DNA from: Candidatus Zambryskibacteria bacterium RIFCSPHIGHO2_02_FULL_43_14
Lineage (GTDB): Bacteria > Patescibacteriota > Minisyncoccia > Phycocordibacterales > Zambryskibacteraceae
Length of the DNA: 46,290 nt
Reading direction: 5' to 3'
Assembly (NCBI GenBank): GCA_001825315.1
Contig: MHVR01000015.1
Span: forward strand, 1-46,290
Shown: one piece after another, positions 1-46,290 of the stretch
How the letters are laid out: the number at the start of each line of letters is the position of its first letter
How positions within the stretch are numbered: the stretch's first letter is position 1
Notes under the pieces: model-generated
Seen by the model: the letters and a program-made list of their open reading frames with translations, nothing else
The model's database searches: none
What the model was told of the DNA's origin: nothing
Translations under genes and position numbers: made by a program

Positions 1-206
1 GGATTGTAACGAAGAGAGTAAATATCTACACCATCGATGGCTGCTCCTTTGGTATCTAAGTTAATGTCTACTGTGAAGGTCTGACCGACGGGAATAGTAG
101 TAGATGACGGAGTAAGAGTCAGCACAGCCACTGGTATAGAATTTAAGCCTGCAGAAAGTTGCGCCAGTAAAACAAAAATGTAACCTAAAATTGTTTTTTC
201 TATCAT
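1..206 (-). CDS. cohesin-like domain protein, N-terminal part (gene runs off the left edge)
   Basis: The ATG is at 206-204. My translation is MIEKTILGYIFVLLAQLSAGLNSIPVAVLTLTPSSTTIPVGQTFTVDINLDTKGAAIDGVDIYSLRYNP. This is a hydrophobic leader followed by a segment that aligns with ORF 10733..11296 (pattern F.[VI]DI.LDT....IDGVD...L.Y[ND]P). Confidence 0.6.
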   Translation of the reverse strand, partial: MIEKTILGYIFVLLAQLSAGLNSIPVAVLTLTPSSTTIPVGQTFTVDINLDTKGAAIDGVDIYSLRYN

Positions 207-246
207 AGTCTAATTATACAAATTTTTTGTATTAAATAAATTTCGA

Positions 247-405
247 TTATCCACTCTTTAGCCAATTCCCGTTCATGATAGAAAAGTCTAAGGAGTTCAC
301 AATGCCATCCTCATTCAAATCAACCGTTGAATCATTCGTAAACCACCTGCTGTTCATTATAGACCAATCCAAGGAATTTACTATATGATCGTTGTTTATA
401 TCTCC
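247..405 (-). repeat. dockerin-module coding repeat, copy 1 of 9
   Basis: Two D.N.D..VNSLD loops. It shares an identical 38-nt tract (332..369) with copy 3 (3734..3771). Confidence 0.75.
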
Positions 406-1731
406 TTTGAAAATTGGAGGAATCACAGTAGGGGTTGGAGCAGGTGTGGGAGAAGTTCCACTTGAGCTTATTTTAAATACATGAATAATTGGTGTAAGCC
501 CGTTGGCAAAACTTTCGCTTACGTAAAGCAAGCTGTTGTTGCGGTCAAAAGTCATTAAAACAACTTCAGCCCCGCTACCAGTAGTCAGAAAAGTCGGCGC
601 ATAATTTCTCAAAAAATAGGGAGTCATATCAAACTTGGCATACCATTGCGGAATCCAGGAAGATTTTGTTCCATTAGCCACATCAGCCATGTCTTTCGGA
701 TCATAAAACAGCATTGCCGCTTGCGGTTCTCCCGCACGCCAGCCTCTTTGGCCTTTGCAGGTTCCGGACGGCTCGCAAGCATTCGGCACAGTCCAATTTT
801 CATATCCATAATAACTTTTCGCGGGATTATTATCTATTATGCCGCTTATGGCAACAGCAGCTTTATCGCCTAGAGTAAGCCACGCCCCGCCCTGGTAAGC
901 ATTGGCTGTTGAGTGCTGCTTGCTCCACTTTGATTGGTCTAAAAAAGGACCAAATTCCATTAACTTAGAACCGCTGATGCTTTCTCCTGCTGCGGTGGCA
1001 GTATTGGAAGCATAAAGATTGGTTCCTTCCCGGTCGCACCATCCTCTATGCCGACCGGTTGCCACATACTTTCCGCCAAGATTGGCATCAGCAAAAGATT
1101 TGGGAATCTCCATAATGTACCTTGTTGAGGTGAAAGGGTGTAAATTACTCCCATTAAGACTTACATACCACAGACCATTGGTTTGCGGATTGGACAGGTT
1201 GGGTGAAAAACGACCAAGGCCCGGGGCATTGCCGGGCAAAGAGCAGTCGGATTGGGAATCAGAGTAATCCTGCCCTTGGGTAAAATAGATTTTTCCATCG
1301 GATGGAATATAAGTCATGCCCATTATAAAACCTGTTTTATTGGAAATTCCGGCAGTTACATCTTTGAACGGCTGTAAAAGCGTGGCGGTGGGCAAATCGC
1401 TTAAGTTTTTGGAAATTATCGGCTTAGGAATACCTACTTCCGCAACTTTGGTTGCGTAAACATGACCTCCGACAAACAAAGAGCCAGAATAACCGTCAGA
1501 GGATCCGCCGGGATCGCCGCTCGGATAAAAAGCTATCGGCGCGTTAGAATATTCAAAAACGCCGTAACTGCCGTCATTTACGGAGGGCAGTTTGAATGCG
1601 CCCAAATAACTAATGTCGCTTGGCTGAATCAAAGAGGAAGCCGCGGCTTTGGACAAAAAATTCCCAGAAGGATAAATGAATACGCTGACTGCAAACAATA
1701 TTGCAAAAAAATAGCGGGTAGAATTTTTCAT
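247..1731 (-). CDS. secreted protein with C-terminal dockerin module; main domain not recognised
   Basis: 494-aa ORF. It has an N-terminal signal-like segment (YFFAILFAVSVFIYP), a P/T linker (SPTPAPTPTVIPP), and C-terminal GDINNDHIVNSLDWSIMNSRWFTNDSTVDLNEDGIVNSLDFSIMNGNWLKSG. Confidence 0.8.
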   Translation of the reverse strand: MKNSTRYFFAILFAVSVFIYPSGNFLSKAAASSLIQPSDISYLGAFKLPSVNDGSYGVFEYSNAPIAFYPSGDPGGSSDGYSGSLFVGGHVYATKVAEVGIPKPIISKNLSDLPTATLLQPFKDVTAGISNKTGFIMGMTYIPSDGKIYFTQGQDYSDSQSDCSLPGNAPGLGRFSPNLSNPQTNGLWYVSLNGSNLHPFTSTRYIMEIPKSFADANLGGKYVATGRHRGWCDREGTNLYASNTATAAGESISGSKLMEFGPFLDQSKWSKQHSTANAYQGGAWLTLGDKAAVAISGIIDNNPAKSYYGYENWTVPNACEPSGTCKGQRGWRAGEPQAAMLFYDPKDMADVANGTKSSWIPQWYAKFDMTPYFLRNYAPTFLTTGSGAEVVLMTFDRNNSLLYVSESFANGLTPIIHVFKISSSGTSPTPAPTPTVIPPIFKGDINNDHIVNSLDWSIMNSRWFTNDSTVDLNEDGIVNSLDFSIMNGNWLKSG

Positions 1732-1741
1732 ACTCTTTTTT

Positions 1742-3637
1742 TCAATGCTTTATATGAAGCGTACTGCCGAGGAGAATGCCATTGGCCCAATAAAATCCGG
1801 TGTTGCCCGATGGTAGTATATCGTATGTAGCGCCGTCATCGTAGGAAACGCGCTCAACGCTTGCGACCAAAGCCCCATCATATAGATCCCCGGGCCTAAG
1901 ATCACCAACAGTTCGTCCGTCACTGGTAGGATGCCCGGGAGAAACTAACAATTCCCTGCCATCATCTAGAATTAAACGGGCCATTTGATGAGATGGCGAC
2001 ACCTGAACCTTTGAAGTTTTAATTACAGAGCCTAAAACGCGGTCGCCTTCTTTGCCCGCTGTCCAAACAGACATACCGGTTTGTAGATTTTTTACCCTAA
2101 CCGATCCGAAAGGCGTATCAATGAGCGTATCTTCTGCAAGACAAATGGGACAAGGGCGATTTAAATCCATAATTTTAGCAAAAGTTGCGGTGTCCCCTTG
2201 AATTGACGCCAACGTTAGAGTAATTGTGCAGCCATTGCTTGCTGTTTCTCCAATTTTCAGCGTGACCGGATATCCTTGATTTACAGCCACCGGATATTCC
2301 GGATAATTCAACCCGGTCACATAGTCAGCGTATATTTTTTGTAGAATAAACGGGCCTTCTCGCTGGCCTTCCTTGAGTGTAACATGTGAACTTCCAAGCC
2401 CACTTTTCAGCCAGTTCCCGTTCATAATTGAGAAATCCAGAGAGTTCACGATTCCGTCACTGTTTAAATCAGCAGCGCTATCGCTGGTAAACCACTTACT
2501 GTTCATAATTGACCAATCTAACGAATTAACAATACCATCTCTATTAAGATCACCCTTCAACGTACTGATTGGCGGGGTTAAAGACGCTGATTTTAATCTA
2601 ATCCTGAATATTCTGTCATCATTTGATGCTGGAGTTCCGCGGCCATCTTTATTGCTAGTTGAAAAATATAACCAGCCGTCATGCGCCACAATACCTCGCA
2701 GTCTGCCGAAATTTTGGAAAAGAGCTTGATCCATCACTAAATTATTGTTGTTATCTACTACTACTCTTCTGATTTGTTTGCCTCTTAATCCAGCCATATA
2801 GATATCGCCTTGATATACGGCTATACCAGAAGGAGCCAAGGTAAATTCAGAAAAGCATCTTATGGGCTGCTTAATATTAGGATCAGATTCATTGCACTCA
2901 ATATCAGGCCAGCCATAATTATTTCCCTTTACCGCCAAATTTAGTTCATCATTGCTGTTATTGCCGTGCTCGGCCGCATAAAAAGAGCCGTTTGAAGGGT
3001 TCCAGGCTATGCCTTGGGGATTTCTATGGCCATAAGTCCAAACAAGATTGCCGAACGGATTATCGCCTGGGATGCTGCCGTCTTTATTGAGGCGCAAAAT
3101 TTTCCCGGCTAGAGAATTAGTATTTTGCGCGGAGGCCGCGTTAACCGCGTCACCGGTAGTGGAATATAATTTGCCGTCAGGACCGAAAGCAAGTCTTCCG
3201 CCGTCGTGATTGGAAGCAGCTGGAATATTGTCCAAAATCACTGTTTCATTAGTGAGAGATGTACCGTTGAAAATAAATCTTGAAATTCTGTTCCCAGTCG
3301 TGCGAGTATATTGAATATAAATATAATTATTAGAGCCGAAGTCTGGATCCACAGCCAAACCCATTACTCCCGTTTCGGAACCGCTGTACAAACTTGTAAC
3401 CTGTCCTATTGTCTGAATAGCCCCAGATGATTCTCTTAATTTAACAGCACCCGTTCTTTCGGTAAATATCATCCGCCCGTCAGGAAAAAAATCCATTGAC
3501 CAAGGTACACTTAGTCCACTGGCAAATGTCTCTATTTCAAAATCGCTGTCGCTTAGATTAGCGGTTTGGGCTTTAGTTTGTAGAAACGCAATGAGTGTCG
3601 CAAAAAGTATGATTGCAAAAAACCCGATTTTTTTCAT
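1742..3637 (-). CDS. secreted PQQ-dependent sugar dehydrogenase-like beta-propeller, with an internal dockerin and a C-terminal Hint domain
   Basis: 631 aa with a signal peptide. The motifs PWSMDFFPDGRMIFTER, HDGGRLAFGPDGKLY, GHRNPQGIAWNP and EHGNNSNDELNL..GNNYGWP are typical of soluble aldose/sorbosone dehydrogenases. The dockerin covers aa 362-411 and the Hint domain covers aa 499-631. Confidence 0.8.
   Translation of the reverse strand: MKKIGFFAIILFATLIAFLQTKAQTANLSDSDFEIETFASGLSVPWSMDFFPDGRMIFTERTGAVKLRESSGAIQTIGQVTSLYSGSETGVMGLAVDPDFGSNNYIYIQYTRTTGNRISRFIFNGTSLTNETVILDNIPAASNHDGGRLAFGPDGKLYSTTGDAVNAASAQNTNSLAGKILRLNKDGSIPGDNPFGNLVWTYGHRNPQGIAWNPSNGSFYAAEHGNNSNDELNLAVKGNNYGWPDIECNESDPNIKQPIRCFSEFTLAPSGIAVYQGDIYMAGLRGKQIRRVVVDNNNNLVMDQALFQNFGRLRGIVAHDGWLYFSTSNKDGRGTPASNDDRIFRIRLKSASLTPPISTLKGDLNRDGIVNSLDWSIMNSKWFTSDSAADLNSDGIVNSLDFSIMNGNWLKSGLGSSHVTLKEGQREGPFILQKIYADYVTGLNYPEYPVAVNQGYPVTLKIGETASNGCTITLTLASIQGDTATFAKIMDLNRPCPICLAEDTLIDTPFGSVRVKNLQTGMSVWTAGKEGDRVLGSVIKTSKVQVSPSHQMARLILDDGRELLVSPGHPTSDGRTVGDLRPGDLYDGALVASVERVSYDDGATYDILPSGNTGFYWANGILLGSTLHIKH
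1745..2143 (-). other. Hint (Hedgehog/intein-like) autoprocessing domain at the extreme C-terminus
   Basis: The domain starts CLAEDTLIDTPFGSVRVKNL (Cys-1 plus a T.I.T-type block A). It contains LVSPGHP (a TxxH-like block B) and ends YWANGILLGSTLHIKH followed by the stop. No C-extein follows. Confidence 0.6.
2405..2554 (-). repeat. dockerin-module coding repeat, copy 2 of 9 (internal, not C-terminal)
   Basis: GDLNRDGIVNSLDWSIMNSKWFTSDSAADLNSDGIVNSLDFSIMNGNWLK, at aa 362-411 of the 631-aa ORF. Confidence 0.75.
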
Positions 3638-3648
3638 AATTCTTCAAT

Positions 3649-3807
3649 TTAAACAGTCTTCAGCCAGTTTGAATTTAGAATTGAGAAATCTAAAGAATTA
3701 ACAATTCCATCGCTATTCAAATCAACAGTGGTATCATTCGTAAACCACCTGCTGTTCATTATAGACCAATCTAGCGAATTGACTATCTTGTCATTATTGA
3801 GATCACC
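3649..3807 (-). repeat. dockerin-module coding repeat, copy 3 of 9
   Basis: Same two-loop module as the other copies. Its 38-nt tract 3734..3771 is identical to 332..369. Confidence 0.75.
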
Positions 3808-5637
3808 TTTGAGAAAAGTGGTACTGTTACTATCAATAACAAGTTGCTTAATTTCTTTCATCTTCTGAACAGCCAACCAGCCACGGAGAACGTAACCGTT
3901 ATTTCTCAAAGCCTCGCCGGTTGTGTGAGTAGACGGATCGCCGCCGTATTGGTAAGGATCGCTTCCTCCGCCAAATCCCCCTGCGTTAACGGCATAATGC
4001 ACTCCGTCTCCGGAGAGAAAAGTTCCTCCCCATTCAGAGAATGGCCTGCGAGCCAGCATCTCGGCATTCAAATCAATTAGTGGCAGTTTCATCTCTTTTG
4101 CCAGATTTTTTATAGCATTATTATAAACATCAACCGCGGGATTGAAAGAAGGATTGCCGCTTATGCGATAAGTATAGGTGGAAAGTATTGGAACGATTTT
4201 TTTTGATATTAAAACATCAAGAATTTTTTTTAGATCTGTTACATTTGACGGATTCTCATAATAAAGATTGAATAGCGGGATTGCAAACTGCGCGTCAGGA
4301 AAAGCTGAAACAATAGTTGTTATATTCAGCGAGCTCGGATAGCTAGCGCAATCTTCAAGTTTTTGTTTTGCGGTTACGGAATTGGTATCAGCCGGCATTG
4401 AAGTCCCCAAAAAATCCCAAGTCCCACGTCCATCGCCTACTGTTCTGCTTCGGCTTGGGCAATGGTATTCGGTTGCAAGCGCAAAACCATCATAACTATT
4501 TATTGTAGCTGGAGCGGGACTGGCATGTAGCCACTGCGTAATCATTTTATCTTCAACAGTTTTTCCGTTTCCAGCTCTTGCCCATGCCCCGTAAGAATAA
4601 TCACGAGTCAAAGAATCGCCAAGGTGAAGCAGAAAGCCCTGAATTTTATTGGAACCGGCAAGTATTGATTTTGCATTGGCAACCCAGCCGTTTGACCCAT
4701 CCTGCCAAGCGTCATCATAAGAATTAGCACGATTTTTATTGTTATCTGAAGTCGTTTTGACATTTATTGTTACTACTTGGCTTGCGGATCCTGCCCCGTT
4801 TGTGGCCCTTAATGTATACGTGGTAGAAAGTTTTGGAGAAATTGAACGCGTTCCTGATACAGCAACGGTTCCAATACCATGATCAATATTTACTGCCGTT
4901 GCGTTAATCGCGTCCCAAGAAAGTGTTGTTGATTGTCCAACAATAATCGTAACGGGTGAAGCGGTAAAAGTGGAAACAGGCAACAAGGATTGATTAATGG
5001 ATTGCTGACCAGCAACGTTAACATGGTCAAAAATGGCATCTGTCAATAGACCATCCCTATGACTTGTAACAACCAGTCCAATATAAACATTTGTATTTAA
5101 CGTAAGAATAAGACTTCCTGCCTGGCTCCAACTAATACCGTCATTGGAAGTATACGCAACAAATGAATCGTCTATCCTTTTTAATTTAAGCCAGATCGGA
5201 GCTGTGCCAACGACTGAATTATAATTTGATATCTCGGCAGCCTCGGCGCGCTGTTGAAACGTCAGTCCGTTTGAAGGAGAAACCAGTAGAGCAACATTTC
5301 TTGATCCGGCTGTCAGATTCTCGCGGATCATAATTCCCGCTTTTGCCCACGGGTCGGTTTTTTGGATACTCACGACTTGGGTGATAATTTCCCCATCTCC
5401 GGACAATGGCTGATAAACATAAAAAAACTCATCTCCCCTGTTCCAGATATCATCGCCGGCGCCGCTTAAGTTAAAAACGCCATTGTTTATCAACGCTGTA
5501 CCAGGAGCGCTGACTTCTCCGATATCCTGCGCTAACCAAGGACTTAATAAAGATAATCCAACGGCATGAGTTTTTGGAGTCAAGATAATCAGTGAAATGA
5601 AAAAAAGCGAGATGACAAAAAATAATACACTCTTCAT
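3649..5637 (-). CDS. secreted ConA/LamG-like lectin domain, Ig-like domain, SGNH/GDSL hydrolase and dockerin
   Basis: 662 aa with a signal peptide. The N-terminal jelly-roll-like region has DDIWNRGDEFFYVYQ..WAKAGIMIR..YTSNDGISW. The SGNH blocks are GDSLT (block I) and GDGVHY (block V). The C-terminal dockerin is GDLNNDKIVNSLDW...DLNSDGIVNSLDF. Confidence 0.75.
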   Translation of the reverse strand: MKSVLFFVISLFFISLIILTPKTHAVGLSLLSPWLAQDIGEVSAPGTALINNGVFNLSGAGDDIWNRGDEFFYVYQPLSGDGEIITQVVSIQKTDPWAKAGIMIRENLTAGSRNVALLVSPSNGLTFQQRAEAAEISNYNSVVGTAPIWLKLKRIDDSFVAYTSNDGISWSQAGSLILTLNTNVYIGLVVTSHRDGLLTDAIFDHVNVAGQQSINQSLLPVSTFTASPVTIIVGQSTTLSWDAINATAVNIDHGIGTVAVSGTRSISPKLSTTYTLRATNGAGSASQVVTINVKTTSDNNKNRANSYDDAWQDGSNGWVANAKSILAGSNKIQGFLLHLGDSLTRDYSYGAWARAGNGKTVEDKMITQWLHASPAPATINSYDGFALATEYHCPSRSRTVGDGRGTWDFLGTSMPADTNSVTAKQKLEDCASYPSSLNITTIVSAFPDAQFAIPLFNLYYENPSNVTDLKKILDVLISKKIVPILSTYTYRISGNPSFNPAVDVYNNAIKNLAKEMKLPLIDLNAEMLARRPFSEWGGTFLSGDGVHYAVNAGGFGGGSDPYQYGGDPSTHTTGEALRNNGYVLRGWLAVQKMKEIKQLVIDSNSTTFLKGDLNNDKIVNSLDWSIMNSRWFTNDTTVDLNSDGIVNSLDFSILNSNWLKTV

Positions 5638-5638
5638 T

Positions 5639-5797
5639 TTACAGTGTTTTCAACCAATTCCCGTTCATGATTGAAAAATCCAAAGAATTGACAATACCGT
5701 CGCTATTTAGATCTGCGGTTGAATCACCGGTAAACCACTTACTGTTCATCATTGACCAGTCAAGAGAATTAACTATGCGGTCGTTGTTAAGATCGCC
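5639..5797 (-). repeat. dockerin-module coding repeat, copy 4 of 9
   Basis: GDLNNDRIVNSLDWSMMNSKWFTGDSTADLNSDGIVNSLDFSIMNGNWLKTL. Confidence 0.75.
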
Positions 5798-7297
5798 TTT
5801 GAGAGTTGGGGAAGGAGTTGGGGTGGGGGTTGGAGTAGGAGACGGTGGGGGTGGGCTGATAGAAGGAGGCGGGCAATTAGAAGTGCAATTATTGGATTGG
5901 GTGTTATTACTGCCGCCACTGATACTTATCGTACCGTGGCGAGAATTAACAATTGAATTGTCGTGAATTCTATAGTTGCTGCAGTTTCCATCAATTGTAA
6001 TTTGCGCTTGCCAGGTAAAATTAATGGAATTGTTGGAAAGATAATTGCCAAAGATATCAACATTGTTAGATGAAATTTCGCATGAACCTCTTATGCCAGC
6101 GCCCACGTTATCCGTAATAACATTACCGCTAACCACAAGATTGTCTGGGCTGGCAGGACCCGCAGTATTATCGCTTTCAATTCTTACACCTTCGTAATTA
6201 TTTCTTACAACCGTATTGTTTTTAAATACTACATTTTTTGAACGAATAATGATTCCCGGCCCGGCTCTTTGCTGGTCATATTCTTTGCCATACCCCGCTG
6301 AACATTGCGAACTCCAGCCAGAGTCCATTGATGCGTCATGGAAAACATTATTTTCAAAAGTATGCCCGCCACCGCTGGTAGTATCATCCGTGTGTATCAA
6401 TTCCGCCACATCTTGGGAAAAATCGCTGTTGCGAACAATAATTCCAGGTCCCCCGCCAATACCCATGCTATGACCATTGGTGCCATCTCTGGAAGGAGCG
6501 CAAACATTATTGCCGTTATAGCTCATCTTAATATTTTGAAAAGTTATATATGAAGCTGTGTTGTGCACTTGATAGGCTTGCACTGTAGCGGCAATCTCAT
6601 CAATACCATCGACTACCCAATTACTAACTCCATTATCAAATTCGAGCATGAACCCGCAAGCGGCATAAGTAACTGGCATACTGGTTGGATTAGTGCCATT
6701 AGCTGGGTGATAATATATTTTTTTGGCGCCGGGATCCATATTATACCAATCACCGTTGTTTGGAGGAGAAAAGTTGCCTGTCTTGGTACTTGGAATTAAT
6801 TTGTTGCCATTCCATAACTGACCCCATCGCACAGGATTAAGTGCACCCGTACTCGCCCAGTTGAAACTTATCACCCACCAACCAGCATGACTATCCTGTT
6901 GCCAAGTCCCACCGCCAGACTTAACATCAAAGCGACCATCGAGTAACACGTCTGCGTTATTGTATGCTTTTAAAGTTATCGGATTGCCGCTAGTTCCGCT
7001 TTTCGCCGGAAACATTTCACAATTATTATTTCCTCCTGGAGCATTCGGGTCAATATGATAACTTCCGGCCATAGCGTTTATCACATCCCCCGGACTTAGA
7101 CTGTTACTGGAAACAGCTCGCTCAATTGTTTTCCAGGGTTGAGATTCCGTACCTGGATTTGAATCAGAACCAGATGGTGAAATAAAGTATGTAGCAGCAT
7201 CGACTGAAGAATAGAGAGTGAGGAAAGTAAAAACAACGATACTCTGGATAAAAATTATCTTTTTTAAAAAATCCTTTATTTTTGTTCTCATAATCAT
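5639..7297 (-). CDS. secreted right-handed parallel beta-helix protein with dockerin
   Basis: 552 aa. After the signal/TM segment it reads ATYFISPSGSDSNPGTESQPWKTIERAV, an N-terminal cap typical of pectate-lyase-fold proteins. It has repeated N/G/V-rich beta-helix turns, the linker PPPSPTPTPTPTPSPT, and a dockerin. It abuts the stop codon of the upstream gene (0-nt gap). Confidence 0.8.
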   Translation of the reverse strand: MIMRTKIKDFLKKIIFIQSIVVFTFLTLYSSVDAATYFISPSGSDSNPGTESQPWKTIERAVSSNSLSPGDVINAMAGSYHIDPNAPGGNNNCEMFPAKSGTSGNPITLKAYNNADVLLDGRFDVKSGGGTWQQDSHAGWWVISFNWASTGALNPVRWGQLWNGNKLIPSTKTGNFSPPNNGDWYNMDPGAKKIYYHPANGTNPTSMPVTYAACGFMLEFDNGVSNWVVDGIDEIAATVQAYQVHNTASYITFQNIKMSYNGNNVCAPSRDGTNGHSMGIGGGPGIIVRNSDFSQDVAELIHTDDTTSGGGHTFENNVFHDASMDSGWSSQCSAGYGKEYDQQRAGPGIIIRSKNVVFKNNTVVRNNYEGVRIESDNTAGPASPDNLVVSGNVITDNVGAGIRGSCEISSNNVDIFGNYLSNNSINFTWQAQITIDGNCSNYRIHDNSIVNSRHGTISISGGSNNTQSNNCTSNCPPPSISPPPPSPTPTPTPTPSPTLKGDLNNDRIVNSLDWSMMNSKWFTGDSTADLNSDGIVNSLDFSIMNGNWLKTL

Positions 7298-7456
7298 CTA
7301 ACCGTTCTTCAACCAATTTCCATTCATAATGGAAAAATCCAGAGAATTAATAATGCCATCGCTATTCAAATCAGCAGTGGTATCGTTTGTATACCATCTA
7401 CTATTCATTATGGACCAATCCAGAGAATTGACTATTTTGTCGTTGTTCAGGTCACC
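7298..7456 (-). repeat. dockerin-module coding repeat, copy 5 of 9
   Basis: GDLNNDKIVNSLDWSIMNSRWYTNDTTADLNSDGIINSLDFSIMNGNWLKNG. Confidence 0.75.
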
Positions 7457-8965
7457 CTTGAGAGTGCCTGATGGCGTTGGGTTAGGACTTGGAATGGGAC
7501 TGGGAGTAGGTGCTGGGCCCGTGCTTCCTCCACTGCCATATTCAACAGCACCTGCATCTGGAGCAGCTCCATTATACGGAAGACTGACTCCGACTCCAGC
7601 AGTCCAAGATATTGACCTATCAACTGTAATGTTGTTGCCAGATTCATCAATAGACACCACTTTAACAATATTAGAGCCGATTTGAATTGTATCCGGATCA
7701 GTCATTCCGTAGCCGTTGTAAAAATAGAAACTTTCTTGGACAGGAACAATGGTACCGGAACCTCCGCTTCGCGTAGTAGTCAGAGCGACACCAGCATCAA
7801 TGGCATCAGAGCCTGCGGCTAATCTAAAATCTGTGGTTGATGGATTGACAAAAAGCTGGTTAAGAGTTTGGGTGCTGAATTTGCCGCCATTTGGTTCTTG
7901 GCCAGTGGCTGATCGCCAGCGGTTGAATTCAGCCAGACTTGTACCATAATTAGTTTCACCATTCAACAAGGCCCAGATAATGCCTTGTGAGGATGGGCGA
8001 TAAACATTGTGTTCCATTCGAATACTAGGGTAGGCACCATCCGCCGGATCTCGGGAATGCTGCATCAAATAATTTGTGGAAAATGCAAAAATATTATTTT
8101 TCACCGCAAACCCTCCCCAGCCTGAGGGACCATCGCCCCATTGCCAGAACAGTATACATTGGTTGCGACAATTGATTACAGAATTGCTGTAAAGCGCATC
8201 ATTTACGAAAGGCTTAACATAAAAAGTAAATCCTGCTCCGTAGATAGTGTTTCGACGTAGAATAGAAAATGTCGGAGCTTTGTCTATCTTGACCCTGTTC
8301 TCGTAAGGATTGCTTGGGCATGAGCCGGTACAATATACGGTGTTGCCATCGTAAACCATGTGATGGGTGTAATCTTCTATGGTGCTTCCTGTCTGGCTAC
8401 CGGCGTCAATAAAATCAGCACCGTCGCCTTCTGGGCCAGGATTATATATTATATTGTTTTTAACTATTACATAAGGCGTGCCATGAGCTTCAATGCCATC
8501 CCAGTTGCCAATCCCTTTCCACTCGTGAATTTTATTGCCTTCAATCAAAAAATAACCAGAATGAGCGTCCCACATGACTATGCCACCTTGAGTACAACTG
8601 TATATATCATTATTGCGAACAGTATTGCGGGTACCACTTAATTCAACACAGCCAAGACCCCCGCCATTTCTAATTACAAACCCTTCAACGACATTATTGC
8701 TTCCACTAAGATTTACCGTACCTTCAACAGTTGGGGTTTCTCCGGGATAGTTTTTAATGGTTTTGCCACTACCAGATACGGAAAATCCGCCGTAATTTCC
8801 ACCTCTTACCTGAATTATATCTCCAGATTGAGAAGAGTTAATGGCTGATTGAAGTTCTGAACTGCTAGAGACAGTTCTCGTGGCTGCAGTGGCAACCTTG
8901 TTAAAGCCAAAAGATAAAATAAACAAAATCCCAAGAATAATAAAATTAAGGATTTGATTCTTCAT
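7298..8965 (-). CDS. secreted parallel beta-helix protein with dockerin (paralog of 11320..12960)
   Basis: The ORF track starts at 8980, which is a TTG. The first ATG (MKNQILNF...) is at 8965 and forms an ATGA overlap with the stop of the upstream gene. By eye it is roughly 70% identical in protein to 11320..12975. It has an S/P/T linker and a dockerin. Confidence 0.8.
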   Translation of the reverse strand: MKNQILNFIILGILFILSFGFNKVATAATRTVSSSSELQSAINSSQSGDIIQVRGGNYGGFSVSGSGKTIKNYPGETPTVEGTVNLSGSNNVVEGFVIRNGGGLGCVELSGTRNTVRNNDIYSCTQGGIVMWDAHSGYFLIEGNKIHEWKGIGNWDGIEAHGTPYVIVKNNIIYNPGPEGDGADFIDAGSQTGSTIEDYTHHMVYDGNTVYCTGSCPSNPYENRVKIDKAPTFSILRRNTIYGAGFTFYVKPFVNDALYSNSVINCRNQCILFWQWGDGPSGWGGFAVKNNIFAFSTNYLMQHSRDPADGAYPSIRMEHNVYRPSSQGIIWALLNGETNYGTSLAEFNRWRSATGQEPNGGKFSTQTLNQLFVNPSTTDFRLAAGSDAIDAGVALTTTRSGGSGTIVPVQESFYFYNGYGMTDPDTIQIGSNIVKVVSIDESGNNITVDRSISWTAGVGVSLPYNGAAPDAGAVEYGSGGSTGPAPTPSPIPSPNPTPSGTLKGDLNNDKIVNSLDWSIMNSRWYTNDTTADLNSDGIINSLDFSIMNGNWLKNG

Positions 8966-9120
8966 ATTTGTTTTAGCCAATTCCCGTTCATGATTGAGAA
9001 GTCCAAAGAATTAACAATACCGTCGGTGTTTAGATCGGCAGTGACATCATTCATAAACCACCTGCTATTCATTATAGACCAATCCAGAGAATTGACTATG
9101 CGATCATTGTTAAGGTCACC
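8962..9120 (-). repeat. dockerin-module coding repeat, copy 6 of 9
   Basis: The 59-nt tract 9038..9096 is identical to 14647..14705 in copy 9. Confidence 0.75.
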
Positions 9121-10758
9121 CCTTAAAGTTCCGGGTGTCGGAACCGGGGTTGGGGTTGGCGATGGGTTAGGATTGGTAAATCCCGATTCAAATGCTCCCA
9201 TATCTGGAGCTGATCCGGCATACGGCAAACTCACGCCATCTCCTGCGTTCCAACTAATCGCGGAAACCAAGGTAATATTATGGCTTGAATAATCAATAGA
9301 CTTAATCTTAACCGGAGCATTTGATCCGACTTTGATTGCATCCGCTTCAATCATGCCATCATAGCCGTCTTGAAAAAATCCACTTCTTACGACTGGGACG
9401 ACAGTTCCATTTCCCGAAGAACGGGTTGCTGTCAGCTGATTACCCGCGTCAATAGCCGGACTGCCTGAAGCTAAACGATAATCACGACCGGATGAATTAA
9501 CAAACAATCCTGATGCGGAACCGATTTCTTTGCCTTTAGGCTCCTGCCCGGTCGATTTAAATGAAGCCAAATTTGAATACACTTGATCCCACAATATTCC
9601 TTTGGGCCCGAACTTGTACATATTTCCTTCCATATTAATTGACCCGCGATTAACACTGCCAAAAGCTCCATGCAAAACATAATTTTGACTATCTATAAAT
9701 AGATTATTAATAAAAGTGATTCCGAAAGACGTATTTGAGGAATCGCCGAAAAGCACGTTATGATTATTCTCGTTGACCATTGTATTGTTAAAAATCGTAG
9801 TGTTGTTATAGGGCGGAGAGTAAAAAGTCAGCTGGCCTTCAGTCGTCATGTTGTTGTATCTCATAATCGCATTTGAAGTTCCCAAACCGCTGAATTTAGT
9901 CCCGCCATTTTTGCCGTAAATAGTATTGTTTTCAACCAGATAGTAACCTGCGTCAGAATTTCTCCCCCCCAAATCAATGCCATCTGCATCGCCGGATAAA
10001 TTATTGTTGTAAACCGTATTATTCCTAACCACTACATGATGCGCCCCGCAGCCAAATCCGTTAAAAACATCTCCCCCGCCGACACCGATTGCGTCGTAAT
10101 TATCAACCCCTGCGTTGTTGTACACAATATTATTTTCAATCAAATAATATCCGCCGAAGGAACATTCGTAAACAAAAATACCTCCTACGGTATTATCGTG
10201 AATATTATTTCCACGAATAATAGCGTCGTGGCGAAGATTTCGAGGTAGATTAGGATTAGAACCTCCGGTGCCAATACCATGCATTGCATTATGGTGAATA
10301 TGATTATTGATAAACCAAACACCCATACTTCCACCCCCATCAATGCCGCTACCGTCATACCGAGCGCTTTTGATGCCATTCCTGATTTCAAAACCTTCTA
10401 TGGTAATATAGTCAGCCGGAGAAAAAAGATTTCCGCTAACAGCGCCGCCTCCTTCAATAACAGGTGTTTCTCCCGGATAATTTTTGTAAGTAATTCTAGC
10501 GTTAACGGTTCCGGCTTTTGCGCGAACCGCTTCATTATAAATTCCTCCCCGAACCAAAACCGTATCGCCAGGCTGCATCGTGTTTCCGGCTTTGTTAATT
10601 GTCCGCCACGGCGAAGATTCAGCACCGGGATTAGAATCAGTACCACTGGTTGACACATAATAAGTGGCTGCTTGCGCTCTTATAGAAAAAGTAAAAGTAG
10701 CGAGAAGAAATAACCCTGAGGCAAAAAGATATTTAGGGCTCAATTGAATAAACAGCAT
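8962..10758 (-). CDS. secreted parallel beta-helix protein with dockerin
   Basis: The ORF track start at 10764 is a TTG. An ATG at 10758 gives MLFIQLSPKYLFASGLFLLATFTFSIRAQA, followed by ATYYVSTSGTDSNPGAESSPWRTINKA. It has beta-helix repeats, a linker (NPNPSPTPTPVPTP) and a dockerin. Its 5' end overlaps the 3' end of the cohesin-like gene. Confidence 0.8.
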   Translation of the reverse strand: MLFIQLSPKYLFASGLFLLATFTFSIRAQAATYYVSTSGTDSNPGAESSPWRTINKAGNTMQPGDTVLVRGGIYNEAVRAKAGTVNARITYKNYPGETPVIEGGGAVSGNLFSPADYITIEGFEIRNGIKSARYDGSGIDGGGSMGVWFINNHIHHNAMHGIGTGGSNPNLPRNLRHDAIIRGNNIHDNTVGGIFVYECSFGGYYLIENNIVYNNAGVDNYDAIGVGGGDVFNGFGCGAHHVVVRNNTVYNNNLSGDADGIDLGGRNSDAGYYLVENNTIYGKNGGTKFSGLGTSNAIMRYNNMTTEGQLTFYSPPYNNTTIFNNTMVNENNHNVLFGDSSNTSFGITFINNLFIDSQNYVLHGAFGSVNRGSINMEGNMYKFGPKGILWDQVYSNLASFKSTGQEPKGKEIGSASGLFVNSSGRDYRLASGSPAIDAGNQLTATRSSGNGTVVPVVRSGFFQDGYDGMIEADAIKVGSNAPVKIKSIDYSSHNITLVSAISWNAGDGVSLPYAGSAPDMGAFESGFTNPNPSPTPTPVPTPGTLRGDLNNDRIVNSLDWSIMNSRWFMNDVTADLNTDGIVNSLDFSIMNGNWLKQI

Positions 10759-11296
10759 TTTCAACTTGGATTAGTTGATCTTGACCTTGATATGCCACAT
10801 TGGTATCAGTCGTGCTTCCTGGTTTGAAATCAAATTTTAAATTAGACACTCCCATCTTGACGGCCTTAAAATGTATAGTGGCCAAAATTCCCCTTCCGGA
10901 GAAATTCGTGCCGCCTGTCGCTACTTGGCTAAATTTAATAGTACCCGCGGATTGATCTACAATATTGGCCGCATTGATCGATAAAATTGAGCCTGCCTGA
11001 ATCTGGATTCCTTCTTGTTCTGGAATATCGTCAACTACCTGGATAACTAATGGATCGTAATGCAAAACAAACACATCCACTCCGTCAATTGGCTGGTTTG
11101 CCGTGTCTAAAACAATATCAATTGCAAATAGACTGTTTAATTTCGCGGTTTCATTATTCGGATCTAATAACAATATCGCACCGACTTTGGAATCTTGAGT
11201 GTTTACATCCAAAGATCTGTTTTTATCAATTAAAAAAATAATCACGCCAAGAGCTAATAAAGCAAGGACCCCGTATAAAATTTTTTGTTGTTGCAT
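10733..11296 (-). CDS. membrane-anchored single cohesin-like domain protein
   Basis: 187 aa. It has an N-terminal TM segment (ILYGVLALLALGVIIFLI). The rest follows the cohesin pattern: FAIDIVLDTANQPIDGVDVFVLHYDPLVIQVV ... AGSIL ... GTIKFSQVATGG.NFSGRGILATIHFKAVKMGVSNLKFDF. Confidence 0.7.
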   Translation of the reverse strand: MQQQKILYGVLALLALGVIIFLIDKNRSLDVNTQDSKVGAILLLDPNNETAKLNSLFAIDIVLDTANQPIDGVDVFVLHYDPLVIQVVDDIPEQEGIQIQAGSILSINAANIVDQSAGTIKFSQVATGGTNFSGRGILATIHFKAVKMGVSNLKFDFKPGSTTDTNVAYQGQDQLIQVENAVYSIEP

Positions 11297-11319
11297 ATTT
11301 AGTTATTAATTATTTTAAA

Positions 11320-11478
11320 TCATACGCTTTTCAACCAATTCCCATTCATGATGGAAAAATCCAGAGAATTAACGATGCCGTCGATGTTCAAATCAGCAGC
11401 GGTATCATTCGTAAACCACCTGCCATTCATTATAGACCAATCCAGAGAATTGACGATCTTGTCATTGTTGAGATCACC
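11320..11478 (-). repeat. dockerin-module coding repeat, copy 7 of 9
   Basis: GDLNNDKIVNSLDWSIMNGRWFTNDTAADLNIDGIVNSLDFSIMNGNWLKSV. Confidence 0.75.
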
Positions 11479-12960
11479 CTTGAGAATTGAACCACCACTT
11501 GATGAAGGCGTTGGCGCAGGTCCGGTTGAACCACCGCTACCATATTCAATCGCACCGGCATCAGGGGCAGCGCCGTTGTATGGGAGACTTACGCCATCCC
11601 CGGCACTCCAAGTTATAGAACGATCTATAGTGACAGTATTATTCCCTGCTGCTTCGCCTACTGCTATTACTTTTACAACATTAGAACCTATCTGAATCGT
11701 ATCTCCATCTGTCAGGCCATACCCATCAAAAAAATAAAAACTGTCATCTACTGGCACGACAGTACCGGATCCGCTACTTCTGGTTTTAGTTAAAGCTCCT
11801 CCCGCGTCAATAGCATCACCGCCAGATGCTAATCTGAAATCTGTTGTTGAAAGACTGGCAAATAACTGGCTCAAACTTTGGGTTGAATATTTTCCCCCAC
11901 TTGGTTCTTGACCGGTAACAGTTCGCCAGCGATTATATTCAGCCAAGCTTGTGCCATAATTGGATTCTCCGCTTAGCATAGCCCAAATAATGGCTTGGTT
12001 TGAGAAGCGGTAAACATTGTGATCCATTCTAATGCTTGGCCATGCTCCATCAGCCGCATCCCGCGAATGCTGTAATAAATAACCTCCGGAGTACGCAAAA
12101 ATATTATTTTTGACGCTAACACCGCCCCAACCAGACGGGCCATCGCCATCCTGCCAAAACATAATACAGTTATTCAGACAATTAACTGCTGTATTATTAT
12201 AAATGGCAACTTCTTTAAACGGTTTGACGTAAAAAGTAAAACTCGTTCCGGTTATAGTATTGCGACGTAAAATCGAGCGGGTGGGAACTTTGTTGATTTT
12301 AATTTTACTTTCGTATGGATTATTTAAACATGATCCGGTGCAATAAGCAGTATTGCCATCATAAACTATGTGATGAATATTGCTTTCCAAGCTGCCGGCA
12401 TCAATGAAGTCGCCAATACCAGGACCCGGACTCCATAAAACATTATTTTTTACTACAAGATAATTGGTTCCATGAATTTCTATTCCGTCCCAGTTGTCTT
12501 TGCCTAACCAATCATGAATCCTATTGCCTTCAATCAAAAAATGACCGCCTGCGTCCCACATTACTATTCCACCTTGCGTACAATTATATACTTCATTATT
12601 GCGAATCTTGTGTCCGGAGCCGGTTAACCAAACGCAACTGTCATTTGAATTCCTGATTATCAAGCCCTCAATTGTGTTATTACTCCCATTTACTCTTAGT
12701 GGCACCGAGCCGTTACCTGCATCTAAAATCGGAGTCTCTCCTGGGTAATTTTTTATTGTCATATTACTTCCAGAAACGGTAAATCCACCGTTATAAGTAC
12801 CTCCTCGAATCTGAATCACATCTCCAGAAACGCCAAGGGCTGATTGAAGTTCTGAACTGCTAGAGACAGTTCTTGTGGCTGCAGTGACAGCCTTGCTAAA
12901 GCCAAAGGACAAAATAAACAAAATCCCAAGAATAATAAAATTAAGGATTTGATTCTTCAT
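11320..12960 (-). CDS. secreted parallel beta-helix protein with dockerin (paralog of 7298..8965)
   Basis: The ORF track start at 12975 is a TTG. The ATG at 12960 forms an ATGA overlap with the upstream stop. The first 26 residues are identical to the paralog. Confidence 0.8.
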   Translation of the reverse strand: MKNQILNFIILGILFILSFGFSKAVTAATRTVSSSSELQSALGVSGDVIQIRGGTYNGGFTVSGSNMTIKNYPGETPILDAGNGSVPLRVNGSNNTIEGLIIRNSNDSCVWLTGSGHKIRNNEVYNCTQGGIVMWDAGGHFLIEGNRIHDWLGKDNWDGIEIHGTNYLVVKNNVLWSPGPGIGDFIDAGSLESNIHHIVYDGNTAYCTGSCLNNPYESKIKINKVPTRSILRRNTITGTSFTFYVKPFKEVAIYNNTAVNCLNNCIMFWQDGDGPSGWGGVSVKNNIFAYSGGYLLQHSRDAADGAWPSIRMDHNVYRFSNQAIIWAMLSGESNYGTSLAEYNRWRTVTGQEPSGGKYSTQSLSQLFASLSTTDFRLASGGDAIDAGGALTKTRSSGSGTVVPVDDSFYFFDGYGLTDGDTIQIGSNVVKVIAVGEAAGNNTVTIDRSITWSAGDGVSLPYNGAAPDAGAIEYGSGGSTGPAPTPSSSGGSILKGDLNNDKIVNSLDWSIMNGRWFTNDTAADLNIDGIVNSLDFSIMNGNWLKSV

Positions 12961-13115
12961 ATTTGTTTTAGCCAATTTGAGTTAAGAATGGAAAAATCCA
13001 GAGAATTGACTATGCCGTCGGTGTTTAGATCAGCAGTGGTATCATTCGTAAACCATCTGCTATTCATAATTGACCAATCAAGAGAGTTTACGATGCGATC
13101 ATTGTTAAGGTCACC
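12957..13115 (-). repeat. dockerin-module coding repeat, copy 8 of 9
   Basis: GDLNNDRIVNSLDWSIMNSRWFTNDTTADLNTDGIVNSLDFSILNSNWLKQI. Confidence 0.75.
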
Positions 13116-14558
13116 TTTGAGAACAGTAGGAGTTGGAGTCGGGGGAGGTGTTGAACCTGAAGTACCGCCATATTCGTAAGCGCCGATGTCAAAAGCCGAG
13201 CCGACTGGACGATTTACACCATCATAGTCCTTTGTTGCTTCAGATAAAGTTGTTCCGGCATTAATGGCGGGAGAACCTGATTGCAACCGGAAATCCGGAA
13301 CAATTGTACTAAATTTGGATCCCGGAAGTTTAACGAACTTTGGATCTGCAAATATCCCGTGTGAGTCTTGTGAAGGCTTTGTCCCTCCGCCGGTAGAGTA
13401 CCAAAGGTTATAATCTAGAATATTGCTTCCGACATTGCCGGAAAGCAAGCTGCCGCCATTGCTGCTGTAAATAATATTGTTTTTAAAAATGGAGTTGGTG
13501 GCTAAATTACTGTTAATTTCAAGGTTGCCATCCGGATTATTAACTATGACATTGTTGTAAACTCTGATATTGCTTGCCACTCCGGCGTGAGCGCCAACGA
13601 GAATGCCCCAATTAGAATTGTTAAAGACAATGTTATTCCTGACTATAATATTGCTGGCGCCGTAAGAATTTTCAGAACCCACTTCAATTCCCCACCAATT
13701 ATCATGAATGTAATTATTCTCAATTATCGTGTCGGTTCCGCCGTCAATATAGATCCCGCCAGACCAGCAAAAATAGCTGCCGCTGTAAATGTGGTTGCGG
13801 GTGATCAGTCCTCCTTTGGGTTGACTGCCCGCGCCATGGCCTAAGACATCTATGCCAATGTTCGGATGGCCGTAGATTGTGTTGTTGGATATGGTAAAAC
13901 CGTTCACGTTCCCGTCAACAGTGATGGATTCGCTATCTCCGGTATTATTATTGAAGACTTCGTTATTATCAATAATAATGTTGGATCCGCCCATTATTCT
14001 AATTGGTGTGGAATACTGCGTTCCTTGGCCTGGGCATATGGTGCTATTGGAAGCCCAGTCAATATGGGTAATTTTGCCGTCTCTAAACTCAATATTATTG
14101 GAGGATCCTGTAACGATAAAACCTCCGGGTATGTATCCCCCGACATGATTAGTTAGATGCAGACCGATAAATTTAAGATAGTTTTTATTGTTAATATTTA
14201 TTATTCCGCGAACATCACCGGAAGCAATATCACCCTTGCCATCTATAATGGCTGTCTCACTTGGGGCGTTTCTAAAAGTAATATAAGCGCCAGCGGTTCC
14301 GCTGACATTTACATTCAATATTTCATAGTATGTCCCGCCTTTTATATTAACCGTACTTCCTGCTGTTGCTGAATTCATAGCCTTTTGGATAGTTTTCCAA
14401 GGCGCGCTCTGTGTCCCAGGATTGCTGTCACTGCCATTAGTAGCGACATAGTATTGGGTTGAGGTTTGAGATTTGACTGGCAGACTGGGATATAAAACAG
14501 ATACAACCAAAGTGAAAATTAAAACTAACCAGGTGTACTTTGATATTTTTTGTTTCAT
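12957..14558 (-). CDS. secreted parallel beta-helix protein with dockerin
   Basis: 533 aa. It has a signal peptide, QYYVATNGSDSNPGTQSAPWKTIQKAM, many NN.I.N-type beta-helix turns, a linker (TPPPTPTPT) and a dockerin. Confidence 0.8.
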   Translation of the reverse strand: MKQKISKYTWLVLIFTLVVSVLYPSLPVKSQTSTQYYVATNGSDSNPGTQSAPWKTIQKAMNSATAGSTVNIKGGTYYEILNVNVSGTAGAYITFRNAPSETAIIDGKGDIASGDVRGIININNKNYLKFIGLHLTNHVGGYIPGGFIVTGSSNNIEFRDGKITHIDWASNSTICPGQGTQYSTPIRIMGGSNIIIDNNEVFNNNTGDSESITVDGNVNGFTISNNTIYGHPNIGIDVLGHGAGSQPKGGLITRNHIYSGSYFCWSGGIYIDGGTDTIIENNYIHDNWWGIEVGSENSYGASNIIVRNNIVFNNSNWGILVGAHAGVASNIRVYNNVIVNNPDGNLEINSNLATNSIFKNNIIYSSNGGSLLSGNVGSNILDYNLWYSTGGGTKPSQDSHGIFADPKFVKLPGSKFSTIVPDFRLQSGSPAINAGTTLSEATKDYDGVNRPVGSAFDIGAYEYGGTSGSTPPPTPTPTVLKGDLNNDRIVNSLDWSIMNSRWFTNDTTADLNTDGIVNSLDFSILNSNWLKQI

Positions 14559-14570
14559 AAAGATGTTTAG

Positions 14571-14729
14571 TTAAATTGTTTTCAACCAATTCCTGTTCAT
14601 TATGGAGAAGTCTAGAGAATTAACAATACCGTAGGTGTTCAAATCAGCAGTGACATCATTCATAAACCACCTGCTATTCATTATAGACCAATCCAGAGAA
14701 TTGACGATCTTGTCGTTATTAAAGTCGCC
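14571..14729 (-). repeat. dockerin-module coding repeat, copy 9 of 9
   Basis: The 59-nt tract 14647..14705 is identical to 9038..9096. Confidence 0.75.
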
Positions 14730-16310
14730 TTTGAGAGTTGTGGTTGGAGATGGAGGAGTAGAGGCCGGAGAGACAGTTCCTCCGCTATTACAGCTGTTTC
14801 CTGATTGAGTATGAGAACTTCCTGATTCCGAAACATTAACACAACTCCCGCTAATGCCATTCATTACGTTATTCGTAATGGTGCCACCAGCGACTCCCCT
14901 TGCAAATTTAATGCCGTCTTCAGCCTCGCCATGGGTTGCGGATCTGTTATCAATGGTATTGTTGCGTACTATCGGACGATTAAGAGTTTCTCCGTTTTGA
15001 GAAATATAAAAAACGCCAGCAACATCTCTGCCGCCATAGCCCTTTGATGAATCGCGGACTATATATCCAAAATTATAGATATTATTATTTTCAACAATCA
15101 CATCATTAGAAGTAACTCCGCCATTGGTAGAATTGGTAACTTCTACTCCATTGGCAAGGTTATTGTGCATCTTGTTGCCTCGGACAACGCAGCTGTTGCA
15201 ATTTTTGATAATGATGCTCATGCCCAGATTATTGCCGTTTCCTCCGCCGTCCCACCAGCCCATGCCGTTGTCGTACACATCCATATTTTCCACGATGTGC
15301 CCAAAAAGCTGAACGCCGTTACCATTGGATCCTCCCGGTCCTCCACCGTAAAATTCAATACCTTCTCCCATTGATTCGCGGCAAATGCCGTTTTTAACGG
15401 TAATATTACTGCCACCGTAAACGCGAACGCATGATCCGTAATCACGGCCCCCGTGAGCCACAAAATTGATGCCATCCAATGTGATATTTTGAGCGCTTCC
15501 ATTAGCCCAAAATCCGTAATAGCCATATTTTACGTAAAAAGATCCGCCCGAAGGATTTCTTCTTACAACCACATTATTGGCTCCGCTTTCAGCATCAATC
15601 GGATAAGCAGCACAGTCGCCATTTTGGCAAGCAATGTGAATGTCTGCATTATTTGGATTAGCATCGCTTGGAAGACGAACCGAAATTGTGTTGCCGGAAG
15701 ATCCAGTACTTGTAAACTGTCCCGGCTGAAGCGAAGAACAAGATCCACCGCTAACCCACTTTAATCTTGTTCCTGGATCGTCTGGTCCTGAAGGATTTAC
15801 CCAAACTTGCGCGGTATTTGAACTACCAATATTTAAAGCATTGGTCTGCCAACCGCTTCCGCAGGATGACCAAATTCCAGAAACAACTTTAGGACTTGTC
15901 CCGTCAATAATCACAGTTTCACCCGGATAGTTTTCTATCGTAATACCTGAAATCTTAAGCGGAAGCACGGTATCTATTCCATTTCCGGAAATATTACAAG
16001 GCACCCCTCCAAAACCACTGTTTATTTTGTAAGTACCGCCTCGCAAAATCAATGTATCCCCTGCCGTAACTAAATTGTGAGTCAAGACATAAAACGGATT
16101 TGACCAAGGGCTTGAAACTGTACCGGAACCGCTGTTGGCTGTGCAGTCTGTTGAAAGTGAAGCCACAAAGTAAGTTGCCGCATTTACCACAGAATTAAAA
16201 CCAAAAAAGAAGACACCAAACACACCAACGATTAGAACCCTGTGTAGATATTTCACAGTATACATTGTAACAAAGTTGTCTTTATAAAATTCAATCTTAT
16301 GCACAACCAT
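14571..16310 (-). CDS. secreted parallel beta-helix protein with dockerin (first gene of the array)
   Basis: 579 aa. An alternative ATG at 16265 (MYTVKYLHRVLIVGVFGVFFFGF) gives a more typical signal peptide. It has beta-helix repeats and the dockerin GDFNNDKIVNSLDW...DLNTYGIVNSLDF. The second loop has Y in place of the canonical D/G. Confidence 0.8.
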   Translation of the reverse strand: MVVHKIEFYKDNFVTMYTVKYLHRVLIVGVFGVFFFGFNSVVNAATYFVASLSTDCTANSGSGTVSSPWSNPFYVLTHNLVTAGDTLILRGGTYKINSGFGGVPCNISGNGIDTVLPLKISGITIENYPGETVIIDGTSPKVVSGIWSSCGSGWQTNALNIGSSNTAQVWVNPSGPDDPGTRLKWVSGGSCSSLQPGQFTSTGSSGNTISVRLPSDANPNNADIHIACQNGDCAAYPIDAESGANNVVVRRNPSGGSFYVKYGYYGFWANGSAQNITLDGINFVAHGGRDYGSCVRVYGGSNITVKNGICRESMGEGIEFYGGGPGGSNGNGVQLFGHIVENMDVYDNGMGWWDGGGNGNNLGMSIIIKNCNSCVVRGNKMHNNLANGVEVTNSTNGGVTSNDVIVENNNIYNFGYIVRDSSKGYGGRDVAGVFYISQNGETLNRPIVRNNTIDNRSATHGEAEDGIKFARGVAGGTITNNVMNGISGSCVNVSESGSSHTQSGNSCNSGGTVSPASTPPSPTTTLKGDFNNDKIVNSLDWSIMNSRWFMNDVTADLNTYGIVNSLDFSIMNRNWLKTI

Positions 16311-16413
16311 CCGTATGCAACTTTTTGCTGTTTAAAAGAGTTATAATGAGCGAAGGGAACAAAATTATTATAAATATAAGAGCGCGTCTAATACGTGCTC
16401 CGTTCCCTTACAC

Positions 16414-16968
16414 ATGAGTACCAATTCTCCACTTTCGGATGCTCAAATTCTCAAAGATTCACAAAACTATCCGTGGATGTTTGGTATGTTAGTGGATCGC
16501 TACCAGGAAGCATTTCTCCGTAAGGCGTCTTACATTCTCCACTCGCATGACACTGCCGAAGATGCGGTGCAAGATACCTTTCTCAAGATATACAAGTATG
16601 CCCATAAATTCTCCGAGCAAAAAAATGCAAGTTTTAGTTCGTGGATATACAAAATTCTCATCAATACTTGTTATAGTCACGCTTCTCGACAAACTCAAGA
16701 AGCCGGCCGCGTGAAGGTAATGGATTTGGGCGACCTGGACGTCGTTCGGAGTACGGACAACTCGCTGGAGAAAGAGCAAACCTCATTTGTACAGTCCGTT
16801 CTCTCTCGTCTGCCATGTAATCTGTCACGACTTCTCTCTCTTTATTTCTTTGAAGAAAAAAGCTACAAAGAAATCGCTGTGCTAGAACATCTCTCACTTT
16901 CGGCTGTGCGTTCCGGTCTTCACCGTGCCAAGAAACAATTTAAAAATATTGCCGTCAAAATGGTATGA
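16414..16968 (+). CDS. RNA polymerase sigma-70 family (ECF-type) sigma factor
   Basis: 184 aa. The region 2-like segment is AEDAVQDTFLKIYKY and the region 4 HTH is SYKEIAVLEHLSLSAVRSGLHRAKKQF. It is divergent from the dockerin gene array. Confidence 0.8.
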   Translation: MSTNSPLSDAQILKDSQNYPWMFGMLVDRYQEAFLRKASYILHSHDTAEDAVQDTFLKIYKYAHKFSEQKNASFSSWIYKILINTCYSHASRQTQEAGRVKVMDLGDLDVVRSTDNSLEKEQTSFVQSVLSRLPCNLSRLLSLYFFEEKSYKEIAVLEHLSLSAVRSGLHRAKKQFKNIAVKMV

Positions 16969-17279
16969 CTATCTTTACTATAAAAAACAGAATAATGTTT
17001 GGTGTATATCTCATGTATTTCGTGCGAAAATTGAAAAACCCTTTTATTGCTGAAACTTTCGTGTTTGTCATTCTTGCAATAATTCTGTTTACTTTTATTT
17101 CAGTGCCAAGTATTTTATCAAACATGCTCGATTCGGGAAATTTCTATCGTTATTTTGTTATGGCCTTTTCTAATACAGAGATTTTTGTTCAATTAACCCT
17201 TATCCTAACGGGTATTGCCACACTACTTTTCGTGCGAAATATCACTGTTCACGCTATACTCAAAACACGCTTCGCATAG
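16965..17279 (+). CDS. small multi-TM membrane protein, translationally coupled to the sigma factor (possible anti-sigma role)
   Basis: 104 aa. It has an ATGA overlap with the sigma gene stop and about three hydrophobic segments. I recognise no motif. Confidence 0.6.
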   Translation: MTIFTIKNRIMFGVYLMYFVRKLKNPFIAETFVFVILAIILFTFISVPSILSNMLDSGNFYRYFVMAFSNTEIFVQLTLILTGIATLLFVRNITVHAILKTRFA

Positions 17280-17293
17280 AAATAGAGCAACAT

Positions 17294-17367
17294 GCCAAAG
17301 TAGTTCAATGGTAGAACACTGCTTTCGTAAAGCAGGAACGTGAGTCCGATTCTCACCTTTGGCTCCA
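17294..17367 (+). tRNA. tRNA-Thr (anticodon CGT), CCA encoded
   Basis: Manual cloverleaf: acceptor GCCAAAG/CTTTGGC, D stem GTTC/GAAC, anticodon stem CTGCT/AGCAG with loop TTCGTAA, T arm GTGAG-TCCGATT-CTCAC, then T-CCA. Confidence 0.85.
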
Positions 17368-17397
17368 GAATAAATGATTTTTTAGAGGAGGAAATGA

Positions 17398-20064
17398 TTA
17401 GAATTCCTCATATTGTGGATCAATATTGGCCCTAACAGTAATCTCTGGACAAGTGGTTTGAAATGGAGGAGAACTGGAATCGGTTACCGTTACGGAAACG
17501 CTTTTTTGACCTATAGTGTTGTAACTAATACTGAATGGATTGGTATCTGGAGAGGGGCCAGTTGGGATATCGGTTCCTGCCCAAGAATATATGTAAGGCG
17601 TGACACCTCCAGATACGTCGGCAGTCAAAGTGACTGTTTCGCCGAGGAATACTGTTGTTGGAGAAGCGACACAGGACACGATAAGCGGGTCTCCCAAGAC
17701 GACAAGGTCGAATTCCGTTGATTTATCGAGAGGGTAACCAGTAACAATAATGGGGTAAGTGCCTACATTTGTACTCGGAGAAACGGTAAAGGTAATAACC
17801 GAAGTGCAGGTCAAATTACAATCTTGGCCAGAAATGCTTGTGGTCACTCCAGGCGGCGCGCCAGAAACAGACAAAGAAATATTCCGCGCTGCGCCTGAAA
17901 CTAAAGTCTTTGTGATGGTATTTTGAGCGAAAGTATCACTGTCGGTCTTGATCACATTTGATGTACCTGAATCGGAGAGGGAATAATCGAAGGATTCATC
18001 GAACGCGGCGCAAATTGGATACAGACCGTTATAATCACTATTATCAATATATGCACCGTGCCACATTTCTGTACTGTAGACATCATTTGCTATCTGTAAA
18101 TTGGTATTAACAAGAGCAGTGACATAATCTTGGTCATCAGAAATATCTGGGGTAGAATCGGTGGATACTATGATATCACTGTCTTGATCGAGTAATTTAA
18201 GATAAAATTTTTCGTTTGGCTGATGTTGATAACCACTCCCTCCAGCGCCCATATGATGGTCGTAAGAAACTAATGTAATGTCATATTCTCCGGCAGGTAA
18301 AGGAGTACTGAATAAAAATGGACCTCCCATATGCGGAGCGAGAGCAGGTGAGCTGATTTCTTGATAAGGTTCGAAGGAAATGATCGTTCGTTTCGATTGC
18401 GGCGTAAGAGGGCATAAATTAGATCCGCTAACAAAATTCAAATTAAACGAAATGGATGTACCGCTTGGTAAGAATTGTGAAGAGACAGGTAAAATGGGAG
18501 AAATGGAATGCAAAATCGCGCCCGCCGGTCCACCACTGAAATAAGCCAATGTATAACTTTCATCTGCGGTTACATTATTATAAGTAAAAGGTACGAAAGA
18601 ATTACTGATATCTCCCGATGGACCTGATAAAGTGTAAGCCACAGTATCATTCCCGCTTATAGGCCATGGCTCTCCATCAAGTGTGGCACTAATTACGATA
18701 TTACCTTGTGCCGCAAATAATTCATCAGCTCCAATATCCCAAGCGACGCCGGACGGCCTTGAATTACCTTCAAAATCGCTTGAAATTGGAATATTGGGAT
18801 CACTAATTAAATTGATACCTTTGTCTAAGGCCTTAGTATCGCTAGGAGACAGGTGAAAATCCTTTCCAGCTTTATTTACAAAAGATACGGTCGTATTATT
18901 TTGAGGATTTGAGCCAGGCGCGTCATTTTGATTTGAAATATTGTTGCTTGACGACAAATCAAAATTACCTCGGTAACCGGCCCCGTCATAACCAGAACTA
19001 GCATCTTGAACGATATTATTTTTCGCAACGATATTGGCTTCGGAAGAATGATTACTTATACCATATGGAATATTAATGACCGTATTGTTGTATAGATATA
19101 CGACTCCAGAAACACTACCATATATAATTCCGAACGAAGAACCATAATTTGTTCCACGCAAATCATAAACTAAATTGTTCCAAATTTTTGCCAAAACATA
19201 TGTATTAGTATAGCCAACGTGAATACCAGTAACAAAATTCAAAATTTGACCTGTTATTATATTGTTACTGAATTCAACCCACCCACTGGCAATGTAAGAC
19301 GCTTCAATTCCCTTATTGTCATCGTTTGAAGAAATTATTTTTATCTGCAGACCATCAACTTTGACGTATGGAATATATGTTCTTATTGCCGCAGTACTAT
19401 TATTATCCGGACTGAAAATCAGACTGTATTTTTGATCGTTCCATTTTCCATCATGCCTCTGGCTTGAATTAACCTCACTCGTCGTATTTGTAGGAGTGTA
19501 AATCTTAATATAATTGTTTGGACCTGTATTAAAATAATTGATCAGAATTCCCGCATATATCCCCCCTCCGTTAAAATACTCCGGACCAGTGTCATAATAA
19601 AGTGGGATATTTAAAATATAATTTCCAGCTACAAGATCAAGAGTACCAAGGTGATTGGCATCGCTTGATTGATTCCCTTTATAAATACTCATTGCGTTAT
19701 CAAGTGAATCGAATTCATGCCGAATGGAATTTACAATCTCGTCCGTAGCATCTGGAGGAATATCGCCGTTAACCGTAACTACGTTCCATTGAGTTTGGGA
19801 AATTTTGCCAGAAATAAAAACCTTCTGATTACCTTTGTAGGTAACTCTATCTCCTACCCCCATATTAGCTGCCGTCTGCGCTACACTGAAAGTGGCGACC
19901 CCGTTTGCAATAGAAATATTCAGCGGCGTTCCAGTTTTATGGTCATTCGTATTTTGTCCAACGGAATAAAAAACTTGTTTTGTCGTAGCCTCGGCATCGG
20001 TTGGCATCGCATACACACCGATGACGCAAATGACTACCAATATTATTTTCAGTAGATGTTTCAT
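17398..20064 (-). CDS. large secreted protein with a beta-helix-like core and a C-terminal PKD/Ig-like domain; no dockerin
   Basis: 888 aa with signal peptide MKHLLKIILVVICVIGVYAMPTDAEA. It has beta-helix-like N-rich repeats in the middle. The C-terminal end reads VASPTTVFLGETVTLTADVSGGVTPYIYSW...QKSVSVTVTDSS, which is PKD-like. It has an ATGA overlap with the upstream gene. Confidence 0.75.
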   Translation of the reverse strand: MKHLLKIILVVICVIGVYAMPTDAEATTKQVFYSVGQNTNDHKTGTPLNISIANGVATFSVAQTAANMGVGDRVTYKGNQKVFISGKISQTQWNVVTVNGDIPPDATDEIVNSIRHEFDSLDNAMSIYKGNQSSDANHLGTLDLVAGNYILNIPLYYDTGPEYFNGGGIYAGILINYFNTGPNNYIKIYTPTNTTSEVNSSQRHDGKWNDQKYSLIFSPDNNSTAAIRTYIPYVKVDGLQIKIISSNDDNKGIEASYIASGWVEFSNNIITGQILNFVTGIHVGYTNTYVLAKIWNNLVYDLRGTNYGSSFGIIYGSVSGVVYLYNNTVINIPYGISNHSSEANIVAKNNIVQDASSGYDGAGYRGNFDLSSSNNISNQNDAPGSNPQNNTTVSFVNKAGKDFHLSPSDTKALDKGINLISDPNIPISSDFEGNSRPSGVAWDIGADELFAAQGNIVISATLDGEPWPISGNDTVAYTLSGPSGDISNSFVPFTYNNVTADESYTLAYFSGGPAGAILHSISPILPVSSQFLPSGTSISFNLNFVSGSNLCPLTPQSKRTIISFEPYQEISSPALAPHMGGPFLFSTPLPAGEYDITLVSYDHHMGAGGSGYQHQPNEKFYLKLLDQDSDIIVSTDSTPDISDDQDYVTALVNTNLQIANDVYSTEMWHGAYIDNSDYNGLYPICAAFDESFDYSLSDSGTSNVIKTDSDTFAQNTITKTLVSGAARNISLSVSGAPPGVTTSISGQDCNLTCTSVITFTVSPSTNVGTYPIIVTGYPLDKSTEFDLVVLGDPLIVSCVASPTTVFLGETVTLTADVSGGVTPYIYSWAGTDIPTGPSPDTNPFSISYNTIGQKSVSVTVTDSSSPPFQTTCPEITVRANIDPQYEEF

Positions 20065-20549
20065 CGGTTTAAATCTACATGATTTATAATAATGTTAGAC
20101 CTATCGGTGGTTTTTACAGAAGAGCGAATGGTAATATTGATCGCTTCTGCTGCCTTCTTAAGATATAAGGATGAAATCAGGTCACCTTGAGAAGAATTGA
20201 TAATCTGCCATTTATTGTCCGTGGCCCATTTGGTGTAGAAATCGTAATTTGCCTCTGGATTTTTTGACGAAATGAATTCAACTGTGAATTGTACGGCTAA
20301 AGAGCCGGGATATGTAGCTGAATAAGATCCAACAATTTCAATTTTTGAGTTTAAAACCAATTCTTTGGGAAATCCTTCCGCTACTTCTTTTGGATTGGCC
20401 CTAACTATAGTGGGAACCGTTATGTTGTCGGTTTGAGACTGAATATTACGTTCATTTGTTCTGTTGATATTGTTTCGAACTAACAAAACAACAGCAACCA
20501 ATATAAAAATACCGATGGCAAAATAAGCATAATTTTTCCATTGTTGCAT
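20061..20549 (-). CDS. N-terminally anchored membrane protein of unknown function
   Basis: The ORF track extends to 20615. The ATG at 20549 gives MQQWKNYAYFAIGIFILVAVVLLV (a TM anchor). It is coupled by ATGA to the 888-aa gene. Confidence 0.6.
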   Translation of the reverse strand: MQQWKNYAYFAIGIFILVAVVLLVRNNINRTNERNIQSQTDNITVPTIVRANPKEVAEGFPKELVLNSKIEIVGSYSATYPGSLAVQFTVEFISSKNPEANYDFYTKWATDNKWQIINSSQGDLISSLYLKKAAEAINITIRSSVKTTDRSNIIINHVDLNR

Positions 20550-20654
20550 ATCACCATTCCTCAAGCCCTCAATCATAATGAATATGATATCAAATTGTAA
20601 ATAAAAGATATCCACACAAACAAGAAATCACATATCAGTCGCATATCCTTACTG

Positions 20655-20726
20655 AGCCGGAAGAGAGAATCGGACTCTCGACCTCCATCTTACCAAGATG
20701 GCGTTCTACCACTGAACTATCCCGGC
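20655..20726 (-). tRNA. tRNA-Thr (anticodon GGT)
   Basis: Reverse complement: GCCGGGA TA GTTC AGTGGTA GAAC G CCATC TTGGTAA GATGG AGGTC GAGAG TCCGATT CTCTC TTCCGGC T. Confidence 0.85.
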
Positions 20727-20795
20727 AGTTCGAAATAACGGCTCTAATCTTATAGAATTTTAAGTCTTTTTGCAAAACAACACTTGATTGCACCC

Positions 20796-21164
20796 CTATT
20801 CTGATTTGTTTCTTTGGGAAAGGAAGAGTAGGGCGAGAGGTGCTCCCCAATTGGCAAAACGTTCTATGAAATCCCATATTGGCGCTCCGACAATCGGACG
20901 TACCAAGGCCGTCCAGAAACCCCAAAACACAGCCCACAAGAGAACAGGTTTAATGGGCCTAAAAAGTACTATGAGAGCTACGATAACGTCCGCAATTCCC
21001 ACCAACATAAGGAGGGTCGTAGCGATGTTAGGGTCGTTGACGCCAAACTTAGCAAACCACCCCACCCAATCTGCTTTGCCTTGCAGGGCCAAGACTCCAT
21101 GACCCAAAAATTCTCCAGCCACTCCGATACGCAGGGCCCAAATAGCTTTTTGTGTATTAGACAT
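20796..21164 (-). CDS. small integral membrane protein (possibly DoxX-like)
   Basis: 122 aa with 3-4 hydrophobic helices (IGVAGEFLGHGVLAL, LLMLVGIADVIVALIVLF, LLWAVFWGFWTALV). The family assignment is from memory only. Confidence 0.55.
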   Translation of the reverse strand: MSNTQKAIWALRIGVAGEFLGHGVLALQGKADWVGWFAKFGVNDPNIATTLLMLVGIADVIVALIVLFRPIKPVLLWAVFWGFWTALVRPIVGAPIWDFIERFANWGAPLALLFLSQRNKSE

Positions 21165-21222
21165 ATTTTTATCTTTATTATTAAATACTATTACATTATA
21201 CTCTTAATTTCAATTTATAATT

Positions 21223-21405
21223 TTACCAGTCGCTCTTATCTCTCACCTCCCTCACTGCAGCTTGATTCGGGTCTTCGTCCAGTTCAATATGACCACCTAC
21301 TGCTAGCCACTTATCATATTTATCGTGCTTTCTTATTAGCACTTTGTCTTTGTAAACTACAAAAATATCGACCGTAAAATCAATTTTCTCGTGAATATGT
21401 GGCAT
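21223..21405 (-). pseudogene. truncated Nudix hydrolase (N-terminal 60 aa only)
   Basis: The ORF ends inside the Nudix box: GGHIELDEDPNQAAVREVRDKSDW then a stop. The expected REx2EExG continuation is missing. AT-rich sequence follows. Confidence 0.55.
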
Positions 21406-21477
21406 GGGAAAAGTATATCATCTCTAGATCTCGTAGATATGTGGGCTTTTTATGTCTTAAATTATAGTTTTATTTAT

Positions 21478-21497
21478 ATAGTAACATATGTTACTAT
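21478..21497. promoter_or_regulatory. perfect 20-bp palindrome, candidate operator of the HTH-Doc operon
   Basis: atagtaacat|atgttactat lies 6 nt upstream of the ATG at 21504. Confidence 0.45.
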
Positions 21498-21503
21498 ACG
21501 ATT

Positions 21504-21758
21504 ATGGATAAAAAAATGTACTCTACAGTAGAAGCGGCTGAGATACTGCGTTTAAGTCGTATAGAAGTCTTTAGAAAAATAAAAAGTAGGAAAATAAAAG
21601 CCGAGAAGGTAGGTAGAAATTATGTTATTGCCCATGATGACCTTATTGAGGCATTGGGAAAGGTGGTTGGCTCATCAAAAAGGGAGAAAATAGAAAAAGC
21701 GGTTAAAAAAGCGGTAAAAGAATACAGGAATACATTTAAGAAATTTGCTGAGGAATGA
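21504..21758 (+). CDS. excisionase/MerR-like HTH DNA-binding protein, putative antitoxin of Doc
   Basis: 84 aa. YSTVEAAEILRLSRIEVFRKIKSRKIKAEKVGRNYVI is a typical excisionase-family HTH. It has a 4-nt ATGA overlap with the downstream Doc-like gene. Confidence 0.7.
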   Translation: MDKKMYSTVEAAEILRLSRIEVFRKIKSRKIKAEKVGRNYVIAHDDLIEALGKVVGSSKREKIEKAVKKAVKEYRNTFKKFAEE

Positions 21759-22186
21759 AGATTAAACCCATTACAATAGCGGAAGTCGAGTTTACTGCTT
21801 TTTCGCTGGCAAAAGAACTCATGACTTGGAACGAGCCTATTCCTGAGTTTGGAACAAGATTCCCAAACATCTTAGAAAGTTGTCTTGGAACTCCCTTTAC
21901 CAGATTCAGTAGGAAAGATATGTATAGAGGTTTGGTTGGGAAAGCTAGCATTTTATTTTATTTGATGATCAAAAATCATCCATTTCAAAATGGAAATAAA
22001 AGAATTGCAGTTATGACCTTATTGGTATTTTTGTCCAGTAACGATAAATGGATCAGAATGTCACAAGACGGTTTATATAACTTTGCTGTTGGTGTAGCTA
22101 AAAGTAAACCAATTTCTAGAGAAAAGGTTTTAGGAAATATCTATAACACTATAAAAAAGTACTTAGTGAATTTTAACGACACTTAA
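21755..22186 (+). CDS. doc: Fic/Doc family toxin (Doc-type motif)
   Basis: 143 aa. HPFQNGNKRIAV matches the Doc signature H.F.[DN][AG]NKR. Confidence 0.75.
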   Translation: MKIKPITIAEVEFTAFSLAKELMTWNEPIPEFGTRFPNILESCLGTPFTRFSRKDMYRGLVGKASILFYLMIKNHPFQNGNKRIAVMTLLVFLSSNDKWIRMSQDGLYNFAVGVAKSKPISREKVLGNIYNTIKKYLVNFNDT

Positions 22187-22258
22187 TGATGATGCGCGGG
22201 CTAGTTTGCCCCGTGATCACGTAGTGATTTACGGGGGCGGATGATGTTAGAACTAGGA

Positions 22259-22540
22259 TTATAATCTCTTAGTAATTTTCTGATAGACCACAGAGCGATG
22301 CATGATTGCTAAAATATAGACTTTGTTTCTATGTATTTTAAAAACAACACGATAATCCCCAACACGAAGTTTTCGATAGCCCTTAAGAGACCTGCGTAGT
22401 GGCTTCCCGTAAAAGTCAGGAGCCGTGGTAAGTTTTTCTTCTATCGCGAATCTAATTTTATTCCGCCAAACTAAGGGAAGACTTACGATATCTACTTTTA
22501 CTACTTTGGCGTGATAGGAAATCTCAAAATTTACCGCCAT
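22259..22540 (-). CDS. type II toxin, RelE/ParE family
   Basis: 93 aa. It has the typical C-terminal LKGYRKLRVGDYRVVFKIHRNKVYILAIMHR. It overlaps the upstream antitoxin gene by 10 nt. Confidence 0.75.
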   Translation of the reverse strand: MAVNFEISYHAKVVKVDIVSLPLVWRNKIRFAIEEKLTTAPDFYGKPLRRSLKGYRKLRVGDYRVVFKIHRNKVYILAIMHRSVVYQKITKRL

Positions 22541-22752
22541 GCAACTTTGTGAGAAACAAATTTGGTAGACGAACTATCCCGACCTTCGGCGATAGTATTT
22601 AGAATATTATCCTCCTCAATTTCAAGAGCAGAACGAAGTAGATGCTCCGCTTTCGTCGCTTGCGGCACTTGATCACGTCTAGCAAGTTTTATGAGAGCGT
22701 TATCAAGCTCTTTTGAGATGCTTATATTAATGCGTTTCTTTGTTGTAGGCAT
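22531..22752 (-). CDS. ribbon-helix-helix (CopG-like) antitoxin
   Basis: 73 aa. KKRINISISKELDNALIKLARRDQVP fits an RHH beta-strand plus helix. It lies upstream of, and overlaps, the RelE/ParE gene. Confidence 0.65.
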   Translation of the reverse strand: MPTTKKRINISISKELDNALIKLARRDQVPQATKAEHLLRSALEIEEDNILNTIAEGRDSSSTKFVSHKVAWR

Positions 22753-22803
22753 ATATGCAAGTGTATCAGAAGTGTATCAGTTGTCAACGACACCTTTTGG
22801 ATG

Positions 22804-22877
22804 CGCGAGTGATGGGACTTGAACCCACGGCCTCTTCCGTGACAGGGAAGCGCTCTAACCAGCTGAGCTACACCCGC
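22804..22877 (-). tRNA. tRNA-Asp (anticodon GTC)
   Basis: Reverse complement: GCGGGTG TA GCTC AGCTGGTTA GAGC G CTTCC CTGTCAC GGAAG AGGCC GTGGG TTCAAGT CCCAT CACTCGC G. Confidence 0.85.
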
Positions 22878-22905
22878 ATTATGCAATTCTATCAGAATTG
22901 CCTTG

Positions 22906-22976
22906 TGCCGGTGAATGGAATCGAACCATTGTTTAAGGCTTATGAGTCCTCCGTTCTACCATTGAACTACACCGGC
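22906..22976 (-). tRNA. tRNA with CAT anticodon, elongator-like (Met, or Ile2 if lysidine-modified)
   Basis: Acceptor GCCGGTG/CACCGGC is fully paired. The D stem GTTC/GAAC gives Y11:R24. The anticodon loop is CTCATAA and the T arm is AATGG-TTCGATT-CCATT. There is one A-G mismatch at the top of the anticodon stem. Confidence 0.7.
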
Positions 22977-23059
22977 CCTACTTCGCCAAGGCTTCGCAGG
23001 GCGAGCAAGTGTCAAATACTATAGTATGAAATATGGCTTTACTCAACAGATAAAAATTG

Positions 23060-23130
23060 TTGCGGGACCAGGACTTGCACCTGGGGCTGAAGGTTATGAG
23101 CCTCCCGAGATACTACTTCTCCATCCCGCT
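23060..23130 (-). tRNA. tRNA with CAT anticodon, initiator-like
   Basis: Fold: AGCGGGA TG GAGA AGTAGTA TCTC G GGAGG CTCATAA CCTTC AGCC CCAGG TGCAAGT CCTGG TCCCGCA A. The 1:72 pair is mismatched (A-A) and 11:24 is A:T, as in bacterial initiators. The unusual T loop (TGC instead of TTC) lowers confidence. Confidence 0.6.
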
Positions 23131-23171
23131 ATAAACCGCTATCATACTATATTTTTCATTTTTATACAAAA

Positions 23172-23855
23172 TTAAATTATTCCAAACTCTCTGAACACTT
23201 TTTCGAATAGAGCAATAATACGTTTTGTCTCGCGCTCATTTAATTGAAAAGCGTCGCCTGAATGAGCGACGACATTTCTTACTTTATGCGCTTCCCAAGC
23301 ATCTTCGATTGTTAAAAATTCATTTTTATTAACTGATTTAAGCATATCGCCAATAGATTCTCCAACATAACCAAGAGCATATAGAAGTTTCTCAAGCATC
23401 ACATCGGCCTCGATAATGGCTAATCGCCAGTCTGAAGAATTGTCGGAGTTTGTGTATTCCATAACTTTCTTCCACTGTTCATTTTTTGGCTCTACGGCTT
23501 CATTCTCATCTGAAATAGAATTTAGAGGAAAGGGATTGTAAATTTTATTTTCTTCAATATCAATGGCTCGAAGTTTCCAAAAGCTATAAACAATACCGGA
23601 GAGGGTAAGCGCGCTTAAGATGGCTGCCACAATCTTCCAAACTGGCCAGATGTGTTCGAGAAAATATTCCCAAAGAGAATTAGGGGCACCCAAGTCTAGA
23701 CTTTCTAAATAAGCGAACAAAGCGGAAACAATCGCTCCGAGAAGGAACAGGCCGGCGAGTAAAAAAGTTATTTGTTCAACAGTACTGCTGTTACTACTGC
23801 CTCCAGACGGTTTTGTTGGTTTCGTTGATTTCGCTGATTTTTTCTCTTCTGCCAT
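23172..23855 (-). CDS. membrane protein of unknown function with a cytoplasmic helical C-terminal domain
   Basis: 227 aa. It has a K/S-rich N-terminus and two TM segments. The C-terminal end reads WRLAIIEADVMLEKLL...AHKVRNVVAHSG. No family is recognised with certainty. Confidence 0.65.
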   Translation of the reverse strand: MAEEKKSAKSTKPTKPSGGSSNSSTVEQITFLLAGLFLLGAIVSALFAYLESLDLGAPNSLWEYFLEHIWPVWKIVAAILSALTLSGIVYSFWKLRAIDIEENKIYNPFPLNSISDENEAVEPKNEQWKKVMEYTNSDNSSDWRLAIIEADVMLEKLLYALGYVGESIGDMLKSVNKNEFLTIEDAWEAHKVRNVVAHSGDAFQLNERETKRIIALFEKVFREFGII

Positions 23856-23864
23856 AGTTATATT

Positions 23865-25157
23865 TTATTCCCCAAAAAATTCTTTACCAGCGACAAATAA
23901 ATTATCTTCTCGTCCTAGATCGGCAGTAAGTTCAATCCCCAACGGCAGTTTATCTGAAAATCCTGACGGTAGTGAAATAGCTGGGCAACCGCTGATATTG
24001 GCATGGACGGTAAATATATCCTCAAGATACATCTCGAGCGGGTTATTACTCTTCTCTCCAATCTTCCATGCTGGCGATGGAGTGGTGGGAGTAAGCATCA
24101 GATCCACTTCTCTGAATAATTCCCTTAACTCTCTAGTTATCATGCGGCGCGCTTCGTTGGCTTGACCATAATACTCATCATAATAACCAGATGAAAGCAC
24201 ATAAGTACCGAGTATAATCCTGCGACGTACTTCTTTGCCAAAGCTCGCTCCGCGGGTTTTGAAATAATCGTCTATACCATCTTTACCCTCAACATGAAGT
24301 CCGTACTTGATTCCGTCGAAGCGTGCAAGGTTAGATGAGGCTTCCGCAAGCGCGAGAATGTAATAAGTTGGCAAAACATATTTTAGGTTAGGAGGATTTA
24401 CGTCTACGATCTTGTACCCTAATGATTTAAATTTCTCAACAGACTCGATCAGATTCTGCTTTACTTCAGAACTCACACCCTCGCTTTCGACAAAACTTCT
24501 TGGCACACCGATTGTTTTAGAGAACTTCTTAACTACAGGGTAAGTCTCATCAGATATAGTGGTGCTGTCCATCTTGTCCTGACCTTTGATAACTTTATAA
24601 AGAATCTCTGCTTCTGTGACAGTCTTAGCAAGCGGACCTATCTGGTCGAGAGATGAGCCATAAGCCATAAGTCCGTAGCGCGAGACCCTGCCATAAGTAG
24701 GTTTGAGTCCTACCACTCCGCAGAATGCGGCTGGCTGGCGGATCGAGCCACCAGTATCAGAGCCAAGCGCTATATCAGCCATACCTACTGCTACCGCGGC
24801 AGCCGAGCCGCCAGAACTCCCACCTGCCACATGTTTAAGATTGTAAGGATTCTTGGTCACATCGAAAGCCGAGTTTTCGGTAGAACTACCCATGGCGAAT
24901 TCGTCCATATTGGTACGGCCAATGATGACGGCTCCAGCCTCCTTAAGTTTCTTTACGACGGTGGCATCGTAAGTAGCAAAGAAGTTTTCTAGAATTTTAG
25001 AGGCAGCACTTACCTTATGCCCATCGAACAAGATGTTGTCCTTGATGGCTACAGTTTTACCACTTAAAAGCCCATTGCCGTACGACTTCGGATTATTGAA
25101 CACTTCGAGGAAGGCGTGGATGTCCTTATCTTTGACTCTGATCTCGTCTGGTATCAC
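23865..25157 (-). CDS. gatA: Asp-tRNA(Asn)/Glu-tRNA(Gln) amidotransferase subunit A
   Basis: 430 aa with the amidase signature [12 protein letters not shown] and [29 protein letters not shown]. It has an ATGA-type overlap with gatC. From memory, it is shorter than typical GatA (about 485 aa). Confidence 0.9.
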
Positions 25158-25441
25158 AGGATTTTCTTTACTCTAATGTAATTTCCTTCCCTAGCTGGCG
25201 CTTGTCCTAAAATATTTTCGGTATAAAAACTTGTTTCATGTGGATCCTTATCATTCCGCATTATATTCCGAATTGGAAAGCTATCAGCTTTTAGTTTTAA
25301 GTTGTCAGCTTTTGAAACTCCCTTCACCTCTCCGACATAACCAAGAATAGCATCAAATTCGTGGGATAAACTTTCCGCTTCTTCATATCCTATCTCAATT
25401 CTTGCCAATTTGGCTAAATCTAGAACTTTTTTCGCATCCAT
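25154..25441 (-). CDS. gatC: Asp/Glu-tRNA amidotransferase subunit C
   Basis: The ATG at 25441 gives MDAKKVLDLAKLARIEIGYEEAESLSHEFDAILGYVGEV, which is GatC-like (95 aa). The longer ORF-track version (a TTG at 25567) runs through a terminator hairpin and is rejected. Confidence 0.85.
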   Translation of the reverse strand: MDAKKVLDLAKLARIEIGYEEAESLSHEFDAILGYVGEVKGVSKADNLKLKADSFPIRNIMRNDKDPHETSFYTENILGQAPAREGNYIRVKKIL

Positions 25442-25448
25442 GCGGTAG

Positions 25449-25457
25449 ATTTTAACA
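25449..25457 (-). promoter_or_regulatory. extended -10-like box (TGtTAAAAT) 7 nt upstream of the gatC ATG; possible leaderless transcript
   Basis: The minus strand reads ...tttttttgTGtTAAAATctaccgcATG. There is no SD and no room for a 5' UTR between the terminator and the ATG. Confidence 0.3.
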
Positions 25458-25458
25458 C

Positions 25459-25496
25459 AAAAAAACGGACGGGGAGCTGGGAAGTTCCCCGTCCGT
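25459..25496 (-). terminator. intrinsic terminator (11-bp GC-rich stem plus a T7 tract on the minus strand)
   Basis: acggacgggga (25465-25475) pairs perfectly with tccccgtccgt (25486-25496). A run of 7 A on the plus strand (25459-25465) equals a T-tract after the hairpin on the minus strand. Confidence 0.75.
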
Positions 25497-25652
25497 CCGT
25501 TGCCTCTGATAGAGTCGTTTCTTCCTCGCTGGCAGCGGGGAGTAAGATCGTTCTCTCTCGTCGGCAACTAGCTCAAGATCCTATAGCACAGAATTGCCAA
25601 GCATACGACCGAAAGATATCTCGGCCGTCCCCTTTTTCTGTCCTACAGAACC

Positions 25653-25865
25653 TCAGGAATCTTCCGGAAACTCGACGAAATCTCTTCGAATCGCGAATGG
25701 TCCTCCTTTGGTTCTGGTCAAATCACCGGGGTGTACGAATACCTTGTCCGTGGTGACATCGACGACGCGAAATTCCTGCATCGGCAGTCCCAGCTGGACG
25801 AACTTTCGCCCAAACTGATCCCACTTTTTGTCCGAAACCCGAGCCACTTTAAAGTTGTTCACAAC
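25653..25865 (-). CDS. small orphan protein in a GC-rich insert
   Basis: The ORF track gives 25653..25862, but I read the codon at 25862-25860 as TGG. The in-frame TTG at 25865 lies 4 nt after a GGAGG. The protein (M)WNNFKVARVSDKKWDQFGRKF... matches no family I recognise. Confidence 0.4.
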   Translation of the reverse strand, partial: VVNNFKVARVSDKKWDQFGRKFVQLGLPMQEFRVVDVTTDKVFVHPGDLTRTKGGPFAIRRDFVEFPEDS

Positions 25866-25996
25866 AGACCTCCGACGACAACGAACAGTTGATAAGAGAG
25901 TGGAGGGTACGTCGAACTCTTATCGGGCGGGCCACGCGACTTCATCCCATTGAAGCACCTCCTGTCCTAACTACGTCCAGCGAAATTGTATCTTAT

Positions 25997-28018
<2,022 letters not shown>

Positions 28019-28462
28019 TTAATATTTCGCGCGTATGGCACGCTCCACGCGCCTAGGATTTGAAAGGTCACAAGTATTGTAACCCTTAGATTCTATAGTC
28101 GTCACTAAGACGTTACTGACATAAGCTTTAGTAACTGTCACAGAAACACAATAAGATTCAGGCGCCATAGTGAAAGAGAAGGTGGATAGAGGGCTTCCAC
28201 CAACGTTGAAAGAAGAGCCATTACAAGAGATGGTTGAGCCAGTCGAGGTGGAGAAAGCACTGAATCCAGCTGGATTTTTGACATCCCAATAGAGAGTGCA
28301 TTCGATTCCGGTGTCCGCGGCATAGAATGCATATTGGGATTCGCGACCAAAAGCAGATATAAGAGCTTGCCTGACTGCCAAGCTCACTATCCCTGTAGCA
28401 ACCAAGAGAAGTGTTCCTGTTATAACAATCGCCACAAAAAGTGTAAATCCTTGATTTTTCAT
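28019..28462 (-). CDS. PilX-like minor pilin / pilus assembly protein
   Basis: 147 aa starting MKNQGFTLFVAIVITGTLLLVATGI. The hydrophobic N-terminal helix lacks Glu5. It has an ATGA overlap with the upstream gene. Confidence 0.6.
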   Translation of the reverse strand: MKNQGFTLFVAIVITGTLLLVATGIVSLAVRQALISAFGRESQYAFYAADTGIECTLYWDVKNPAGFSAFSTSTGSTISCNGSSFNVGGSPLSTFSFTMAPESYCVSVTVTKAYVSNVLVTTIESKGYNTCDLSNPRRVERAIRAKY

Positions 28463-29001
28463 TGCCAGTTTAAAATATTTTCTCTAACTTTGAATTGTCT
28501 GTTAACTACCCCTTTTGACCAGTTGACTGTGACCAAAATTGAGACTTCTTTCGCATTTATCGACGTTAACATAACCTCCCTCATAAAAATTGTATCCGTC
28601 CAACTAGAATCGGAATTATAACCGAAAAAACCTGACGGACTTTGTCGAAGCACTGGACAACTTCCTGAAGTGTCACCGCATCTGACAAGAAAGGGTTGGC
28701 CAAGGGGTATGGGATCAACGCGACAGATTTTGCCGAATTCACATGGATCGCCTGAATTGGCAATGCCAGTAAGCCAATTTTGACCCTTAAGACTATTTTC
28801 ATCGCGAATATTTCTTATCTGCTCAAATCCCTCTTGAGCAAGAAAAAAAGCAATCGTTTGGTCTTTCGAAAAGATGTAGGATGAGATACCAATCTGTATT
28901 GCACTTGTCGCCCCCGTAACCGCAAGTACCAAAATGACGATAGCCACGAGACTTTCTACGATGGTAAACCCTTTGTCTTTTGTATGGTTGGCAGTATGCA
29001 T
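28459..29001 (-). CDS. minor pilin with prepilin-type N-terminal cleavage/methylation motif
   Basis: The ATG at 29001 gives MHTANHTKDKGFTIVESLVAIVILVLAV (G/FT..E motif). The ORF-track start at 29037 overlaps the upstream gene. Confidence 0.7.
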   Translation of the reverse strand: MHTANHTKDKGFTIVESLVAIVILVLAVTGATSAIQIGISSYIFSKDQTIAFFLAQEGFEQIRNIRDENSLKGQNWLTGIANSGDPCEFGKICRVDPIPLGQPFLVRCGDTSGSCPVLRQSPSGFFGYNSDSSWTDTIFMREVMLTSINAKEVSILVTVNWSKGVVNRQFKVRENILNWQ

Positions 29002-29008
29002 GACCGTG

Positions 29009-29536
29009 CTAAATATCAAGGACACGTTGAGAAACAAGGGTCTCTAGAGTGAAATCTGTCCGACCTTTACCCATCCCGGAGTGACTCTTGATTTTTATAA
29101 TCACCTTGGGCTGGAGCGTGTCACTATTAGCAGCACCAAGGGTATAGAAAGCAAGGTCATCGATGGTAATCTCCGGTGCGGTCACTGCGATAGATACACC
29201 GCTACCGCCCACTTCTTTTTCAATAGTTGTTCCGTTTAGACGGTAGGTGATCCGAGTACCATCACTGGAGAGAAAACTTAAAAGAGTATCTCCGCTTGGA
29301 CAATTTTGTGGTATAGCCCAATCACCGGAAGAGCCGCAGTGATAATTCTTACCAAACCGCACCTCTTTCGATATACTCTCGACAGCGAGATTGAGATTAT
29401 TGAGAACTGTTTTTAAAGATCTTGATTTGCGGTTAGCATCGACTACCCCAAGAATCGAGCTCATAGAGATAGTCATCACAATTATAAAAATAGATACAGC
29501 AACCATTAATTCAATTAATGTAAATCCATTTTTCAT
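29009..29536 (-). CDS. minor pilin / pseudopilin (prepilin N-terminal motif)
   Basis: MKNGFTLIELMVAVSIFIIVM. Confidence 0.75.
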   Translation of the reverse strand: MKNGFTLIELMVAVSIFIIVMTISMSSILGVVDANRKSRSLKTVLNNLNLAVESISKEVRFGKNYHCGSSGDWAIPQNCPSGDTLLSFLSSDGTRITYRLNGTTIEKEVGGSGVSIAVTAPEITIDDLAFYTLGAANSDTLQPKVIIKIKSHSGMGKGRTDFTLETLVSQRVLDI

Positions 29537-30156
29537 TGTACTGATACTTGACCCGTTTTATATACCGTGACAGATCTGGTTGCCCCATGAGAACTTACCA
29601 GTTTAATCTTAATTCCTTTATCGTTCGATGCGCTAATTTCATTCCCACCGGAGTTAAAAACTTTGATTTGAGCTTCAATACTAGGACGAGCAAAACTAAT
29701 ATCTACTCTCTTGGCTACATTACACTGATCAGCACCATTATTTCTCACTATACATAAATCTTCTATAACATTACCACGAGTGATATCAATTCGACTTAAG
29801 CACTCCGAAGCACCGCCTGTAGAACAAGACCAGTCCCCATCATACTTCTTGTCTCCATCGCGATCTGCAAAATAGAGATAAGCGGAATTAGATCCTTCAT
29901 TGGAGCCAGAAAGAATGCTGAAAGAAAGGCCATAAGAAGCATTAAAATTATCGGTGGAGAATTCCTTCACTGCTATACCATACACTTGGGTTTGAGAAAT
30001 TGTTGAGCTAATTTCATCAGCGAGATTAGTAAGCGCAGTACTATCAGTATAAGTTGACTGATTAAAAACTATTATCGTCAAGATAACAGACATTATGGCA
30101 ATAGTGACCAATAGTTCGACTAAAGTAAACCCGCTATTTTTAGAACAACGCGACAT
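29533..30156 (-). CDS. minor pilin, GspH/FimT-like (prepilin N-terminal motif)
   Basis: MSRCSKNSGFTLVELLVTIAIMSVIL. It overlaps the pilD 3' end by 17 nt. Confidence 0.7.
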   Translation of the reverse strand: MSRCSKNSGFTLVELLVTIAIMSVILTIIVFNQSTYTDSTALTNLADEISSTISQTQVYGIAVKEFSTDNFNASYGLSFSILSGSNEGSNSAYLYFADRDGDKKYDGDWSCSTGGASECLSRIDITRGNVIEDLCIVRNNGADQCNVAKRVDISFARPSIEAQIKVFNSGGNEISASNDKGIKIKLVSSHGATRSVTVYKTGQVSVQ

Positions 30157-30892
30157 GAAATATGTTGAGATGAAACATTAGAGACATCCAAGCGCCGACC
30201 ACAATAAAGGGGGCGAATGGAATCTCGCTCTTCATTGTAAGCCTTTTAGTATTTTTTAGAAAGTCTATCTTGTTTAAAAAAAGATACGCTAGAGAACCAA
30301 GCGCCCCGATCCAAAAAGCGAGAACGATGGCAGAGAAACCTTGTGATGCTCCAAGAAGAAGGCCGACCGAGAGTCCGAGTTTGGCATCGCCAAAACCCAT
30401 AGCTCTGCCACGACTTAGAAACCAGATTGAAGCGAAGAAGGCGAATAAAATCGGTCCCGAGAACCAATCGAGAAGAGTGTAATGAATAAAGAATAAAGGG
30501 ATGGTTAAGCTTAAGAGGATGGCAGAATAAACTAAAGGATTCGGAATAATTTTGTGCCTTAGGTCATAAATAGTGATAACAATATAAACGCAGAAAACAG
30601 GTATAAAAATGTAGGGAACAGTGGCAAATATCAATCCGGTCCAGAGTTCTACTATGGGATACTGCCATGAAATCTTCCCGCCGCAACTCAAGCATCGCCC
30701 ACGGAGAATAAGGAAACTAAATATAGGAATGAGCTCATACCATTCGAGAACCTTTCTGCAAGAAGGGCAAGACGACCTACCACCAAGAGTTGATAAAACC
30801 CCGCCGTGACGAAGTAAGTCCCAGCGCAATCCGACAACATTAAGAAAACTGCCAACTATGGCACCCAAGACGAAAAGAAAAACATTAATCAT
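30140..30892 (-). CDS. pilD: prepilin peptidase (A24 family)
   Basis: 250 aa, polytopic. It has an N-terminal Cys-rich segment (CPSCRKVL...GRCLSCG) and two catalytic Asp contexts (IYDLRHKIIPN and GFGDAKL). Confidence 0.88.
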   Translation of the reverse strand: MINVFLFVLGAIVGSFLNVVGLRWDLLRHGGVLSTLGGRSSCPSCRKVLEWYELIPIFSFLILRGRCLSCGGKISWQYPIVELWTGLIFATVPYIFIPVFCVYIVITIYDLRHKIIPNPLVYSAILLSLTIPLFFIHYTLLDWFSGPILFAFFASIWFLSRGRAMGFGDAKLGLSVGLLLGASQGFSAIVLAFWIGALGSLAYLFLNKIDFLKNTKRLTMKSEIPFAPFIVVGAWMSLMFHLNIFHVALF

Positions 30893-30918
30893 CTTTAGAT
30901 TATAACAACTCTATCTAT

Positions 30919-31374
30919 CTAACACGCCGTACCATTGATAGCTGTATCTCGAGCTTTGGAATTACCTAGACTATCTACACACCATGAGTTCGTTCCGCCA
31001 GCTCCGGGTAAGAGAGCCGATATTGCATAGGCGCTAGCAGTAGAATAACAAGTAAGAGTGGCGCCGGTCGGATAGTTGGCTTGTGTGGCGTATGTGGCCA
31101 TACTCGAAGTAATATCGGTAAACATAGAATTAGGCGTATTGCAAGGACCGAAAATGTTGCCGGCGGAACCATTATAGCTACTGTTGTTATTAGAAAAGTA
31201 GAGCTCTGCAGTAGAACGCGCCCTGGAAAGTTGAGCTTTAACCTTCGTATCATTACCTCTGCCACGCGCATTGGTCACATAATCAATAACTATAGAAAAA
31301 ATTATACCAATAATAGTAATGGAAACCAGAAGTTCTATCAATGTAAAACCTTTTTTTCTCTCTTCTATTTCCAT
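30919..31374 (-). CDS. type IV pilin (paralog 3)
   Basis: The ATG at 31374 forms a TAATG overlap with the upstream stop and gives MEIEERKKGFTLIELLVSITIIGI. There is a C-terminal Cys pair (WCVDS...GTAC). The ORF-track start at 31383 is a TTG. Confidence 0.8.
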   Translation of the reverse strand: MEIEERKKGFTLIELLVSITIIGIIFSIVIDYVTNARGRGNDTKVKAQLSRARSTAELYFSNNNSSYNGSAGNIFGPCNTPNSMFTDITSSMATYATQANYPTGATLTCYSTASAYAISALLPGAGGTNSWCVDSLGNSKARDTAINGTAC

Positions 31375-31820
31375 TATGGACAAGAAACTTCTCCGTCTAA
31401 GAGATTGACCAGAATTTGTCTGGAAGCCCCAGTACTATCTACACACCAAGCGGCCGTAGTAGTTGACAAAAGCAACGCTGAAACTGCATAAGCAGAAGTA
31501 TCTGTATGACACGAGAGTGTAGCGCCAGCTGGATAATTAGTCTGCGTAGTGTACTGGAGCATCCCAGAATCAACATCCTCAAAGAAATCTGGAGTAATAT
31601 CAGAGCATGAATCAGAAACTACGGTACCGTAATGACTGTTCGTATCGTAATAGACCTCCGCGGCGGCTCGAAGACCCGCCAGTTGCGCCTTAACCTTGGC
31701 ATCATTACCCTTACCTCGGGCAGTATTGAGAGACGCCAGCACTACGGATGAGAGGATACCAATGATGGCGATGACCACCAGAAGTTCGATCAGGGTGAAA
31801 CCTTTTGTCCCTTCAATCAT
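31374..31820 (-). CDS. type IV pilin (paralog 2)
   Basis: MIEGTKGFTLIELLVVIAIIGILSSVVLASLNTARGKGNDAKVKAQL, with a C-terminal Cys pair (WCVDS...VSCP). Confidence 0.85.
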   Translation of the reverse strand: MIEGTKGFTLIELLVVIAIIGILSSVVLASLNTARGKGNDAKVKAQLAGLRAAAEVYYDTNSHYGTVVSDSCSDITPDFFEDVDSGMLQYTTQTNYPAGATLSCHTDTSAYAVSALLLSTTTAAWCVDSTGASRQILVNLLDGEVSCP

Positions 31821-31857
31821 GTTAGAATTGTATTTTTATTATGGTCAGACACTACCT

Positions 31858-32283
31858 TTAGCAAGCGAAGTCAGAGGCACCGACTGTGAGACCTACTGTA
31901 CCTTTGGATGTTCCAATACTGTCAATACACCAATATGTATTCGTTCCTTCTGCTACACTGAGTGGTACTGCTACACCATAAGCTGTACCGGAAGAAAAAC
32001 AAGAAACTGCTGGGCTGCCAGGATAGTTAGAGGATAAGAGATATGGCGCTACTGCTGGGTCAGCTGAAGCACAGAGGTTAGTATAGGTTTGTGCGGCATC
32101 GTAGAATATCTCCGCACCTGCTCTCAACCCAGAAAGTTGAGCTTTGATTTTGGCATTGTTACCCTTATTGCGAGCCGTATTCAACGACGCCAGCACTACC
32201 GATGAGAGAATACCGATGATAGCGATGACCACCAGAAGTTCGATGAGGGTAAAGCCAGCGACACTTTGTCCTTTTCTAATCAT
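31858..32283 (-). CDS. type IV pilin (paralog 1, probably the major pilin)
   Basis: The ATG at 32283 gives MIRKGQSVAGFTLIELLVVIAIIGILSSVVLASLNTARNKGNNAKIKAQL. There is a C-terminal Cys pair (WCIDS...DFAC). The ORF track starts at 32319. Confidence 0.85.
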   Translation of the reverse strand: MIRKGQSVAGFTLIELLVVIAIIGILSSVVLASLNTARNKGNNAKIKAQLSGLRAGAEIFYDAAQTYTNLCASADPAVAPYLLSSNYPGSPAVSCFSSGTAYGVAVPLSVAEGTNTYWCIDSIGTSKGTVGLTVGASDFAC

Positions 32284-32347
32284 ATTCTTAAGAATTTTAT
32301 TCATAAACTTGTAAATCACCTATTAAGTGAGTACTTAATATTATACT

Positions 32348-33556
32348 CTAAAGCCCGGCGGAATTGGCAATATCGTATATGGGGATAAGTACGGAGGCCA
32401 TAAGAACACCTACCCCGATGCCCAATAGAACAATCATTACTGGCTCGATTAGACCCACCAAAGTATCTACCGCATTAATCACTTCTCTCTGGTAAAAATG
32501 AGCCATGGTGCCCAAAATCGAGCCGAGTTCTCCTGTCTCTTCACCCACTCGTATCATTTGAACAAGGATGCTTGGAATTTCTTCATATTGAGAAAGAGAC
32601 TGGGAAAACGAGCTACCACTCTTCACAGCCAAGAGGGTCTCTTCAAGAATCTGCTTGTAAACTTCATTACCAACTACTGATGCGGTTACCTCAATGGCTT
32701 TAATCATAGAAATACCGGAGAGAATCATGGTATTCAGGTTGTCTGCAATAATAGAAAGATAGAGCTTTTTATAAAGATTACCTACATAAGGTACAGATAA
32801 TTTCAAACGGGCCAATGCTCTTCTTCCTTCAACTGTGCGTGTGTAATGCACGACGAAAAATCCTAAAATAATCAGAGCGACAGGCAAAACAATGCCATAA
32901 TTAATGATGAAATCACTGACAGCAAAGACAATTTGAGTATATAACGGTATTGTTTGGCCAGACTCGACGATGATAAGACTTATTTTCGGTATGATGACTG
33001 TGAACATCAACGCCATGACCGCAATGAAAACAGTGATAACGAAGGCAGGATAAATTAGGGCGTTTTTGGCCTTGGAAACCACCTCGTAGTTGCGGTCGAG
33101 ATAATCGGCCAAATAATCAAAAGTTTTGTTCAATTTACCTGTCTCCTCGCCGGACTTAACCATATTAACGTAGAACTCGGAGAAGATGCTTGGGTGTTTG
33201 GCAAGAGCCTTGGAAATAGTGTTGCCCGCTTGAAGATCTTCCGCAACCTGAACTAAACTTTTCTTGAGAGTTTGATTCTCCACTTCACCCGAGAGAAGAG
33301 TAAATATTTTGAGGGCAGAAACTTGCGCCTCAAAGAGTGTGGCCATCTGTCGCGAAAGCATGACAATATCCTTATGCGAAACACCGGAGGTAAATTGGAT
33401 CTTGGATAACCACGACTCTTTGTCTGCCGGTTCTATTTCAGCAACAATCAGTCCTCGCTTCTGCAAAGAACCTACGGCCACATCTAAGGAAATGGCTTCG
33501 ATTGAACCGGCAACTTGTTTCCCTGAATTTTCAAGAGCTTGATAATTAAAAAGCAT
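32348..33556 (-). CDS. pilC: type IV pilus inner-membrane platform protein (GspF/PilC family)
   Basis: 402 aa. It has two T2SSF-like repeats (SRQMATLFEAQVSALKIF and SILVQMIRVGEETGEL) and three TM segments. Confidence 0.88.
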   Translation of the reverse strand: MLFNYQALENSGKQVAGSIEAISLDVAVGSLQKRGLIVAEIEPADKESWLSKIQFTSGVSHKDIVMLSRQMATLFEAQVSALKIFTLLSGEVENQTLKKSLVQVAEDLQAGNTISKALAKHPSIFSEFYVNMVKSGEETGKLNKTFDYLADYLDRNYEVVSKAKNALIYPAFVITVFIAVMALMFTVIIPKISLIIVESGQTIPLYTQIVFAVSDFIINYGIVLPVALIILGFFVVHYTRTVEGRRALARLKLSVPYVGNLYKKLYLSIIADNLNTMILSGISMIKAIEVTASVVGNEVYKQILEETLLAVKSGSSFSQSLSQYEEIPSILVQMIRVGEETGELGSILGTMAHFYQREVINAVDTLVGLIEPVMIVLLGIGVGVLMASVLIPIYDIANSAGL

Positions 33557-33599
33557 TAGTTTTAATTGAAAATTCTAAATTGAAAATTGAAAATTCTTT

Positions 33600-34697
33600 T
33601 CATATCATACGCTCAAGTGTCTTAGGACTAGAGGAAAATTGAAAAGCGTTCTCTACCGTCACTTCTCCCTTCCTTACCAAATCGGCCAAACACCGATCAA
33701 GACCAACCATTCCTTCTTCCGAGCTCGTTTCAATAACCGAACTAATCTCATGAGTACGCCTCTCGCGAATAAGATTCGCAGTAGCATTGTTGTTGATGAG
33801 AAGCTCATATGCTGGAATAAGCCCCCCGGAGATACGAGGCAAGAGACGCTGTGAGAATATGCCCAAGAGAGAACCTGCGAGCTGGACACGAATCTGGGTC
33901 TGTTGATCGGCTGGAAACGAATCAATAATACGATCAACTGTCTGACTAGCAGTATTAGTATGTAAGGTCGAGAGAACCAGATGGCCAGTCTCGGCGGCGG
34001 TAACCGCAGTTGAGATAGTTTCTGGGTCACGCATCTCACCTATCATTACAATGTCAGCATCCTGACGAAAAACGCCTCGAAGAGCAGTGTGGAAATCGGG
34101 GGTATCGGTCTTGACCTCACGCTGGTCAATAATAGCTTTCTTCGATTCAAAAATATATTCAATAGGATCTTCAATAGTGATAATATGTTCAAGCCGTTCA
34201 AGATTGATGGTCTCGATCATGGTAGCCAGAGTGGTTGATTTACCAACCCCTATTGGGCCAACAACCAAAAAGAAACCTTGCTGACGTTTGACGAAGGTAT
34301 TGAGAATAGACGGTAAATTGAGATCCTCAAAACTCTTCACTTCAGTCGGCACCAACCGCATAGCCACACTCACTCTGCCAAGTGTCAAGAAAGCGTTGCA
34401 ACGGAAACGTGGTCCGCTCGATTGACCATTCGGGCGAACGAGTTTATCTTTATGACTATAAGCGAAATTAGTTTCCTTGAAATTTTCAAACTCTTGCCTT
34501 TCTCCGGGAGAAAGAAAGGTCGACAGAAATCCGGACATATCTTCTTTCGAAAGTATGGGTATTTTTATCAATGGTATCAGGAAGCCGGAGACTCGAATAA
34601 TCGGTGACTTACCTTCAGAGAGATGCAGGTCGGAGCCGCCCTCTTTGACCACTATTTCAATGAGCTCATCTAAAAGTTTTTCTTGAGAGATAGACAT
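33600..34697 (-). CDS. pilT: type IV pilus retraction ATPase (PilT family)
   Basis: 365 aa. It has Walker A GPIGVGKSTT, an Asp box and Walker B (DADIVMIGEMRD), and the His box GHLVLSTLHTNTASQTVDRIID. Confidence 0.88.
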   Translation of the reverse strand: MSISQEKLLDELIEIVVKEGGSDLHLSEGKSPIIRVSGFLIPLIKIPILSKEDMSGFLSTFLSPGERQEFENFKETNFAYSHKDKLVRPNGQSSGPRFRCNAFLTLGRVSVAMRLVPTEVKSFEDLNLPSILNTFVKRQQGFFLVVGPIGVGKSTTLATMIETINLERLEHIITIEDPIEYIFESKKAIIDQREVKTDTPDFHTALRGVFRQDADIVMIGEMRDPETISTAVTAAETGHLVLSTLHTNTASQTVDRIIDSFPADQQTQIRVQLAGSLLGIFSQRLLPRISGGLIPAYELLINNNATANLIRERRTHEISSVIETSSEEGMVGLDRCLADLVRKGEVTVENAFQFSSSPKTLERMI

Positions 34698-34698
34698 G

Positions 34699-35088
34699 TT
34701 ATTTGGTTTTTAGATCGGCAATCTCCCTGACTCTCTCGACCACTTCCGTCGGAATGCTTGTAGCTTTTACTATATATCCTTTAATACCGAGTGACTTGGC
34801 CTTATCAATTTTTTCCCGATTGCTTTCATTGGTGAGCATGATGACAACCGAATCAGGAGAAAGCTTTTCCTTGCGAATTACTTCAAGAAGTTCCAGACCA
34901 TCCATCCCCGGCATTATGATATCTAGAATAAGGATGTCCGGCTTGGCGCCGCCGCGCAGTTTAGCAAGGGTATCCTCGGAACCGACAGCCACGTCCACGA
35001 CAGCGCCGTCGCGTTCAAATTTCTTTCGATACATGTCGAGAAGAAACTTGTCGTCATCCACTATAAGCACGGTGTATTTTTTACTCAT
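34699..35088 (-). CDS. stand-alone CheY-like response regulator receiver
   Basis: The ATG at 35088 gives MSKKYTVLIVDDDKFLLD. The phospho-acceptor context is ILDIIMPGMDG, with T in MLTN and K in YIVKA. There is no output domain. The ORF-track start at 35154 overlaps pilB. Confidence 0.85.
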   Translation of the reverse strand: MSKKYTVLIVDDDKFLLDMYRKKFERDGAVVDVAVGSEDTLAKLRGGAKPDILILDIIMPGMDGLELLEVIRKEKLSPDSVVIMLTNESNREKIDKAKSLGIKGYIVKATSIPTEVVERVREIADLKTK

Positions 35089-35095
35089 GGTTCTA

Positions 35096-36682
35096 TTATA
35101 GCGTATTAATTTCCTCAAAAGGAATAATTCTCTGAAAGGCCTTAAGAATGGCATCTTCTTTCATAGAAAGCATTCCTTTAGCGCGTGCCACTTTGTAAAG
35201 CTCTATCTCCGTCGGGTCCTTGAGGATAACCGCCTCAATTTCCTTGTCCATCTCGAGCACTTCCACCACTGCGACACGTCCAGAAGTGCCATTCAGACAT
35301 TCGGGCGTTTGCTCGATTTCATAAACCTCTTTACCAAAAGTAATTTGTTTTCTGAATACTGGAGGCAAATCTTCGAATTGCTTTTCGATCATCAAGTTGA
35401 TGGAATCTCCCACAATCATCGGTTTACCACCATTTAGACAGAGTTTACGCACCAATCTCTGGGCCATGGTGAGAACAAGCGTAGGAGCGATTAAAAAAGG
35501 ATCGACTCCCATGTCTATCAATCGCGGTATGGCGCCAATGGCATTGTTGGTGTGAAGAGTTGAGAAAACCAAGTGGCCAGTCAGAGCCGCTTGGATGGCA
35601 AGTTGAGCTGTCTCTTTGTCTCGAATCTCCCCCACCATAATGATATCCGGGTCTTGGCGCAAAGTAGTACGTAAACCTGTGGCAAAGGTGTAATCTATTT
35701 CGGGATGAATCTGAGATTGTGAGACACCATCTATGCTGTACTCGACCGGATCTTCAAGTGAGAGCACGTTGCTATGATCTTTGTCCACCTCGCCCAGCAT
35801 CGCATAGAGAGTAGTCGACTTGCCTGAACCAGTCGGACCAGTAATGAGAATCAAGCCGTACGGATATTTGAGTACTTTTCTTATTGTTTTCAGATTTGCT
35901 TCGGAAAAGCCCATGTCGTCAAGAGTTCTCAATCCTTGAGACTGGTCGAGAATACGCATTACGACTTTCTCTCCGTAATAAGTCGGGAAAGTTGAGACAC
36001 GAAAATCGATCTTTCTTTCTTCGATTTTGGCAGAGAAACGACCGTCTTGAGGTTTACGTTTTTCGTCTAGACGCATATTTGAGAGAATCTTGATGCGAGC
36101 CACCACCGCCGAGTGTACTTTTACAGGTAGAGTAAGAGAGGTATTGAGCTGACCATCGACACGAAAACGAACACGAACATTGTCGTGCGTTGGCTCTATG
36201 TGAATATCGGAAGCTTTTCCTTCAGTAGCATAACTTAAGATGGTAGCAACAATCTTGGTGACCGGGGCATCCTCCACTATCTTGGCTGCGGATGATTCTT
36301 TGACCTCTTCACTTTTAATTTCTTGGGTAATACTTGTCGAGAGTTCTGATTCAAGCTCGGTAAGTGCCTTAGTAACCTCTCCGGTAATCCCTTTGTATTT
36401 CTCAAGCATTGTCTCAAAATCATCCTCACTAATGAGAAACAATTTATAAGGCATGGCGATGCGTGATGAAATAAAATTAAGCGCATCACGAGCTTCTAAG
36501 TCATTCGGATTGGTGGCGCCCACTTCCAGCACCCCATCTTTTACCCCTATTGGCACTATCCGGTAATGTTCGGCTGACTCTTGCGGTATATACTCGAATA
36601 TTTTACCTGAGACTTCTACACCTTCGAGACTTCTTGTTGGAACGTCGGGAAGAGACCCGTTACTCTTGGCGGGGCTGGGCAT
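35096..36682 (-). CDS. pilB: type IV pilus assembly ATPase (GspE/PilB family)
   Basis: 528 aa. It has a T2SSE_N-like N-terminal domain, Walker A GPTGSGKSTT, DPDIIMVGEIRD and GHLVFSTLHTNNAIGAIPRLIDMG. Confidence 0.9.
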   Translation of the reverse strand: MPSPAKSNGSLPDVPTRSLEGVEVSGKIFEYIPQESAEHYRIVPIGVKDGVLEVGATNPNDLEARDALNFISSRIAMPYKLFLISEDDFETMLEKYKGITGEVTKALTELESELSTSITQEIKSEEVKESSAAKIVEDAPVTKIVATILSYATEGKASDIHIEPTHDNVRVRFRVDGQLNTSLTLPVKVHSAVVARIKILSNMRLDEKRKPQDGRFSAKIEERKIDFRVSTFPTYYGEKVVMRILDQSQGLRTLDDMGFSEANLKTIRKVLKYPYGLILITGPTGSGKSTTLYAMLGEVDKDHSNVLSLEDPVEYSIDGVSQSQIHPEIDYTFATGLRTTLRQDPDIIMVGEIRDKETAQLAIQAALTGHLVFSTLHTNNAIGAIPRLIDMGVDPFLIAPTLVLTMAQRLVRKLCLNGGKPMIVGDSINLMIEKQFEDLPPVFRKQITFGKEVYEIEQTPECLNGTSGRVAVVEVLEMDKEIEAVILKDPTEIELYKVARAKGMLSMKEDAILKAFQRIIPFEEINTL

Positions 36683-36687
36683 CGTCT

Positions 36688-36981
36688 TTAATTTCTGCCT
36701 ATAATATCAAAAGGATTGGACCTACCAGTCGGTTGCGAAGGAACGCTGATACTGAAATCAGTTAGCAAGAGATATCCGGGAGAGGAAAAAAGCGTTTTAT
36801 CTAAGGTCACCGCTTGAAGTTCTTTCTGTGTCTTCACCAAATTATCTCCGATATTTGAGGCCGATAATTCACTTGGTACTGGATCTGTTTCTGATTTAAA
36901 GAAGAGATTGTACAAAAATATGACCAAGATGAAAATGGCAACCGTTGCTAATATTCCTTTATTTTTTGCAAGTGTTTTCAT
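36688..36981 (-). CDS. small N-terminally anchored pilus-locus protein (PilP-like R[DN]PF motif)
   Basis: 97 aa with a TM anchor (ILATVAIFILVIFLYNLFF) and a C-terminal GRSNPFD. Confidence 0.55.
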   Translation of the reverse strand: MKTLAKNKGILATVAIFILVIFLYNLFFKSETDPVPSELSASNIGDNLVKTQKELQAVTLDKTLFSSPGYLLLTDFSISVPSQPTGRSNPFDIIGRN

Positions 36982-37005
36982 GTCATTGATAGTAAGTTCA
37001 TTGAA

Positions 37006-37548
37006 TTATTTTAGCCAGTATGTTTCGGCTGATATCTGATAGTCATAAAGGCCTGACTCACTCGCTCTGAAGGATATGGACTTAACATTCATCATCCGCA
37101 AACTTATTTCTATGTCAGCAAGCAGGCGCATGAAATTTTCATAATCCGAAACAAAACTAAAGGAGATTGTGGCTTTTTCATAGACTTCACCCGACCCCTG
37201 CAAAATTACGTTATCCGCATCTTCATTTGTTCCGACGGTAACCTGGACACTTTTAATAGAGACGCCGTAACGTGCAGCCATACCATCAAGATCAAAAGCC
37301 AGTCGCACCGTATCGATATTGTCCGGCAACACTTTGCTTATACGGTCTATTTCTATTTTTGGGATAGTGCCATAATCCAAGAGTAGAGCCTCTCTTAGTT
37401 CAGCAATGGCAATAATGTTTTGCAAAACGTTCTGGTACTCACCCGTAAGAGTATACAATTTTTTAACATCTTGATATTGGGTATTAGTAAAGGTGTAGAA
37501 AAGCCCGACGGATAAGAGAAGTAAAACGATGGCAGTGTTGTTTCTCAT
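37006..37548 (-). CDS. pilO: PilO-like pilus assembly protein
   Basis: 180 aa with an N-terminal TM segment, then a coiled region and a ferredoxin-like C-terminal part. It sits between the pilN-like gene and pilB. Confidence 0.6.
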   Translation of the reverse strand: MRNNTAIVLLLLSVGLFYTFTNTQYQDVKKLYTLTGEYQNVLQNIIAIAELREALLLDYGTIPKIEIDRISKVLPDNIDTVRLAFDLDGMAARYGVSIKSVQVTVGTNEDADNVILQGSGEVYEKATISFSFVSDYENFMRLLADIEISLRMMNVKSISFRASESGLYDYQISAETYWLK

Positions 37549-37549
37549 T

Positions 37550-38275
37550 TTAGTTTATTGTTTGCGATGAGGTAGTCGAAGTCGGAGTGACAATTGGAAC
37601 ATCGCTACGTTTAATCTCTTTACTGTATGATAATAAACTCGGGTCTATTCTTGTTTTGAAAGAAAAATCAACATCCCCTCTTTCGTTAAGGTTAAGATCG
37701 GAGAAAATGGGATCTTTAAAATACTCACTCTTACTAAAAATGTCTGCTTGAAGAGCAAGCGCCGCATATCCTCGAGCCTCGCCTCTCATCGAAAGCTCAA
37801 TACCTTGCTCGGTCGTTGAATAACGAAAATCGTTGAAACGCACTGCCTTTGGGGTGGAAATTTCCAAAAATTCAAACAAATGAGAGAGAACATGATGTTT
37901 TGCAATCAGTTCTCGCGTTGAGATAATACGATTGTCAAAACGGATTAATTCACGGACAATCTCTGGTTCTGGCACGATAGTTGTCAGAGCTTTTTCTAAG
38001 TCAGCGCCCATGGTCTCGATTCGGTACTTGAGATAAAACTTATACCCGACCATTCCTATAGCCAAGAGAATTGAGATGATAAAAATAATGAGAGCTAGGA
38101 AAGAGAGGAGCCCCCTATCTTCGACTCTTCGTCCAACCACAGCACCAGTAGCAGTGAAGGCGGTAGGATTTTTGGGAATAAAAGATGATTGAAATTTAGG
38201 ATCCATCCTTACAATTGTATAACGAAAAGTGCTCGCATGCCATATGTGGACAATACGAGCACTTGAGAAAGACAT
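37550..38275 (-). CDS. pilN: PilN-like bitopic pilus assembly protein
   Basis: 241 aa. An alternative ATG at 38206 gives MDPKFQSSFIPKNP. It has a single central TM segment (LLSFLALIIFIISILLAIGMVGY). Confidence 0.6.
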   Translation of the reverse strand: MSFSSARIVHIWHASTFRYTIVRMDPKFQSSFIPKNPTAFTATGAVVGRRVEDRGLLSFLALIIFIISILLAIGMVGYKFYLKYRIETMGADLEKALTTIVPEPEIVRELIRFDNRIISTRELIAKHHVLSHLFEFLEISTPKAVRFNDFRYSTTEQGIELSMRGEARGYAALALQADIFSKSEYFKDPIFSDLNLNERGDVDFSFKTRIDPSLLSYSKEIKRSDVPIVTPTSTTSSQTIN

Positions 38276-38281
38276 ATTGCG

Positions 38282-38515
38282 TCATGATGCCGTCTCCAAC
38301 TGCTTTTTCTGTTCTAAGAGATTCTCAGCTCTCTTGATCCGGTAATCGAGAGCCGATACGAGAGATGGGTTACACTTCGAAGAAGCCTTGAGCCCCTCAA
38401 GAAAATGGTAACCGGTGTCGATGAGTTTCTCAAACTCGGCGATTGGAGCAGAAAGATTGAGCTTGAGTAGGGCTTCAGCACACTCCGCAAGCTCCATTTT
38501 GGGACTGATCTTCAT
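38282..38515 (-). CDS. small helical protein of unknown function, inserted between pilM and the pilN-like gene
   Basis: 77 aa with no TM segment. It is preceded by the 9-bp inverted repeat aatggaatt-cta-aattccatt. Confidence 0.45.
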   Translation of the reverse strand: MKISPKMELAECAEALLKLNLSAPIAEFEKLIDTGYHFLEGLKASSKCNPSLVSALDYRIKRAENLLEQKKQLETAS

Positions 38516-38567
38516 GCCGCACCTACTTCCTTTTCCTTAATGGAATTCTAATTCCATTGTAGCACTT

Positions 38568-39713
38568 TTACTCCTCTTCCGCCAACTTACGCAGAGCAAG
38601 ACCGATGGCAACGGCAAATTCAGGACCAGTTTCTCTCAAGATATTTACGAGAAAAGCTGGAGCGGAAAGCTTGCTGAAAGGGTCAGCTGAAAATACTTCC
38701 GCTTTGAAATTATTTTTAGCCAGTTCCGAGAAACCCTTAAGAGCAGAGCCGCCTCCGACTAGAATAATCTTCGCAATCGTTTTGTTATGCTTCTTTTCGA
38801 AAGCAAGCAAAGCATTACTAATCTCAGCAAAGATGTAATCTAGGACAAGCACGATAATGTCGGTCAGATTCTTGTCCGATCCCAGGGCACCTTTTTCCCG
38901 TTTGATGATTTCTGCTTGTTCGAGAGTTAATCCAAGAGACTTAGAAATAGTAGAAGTAATATCCTGTGAACCACGATTGATGGTATGAGAGGAGCGAACG
39001 ATGCCGCGCTCTACAACATAGAGTTTGGTTGAGGCCGCTCCCATATCTATAATCATCACTGGACGGAGCGTCTCATCAAGCACCGCGCGCATGGTACTGA
39101 ATATCTCTATTTCAAAAAAGCTCGCTTCCAAACCGCCTTTAGTTGCAATCTCTTGGTATCGAGCGATGGTTTCTTGATGTATGGCTACGATCAATACGTC
39201 GATTTTAGCAAGCGCAGGATGGACGCTAGCTCCTGTATTGAATGAAGAATCTGTTTCCGCAGTAGAAAATTCTTGAGAGTCCTCTGGTCGTACTTCGTTT
39301 TTCGGGATAATAGACCAGTCGAGCATAACCTCGGAAATAGGCACTGGAATGTATCTGCGTGCCTCAAGTGGTACCATGACTGAAAGTTGTTTGGCACTAA
39401 CCTCCGGCATCTCGATCACCGACATTAAAGATGAGGCAAATGGAATAGAAATACCGCATTTCTTAGTGGTAATATTAACCTCCTTCTCTTTCATAAGATC
39501 CACCAAAGCTTGAGCAATTTTGTCGGGTGGAAGCACCACCGCCTGACCGACACCAAGACCGGCGTAGGGACCTAGGGCAAGTTCGCCGTACGTTTCAAGC
39601 ACAGCTTGACCATTTTTCTTTTTTATCTGTACTATCTTGATAGCCGAAGATCCTATATCAACACCCAACGTTGCGGATTCGCCTCGACTGGTAAATTTAG
39701 AAAAAAATGCCAT
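38568..39713 (-). CDS. pilM: type IV pilus assembly ATPase-fold protein PilM
   Basis: 381 aa. It has the actin-like phosphate-1 motif LGVDIGSSAIKIV and IIDMGAASTKLYV. Confidence 0.85.
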   Translation of the reverse strand: MAFFSKFTSRGESATLGVDIGSSAIKIVQIKKKNGQAVLETYGELALGPYAGLGVGQAVVLPPDKIAQALVDLMKEKEVNITTKKCGISIPFASSLMSVIEMPEVSAKQLSVMVPLEARRYIPVPISEVMLDWSIIPKNEVRPEDSQEFSTAETDSSFNTGASVHPALAKIDVLIVAIHQETIARYQEIATKGGLEASFFEIEIFSTMRAVLDETLRPVMIIDMGAASTKLYVVERGIVRSSHTINRGSQDITSTISKSLGLTLEQAEIIKREKGALGSDKNLTDIIVLVLDYIFAEISNALLAFEKKHNKTIAKIILVGGGSALKGFSELAKNNFKAEVFSADPFSKLSAPAFLVNILRETGPEFAVAIGLALRKLAEEE

Positions 39714-39739
39714 ACGCTTTATAATATCATAAACCCTTT

Positions 39740-40441
39740 ATGTATTTTTTATCTCGTATTGTAGATTTATGTATCGACTTTCTCTTCCCTAAAAGTCGAA
39801 AGGTGTTGGAACTTGAAGCACTTTCTATCGATACTATTATAAAGACTTTGCCTCCCGCCAACTTCGCCAGATCAAAGGATAGCTTCGTCGAGTCGAAGGC
39901 CGAATGCCAGAAAAATAAGGATATCATAGCTCTTTTCGACTATAGCCATCCCGTGGTCAAGGAGATTGTCTGGAAACTTAAATATAATGGCAATGCAAGA
40001 ATTGCTGACAAACTTGGAGAAATTCTCTATGACCATATACAACAGGAATTCCTCGACCTTGCTCTTTTTGAAAAATGGGGCAGACCTATATTAATACCCA
40101 TACCCATTTCAGATAAACGTCGATTCGAGCGGGGATGGAATCAGTCCGAACTTCTCTGTGAGCAAATCATGGCACACGACAATGAAAAAACTTTCAGATA
40201 CCTGCCGAGACGGTTGGTCAAACTGTACCACACCGAAAGCCAGACTAAGACTTCATCAAGAAGTGAGCGTTTAAAAAACATCAAAAATTCAATGAAAGTC
40301 CTGAATGCGCCAGCGATTATCGGAGAGTGTATTGTCGTTCTGGATGATGTCACTACTACTGGCTCAACCTTCGTTGAAGCAAAGCGCGTCCTGCGCGCGG
40401 CCGGCGCAAAAAAAATTCTATGCGTTGCTGTTGCCCATTAG
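39740..40441 (+). CDS. comF: ComF family protein (phosphoribosyltransferase domain)
   Basis: 233 aa with the PRT motif CIVVLDDVTTTGSTF. It is divergent from pilM, with only 26 nt between the two start codons. Confidence 0.8.
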   Translation: MYFLSRIVDLCIDFLFPKSRKVLELEALSIDTIIKTLPPANFARSKDSFVESKAECQKNKDIIALFDYSHPVVKEIVWKLKYNGNARIADKLGEILYDHIQQEFLDLALFEKWGRPILIPIPISDKRRFERGWNQSELLCEQIMAHDNEKTFRYLPRRLVKLYHTESQTKTSSRSERLKNIKNSMKVLNAPAIIGECIVVLDDVTTTGSTFVEAKRVLRAAGAKKILCVAVAH

Positions 40442-40446
40442 TTAGA

Positions 40447-40851
40447 TTACCTCGTCCTAAGGAGAGTGTTGACTAACACAATACCCATAATATCGTAATC
40501 GGACCATTCAGATATCGAGATTTTATCTTTCGATTCGAGAGTGCCAGTCACAGCAATGGTGTCTTCCGCCTTAAGATCGGTGTTGGCATCCTGAATTCGA
40601 CTGATATCAAGAGCAAAATAGAAACCATCACGGCTTTTGACACCTAAAGTGCATTCTCCAGAAACTTCGACTCCTGTTTTGAGAGGCAGACAACTGAAAC
40701 TGCCGGTGATGGTGACCATACCATCGATCTCCTCGTTTACTATCTTATCCCAACCTTTGAATAGGAGAAATCCAAAGATGACAAGACCGGCGAGTACTAC
40801 TAGCCAGATGGCATTTTTACGAAAGAAGCTTTCATTCTCAAAATCATCCAT
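40447..40851 (-). CDS. N-terminally anchored protein of unknown function
   Basis: 134 aa with a TM segment (AIWLVVLAGLVIFGFLLF). Confidence 0.6.
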   Translation of the reverse strand: MDDFENESFFRKNAIWLVVLAGLVIFGFLLFKGWDKIVNEEIDGMVTITGSFSCLPLKTGVEVSGECTLGVKSRDGFYFALDISRIQDANTDLKAEDTIAVTGTLESKDKISISEWSDYDIMGIVLVNTLLRTR

Positions 40852-41013
40852 ATATCGAGATTATATCAATATTCTGCTTTTTGGCAATGCCGAAAGAATC
40901 ATGGTGGAGTAGCCATGAAAAACCTGCTAGAGTAAACAAACTGGAGACGTGGCTACTCGCCCCGCCAAAGGCGGCGGAGTGGTCGTTTAAGATCAGAATG
41001 TAAAACCCGGTGC

Positions 41014-41100
41014 GGAGGGTTGGCTGAGTGGTCGAAAGCGCCTCACTGCTAACGAGGTAGGGTTTAAAAGCTCTCATGGGTTCGAATCCCATACCCTCCG
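41014..41100 (+). tRNA. tRNA-Ser (anticodon GCT), long variable arm
   Basis: Acceptor GGAGGGT/ACCCTCC, anticodon loop CTGCTAA, a long variable arm, T arm ATGGG-TTCGAAT-CCCAT, discriminator G. Confidence 0.85.
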
Positions 41101-41327
41101 CACCGGGTTTTACCAAAACATAAGTACAAATCCTTTGAATTTGAAAAGTATCTGAAATCTGGCTCTGGTCGTGCGTTTATTAAGAAGCATTTAATCTAGC
41201 CAATTCGTGATAGGTCGTTCAGACTCTGGCAAGTCTTCAGACTCGAAGAGTTATCGCGCACGAGATGTGTCAATAAAATACTTTTTTATATATGCATAGA
41301 TACGACTTGTTGTATTAGCGATATAAT

Positions 41328-42593
41328 TTGGTTGTGAGAATTCTTGTTATTGGAAGTGGCGGTAGAGAACATGTTTTAACTTGGAAACTAAGTAAATCTC
41401 CAAAGGTTACAAATATCTTTGTTGCTCCAGGCAATGCAGGAACATCATTTATAGCTACCAATCTATCATTGTTTTCTACTCAAGAAATCATTAATTGGGT
41501 TAAAGAGAATTCTGTAGATTTAGTAGTAGTTGGTCCTGACAATTATCTCGCCGAGGGAATAGTGGATATGCTCCAAGAACTCAATGTTCCCGTCTTTGGT
41601 CCCACCAAGGCAGCCGCAGAAATAGAATGGTCGAAAGCATTCGCCAAGAAATTTATGAAAAAAGAAGGTGTCCCTACGGCACGATATGAACTTTTTACTG
41701 ATTTAGACAAGGCAAGAGAGTACGTAAGAACAGAACCATTTCCAATAGTTATAAAAGCTAGTGGACTAGCTTTAGGTAAGGGTGTAATCATCACAAATAA
41801 CCTTAAGGAAGCAGAATTGTGTCTAGACGAGATTATGAGGGATAAAATTTTTGGCGAAGCTGGAAATGAAGTGATTATTGAAGAATATTTAAACGGTATA
41901 GAAATCTCTGCGCACGCTTTTTGTGATGGCGACAAAACAATTATGTTTCCCTCCTCGCAAGATCATAAGAGAATTTTTGAAAATGATGAGGGTCCAAACA
42001 CTGGAGGAATGGGAACTATCGCTCTTGTACCAGGAATTACTAATGAACAACTAGAGGAGATAAAAGAAAAAATCATTCTACCTACGCTTCAAGGTTTGAA
42101 AAAACTCGGCAGACCTTTTAAAGGCGTTTTATTCCCAGGAATTATGCTCACTGAAAATGGTCCTAAAGTGATTGAGTTTAATGCTCGATTCGGTGATCCT
42201 GAAACTCAGTCATACATGAGGATACTAGAAACAGACTTGGTTGATATTTTGTTTGCTTGTATTGAAGGAACTCTCGATAAACAAAAAGTGAATTGGTCTG
42301 ATAAGTCTGCCTGCTGTATAGTCTTAGCTTCTGGTGGATATCCTGGGATTTATGAAAAGGGGGAAAAAATAACTGGATTAGAAAATATGAATAGCGAGGA
42401 TGTAGAGATCTTCCATGCCGGAACAAAAATAGAAGAAGCAGCTACTGTAACAAGTGGAGGTAGAGTTCTTGGTATAACTGCTACAAGTACTTCCATTCAG
42501 GGAGCTTTGGCTAAAGCGTATAAAGCTATTGAATCAATAGAATTTGAGGGTGTGCAATTTAGAAAGGATATTGGTCAGAAATCAATTAAATAA
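41328..42593 (+). CDS. purD: phosphoribosylamine-glycine ligase
   Basis: 421 aa. It has ILVIGSGGREHVL and an ATP-grasp core (VIKASGLALGKGV, EFNARFGDPE). The ORF-track start is a TTG at 41328. A GTG at 41334 (MRILVIGSGG) looks more typical. Confidence 0.9.
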   Translation: MVVRILVIGSGGREHVLTWKLSKSPKVTNIFVAPGNAGTSFIATNLSLFSTQEIINWVKENSVDLVVVGPDNYLAEGIVDMLQELNVPVFGPTKAAAEIEWSKAFAKKFMKKEGVPTARYELFTDLDKAREYVRTEPFPIVIKASGLALGKGVIITNNLKEAELCLDEIMRDKIFGEAGNEVIIEEYLNGIEISAHAFCDGDKTIMFPSSQDHKRIFENDEGPNTGGMGTIALVPGITNEQLEEIKEKIILPTLQGLKKLGRPFKGVLFPGIMLTENGPKVIEFNARFGDPETQSYMRILETDLVDILFACIEGTLDKQKVNWSDKSACCIVLASGGYPGIYEKGEKITGLENMNSEDVEIFHAGTKIEEAATVTSGGRVLGITATSTSIQGALAKAYKAIESIEFEGVQFRKDIGQKSIK

Positions 42594-42703
42594 TGGTGCC
42601 CGAGACGCGTTGTGAGAATAGTGTAAAATAGCAGTGGTGTTTTTCTTTGCTTGCAAATAATCTTGGTTCCAGTAAATTACTCCTAGAACTGAAGGGAGAT
42701 CCA

Positions 42704-42937
42704 ATGACTAGCGACGATTACCGTCAGCTTCTCGCCACCAAGAAATGCCCGAAGTGTGGAACGCAGTTCAATTCAGAAGATATGGGTATGTATGGTGGTG
42801 CCTACGGATGGCAGATCGACGATTCATCTTTCCGCTATACCTTGTGGGCACACTGCCGAGGCTGCAAGTCGCAGCTTACTTTCAAGGAGCTGGGTATCGA
42901 GCAGGCTCCGCCCGCTCTATCTCAACACGTTCACTAA
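42704..42937 (+). CDS. small zinc-ribbon protein (CxxC...CxxC), orphan
   Basis: The ATG at 42704 lies 5 nt after AAGGGAG. The protein is MTSDDYRQLLATKKCPKCGTQF...HCRGCKSQL. The region is GC-rich (about 52-57% in two 60-nt windows I counted). Confidence 0.55.
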   Translation: MTSDDYRQLLATKKCPKCGTQFNSEDMGMYGGAYGWQIDDSSFRYTLWAHCRGCKSQLTFKELGIEQAPPALSQHVH

Positions 42938-42949
42938 CTCAAGGAGAAT

Positions 42950-43147
42950 ATGATGGATTGCGAATATCTCTTGGTTTATGGTGAAGGTCTTTTGCGAGAA
43001 GATCAGAACCACATCCAGTTCCACGCCACCACACCAGAGGGTGCTGAGAAGAACGCGGAGACAATCATCAGTGTTATACGCAAGCAGGCCCAACGTCCTC
43101 AAATGTTCAGCGCCACTCTCTACCGACAAGTAAAAGAGTGGCGATGA
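42950..43147 (+). CDS. small orphan protein, co-oriented with the zinc-ribbon ORF
   Basis: 65 aa with AAGGAGA at 42941-42947 just upstream. It is followed by a GC-rich hairpin and a T-rich tract (about 43150-43200). Confidence 0.5.
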   Translation: MMDCEYLLVYGEGLLREDQNHIQFHATTPEGAEKNAETIISVIRKQAQRPQMFSATLYRQVKEWR

Positions 43148-43403
43148 CCCGCCGCCCGCCAACGAGACCGTCATGTCTCACAGGCAGGGCGGTTTCTATT
43201 TTTACGTAAGAACTGTCTCATTTGTCTCATTTTTAAAAACTAGACCCCGACCCGCTTGTCCGCCATAGCTTTCTTTGACTCGCCGTAGTCTTGTACGGAG
43301 GCGGTAGCAACGGTGGAAGTACCCCAAACCGCCTAGTCTAAAGATGCTAAAATACCCTTACATGGCTTATGCCAACGGGCACTCAACCCGACATCAACGC
43401 TGA

Positions 43404-45584
43404 ATGAAACTTGAAGATAAACTCACGGAAGTGTTTCGCATCTTGCCGGCGCAGGCAAGTGCGCTCAAGAAACTCGGGATTATAAGTATCAAGGATTTGC
43501 TCTATCACTTCCCTACGCGCTATGGCGACAGTGCGCAAGTGACAAGTATTAACAATCTGCATAAGGGCGACACATCCGTAATCTTCGGACGCATCTCCGG
43601 ACTTAAAATGAGTAAGGCGTTCCACAAAAAAATTCCCATGGCCGAGGGTGTGATCGAGGATGATACCGGCAAGATAAAAATAGTCTGGTTCCATCAGGCA
43701 TATCTTGCCAAGATGATAACTGAAGACTCAAATGTCCGAGTCGAAGGAAAAGTTTCAGAAAGAAATAACCGGCTCTACCTATCCAATCCCAAAATAGAAA
43801 AAGCTCCCGATTTATTTACCCAGACAAATACACACTCGTTATACCCAATTTATCCCGAAACGCGCGGCCTCACCTCCAACTGGATTTATCACAAAATTCA
43901 AAATATTTTTATGTCAAGGGGCACCCTTGACACTCTGATTGACCCAATTCCAGAAAATATTTTAAAAACATACAATCTTCCCAATCTTCGCACTTCACTC
44001 ATCTACATCCACACTCCGCAGAAAGAAATTCATGCCAAAGCAGCGCGCAAGCGTTTCGCGTTCGAAGAAATTTTCTTTATCCAACTTGAGAGACAGAAAT
44101 CCAGACATGAATTTAAAGAACAAAATGCATTTGTGATAGAAAAGAACATGAACGATATGGAGAAACTCATAAAACACTTTCCATTCAAAGCCACAAACGC
44201 ACAGAATAGGTCCATTCAACACATTCTCGACGACTTTCATCGTGGACATCCTATGTCGCGACTTTTAGAAGGAGATGTCGGTTCTGGTAAGACGGCTGTG
44301 GCCGCGGCGGCAGTCTATGCGATAGCGACATCAAAGCCCTTCGACTTCGCTCAGGGCCGTTTGCAAACTTTTGGAAGTTTGCAAACGGCCTACATGGCGC
44401 CGACTGAAATTCTCGCCCAACAACACTTCGAATCTTTCATAAAATATTTTTCGCATCTACCCATCAATATAGCTTTAATTACTGGTAGTGGTTGCCGTAA
44501 ATTCCCATCCAAAATTAACCCCGATGGATGGACAAATATTTCCCGTGCTCAACTGCTCAAATGGGTCGCCTCTGGCGAGATTGCCGTTCTTATCGGAACT
44601 CACGCCCTGATAGAGAAGGGTGTTAAATTTAAACACTTGGCGTTGGCCATTGTAGACGAACAGCACCGCTTCGGCACGGCCCAAAGGCAGAAACTTGTCA
44701 ATAAACATGAGATTACTCCACATCTATTGTCAATGACTGCTACACCTATACCCCGCACTCTTGCCTTAACGCTTTACGGCGATCTCGATTTGTCGCTCCT
44801 CGACGAGATGCCCATCGGCCGGAAAAAAATTATGACCGAAATCATCACTCCAGAAAAGAGAGGCGAGGCGTATGAAAAAATCAGAGAAGAACTCAAAGCC
44901 GGCCGGCAACTTTATGTCATCTGTCCACGTATAGATGAACCGGATCCAACCAAAGAACTTGCCGTATTGACAAAATCGGTAAAAGAAGAAGCAAGACGGC
45001 TCAAAAAAGAAATTTTTCCAGAATATGAGATTGAGATTTTGCATAGCAAAATGAGACCGGCAGAGAAAGAAAAAATTATGCTTGATTTCTCCGCCAAAGG
45101 CGGATCCGCCTCTGGCGGAAAAAATAAGATTGATATCTTGGTAGCCACATCAGTAGTGGAGGTGGGCGTCAACGTCGAAAATGCTTCGCTCATAGTTATT
45201 GAAGGCGCGGAACGCTTCGGCCTTGCCCAGCTTCACCAACTGCGAGGCCGTGTGCTTCGAGGCACACACCAGTCTTACTGTTTCATTTTCGCCGACACGA
45301 GATCGCCAAAAACGATTGAACGTCTAGAAGCACTCAAAACCGCGAAAAACGGCTTCGAACTGGCCGAATTCGATCTCGCCCAGCGCGGTGCTGGAGAACT
45401 TCGCGGTATCAAACAATGGGGTATCTCCGATCTCGGCATGGAAGCCATCAAGAATATTAAGATGGTCGAAGCCGCGCGCATAGAGGCAACCAAACTTATA
45501 AAAGCTGACCCTACGCTCTCAAAATTTCCATTGCTTAAAGAGCGGCTCAATTCTTCAGCCTCCACCAAAATTCATTTTGAATAA
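43404..45584 (+). CDS. recG: ATP-dependent DNA helicase RecG
   Basis: 726 aa. It has a wedge/OB N-terminal domain, motif I GDVGSGKT, MAPTEILAQQH, DEQHRFG, SMTATPIPRTL, and LVATSVVEVGVNVENAS...QLHQLRGRV. Confidence 0.92.
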   Translation: MKLEDKLTEVFRILPAQASALKKLGIISIKDLLYHFPTRYGDSAQVTSINNLHKGDTSVIFGRISGLKMSKAFHKKIPMAEGVIEDDTGKIKIVWFHQAYLAKMITEDSNVRVEGKVSERNNRLYLSNPKIEKAPDLFTQTNTHSLYPIYPETRGLTSNWIYHKIQNIFMSRGTLDTLIDPIPENILKTYNLPNLRTSLIYIHTPQKEIHAKAARKRFAFEEIFFIQLERQKSRHEFKEQNAFVIEKNMNDMEKLIKHFPFKATNAQNRSIQHILDDFHRGHPMSRLLEGDVGSGKTAVAAAAVYAIATSKPFDFAQGRLQTFGSLQTAYMAPTEILAQQHFESFIKYFSHLPINIALITGSGCRKFPSKINPDGWTNISRAQLLKWVASGEIAVLIGTHALIEKGVKFKHLALAIVDEQHRFGTAQRQKLVNKHEITPHLLSMTATPIPRTLALTLYGDLDLSLLDEMPIGRKKIMTEIITPEKRGEAYEKIREELKAGRQLYVICPRIDEPDPTKELAVLTKSVKEEARRLKKEIFPEYEIEILHSKMRPAEKEKIMLDFSAKGGSASGGKNKIDILVATSVVEVGVNVENASLIVIEGAERFGLAQLHQLRGRVLRGTHQSYCFIFADTRSPKTIERLEALKTAKNGFELAEFDLAQRGAGELRGIKQWGISDLGMEAIKNIKMVEAARIEATKLIKADPTLSKFPLLKERLNSSASTKIHFE

Positions 45585-45614
45585 TCTGCCTATTATTACA
45601 ACACATAATAAATA

Positions 45615-45643
45615 TTGACAAGCCACATATCAAGGCATACAGT
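45615..45643 (+). promoter_or_regulatory. sigma-70-like promoter (TTGACA, 17-nt spacer, TACAGT)
   Basis: ttgaca is at 45615-45620 and tacagt at 38-43 (45638-45643), separated by a 17-nt spacer. It lies about 50 nt upstream of the SD and ATG of ORF 45695. Confidence 0.5.
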
Positions 45644-45694
45644 TGAGCTAGATTAGCAGAGATAACCCTTATACAAATAGAAAGGAGGAAGAGG

Positions 45695-45952
45695 ATGGGG
45701 ATTTATTGGGGATCATCAGACGCCCACTACTACAATGTCGAAACAAGGCTTGCAGACATGCGAGACATACTCGACGCGCTGACTCGCGCTGTCCCCGCAG
45801 AAGAGGAGCAACGGACACTCCGCGCTGCATGGCTTATCGCCGACCAGGTGGAGCGGGCGGCGCTCTCGTTGTCTGAAGCTCTCAGCAAACGCCTCGGAGA
45901 ACTCCTGGCGGATCAACGCGATGGACCCTCCCCCTCTCCGCGTGTGAGATGA
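45695..45952 (+). CDS. small A/R/L/E-rich orphan protein in a high-GC cassette
   Basis: 85 aa. AAAGGAGG is at 45681-45688, 6 nt before the ATG. One 60-nt window I counted is about 65% GC. The antisense frame is also open, as expected for GC-rich DNA. Confidence 0.5.
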   Translation: MGIYWGSSDAHYYNVETRLADMRDILDALTRAVPAEEEQRTLRAAWLIADQVERAALSLSEALSKRLGELLADQRDGPSPSPRVR

Positions 45953-45990
45953 GGGATCGATCACCCACTGGTCAGAGGTATGGCTTGACA

Positions 45991-46017
45991 AGCGGCGCCG
46001 GAAAAATCGGCGCCGCT
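45991..46017 (+). terminator. GC-rich hairpin after ORF 45695..45952
   Basis: agcggcgccg-gaaaaat-cggcgccgct forms a 10-bp perfect stem. It is followed by ttcttaatt, a weak T tract. Confidence 0.55.
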
Positions 46018-46290
46018 TTCTTAATTCTTGTGCTAGCATTTAGTAAATGAATCCCGTTAGAAGCCGTGGCTTGGCTCTTGTGTGCATTTCCATCTTTTCC
46101 ACTTCCGCAGTTCTATACACAAGCCACTAAGAAAAATTTTTGTTCAAAAGCATGATTCCAATATCATTCTGGTGTCTTTATTGTACCAAGCTCGAACCTA
46201 TTTCCAAAACCAATGATTCGGAGAAAGCCCCACGCACTGGCGAGTACGCCAGCAACCCCGAAAGAAAAAACACTCCTTGCATTTCTGATT

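Follow-up and report, generated by a model that had tools for sequence, protein, structure and literature searches.

The closest described relatives of the system considered here are OlpA, OlpC and SdbA of C. thermocellum and ScaE of R. flavefaciens, where a single cohesin on an envelope anchor takes dockerin proteins directly. Cohesin-dockerin pairs also occur outside cellulosomes, as in Archaeoglobus fulgidus and C. perfringens, and Peer et al. reportedly catalogued such noncellulosomal pairs in 2009. In the Ruminococcus bromii amylosome the same type of assembly serves non-cellulase enzymes (PMC4611034). As regards the CPR, a 'cellulosome' has been annotated in the Saccharibacteria T. rhizospherense (10.1101/211649), cohesin/dockerin domains have been noted and the proteins detected in Cand. 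Shapirobacterales (10.1101/2021.08.21.457207), and a 'cellulosome' of Cand. Roizmanbacterium is known as cited in the latter paper. The passages concerned are one-sentence annotations read as cellulose degradation, and hold no TM-cohesin family, conserved cassette, single dockerin type on nine cargos, cohesin-Kazal protein or Hint tail. Whether the arrangement had been described in this lineage, a question left open by the sequence-only reading of this DNA, can thus be answered in part, since CPR 'cellulosomes' have already been mentioned at the level of annotation. Given these annotations and the non-cellulolytic amylosome, the principle is already known, and the present locus is a variation, not a new principle.

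The operon of a CPR/Patescibacteria bacterium described here most probably encodes a cohesin-dockerin system keeping secreted enzymes on the cell, and resembles a cellulosome reduced to few parts and not directed at cellulose. This core reading is supported by profile HMMs, the alignment of the Ca loops with those of CelS, the cohesin fold, the signal-anchor, the cellulase-free cargo and synteny. Unlike OlpA, OlpC, SdbA and ScaE, the anchor is an N-terminal TM helix with a very short stalk, and neither SLH repeats nor sortase is involved; unlike the cellulosome producers, there is no multi-cohesin primary scaffoldin, there are no cellulases and the lineage is CPR. Non-cellulase enzymes and small scaffolds, some of them cell-anchored, are shared with the amylosome and the noncellulosomal pairs, from which the 27-residue dockerin repeat period and the cohesin-Kazal fusion set the locus apart. 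Moreover, the R. bromii assembly carries GH13 amylases, whereas the cargo here consists of beta-helix lyase/hydrolase-like proteins, an esterase and a PQQ dehydrogenase.

The window (the whole stretch of 46,290 nt analysed) holds 11 closely packed minus-strand genes in 1..16310, of which ten are complete ORFs and the eleventh (1..206), comprising the 5' part (68 codons, by translation) of a second cohesin gene, is cut by the start of the stretch. The complete ORFs are spaced by 10, 11, 1, 0, -19, -32, 23, -19 and 12 nt. The packing and common strand noted earlier therefore hold, the sole exception to gaps of 0-23 nt or overlaps being the 40 nt before 1..206. Since several samples yielded these genes, on at least 12 contigs in all, the locus is no assembly artefact. 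A type IV pilus operon lies near the display locus. Coordinates given below refer to the minus strand unless otherwise stated, with gene limits from the ORF listing.

All nine large proteins carry one dockerin of about 50-51 aa (PF00404, Dockerin_1), with scores of 26.9-36.3 bits against a gathering score of 22.9, and both cohesins exceed the gathering score of PF00963, so that the profile search proposed earlier bore out both module types. A gap-free alignment of the nine 51-aa modules has 33 invariant columns, and their consensus (KGDLNNDxIVNSLDWSIMNSRWFTNDxTADLNxDGIVNSLDFSIMNGNWLK) matches the near-invariant module first noticed. The form is type-I-like, with two 12-residue Ca loops spaced by 27 residues, a period 5 residues shorter than in the C. 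thermocellum CelS dockerin; a profile of the nine matched the solved CelS dockerins 2MTE/1DAQ (E 8e-6) with both Ca loops in register, which upholds the dockerin architecture. In a six-frame motif scan the Ca-loop pattern was confined across the 46 kb to the nine ORFs, where 17 loops were counted instead of two per module because a Tyr occupies an Asp position in one second loop (DLNTYG in cargo 9, with Tyr for Asp5). Sec-type signal peptides (basic n-region, hydrophobic core of 14-21 residues, AxA-like sites) are present in all nine proteins, and a P/T/S linker precedes the dockerin in seven of them, as the first reading had it. Mean dockerin identity is 86% for protein and 78% for DNA, which indicates long-term selection at the protein level and not recent copying. 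These values, the synonymous differences in 45% of the codons for identical residues and the cargo domains, which unlike the dockerins are mostly unalignable to each other, point to modules kept alike for one common partner. The two dockerin halves share 15 of 21 residues, and a dual-binding mode of this near-symmetrical module is plausible.

The candidate partner is the 187-aa product of 10733..11296, which scores 27.2 bits with PF00963 (gathering score 24.1) and consists of a TM helix (aa 6-23, 11228..11281, an 18-residue hydrophobic stretch), a linker of about 15 residues and a single cohesin (aa 40-186, 10739..11179; PF00963, AF2). The AlphaFold (AF2) model, with a pLDDT of 91, shows a helix at 2-28 followed by a beta-sandwich, and the top 50 Foldseek matches in the PDB are all cohesins (best E 1.9e-9), many of them solved with dockerins and including 3ul4 (Coh-OlpA), 4dh2 (Coh-OlpC), 2bm3 (SdbA) and 2zf9 (ScaE); the prediction for the protein alone, named earlier as a check, has thus returned the fold expected. 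With so short a linker, the complex on a walled cell might lie under or within the wall and not be truly exposed, a point against the display model.

The product of 1..206 is of another kind. Overlapping contigs give the full protein as signal peptide, cohesin, (SQ)n linker and Kazal domain, the cohesin (complete on contig L010, 11526-12146) scoring 37.8 bits with PF00963 and sharing 47% identity over 146 aa with the TM-cohesin, and the C-terminal tail, found after an N gap in L009, scoring 41.2 bits with PF00050 (Kazal_1, cutoff 21). Of the two single-cohesin anchors first proposed, only the 187-aa protein stands; judging from its sequence, the locus would encode one anchor and one inhibitor-bearing secreted cohesin. 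A protease inhibitor within a cohesin-dockerin complex is also known from the C. thermocellum cellulosome, which has dockerin-borne serpins; unlike these, the inhibitor here is a Kazal domain on the cohesin side, although in a protein of a related contig (P0072: Kazal-dockerin-X-Hint) it is on the dockerin side. The second cohesin lacks an anchor and could plausibly be cleaved at LSA|G, and the long cytoplasmic tail of the 187-aa homologs is missing from the protein here, both of which would suit an arrangement in which the 187-aa helix is a cleaved signal peptide and both cohesins are secreted, forming free 1:1 cohesin-enzyme complexes for, e.g., stabilisation or protease protection. This is quite improbable: no signal-peptidase site was found in the 187-aa protein, its 18-residue hydrophobic core lacking a small-residue (-3,-1) site and being modelled within helix 2-28, and its homologs bear either the longer tail before a TM helix or, like ScaE, a C-terminal LPxTG sortase signal (P0020, P0021), so that some anchor is always present. 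The 187-aa protein is predicted to be a type-II membrane protein with an uncleaved N-terminal helix.

With regard to the cargo, no cellulase family was found by the Pfam profile search, in keeping with the earlier reading. Cargo 1 (247..1731, 494 aa; C-terminal dockerin 256..405, 32 bits) is a secreted protein with a signal peptide and a fold not recognised in Pfam, NCBIfam and PDB sequence searches, NCBIfam giving no match and the PDB matches being confined to the dockerin, so that it remains the one cargo of no recognised family. Cargo 3 (3649..5637, 662 aa; dockerin 3658..3807, 33.7 bits) had been read as an SGNH esterase with a lectin-like domain; the motifs GDSLT (aa 340) and GDGVH (aa 543) agree with this, whereas Lipase_GDSL_2 (22.1 bits) and DUF1349 (17.4 bits) both fall below GA, and it is a probable SGNH esterase with a weak ConA/LamG-like N-terminal region.

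Six beta-helix proteins had been counted, of which five have Beta_helix above threshold and the sixth is placed by BLASTP paralogy only; all of the beta-helix matches involve generic models or models of N-terminal caps, stay well under the equivalog cutoffs and so point to no particular substrate. Cargo 4 (5639..7297, 552 aa; dockerin 5648..5797, 30.0 bits) is a right-handed, Pel9A/DUF1565-like beta-helix (Beta_helix 31.8, Pel9A-like 26.5, DUF1565 25.2 bits) whose N-terminus is similar to pectate lyase PelN. Cargo 5 (7298..8980, 560 aa; dockerin 7307..7456, Pfam) is by BLASTP a paralog, at 70% identity, of the NosD-like cargo 7 (11320..12975, 551 aa; dockerin 11329..11478, Pfam). The N-terminus of cargo 6 (8962..10764, 600 aa; dockerin 8971..9120, 28.1 bits; Beta_helix 44.5, DUF1565 30.9 bits) matches GH120 xylosidase 3vst (E 2e-8) and PL9 rhamnogalacturonan lyase 5olq. 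Cargo 8 (12957..14558, 533 aa; dockerin 12966..13115, 33.8 bits; Beta_helix 44.0 bits) has a 'choice-of-anchor Q' domain immediately before the dockerin (NF041518, 53.9 bits, cutoff 25). For cargo 9 (14571..16310, 579 aa; dockerin 14580..14729, 26.9 bits) Dockerin_1 is the only Pfam match, and its BLASTP similarity (E 1e-5 to 1e-9) to the remaining proteins of this group makes it probably a beta-helix protein.

The PQQ-type dehydrogenase reading of cargo 2 (1742..3637, 631 aa) was confirmed by its glucose/sorbosone dehydrogenase propeller (2639..3514; GSDH 269.9 bits), and what had been overlooked is that the 220 residues beyond the dockerin (2405..2554, 36.3 bits) form a conserved 'X + Hint' module, with an 87-residue X domain (2144..2404) and a 133-residue Hint domain starting at Cys499 (1745..2143; Hint_2 27.0 bits, GA 28.4). 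The Hint model (AF2 pLDDT 88.6) matches inteins, BIL domains and Hedgehog in Foldseek (2lwy, C. thermocellum BIL; 6y75, Tetrahymena BIL2; 1at0, Hedgehog), with which it shares the fold, the first-residue Cys and the S-P-G-H block B, while, unlike these, an X domain always precedes the Hint and nothing follows it. Splicing is therefore impossible; on its motifs and modelled structure the module is predicted to be an autoprocessing one, and would self-cleave at Ile498|Cys499. To our knowledge PQQ synthesis is not to be expected in such genomes, which makes the cofactor uncertain.

The survey of related genomes suggested earlier showed the TM-cohesin/dockerin synteny again in Doudnabacteria and in further Patescibacteria. 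Wherever flanking sequence was available for a Patescibacteria locus, further cohesin genes adjoin that of the TM-cohesin, and in L001, L003/L013, L005, L006, L014 and L016, not in L004, at least one dockerin gene does so as well. L014, the closest relative, repeats the GSDH-dockerin protein and, with equal architecture and closely similar sequence, an apparent counterpart of cargo 4, and adds a Coh-FN3-CBM9-Coh scaffoldin. In 132 of the best 147 matches the dockerin subtype is at the extreme C-terminus, which, with the choice-of-anchor Q domain before one dockerin, suggests an anchor-like use. Many dockerin proteins occur in genomes without cohesins, the module falls 5 residues short of the canonical dockerin length, and dockerins outnumber cohesins 9:2 at the locus, a tally that covers the 46-kb stretch, with further copies possible elsewhere in the genome. 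It could accordingly be argued that there is no pairing, and that the module binds wall, S-layer or glycan via Ca or is a stabilising EF-hand tail; this is very unlikely given the tight gene adjacency of dockerin subtype and cohesin family, conserved in several Patescibacteria lineages, the adaptor proteins bearing both modules among relatives, and the strong conservation of the dockerin helix residues while the cargo diverges.

In the preferred cohesin-dockerin reading, exported Ca-loaded dockerins would attach, without a covalent bond, to the cohesin tethered in the membrane; the enzymes would compete for one socket type and remain at the cell surface, so that the display would be exchangeable and determined by expression level. 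The stoichiometry speaks against such a display, as nine plugs face a single kind of socket and a soluble cohesin that would compete for them. The cohesin-Kazal protein may bind the same dockerins, on free enzymes or at the second near-symmetrical face, and bring protease protection. The five or six PL9/GH120/pectate-lyase-like beta-helix proteins, the probable SGNH esterase, the AA12-like PQQ dehydrogenase and the one protein of no recognised family would cut or modify non-cellulosic extracellular polysaccharide near the cell, the products being captured by a fermentative, biosynthetically poor organism. Alternatively, as the sequence-only reading proposed, the same assembly might serve to attack or hold a host, the displayed enzymes acting on the capsule, EPS or wall of a host or neighbour at episymbiont contact. 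The dockerin subtype is indeed found, among 81 representatives, on peptidoglycan hydrolases (Peptidase_M23 x3, Amidase_3) besides Beta_helix, LamG, GH26/43/130 and lyases; the cassette serves in relatives to hold adhesin-like proteins of great length (980-1396 aa, LamG); among the essential proteins of the epibiont Southlakia is one with a dockerin domain, for which the authors speculate on host glycans (PMC10633639); and the type IV pilus operon is nearby. Nevertheless, the locus itself has no peptidoglycan hydrolase and there is no known host, while PL9/PelN-like, GH120-like, SGNH and AA12-like cargo and the CBM9 scaffoldin of L014 are what is usually seen where plant or soluble polysaccharide is used, so that this purpose is possible but rather doubtful. 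A host-envelope target is speculation, as the cargo families and that scaffoldin fit free polysaccharide equally well.

Upstream of the operon, across a divergent intergenic region of 103 nt from the cargo 9 gene, an ECF-type sigma factor is encoded on the plus strand (16414..16968; Sigma70_r2 57.4 bits, r4_2 40.8 bits), its gene overlapping that of a 104-aa membrane protein (16965..17279, plus strand, ORF listing); the two are a possible regulator pair.

In the locus at 1..16310, one dockerin module of nearly constant sequence is shared by nine large proteins (minus-strand genes at 247..1731, 1742..3637, 3649..5637, 5639..7297, 7298..8980, 8962..10764, 11320..12975, 12957..14558 and 14571..16310). 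This had been proposed in the sequence-only reading, and is borne out by the Pfam model PF00404, with which all nine modules score 26.9-36.3 bits against a gathering threshold of 22.9. The modules, of 51 residues each, can be aligned without gaps, 33 columns being invariant, and are made up of two tandem segments in which a 12-residue loop is followed by a helix. Both loops are invariant or nearly so (D-L-N-N-D-x-I-V-N-S-L-D and D-L-N-x-D-G-I-V-N-S-L-D) and carry Asp or Asn at positions 1, 3, 5, 9 and 12, the pattern that defines the F-hand. In addition, a profile built from the nine modules matches the CelS dockerins of C. thermocellum with solved structures (2MTE/1DAQ; E 8e-6), with D1, N3, D5, N9 and D12 of the loops in register; relative to CelS, the stretch that separates the first Ca loop from the second repeat is five residues shorter, which brings the repeat period down from 32 residues to 27. 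A six-frame motif scan of the 46 kb detected the Ca-loop pattern within the nine large ORFs, as 17 loops and one further with Tyr for Asp, and nowhere outside them.

The putative partner of this module is encoded by the ORF at 10733..11296, whose 187-aa product had been read as a hydrophobic anchor with one cohesin domain. The cohesin model PF00963 scores 27.2 bits on it (gathering threshold 24.1), and the AlphaFold2 model (pLDDT 91.1, pTM 0.75, from an alignment of 19 homologues) consists of an N-terminal helix, residues 2-28, and an all-beta sandwich. When this model, taken alone, was compared with the PDB by Foldseek, the best 50 matches were cohesins of types I, II and III without exception (E 1.9e-9 to 5e-7, target-normalised TM up to 0.77), many of them chains from cohesin-dockerin complexes, in accordance with the nine-stranded jelly-roll sandwich by which the cohesin fold is recognised. 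As regards the anchor, the N-terminus holds an 18-residue hydrophobic stretch devoid of a small-residue cleavage site, unlike the nine dockerin proteins, all of which have AxA-like sites. Most homologues possess a longer, often His-rich, cytoplasmic tail ahead of the helix, and two of them (P0020 and P0021) end in a C-terminal LPxTG-like signal instead of having tail and helix. Because every member of the family keeps some envelope anchor, the assignment of the 187-aa protein as a membrane-anchored cohesin (TM-cohesin) is well supported at the sequence level. The stalk between helix and cohesin comprises only some 15 residues, so the complex would sit near the membrane. A His/Trp-rich motif (e.g. 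WHDxxHHxxVHW) stands just before the helix in most homologues and is absent from the shorter version of the window.

The second cohesin gene, cut by the window start (1..206, minus strand), was found to differ from the anchor that had been expected there. Only 68 of its codons lie inside the window, and the remainder was read from overlapping contigs. The copy at L010 11526-12146 encodes a signal peptide, a cohesin (37.8 bits with PF00963) and a long (SQ)n run; past an N gap in a second contig (L009 11797-11983), the 3' end of the gene, ...VACTTVYNPVCGVDGKTYSNYCVAVQQNNVQVLHFGAC followed by the stop, is a Kazal domain, scoring 41.2 bits with PF00050 (cutoff 21) on this tail read outside the window. 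Moreover, the putative cleavage site LSA|G suggests that the cohesin-(SQ)n-Kazal protein is secreted; hence, of the two cohesin anchors claimed, the 187-aa one stands and the other does not. Since the two cohesins are 47% identical, both may bind the same dockerin. Three of the overlapping contigs (L010, L011 and L012) stop within this gene, L010 inside the SQ-coding repeat, and the N gap of L009 falls there as well; breaks at this repeat probably explain where the window begins.

The two halves of the dockerin are identical at 15 of 21 positions (14 of 21 in CelS), and the classical recognition positions are occupied alike, with Ser-Leu at 10/11 in both and Asn-Ser and Asn-Gly at 17/18. As these near-identical halves share the recognition positions, a dual-binding mode is plausible. 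The module of the last ORF (14580..14729, minus strand, within 14571..16310) departs from the others in both loops: the first has Phe in place of Leu, and position 5 of the second is Tyr instead of Asp (DLNTYG), which may weaken Ca binding at one of the two sites and thereby compromise one binding face. Among the nine modules, pairwise identity averages 86% for protein and 78% for DNA, synonymous differences are present in 45% of the codons for identical residues, and the cargo portions are mostly unalignable with one another. Together these figures indicate old copies under long-term purifying selection on the protein, as would be expected for modules facing a common binding partner. Recent gene conversion as the source of such identity is rejected on account of the synonymous differences.

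The cargo is diverse and, as had been noticed, without a recognisable cellulase: neither Pfam nor NCBIfam detected GH5, GH9, GH48 or similar families in the nine proteins. The sugar dehydrogenase propeller that had been seen is confirmed in the ORF at 1742..3637 (631 aa; here the GSDH protein) by PF07995 (CAZy AA12-like), with 269.9 bits over profile positions 1-329 of 332; the NCBIfam subfamily model gives 166 against a strict cutoff of 434. Six beta-helix cargos had been counted, five of which exceed the Beta_helix threshold, with additional matches to DUF1565, Pel9A-like and NosD models, and the sixth (14571..16310) is tied to the others by BLASTP to these paralogues alone (E 1e-5 to 1e-9). 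The N-termini of the beta-helix proteins are similar to the GH120 xylosidase 3vst, the PL9 rhamnogalacturonan lyase 5olq and the pectate lyase PelN; when the 494-, 662- and 579-aa cargos were compared with PDB sequences, the matches were to dockerins only. A further cargo is a putative SGNH esterase, in which Lipase_GDSL_2 reaches 22.1 bits against a threshold of 32.9, while a block I motif, GDSLT at aa 340, and a block V motif, GDGVH at aa 543, stand at the expected distance. The remaining one, which had already been listed as of no recognised type, has no detectable family. In the ORF at 12957..14558 a 'choice-of-anchor Q' domain (53.9 bits) immediately precedes the dockerin; judging from the NCBIfam name, we take this to be a class of surface-protein domains with a variable C-terminal anchor, and its position beside the dockerin fits the role of the latter as anchor.

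The GSDH protein has a further feature, a tail absent from the sequence-only reading. Its dockerin is internal (aa 362-411) and is followed by 220 residues, an X + Hint unit (aa 412-631; 1745..2404, minus strand). Hint occupies the last 133 residues, from Cys499, and the 87 residues ahead of it (X) are conserved along with it. Pfam Hint_2 falls slightly below its gathering threshold (27.0 against 28.4 bits), and the AlphaFold2 model of the unit (pLDDT 88.6) matches inteins, the C. thermocellum BIL 2lwy, Tetrahymena BIL2 and Hedgehog 1at0, with E down to 2.8e-7. Hint domains begin with a nucleophilic Cys, Ser or Thr and have a block B of the TxxH type; the counterparts here are Cys499, invariant in 30 homologues, and S-P-G-H at 566-569. 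The C-terminal Asn and nucleophilic +1 residue of splicing inteins are lacking, since the protein ends in ...GSTLHIKH with no C-extein, and homologues likewise stop a few residues past ...STL. With nothing downstream of Hint, only cleavage on the N side is possible, and self-cleavage would thus be Hedgehog-like. The 220-aa unit has 3255 homologues at E <= 1e-3, the best 120 of which are 52-70% identical. Most are proteins of 230-385 aa with an N-terminal membrane helix and the unit at the extreme C-terminus, and their hosts include Colwellbacteria, Parcubacteria and Acetothermia as well as the archaea Nitrosopumilaceae and Methanoperedens. A conserved gene beside the stand-alone X-Hint genes was looked for and none was seen. 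One homologue, P0072, has the architecture signal peptide-Kazal-dockerin-X-Hint, with a dockerin of the window's subtype, the reverse of the cohesin-Kazal arrangement.

As regards the co-occurrence of both module types, a survey of which the earlier reading had recommended, the loci of relatives were scanned with HMMs built from the window dockerins and from the cohesin family, and TM-cohesin genes proved to be linked with dockerin genes in other Patescibacteria. In fact, five independent loci (L001, L003/L013, L005, L006 and L016) have one cassette in common, with the following order: a large surface protein that in most cases has a dockerin at its end, the TM-cohesin, a cohesin-Big-dockerin adaptor and a cohesin-FN3 or other protein. 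The closest relative, L014 (cohesin 57% identical), resembles the window, with an unknown-Doc protein, GSDH-Doc, TM-cohesin, a beta-helix-Doc counterpart of 5639..7297 and a Coh-FN3-CBM9-Coh scaffoldin. Among relatives (L014 5441-7216, L006 4817-6445 and L005 6895-9834) there are thus scaffoldin-like Coh-FN3-CBM9-Coh proteins, Coh-Big_7-Doc adaptors and large LamG-Doc surface proteins. There are at least two dockerin flavours, SLDWSIMN (window, L014) and SVDYSxLN (adaptors), and their coexistence in one locus, L005, hints at hierarchical specificity or assembly. Searching 1.84 billion representatives with the dockerin profile returned 4081 proteins at E <= 1e-3, 554 of them at E <= 1e-10, with the module at the extreme C-terminus in 132 of the 147 best matches; Pfam domains on 81 representatives include Beta_helix (15), Big_7 (9), LamG (5) and Peptidase_M23 (3), together with Amidase_3, GH26, GH43, GH130 and lyases. 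A 55-aa dockerin query against a set of 5.8 billion proteins gave nine short fragments only, uninformative on cargo. Six proteins bear tandem dockerins (P0176, P0177, P0193, P0196, P0198 and P0291), with up to 9 copies in 460 aa, and might link cohesins to one another or serve as inverse scaffolds.

Strictly speaking, the locus does not qualify as a cellulosome: a multi-cohesin scaffoldin, a CBM and cellulases are all absent, the window holds two single-cohesin proteins only, and Coh-FN3-CBM9-Coh was met in L014 alone. The system would rather work like the single-cohesin anchoring proteins OlpA, OlpC, SdbA and ScaE, and like cohesin-dockerin systems that are not cellulolytic, for example the amylosome of R. 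bromii (PMC4611034). Cohesin-dockerin display of non-cellulolytic enzymes is an established principle, and brief mentions of cohesin and dockerin domains in CPR exist: a 'two-subunit cellulosome' is mentioned in a Saccharibacterium (10.1101/211649), cohesin and dockerin proteins are expressed in Shapirobacterales (10.1101/2021.08.21.457207), the latter paper cites a Roizmanbacterium cellulosome, and a dockerin protein is essential in Southlakia (PMC10633639). In the searchable literature, which omits many subscription papers, no description was found of the TM-cohesin family, the cassette, the cohesin-Kazal fusion, the dockerin-X-Hint arrangement or the X + Hint unit itself.

Under the mechanism that we propose, the nine cargos would be exported by Sec, and any of them could dock, in a Ca-dependent manner, on the membrane cohesin, competing for a single type of socket; the enzymes would then act on non-cellulosic extracellular polysaccharide close to the cell, Kazal-cohesin might serve as a protective or capping partner, and Hint may cleave itself off the dehydrogenase. 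Most of the earlier interpretation is retained, except for the second anchor, the overlooked X + Hint tail and the sixth beta-helix protein, whose family is indicated by BLASTP. As regards the purpose of display, the substrate may be a free polymer of plants or microbes or else the envelope of a host; host interaction is kept alive as a rival by the M23 and amidase cargos found elsewhere and by the giant adhesin-like cargos of relatives, whereas the cargo families here and the CBM9 of L014 lean towards polysaccharide foraging. A more general scheme, which we regard as rather unlikely, would make the short C-terminal dockerin and the membrane- or sortase-anchored single cohesin a surface-sorting system used throughout Patescibacteria, with X + Hint adding a Hedgehog-like covalent transfer to an envelope acceptor. 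If true, it would be the counterpart of LPxTG/sortase or SLH anchoring, taking enzymes, adhesins, wall hydrolases and inhibitors, and Hint self-cleavage would activate the new C-terminus for the transfer.

CPR/Patescibacteria account for much of bacterial diversity, and how they build their surface and feed is poorly known. The locus offers a compact testable model, with one 150-residue socket, one 50-residue plug and nine cargos, which would show how CPR cells stop secreted enzymes from diffusing off; furthermore, the conserved cassette could help to predict which surface proteins uncultured lineages have, and the short dockerin-cohesin pair could serve as an orthogonal tag for designer complexes. 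Cohesin-Kazal and X + Hint are two unusual additions to a display locus, the latter pointing to a widespread, unstudied autoprocessing family.

The genes at 1..16310 comprise ten complete minus-strand ORFs and the one running past the window start. The close packing described for them, with spacings of 0-23 nt or overlaps (of 19-32 nt), applies generally, with the single exception of a 40-nt gap adjoining the truncated gene. A promoter/terminator scan found no convincing intrinsic terminator between the locus genes, terminator-like sites being rarer than in shuffles, and a modest excess of promoter-like sites, mostly intragenic (59 against a shuffle mean of 41.4, sd 7.6), which is compatible with a single operon and no proof of one. 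The GC content (0.42-0.44) equals that of the remainder of the window. Relatives of the locus bearing names belong to Candidatus Doudnabacteria and 'Patescibacteria group' MAGs, and these relatives, together with the gene content, place the organism in CPR/Patescibacteria. An assembly chimera or artefact is ruled out by the recurrence of the genes on at least 12 independent contigs from several samples.

On the plus strand, 103 nt upstream of the operon and transcribed away from it, lie the overlapping genes for an ECF-type sigma factor and a 104-aa membrane protein (16414..17279). In cellulosome-producing bacteria SigI/RsgI control cellulosome genes, and by analogy these two may be a sigma/anti-sigma pair controlling the operon. 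Next to them, at 17398..20064 on the minus strand, lies the gene for an 888-aa secreted protein whose beta-helix-like region is similar to the cargo of 12957..14558 (E 1e-6), a paralogous surface protein without the dockerin plug; a weak PKD/Ig match was observed at its C-terminus. The other 30 kb of the window contain tRNAs, GatCA, LigA, ComF, PurD, RecG and a type IV pilus operon with several pilins. Four tRNA genes (Thr, Asp and two Met) are clustered at 20654..23130 on the plus strand, with a Fic/DOC-family gene between them (21755..22186), and bear no relation to the display locus. The type IV pilus set (28019..39713, minus strand) is complete, comprising PilM/N/O-like proteins, PilB, a response regulator, PilT, PilC, three major-pilin-like proteins, a prepilin peptidase and four minor pilins; it is typical of CPR, and would be relevant if the display system served host contact.

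Follow-up and report, generated by a model that had tools for sequence, protein, structure and literature searches.

A predicted N-cleaving Hint domain at the C terminus of a dockerin-bearing sugar dehydrogenase from a Zambryskibacteria genome

An internal dockerin and its tail

The window analyzed here, a 46,290-nucleotide stretch of contig MHVR01000015.1 (Candidatus Zambryskibacteria bacterium RIFCSPHIGHO2_02_FULL_43_14), contains nine dockerin copies (tblastn), eight of which form the extreme C terminus of their open reading frames (Pfam). ORF 1742..3637 therefore carries the sole internal dockerin of the window, as the initial annotation had pointed out, and this raises the question of what the 220 residues behind the dockerin are and what they might do to the enzyme that carries them. 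The host of this protein is an uncultivated groundwater bacterium. The features of the gene are as follows.

1742..3637 (stop at 1742..1744), minus strand: whole gene, 631 codons plus a TGA stop, in the order signal peptide, glucose/sorbosone dehydrogenase (GSDH), dockerin, pre-Hint domain, Hint
3569..3637, minus strand: predicted Sec signal peptide, aa 1 to ~23, MKKIGFFAIILFATLIAFLQTKA (sequence read by eye: basic N terminus, hydrophobic core, TKA|Q)
2639..3514, minus strand: PQQ-dependent GSDH beta-propeller, aa 42-333 (PF07995, E 4.5e-80; TIGR03606, E 1.2e-48)
2405..2557, minus strand: dockerin, aa 361-411, ending ...NGNWLKSG (PF00404, Dockerin_1, aa 361-406, E 6.3e-09)
2144..2404, minus strand: pre-Hint domain, aa 412-498, EGQREG...EYP...SNGC...RPCPI (predicted seven-strand, all-beta and conserved; no Pfam model)
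2228..2230, minus strand: codon of the invariant Cys470 (65/65 aligned sequences; kept in Hint-less forms)
2141..2152, minus strand: junction C496-P497-I498 | C499, with the predicted scissile bond Ile498-Cys499
1745..2143, minus strand: Hint domain, aa 499-631, stop codon directly behind (Hint_2, AlphaFold model, Foldseek, profile alignment to gp41-1 and the Cat intein)
1931..1942, minus strand: block B equivalent S566-P-G-H569 (Ser and His 65/65; aligned to intein S-x-x-H)
1763..1828, minus strand: block F/G equivalent TYDILPSGNTGFYWANGILLGS, aa 604-625 (Asp606 invariant; Gly624-Ser625 at the intein His-Asn position)

The extent proposed earlier for the last domain, 133 residues from CLAEDTLIDTP to the stop, agrees exactly with the translation of 1745..2143, which ends NGILLGSTLHIKH. 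Gene calls on 23 contigs, assembled independently from several ENA and JGI samples, give the same 631-aa protein (100% identical). This excludes misassembly as the origin of the fusion, and together with the unbroken reading frame it also rules out a frameshift.

Comparison with related genes locates the boundary of the fusion. The nearest relative of the window protein, 77% identical, stops after its dockerin and lacks the pre-Hint domain and Hint (together, the cassette), which in the window protein begins after ...NGNWLKSG, at the position of that relative's stop codon. The eight sister dockerin genes have their stop codon at the same point, after the dockerin. Judged from this comparison, a gene for a dockerin enzyme gained the cassette at the point where its ancestor had stopped. 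The combination of GSDH, dockerin, and Hint was found only in the window protein's own 90% cluster, and this, with the 77%-identical relative, rules out a conserved GSDH-dockerin-Hint fusion.

The C-terminal 133 residues as a Hint domain

Scanned alone, aa 499-631 matched Hint_2 (PF13403) with 31.0 bits (E 3.8e-07) and the 220-aa tail did so with 30.2 bits, against a gathering score of 28.4 bits; in the full-length protein the score was 27.0 bits, slightly under this threshold, with the match starting at aa 498/499. The Hint_2 match spans only positions 1-81 of the 147 in the profile. An AlphaFold model of the 220-aa tail (pLDDT 92.3) matched ~45 intein, BIL, and Hedgehog structures at a Foldseek probability of 1.00, with TM(target) values of 0.66-0.77 against inteins, BIL domains, and Hh-C. 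The best fold matches were the mini-inteins gp41-1 and MchDnaB1 (TM ~0.75, probability 1.00); others were the BIL domains 6tmm, 6y75 (BIL2), and 2lwy, the Hedgehog-C structures 1at0 and 6tyy, and 3nzm, a redox-trapped intein structure. Because of these ~45 matches at probability 1.00 and the >3,000 homologues described below, the signal lies far above chance. At the sequence level, blocks A, B, and F are alignable with class 1 mini-inteins, and the profile of the Hint family, set against gp41-1 and the Cat intein, lines up with intein blocks B, F, and G. Cys499 as well as Ser566 and His569 of block B are invariant (65/65 aligned sequences), as is Asp606 of block F in the same 65-sequence alignment. 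On the evidence of profile, alignment, and model, aa 499-631 is a genuine Hint fold.

In the profile alignment, Gly624-Ser625 occupy the intein His-Asn positions of the window Hint, and across the family these positions hold G, D, K, A, or R, followed by Ser. His-Asn occurred within the last 12 residues in none of the 168 Hint-bearing family members (0/168), and 156 of them end at most four residues beyond a final S-T-L motif; the window protein stops four residues past this motif and six past Ser625. The residues for splicing and for C-terminal cleavage are absent, as is any C-extein. With Gly-Ser in place of His-Asn and no C-extein, N-terminal cleavage alone is therefore possible. The initial annotation had proposed a Hint fold with Cys1 and no C-extein, of a Hedgehog- or BIL-like N-cleaving type, and had named a search against Hint profiles and the block B Thr/His equivalents as checks. 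That proposal is borne out by the Hint_2 and Foldseek matches, by the invariant residues, with Ser566 and His569 as the block B equivalents, and by Gly-Ser at the His-Asn positions.

Two other identities were rejected. A class 1 splicing intein does not fit a domain that has no terminal Asn/Gln/Asp, no penultimate His, no C-extein, and variable host proteins. The Pretoxin-Hint domain of polymorphic toxins (PF07591) gave no match even at E<=10 (Pfam), and no toxin domain lies behind the Hint.

A conserved beta-domain in front of the Hint

The 87 residues between dockerin and Hint (aa 412-498) matched nothing in Pfam or NCBIfam, and to that extent their initial description as unassigned stands; they are, however, no mere spacer, but a conserved domain and the constant partner of this Hint. 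The model of this pre-Hint domain has seven strands and no helix (pLDDT 91.4). Searches of the PDB returned nothing at E<0.001 (best E 0.07, TM<0.3), and a viral library returned unnamed proteins only (best E 2.4e-3). As modeled and aligned, the 87-aa region is a conserved all-beta domain without a known fold; a ubiquitin-like beta-grasp identity is ruled out by the all-beta model and the lack of a PDB match.

This Hint clade always lies directly behind the pre-Hint domain, across a C-P-I|C junction (C496 65/65, P497 64/65, I498 62/65, C499 65/65). Cys470 and Cys496 are both retained in forms of the family that lack the Hint, and Cys499 is absent there. For this reason Cys470-Cys496 is the likelier constant pair, and we predict a disulfide between the two.

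The cassette was found in >3,000 proteins of CPR bacteria and archaea. Most of the proteins that bear it are small, anchored in the membrane, and devoid of a dockerin, and the host parts vary (TIG, Kazal plus dockerin, cupredoxin, or GSDH plus dockerin), so the cassette is not specific to cohesin-dockerin systems, the setting in which the Hint had initially been placed. Typical family members start with MNQKGF(I/V)NI..., a leader that resembles the prepilin type and that gave no N-methyl match in Pfam. The taxonomic spread is patchy and takes in CPR phyla, Acidimicrobiales, a Gammaproteobacteria MAG, Methanosarcinales, Methanoperedens, and Nitrosopumilaceae. Across phyla the Hint is kept at 55-70% identity, a level that is hard to account for if hydrolysis is the sole outcome and that suggests a useful role for the thioester or for the Hint as such. 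No conserved partner gene was obvious beside family members in two genomic contexts (a Parcubacteria genome and Methanoperedens). Hint chemistry, in which an N-to-S acyl shift leads to cleavage or transfer, is well established; the pre-Hint/Hint family is undescribed in the literature that we found.

Genes that stop at the predicted scissile bond

In ~45 cluster representatives of the pre-Hint domain, ...CP[ILV] forms the exact C terminus of the protein. Related loci were sought with a narrow pre-Hint sub-alignment blind to the junction. In seven Hint-less loci, the next codon is a genuine stop (TAA in four, TGA in three), and neither a Hint remnant nor conserved read-through was found past the stop in any of the seven. 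The first two loci had TGA, and the next five comprised four TAA and one TGA. Selenocysteine (CxxU) or a recoded TGA is ruled out for these ...CPI-ending genes by the TAA at 4/7 loci and by unconserved downstream frames. Hint-less and Hint-bearing forms are interleaved on the tree, with ~25 state changes, and share up to 85% identity.

Because the Hint-less genes end at residue -1, the N-terminal product is a viable protein in its own right. Natural genes that stop at this residue also point towards plain cleavage rather than ligation. That the short form is viable is nonetheless a separate matter from the end of the Hint-bearing form's product, for which a free carboxylate does not follow.

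Relation to known Hint systems

A-type BIL domains are described as having a conserved C-terminal His-Asn and B-type domains as missing the C-terminal splicing motif, with cleavage of the N-terminal flank reported for the B-type (PMC7765530). The window Hint keeps the N-terminal and central intein motifs and is missing the C-terminal splicing motif, which agrees with this description of the B-type and, for want of His-Asn, excludes the A-type (PMC7765530); the Hint_2 match is indirect evidence for B-type membership. In common with B-type BIL/Hint_2 domains, it is a bacterial Hint in non-conserved secreted or surface proteins, with Cys1 and block B, and without His-Asn or a +1 nucleophile. Unlike them, the Hint of the window family is always the last domain (as a rule with 0-6 residues behind it), always has a dedicated conserved beta-domain in front across an invariant C-P-I|C junction, has Hint-less counterparts that end at this junction, and is carried mainly by CPR bacteria and archaea.

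The Hedgehog Hint ends in ...VLASC, and the window Hint, which ends in ANGILLGS, similarly lacks His-Asn. In Hedgehog, the C-terminal Hint performs the N-to-S acyl shift only and frees the N-terminal part of a secreted protein, with transfer to cholesterol (PMC7664689). The window Hint resembles it as a C-terminal Hint with N-side chemistry only and in its fold matches (1at0, 6tyy), but has no sterol-recognition region, a P-I|C-L rather than a G|C-F junction, and prokaryotic hosts. In Tetrahymena BUBL, BIL2 conjugates the preceding ubiquitin-like domain to lysines (PMC8616854). Here too a small domain lies directly upstream of the BIL/Hint, its C terminus being thioester-activated in BUBL (PMC8616854); in contrast to BUBL, the upstream domain of the window protein is all-beta and not beta-grasp, and the proteins are extracellular. 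Moreover, BIL2 ends in Asn (the crystallized variant is N143A) and is followed by a further domain, whereas the window Hint has neither.

Class 1 mini-inteins (gp41-1, DnaB, RecA) supply the best fold matches and the alignable blocks, yet the window Hint lacks both the terminal Asn and the penultimate His, has neither a C-extein nor an endonuclease, and is not inserted in a conserved host protein. It is therefore unable to splice. A disulfide between Cys-3 and Cys1, engineered in the Ssp DnaE intein and native in the Pab MoaA intein, controls N-cleavage (PMC3922620), and these inteins share Cys at -3, Pro at -2, and Cys at 1 with the window protein (engineered C-P-G-C versus C-P-I-C; PMC3922620). 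In the window family, by contrast, the motif is natural and invariant, and a third invariant cysteine, Cys470, is an alternative partner.

In C. thermocellum the BIL domains belong to the A-type, with a terminal His-Asn, and a C. thermocellum BIL, 2lwy, is a fold match of the window Hint. Clostridial cellulosome organisms offer a precedent for Hint domains in dockerin-rich proteomes, 'HintN' being among the module abbreviations of a B. cellulosolvens cellulosome survey (PMC5590126), although the host here, judged by the gene content of the window and the taxa of the homologues, looks like a CPR bacterium and not a Clostridium.

Possible fates of the thioester

On balance, and with modest confidence, we read the window Hint as catalytically competent for N-cleavage only, and as a self-removing C-terminal tail that would be cut at Ile498|Cys499 with hydrolysis of the thioester. 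We infer that cleavage occurs, where it occurs, and that it ends in hydrolysis. Sec export would come before the Hint reaction. Cys499 would then attack the Ile498 carbonyl (an N-to-S acyl shift), assisted by Ser566/His569 of block B and Asp606 of block F, and the thioester would most likely react with water or with a small thiol, giving free Hint and a GSDH-dockerin-beta-domain protein ending ...N-R-P-C-P-I-COOH. Pre-Hint domain and Hint would act as one portable cassette, in which the predicted Cys470-Cys496 disulfide would pin the strand that runs into the scissile bond.

A transfer like that of Hedgehog or BUBL, in which the Cys499 thioester is resolved not by water but by an amine or hydroxyl group of a lipid, of a cell-wall precursor, of the cohesin scaffold, or of a host-cell surface, is unlikely, though its chance is a real one. 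Hedgehog, with cholesterol (PMC7664689), and Tetrahymena BUBL (PMC8616854) use their Hint thioesters in this way, BIL2 ranks with the best fold matches (Foldseek), the Hint is strongly conserved, and the cassette, constant at the C terminus of surface proteins that otherwise vary, looks like a tag for sorting or anchoring. Against this, no acceptor-recruiting region lies behind the Hint (no nucleophile-recruiting extension of the sterol-recognition kind was seen, and 156 of the 168 Hint-bearing members stop within four residues of the S-T-L motif), no conserved neighbor gene occurs in the two loci examined, and the pre-Hint domain is not ubiquitin-like. The frequent, repeated switching to Hint-less genes, which are unable to form a thioester, further argues against an essential adduct. 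Were transfer to occur, the unit of enzyme, dockerin, and beta-domain would be anchored covalently without sortase or ATP; any such ligation, be it to a lipid, to the cell wall, or to another protein, is speculation. Rather unlikely, too, is a wider form of this idea, in which the cassette would serve ultra-small bacteria and archaea as a complete device for covalent attachment: the C terminus of the beta-domain would be charged as a thioester, and an amine or hydroxyl of the envelope, of the cohesin scaffold, or of a host-cell surface would capture it, with the CxxC as redox trigger. Such a device would be the prokaryotic equivalent of lipidation in Hedgehog or conjugation in BUBL, and in the window gene a dockerin-borne redox enzyme would be welded in place.

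The redox element may also be considered by itself. A CxxC disulfide between the invariant cysteine at -3 (Cys496) and Cys1 (Cys499) could block extracellular cleavage, so that the precursor is trapped until a reducing setting (anoxic groundwater or contact with a partner) fires the reaction. The invariance of C-P-I-C in the alignment, the control of N-cleavage by such disulfides in Ssp DnaE (engineered) and Pab MoaA (native; PMC3922620), and the trapped structure 3nzm among the fold matches agree with this gating, but Cys470-Cys496 is the likelier pair and would leave Cys499 free, and we regard gating as doubtful. It would modify hydrolysis or transfer and would replace neither.

The Hint might instead be a largely selfish or neutral passenger that spreads horizontally with the cassette and is tolerated since it removes itself exactly. 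This reading likens the Hint to an intein that has no need of ligation, nothing being downstream. Close relatives differ in whether they have the Hint, and the difference falls exactly at the junction; the spread of the cassette is patchy, and the cassette was appended at the old stop codon, with the 77%-identical relative lacking it. No homing endonuclease or other mobility function was found, however; the Hint always accompanies the pre-Hint domain, with no insertion in unrelated genes seen, and long-term conservation of all catalytic residues is equally expected from a useful function. We hold the passenger reading to be improbable. That the Hint no longer processes itself and acts as a C-terminal module for binding or structure is very hard to credit, since none of the 65 diverse sequences departs from Cys1, the block B Ser/His, or the block F Asp, and since Hint-less genes end precisely at the predicted scissile bond.

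Implications

With plain N-terminal cleavage as the preferred reading, one of the nine dockerin enzymes of the window is probably processed after export, unlike its neighbors, and in Hint-less relatives the predicted product of the cut is also encoded directly. Genes for the pre-Hint domain continue into the Hint, add a short tail, or stop exactly at the predicted scissile bond, a natural experiment that is absent from inteins and Hedgehog. These three encoded C-terminal states make the role of a terminal Hint (maturation, anchoring, or tolerated passenger) directly testable. If the thioester is only hydrolyzed, the family provides a compact, naturally N-cleaving Hint free of a C-extein, of possible use in protein engineering. 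If it is transferred, the cassette would represent a new route by which minimal-genome organisms fix proteins to surfaces.

Architecture of the Hint-bearing dehydrogenase

The protein studied here combines a signal peptide, a dehydrogenase propeller, a dockerin, an 87-aa domain (aa 412-498, hereafter the pre-Hint domain) and a terminal Hint domain; we refer to the last two together as the cassette.

Features of the Hint-bearing protein
1742..3637, minus strand: whole gene, 631 aa encoded
aa 42-333, minus strand: GSDH, PQQ-type glucose/sorbosone dehydrogenase propeller (Pfam, E 4.5e-80)
aa 361-406, minus strand: type I dockerin (Pfam)
1745..2143, minus strand: Hint, exactly aa 499-631 (Pfam Hint_2 match starting at aa 498/499)

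Translation and Pfam agree with the initial annotation on the C-terminal Hint segment, which begins with CLAEDTLIDTP, ends with NGILLGSTLHIKH and is followed immediately by the stop. Nine dockerin copies are present in the window and, as also claimed earlier, only this one is internal, the eight others lying at the extreme C-terminus of their own ORFs. An assembly artefact can be dismissed as the cause of the fusion, since gene calls on 23 contigs, drawn from several independent assemblies, give the identical protein.

The nine dockerins belong to tandem-encoded secreted proteins (247..16310, minus strand; 77-90% amino acid identity between dockerins), whose catalytic parts are mostly right-handed beta-helix/DUF1565, with one GDSL-like and two lacking a Pfam domain. 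Among the window's long ORFs, none was found to encode a cohesin; the 888-aa ORF 17398..20064, which has no Pfam match whatsoever, could be a scaffold candidate. Six tRNA genes (17294..23130 and 41014..41101), including two adjacent tRNA-Met (22905..22976, 23059..23130) beside tRNA-Asp, are situated between the dockerin array and housekeeping genes (GatA-like amidase, LigA).

Hint fold and catalytic residues

A profile search of aa 499-631 by itself bore out the proposed Hint assignment (Hint_2, 31.0 bits versus a gathering score of 28.4). Within the full-length protein the score is 27.0, slightly below the cutoff, which is why the precomputed annotation lists the match as weak. With 65 homologues as input, AlphaFold modelled aa 412-631 at a mean pLDDT of 92.3, and a Foldseek search with this model against the PDB gave approximately 45 matches at E ≤0.001, every one a Hint fold with probability 1.00. 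These included mini-inteins (gp41-1 6qaz, MchDnaB1 6riy, Mtu RecA, and Ssp and Npu DnaB; TM ≤0.77), intein-like (BIL) domains (Tetrahymena BIL2 6tmm/6y75, C. thermocellum 2lwy) and the Hedgehog autoprocessing domain (1at0, 6tyy). By modelled fold and predicted catalytic residues, the domain is a member of the HINT superfamily.

The family profile could also be aligned at the sequence level to the consensus 'Cat' intein and gp41-1, which matched intein block B (S/T-x-x-H) with LLVSPGHP, and blocks F and G with TYDILPSGNTGFYWANGIL. Cys499 (Hint position 1), Ser566, His569 and Asp606 are invariant across 65 diverse family members, and the block B equivalents anticipated in the initial annotation are thus present as Ser566 and His569. 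Because these four residues are invariant, the set for thioester formation at the N-terminal junction is complete and under strict selection. Gly624-Ser625 occupy the positions of the intein penultimate His and terminal Asn, where 168 Hint-bearing relatives have G/D/K/A/R followed by Ser; His-Asn was found near the C-terminal end in 0/168, and 156/168 have no more than four residues after the closing S-T-L motif. Judged from these alignments, the domain lacks the residues for Asn cyclisation and has no C-extein available for ligation, and it is predicted to be an N-cleavage-only Hint rather than a splicing intein, as first suggested.

A conserved domain paired with Hint

Searching aa 412-631 against a large protein collection returned 3,255 matches, the best 120 of which cover approximately 95% of the query at 52-70% identity, so the pre-Hint region is conserved as strongly as Hint. 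What had been described as 87 unassigned residues indeed has no Pfam or NCBIfam model, but is a conserved domain rather than a mere unassigned stretch. Modelled alone, it has seven strands and zero helices (pLDDT 91.4), with nothing in the PDB matching its structure significantly (best E 0.07, TM <0.3) and only weak matches, to unnamed proteins, in a viral library. The family is compact: a profile search of 1.84 billion representatives matched just 192 clusters at 50% identity. In P0244, a giant protein of 3,657 aa, the first half of the profile (positions 3-44) matched 11 separate stretches; hence, some of the domain may be repeated in another context.

The junction C-P-I-C-L, with the predicted scissile bond between Ile498 (-1) and Cys499, shows almost no variation (C 65/65, P 64/65, I 62/65, C 65/65, L 65/65). 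A third Cys, Cys470 in an SNGC motif, is invariant. Two Hint-bearing relatives (loci L013 and L033) have C-P-R-C, so residue -1 is not absolutely fixed.

Most cassette carriers are just 250-385 aa long, with source names including Parcubacteria, Colwellbacteria, Acetothermia, Methanoperedens and Nitrosopumilaceae. A hydrophobic N-terminal anchor occurs in 117/168 members; typical carriers often have a conserved MNQKGF(I/V)NI leader and, after it, a linker rich in Pro/Thr, with a small Cys-rich module in some cases. In many of homologues P0001-P0120 this leader and its hydrophobic stretch resemble a class III prepilin signal but lack Glu+5, and no Pfam N-methyl match was found on these proteins. 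The window protein has an ordinary signal peptide, unlike these carriers. Type IV pilus genes (PilB-, PilT-, PilC- and PilM-like) lie at 28459..39713 of the window, with a prepilin peptidase at 30140..30892.

Few carriers have a recognisable cargo: TIG, Kazal plus dockerin (P0026), cupredoxin (P0145 and P0146) and the GSDH plus dockerin of the window protein. The cupredoxin/plastocyanin-like domain of P0145 and P0146, both longer cassette proteins, lies upstream of the pre-Hint domain, and these cargoes include extracellular redox proteins of two or more types (cupredoxin, PQQ dehydrogenase).

Genes that stop at the junction

In the profile search, approximately 165 pre-Hint representatives run through CPI-C and on into an approximately 130-aa Hint, approximately 45 end exactly at CP(I/L/V), the residue preceding Hint Cys1, and approximately 25 end in CPIC plus a 3-12 residue tail, typically W-H/Q-x-x. 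The short-tail form (P0123-P0183; e.g., CPICWHNKN and CPICWAQMQFMSGWS) retains the second Cys without any Hint.

The first two Hint-less loci have TGA at the junction; five more, with TAA in four and TGA in one, came from searching genome and metagenome contigs blind to the junction. Neither conserved read-through nor Hint remnants were found downstream of any of these stops, and the junction Cys codon is TGT or TGC in 17/17 Hint-bearing loci. Hence, these are real stop codons, and the TAA at four loci and lack of read-through or remnants rule out TGA as selenocysteine (CxxU).

Hint-less and Hint-bearing forms, up to 85% identical, are interleaved in a neighbour-joining tree of the pre-Hint domain. 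Parsimony gave approximately 25 state changes versus approximately 61 with shuffled labels, a rough count given the short domain and a few short-tail entries that are truncated gene calls. A protein that ends at residue -1 is thus viable by itself, and the existence of such products marks Ile498-Cys499 as the putative processing site. Cys470 and Cys496 (-3) persist in forms without Cys499 and therefore likely pair as a structural disulfide, in which case Cys499 would be unpaired and available as the nucleophile.

Origin of the fusion

A full-length search found GSDH, dockerin and Hint together only in the window protein's own cluster. The nearest relative, P0259 (77% identical, 418 aa), ends in NGNWLKTG and a stop. 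DNA homology (72.6% identity) runs from window position 3813 down to 2406 and ends at the relative's TAG, beyond which the window continues CTT GGA AGT..., translating to L-G-S-S-H-V-T-L-K-E-G-Q, the cassette start; the 660-nt cassette therefore begins at the ancestral stop position.

Dockerin-cassette fusions recur, as P0026 (Kazal, dockerin, cassette) is 66% identical to the window protein across dockerin and cassette. The link to the cohesin-dockerin setting proposed initially is nevertheless secondary, since most cassettes are on proteins without a dockerin. Dockerin-coding DNA is repeated between genes at 73-89% identity (window 247..14558 versus L036, the relative's contig), and gene order differs in L036, where the GSDH gene adjoins the orthologue of ORF 12957..14558, which suggests that repeated dockerin ends shuffle the array by recombination.

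Predicted processing and alternatives

On balance, we consider it probable that the exported protein self-cleaves at Ile498-Cys499. Hint would fold after Sec export, a thioester would form between Cys499 and Ile498, aided by Ser566/His569 and Asp606, and its resolution would release the 133-aa Hint, leaving a dehydrogenase-dockerin-beta-domain unit ending in RPCPI. Transfer seems less likely than hydrolysis or thiolysis because nothing after Hint could recruit an acceptor, lineages switch freely to genes unable to form the thioester, and BIL domains of the B type reportedly N-cleave (PMC7765530). Transfer to a nucleophile on the envelope, scaffold or host would have precedents in Hedgehog (PMC7664689) and in BUBL, a Tetrahymena BIL with ubiquitin-like domains (PMC8616854), and is consistent with the strong conservation of Hint, but we consider it unlikely. 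Redox gating through a Cys496-Cys499 disulfide, which would modify cleavage rather than replace it, has precedents in an engineered C-P-G-C trap and the native Pab MoaA intein (PMC3922620), and we regard it as rather doubtful. That Hint is a tolerated passenger that removes itself is somewhat less probable again, and a non-catalytic Hint is very improbable.

Relation to known systems

The window Hint is a Pfam Hint_2 match and, with intein N-terminal and central motifs but no C-terminal splicing motif, corresponds to B-type BIL domains as published work defines them. It is not an intein, since it has no Asn, C-extein or conserved host protein; the lack of His-Asn sets it apart from A-type BILs, and the lack of a sterol-recognition region from Hog domains; it is not a BUBL unit, as the domain before it is not ubiquitin-like, nor a pretoxin-Hint, as it has nothing after it. 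No description of a pre-Hint plus Hint family turned up in literature searches; one cellulosome survey has a 'HintN' module among its abbreviations (PMC5590126). The Hint chemistry itself is expected. Apparently undescribed are the obligate pairing of Hint with a beta-domain that is dedicated to it and matches no known fold, its strictly terminal position, the invariant C-P-I-C junction, and the coexistence of Hint-bearing genes with exactly 'pre-cut' genes. This system merits experiment for the family itself, for the cut/uncut polymorphism that occurs naturally within it, and for its being joined to a dockerin enzyme.
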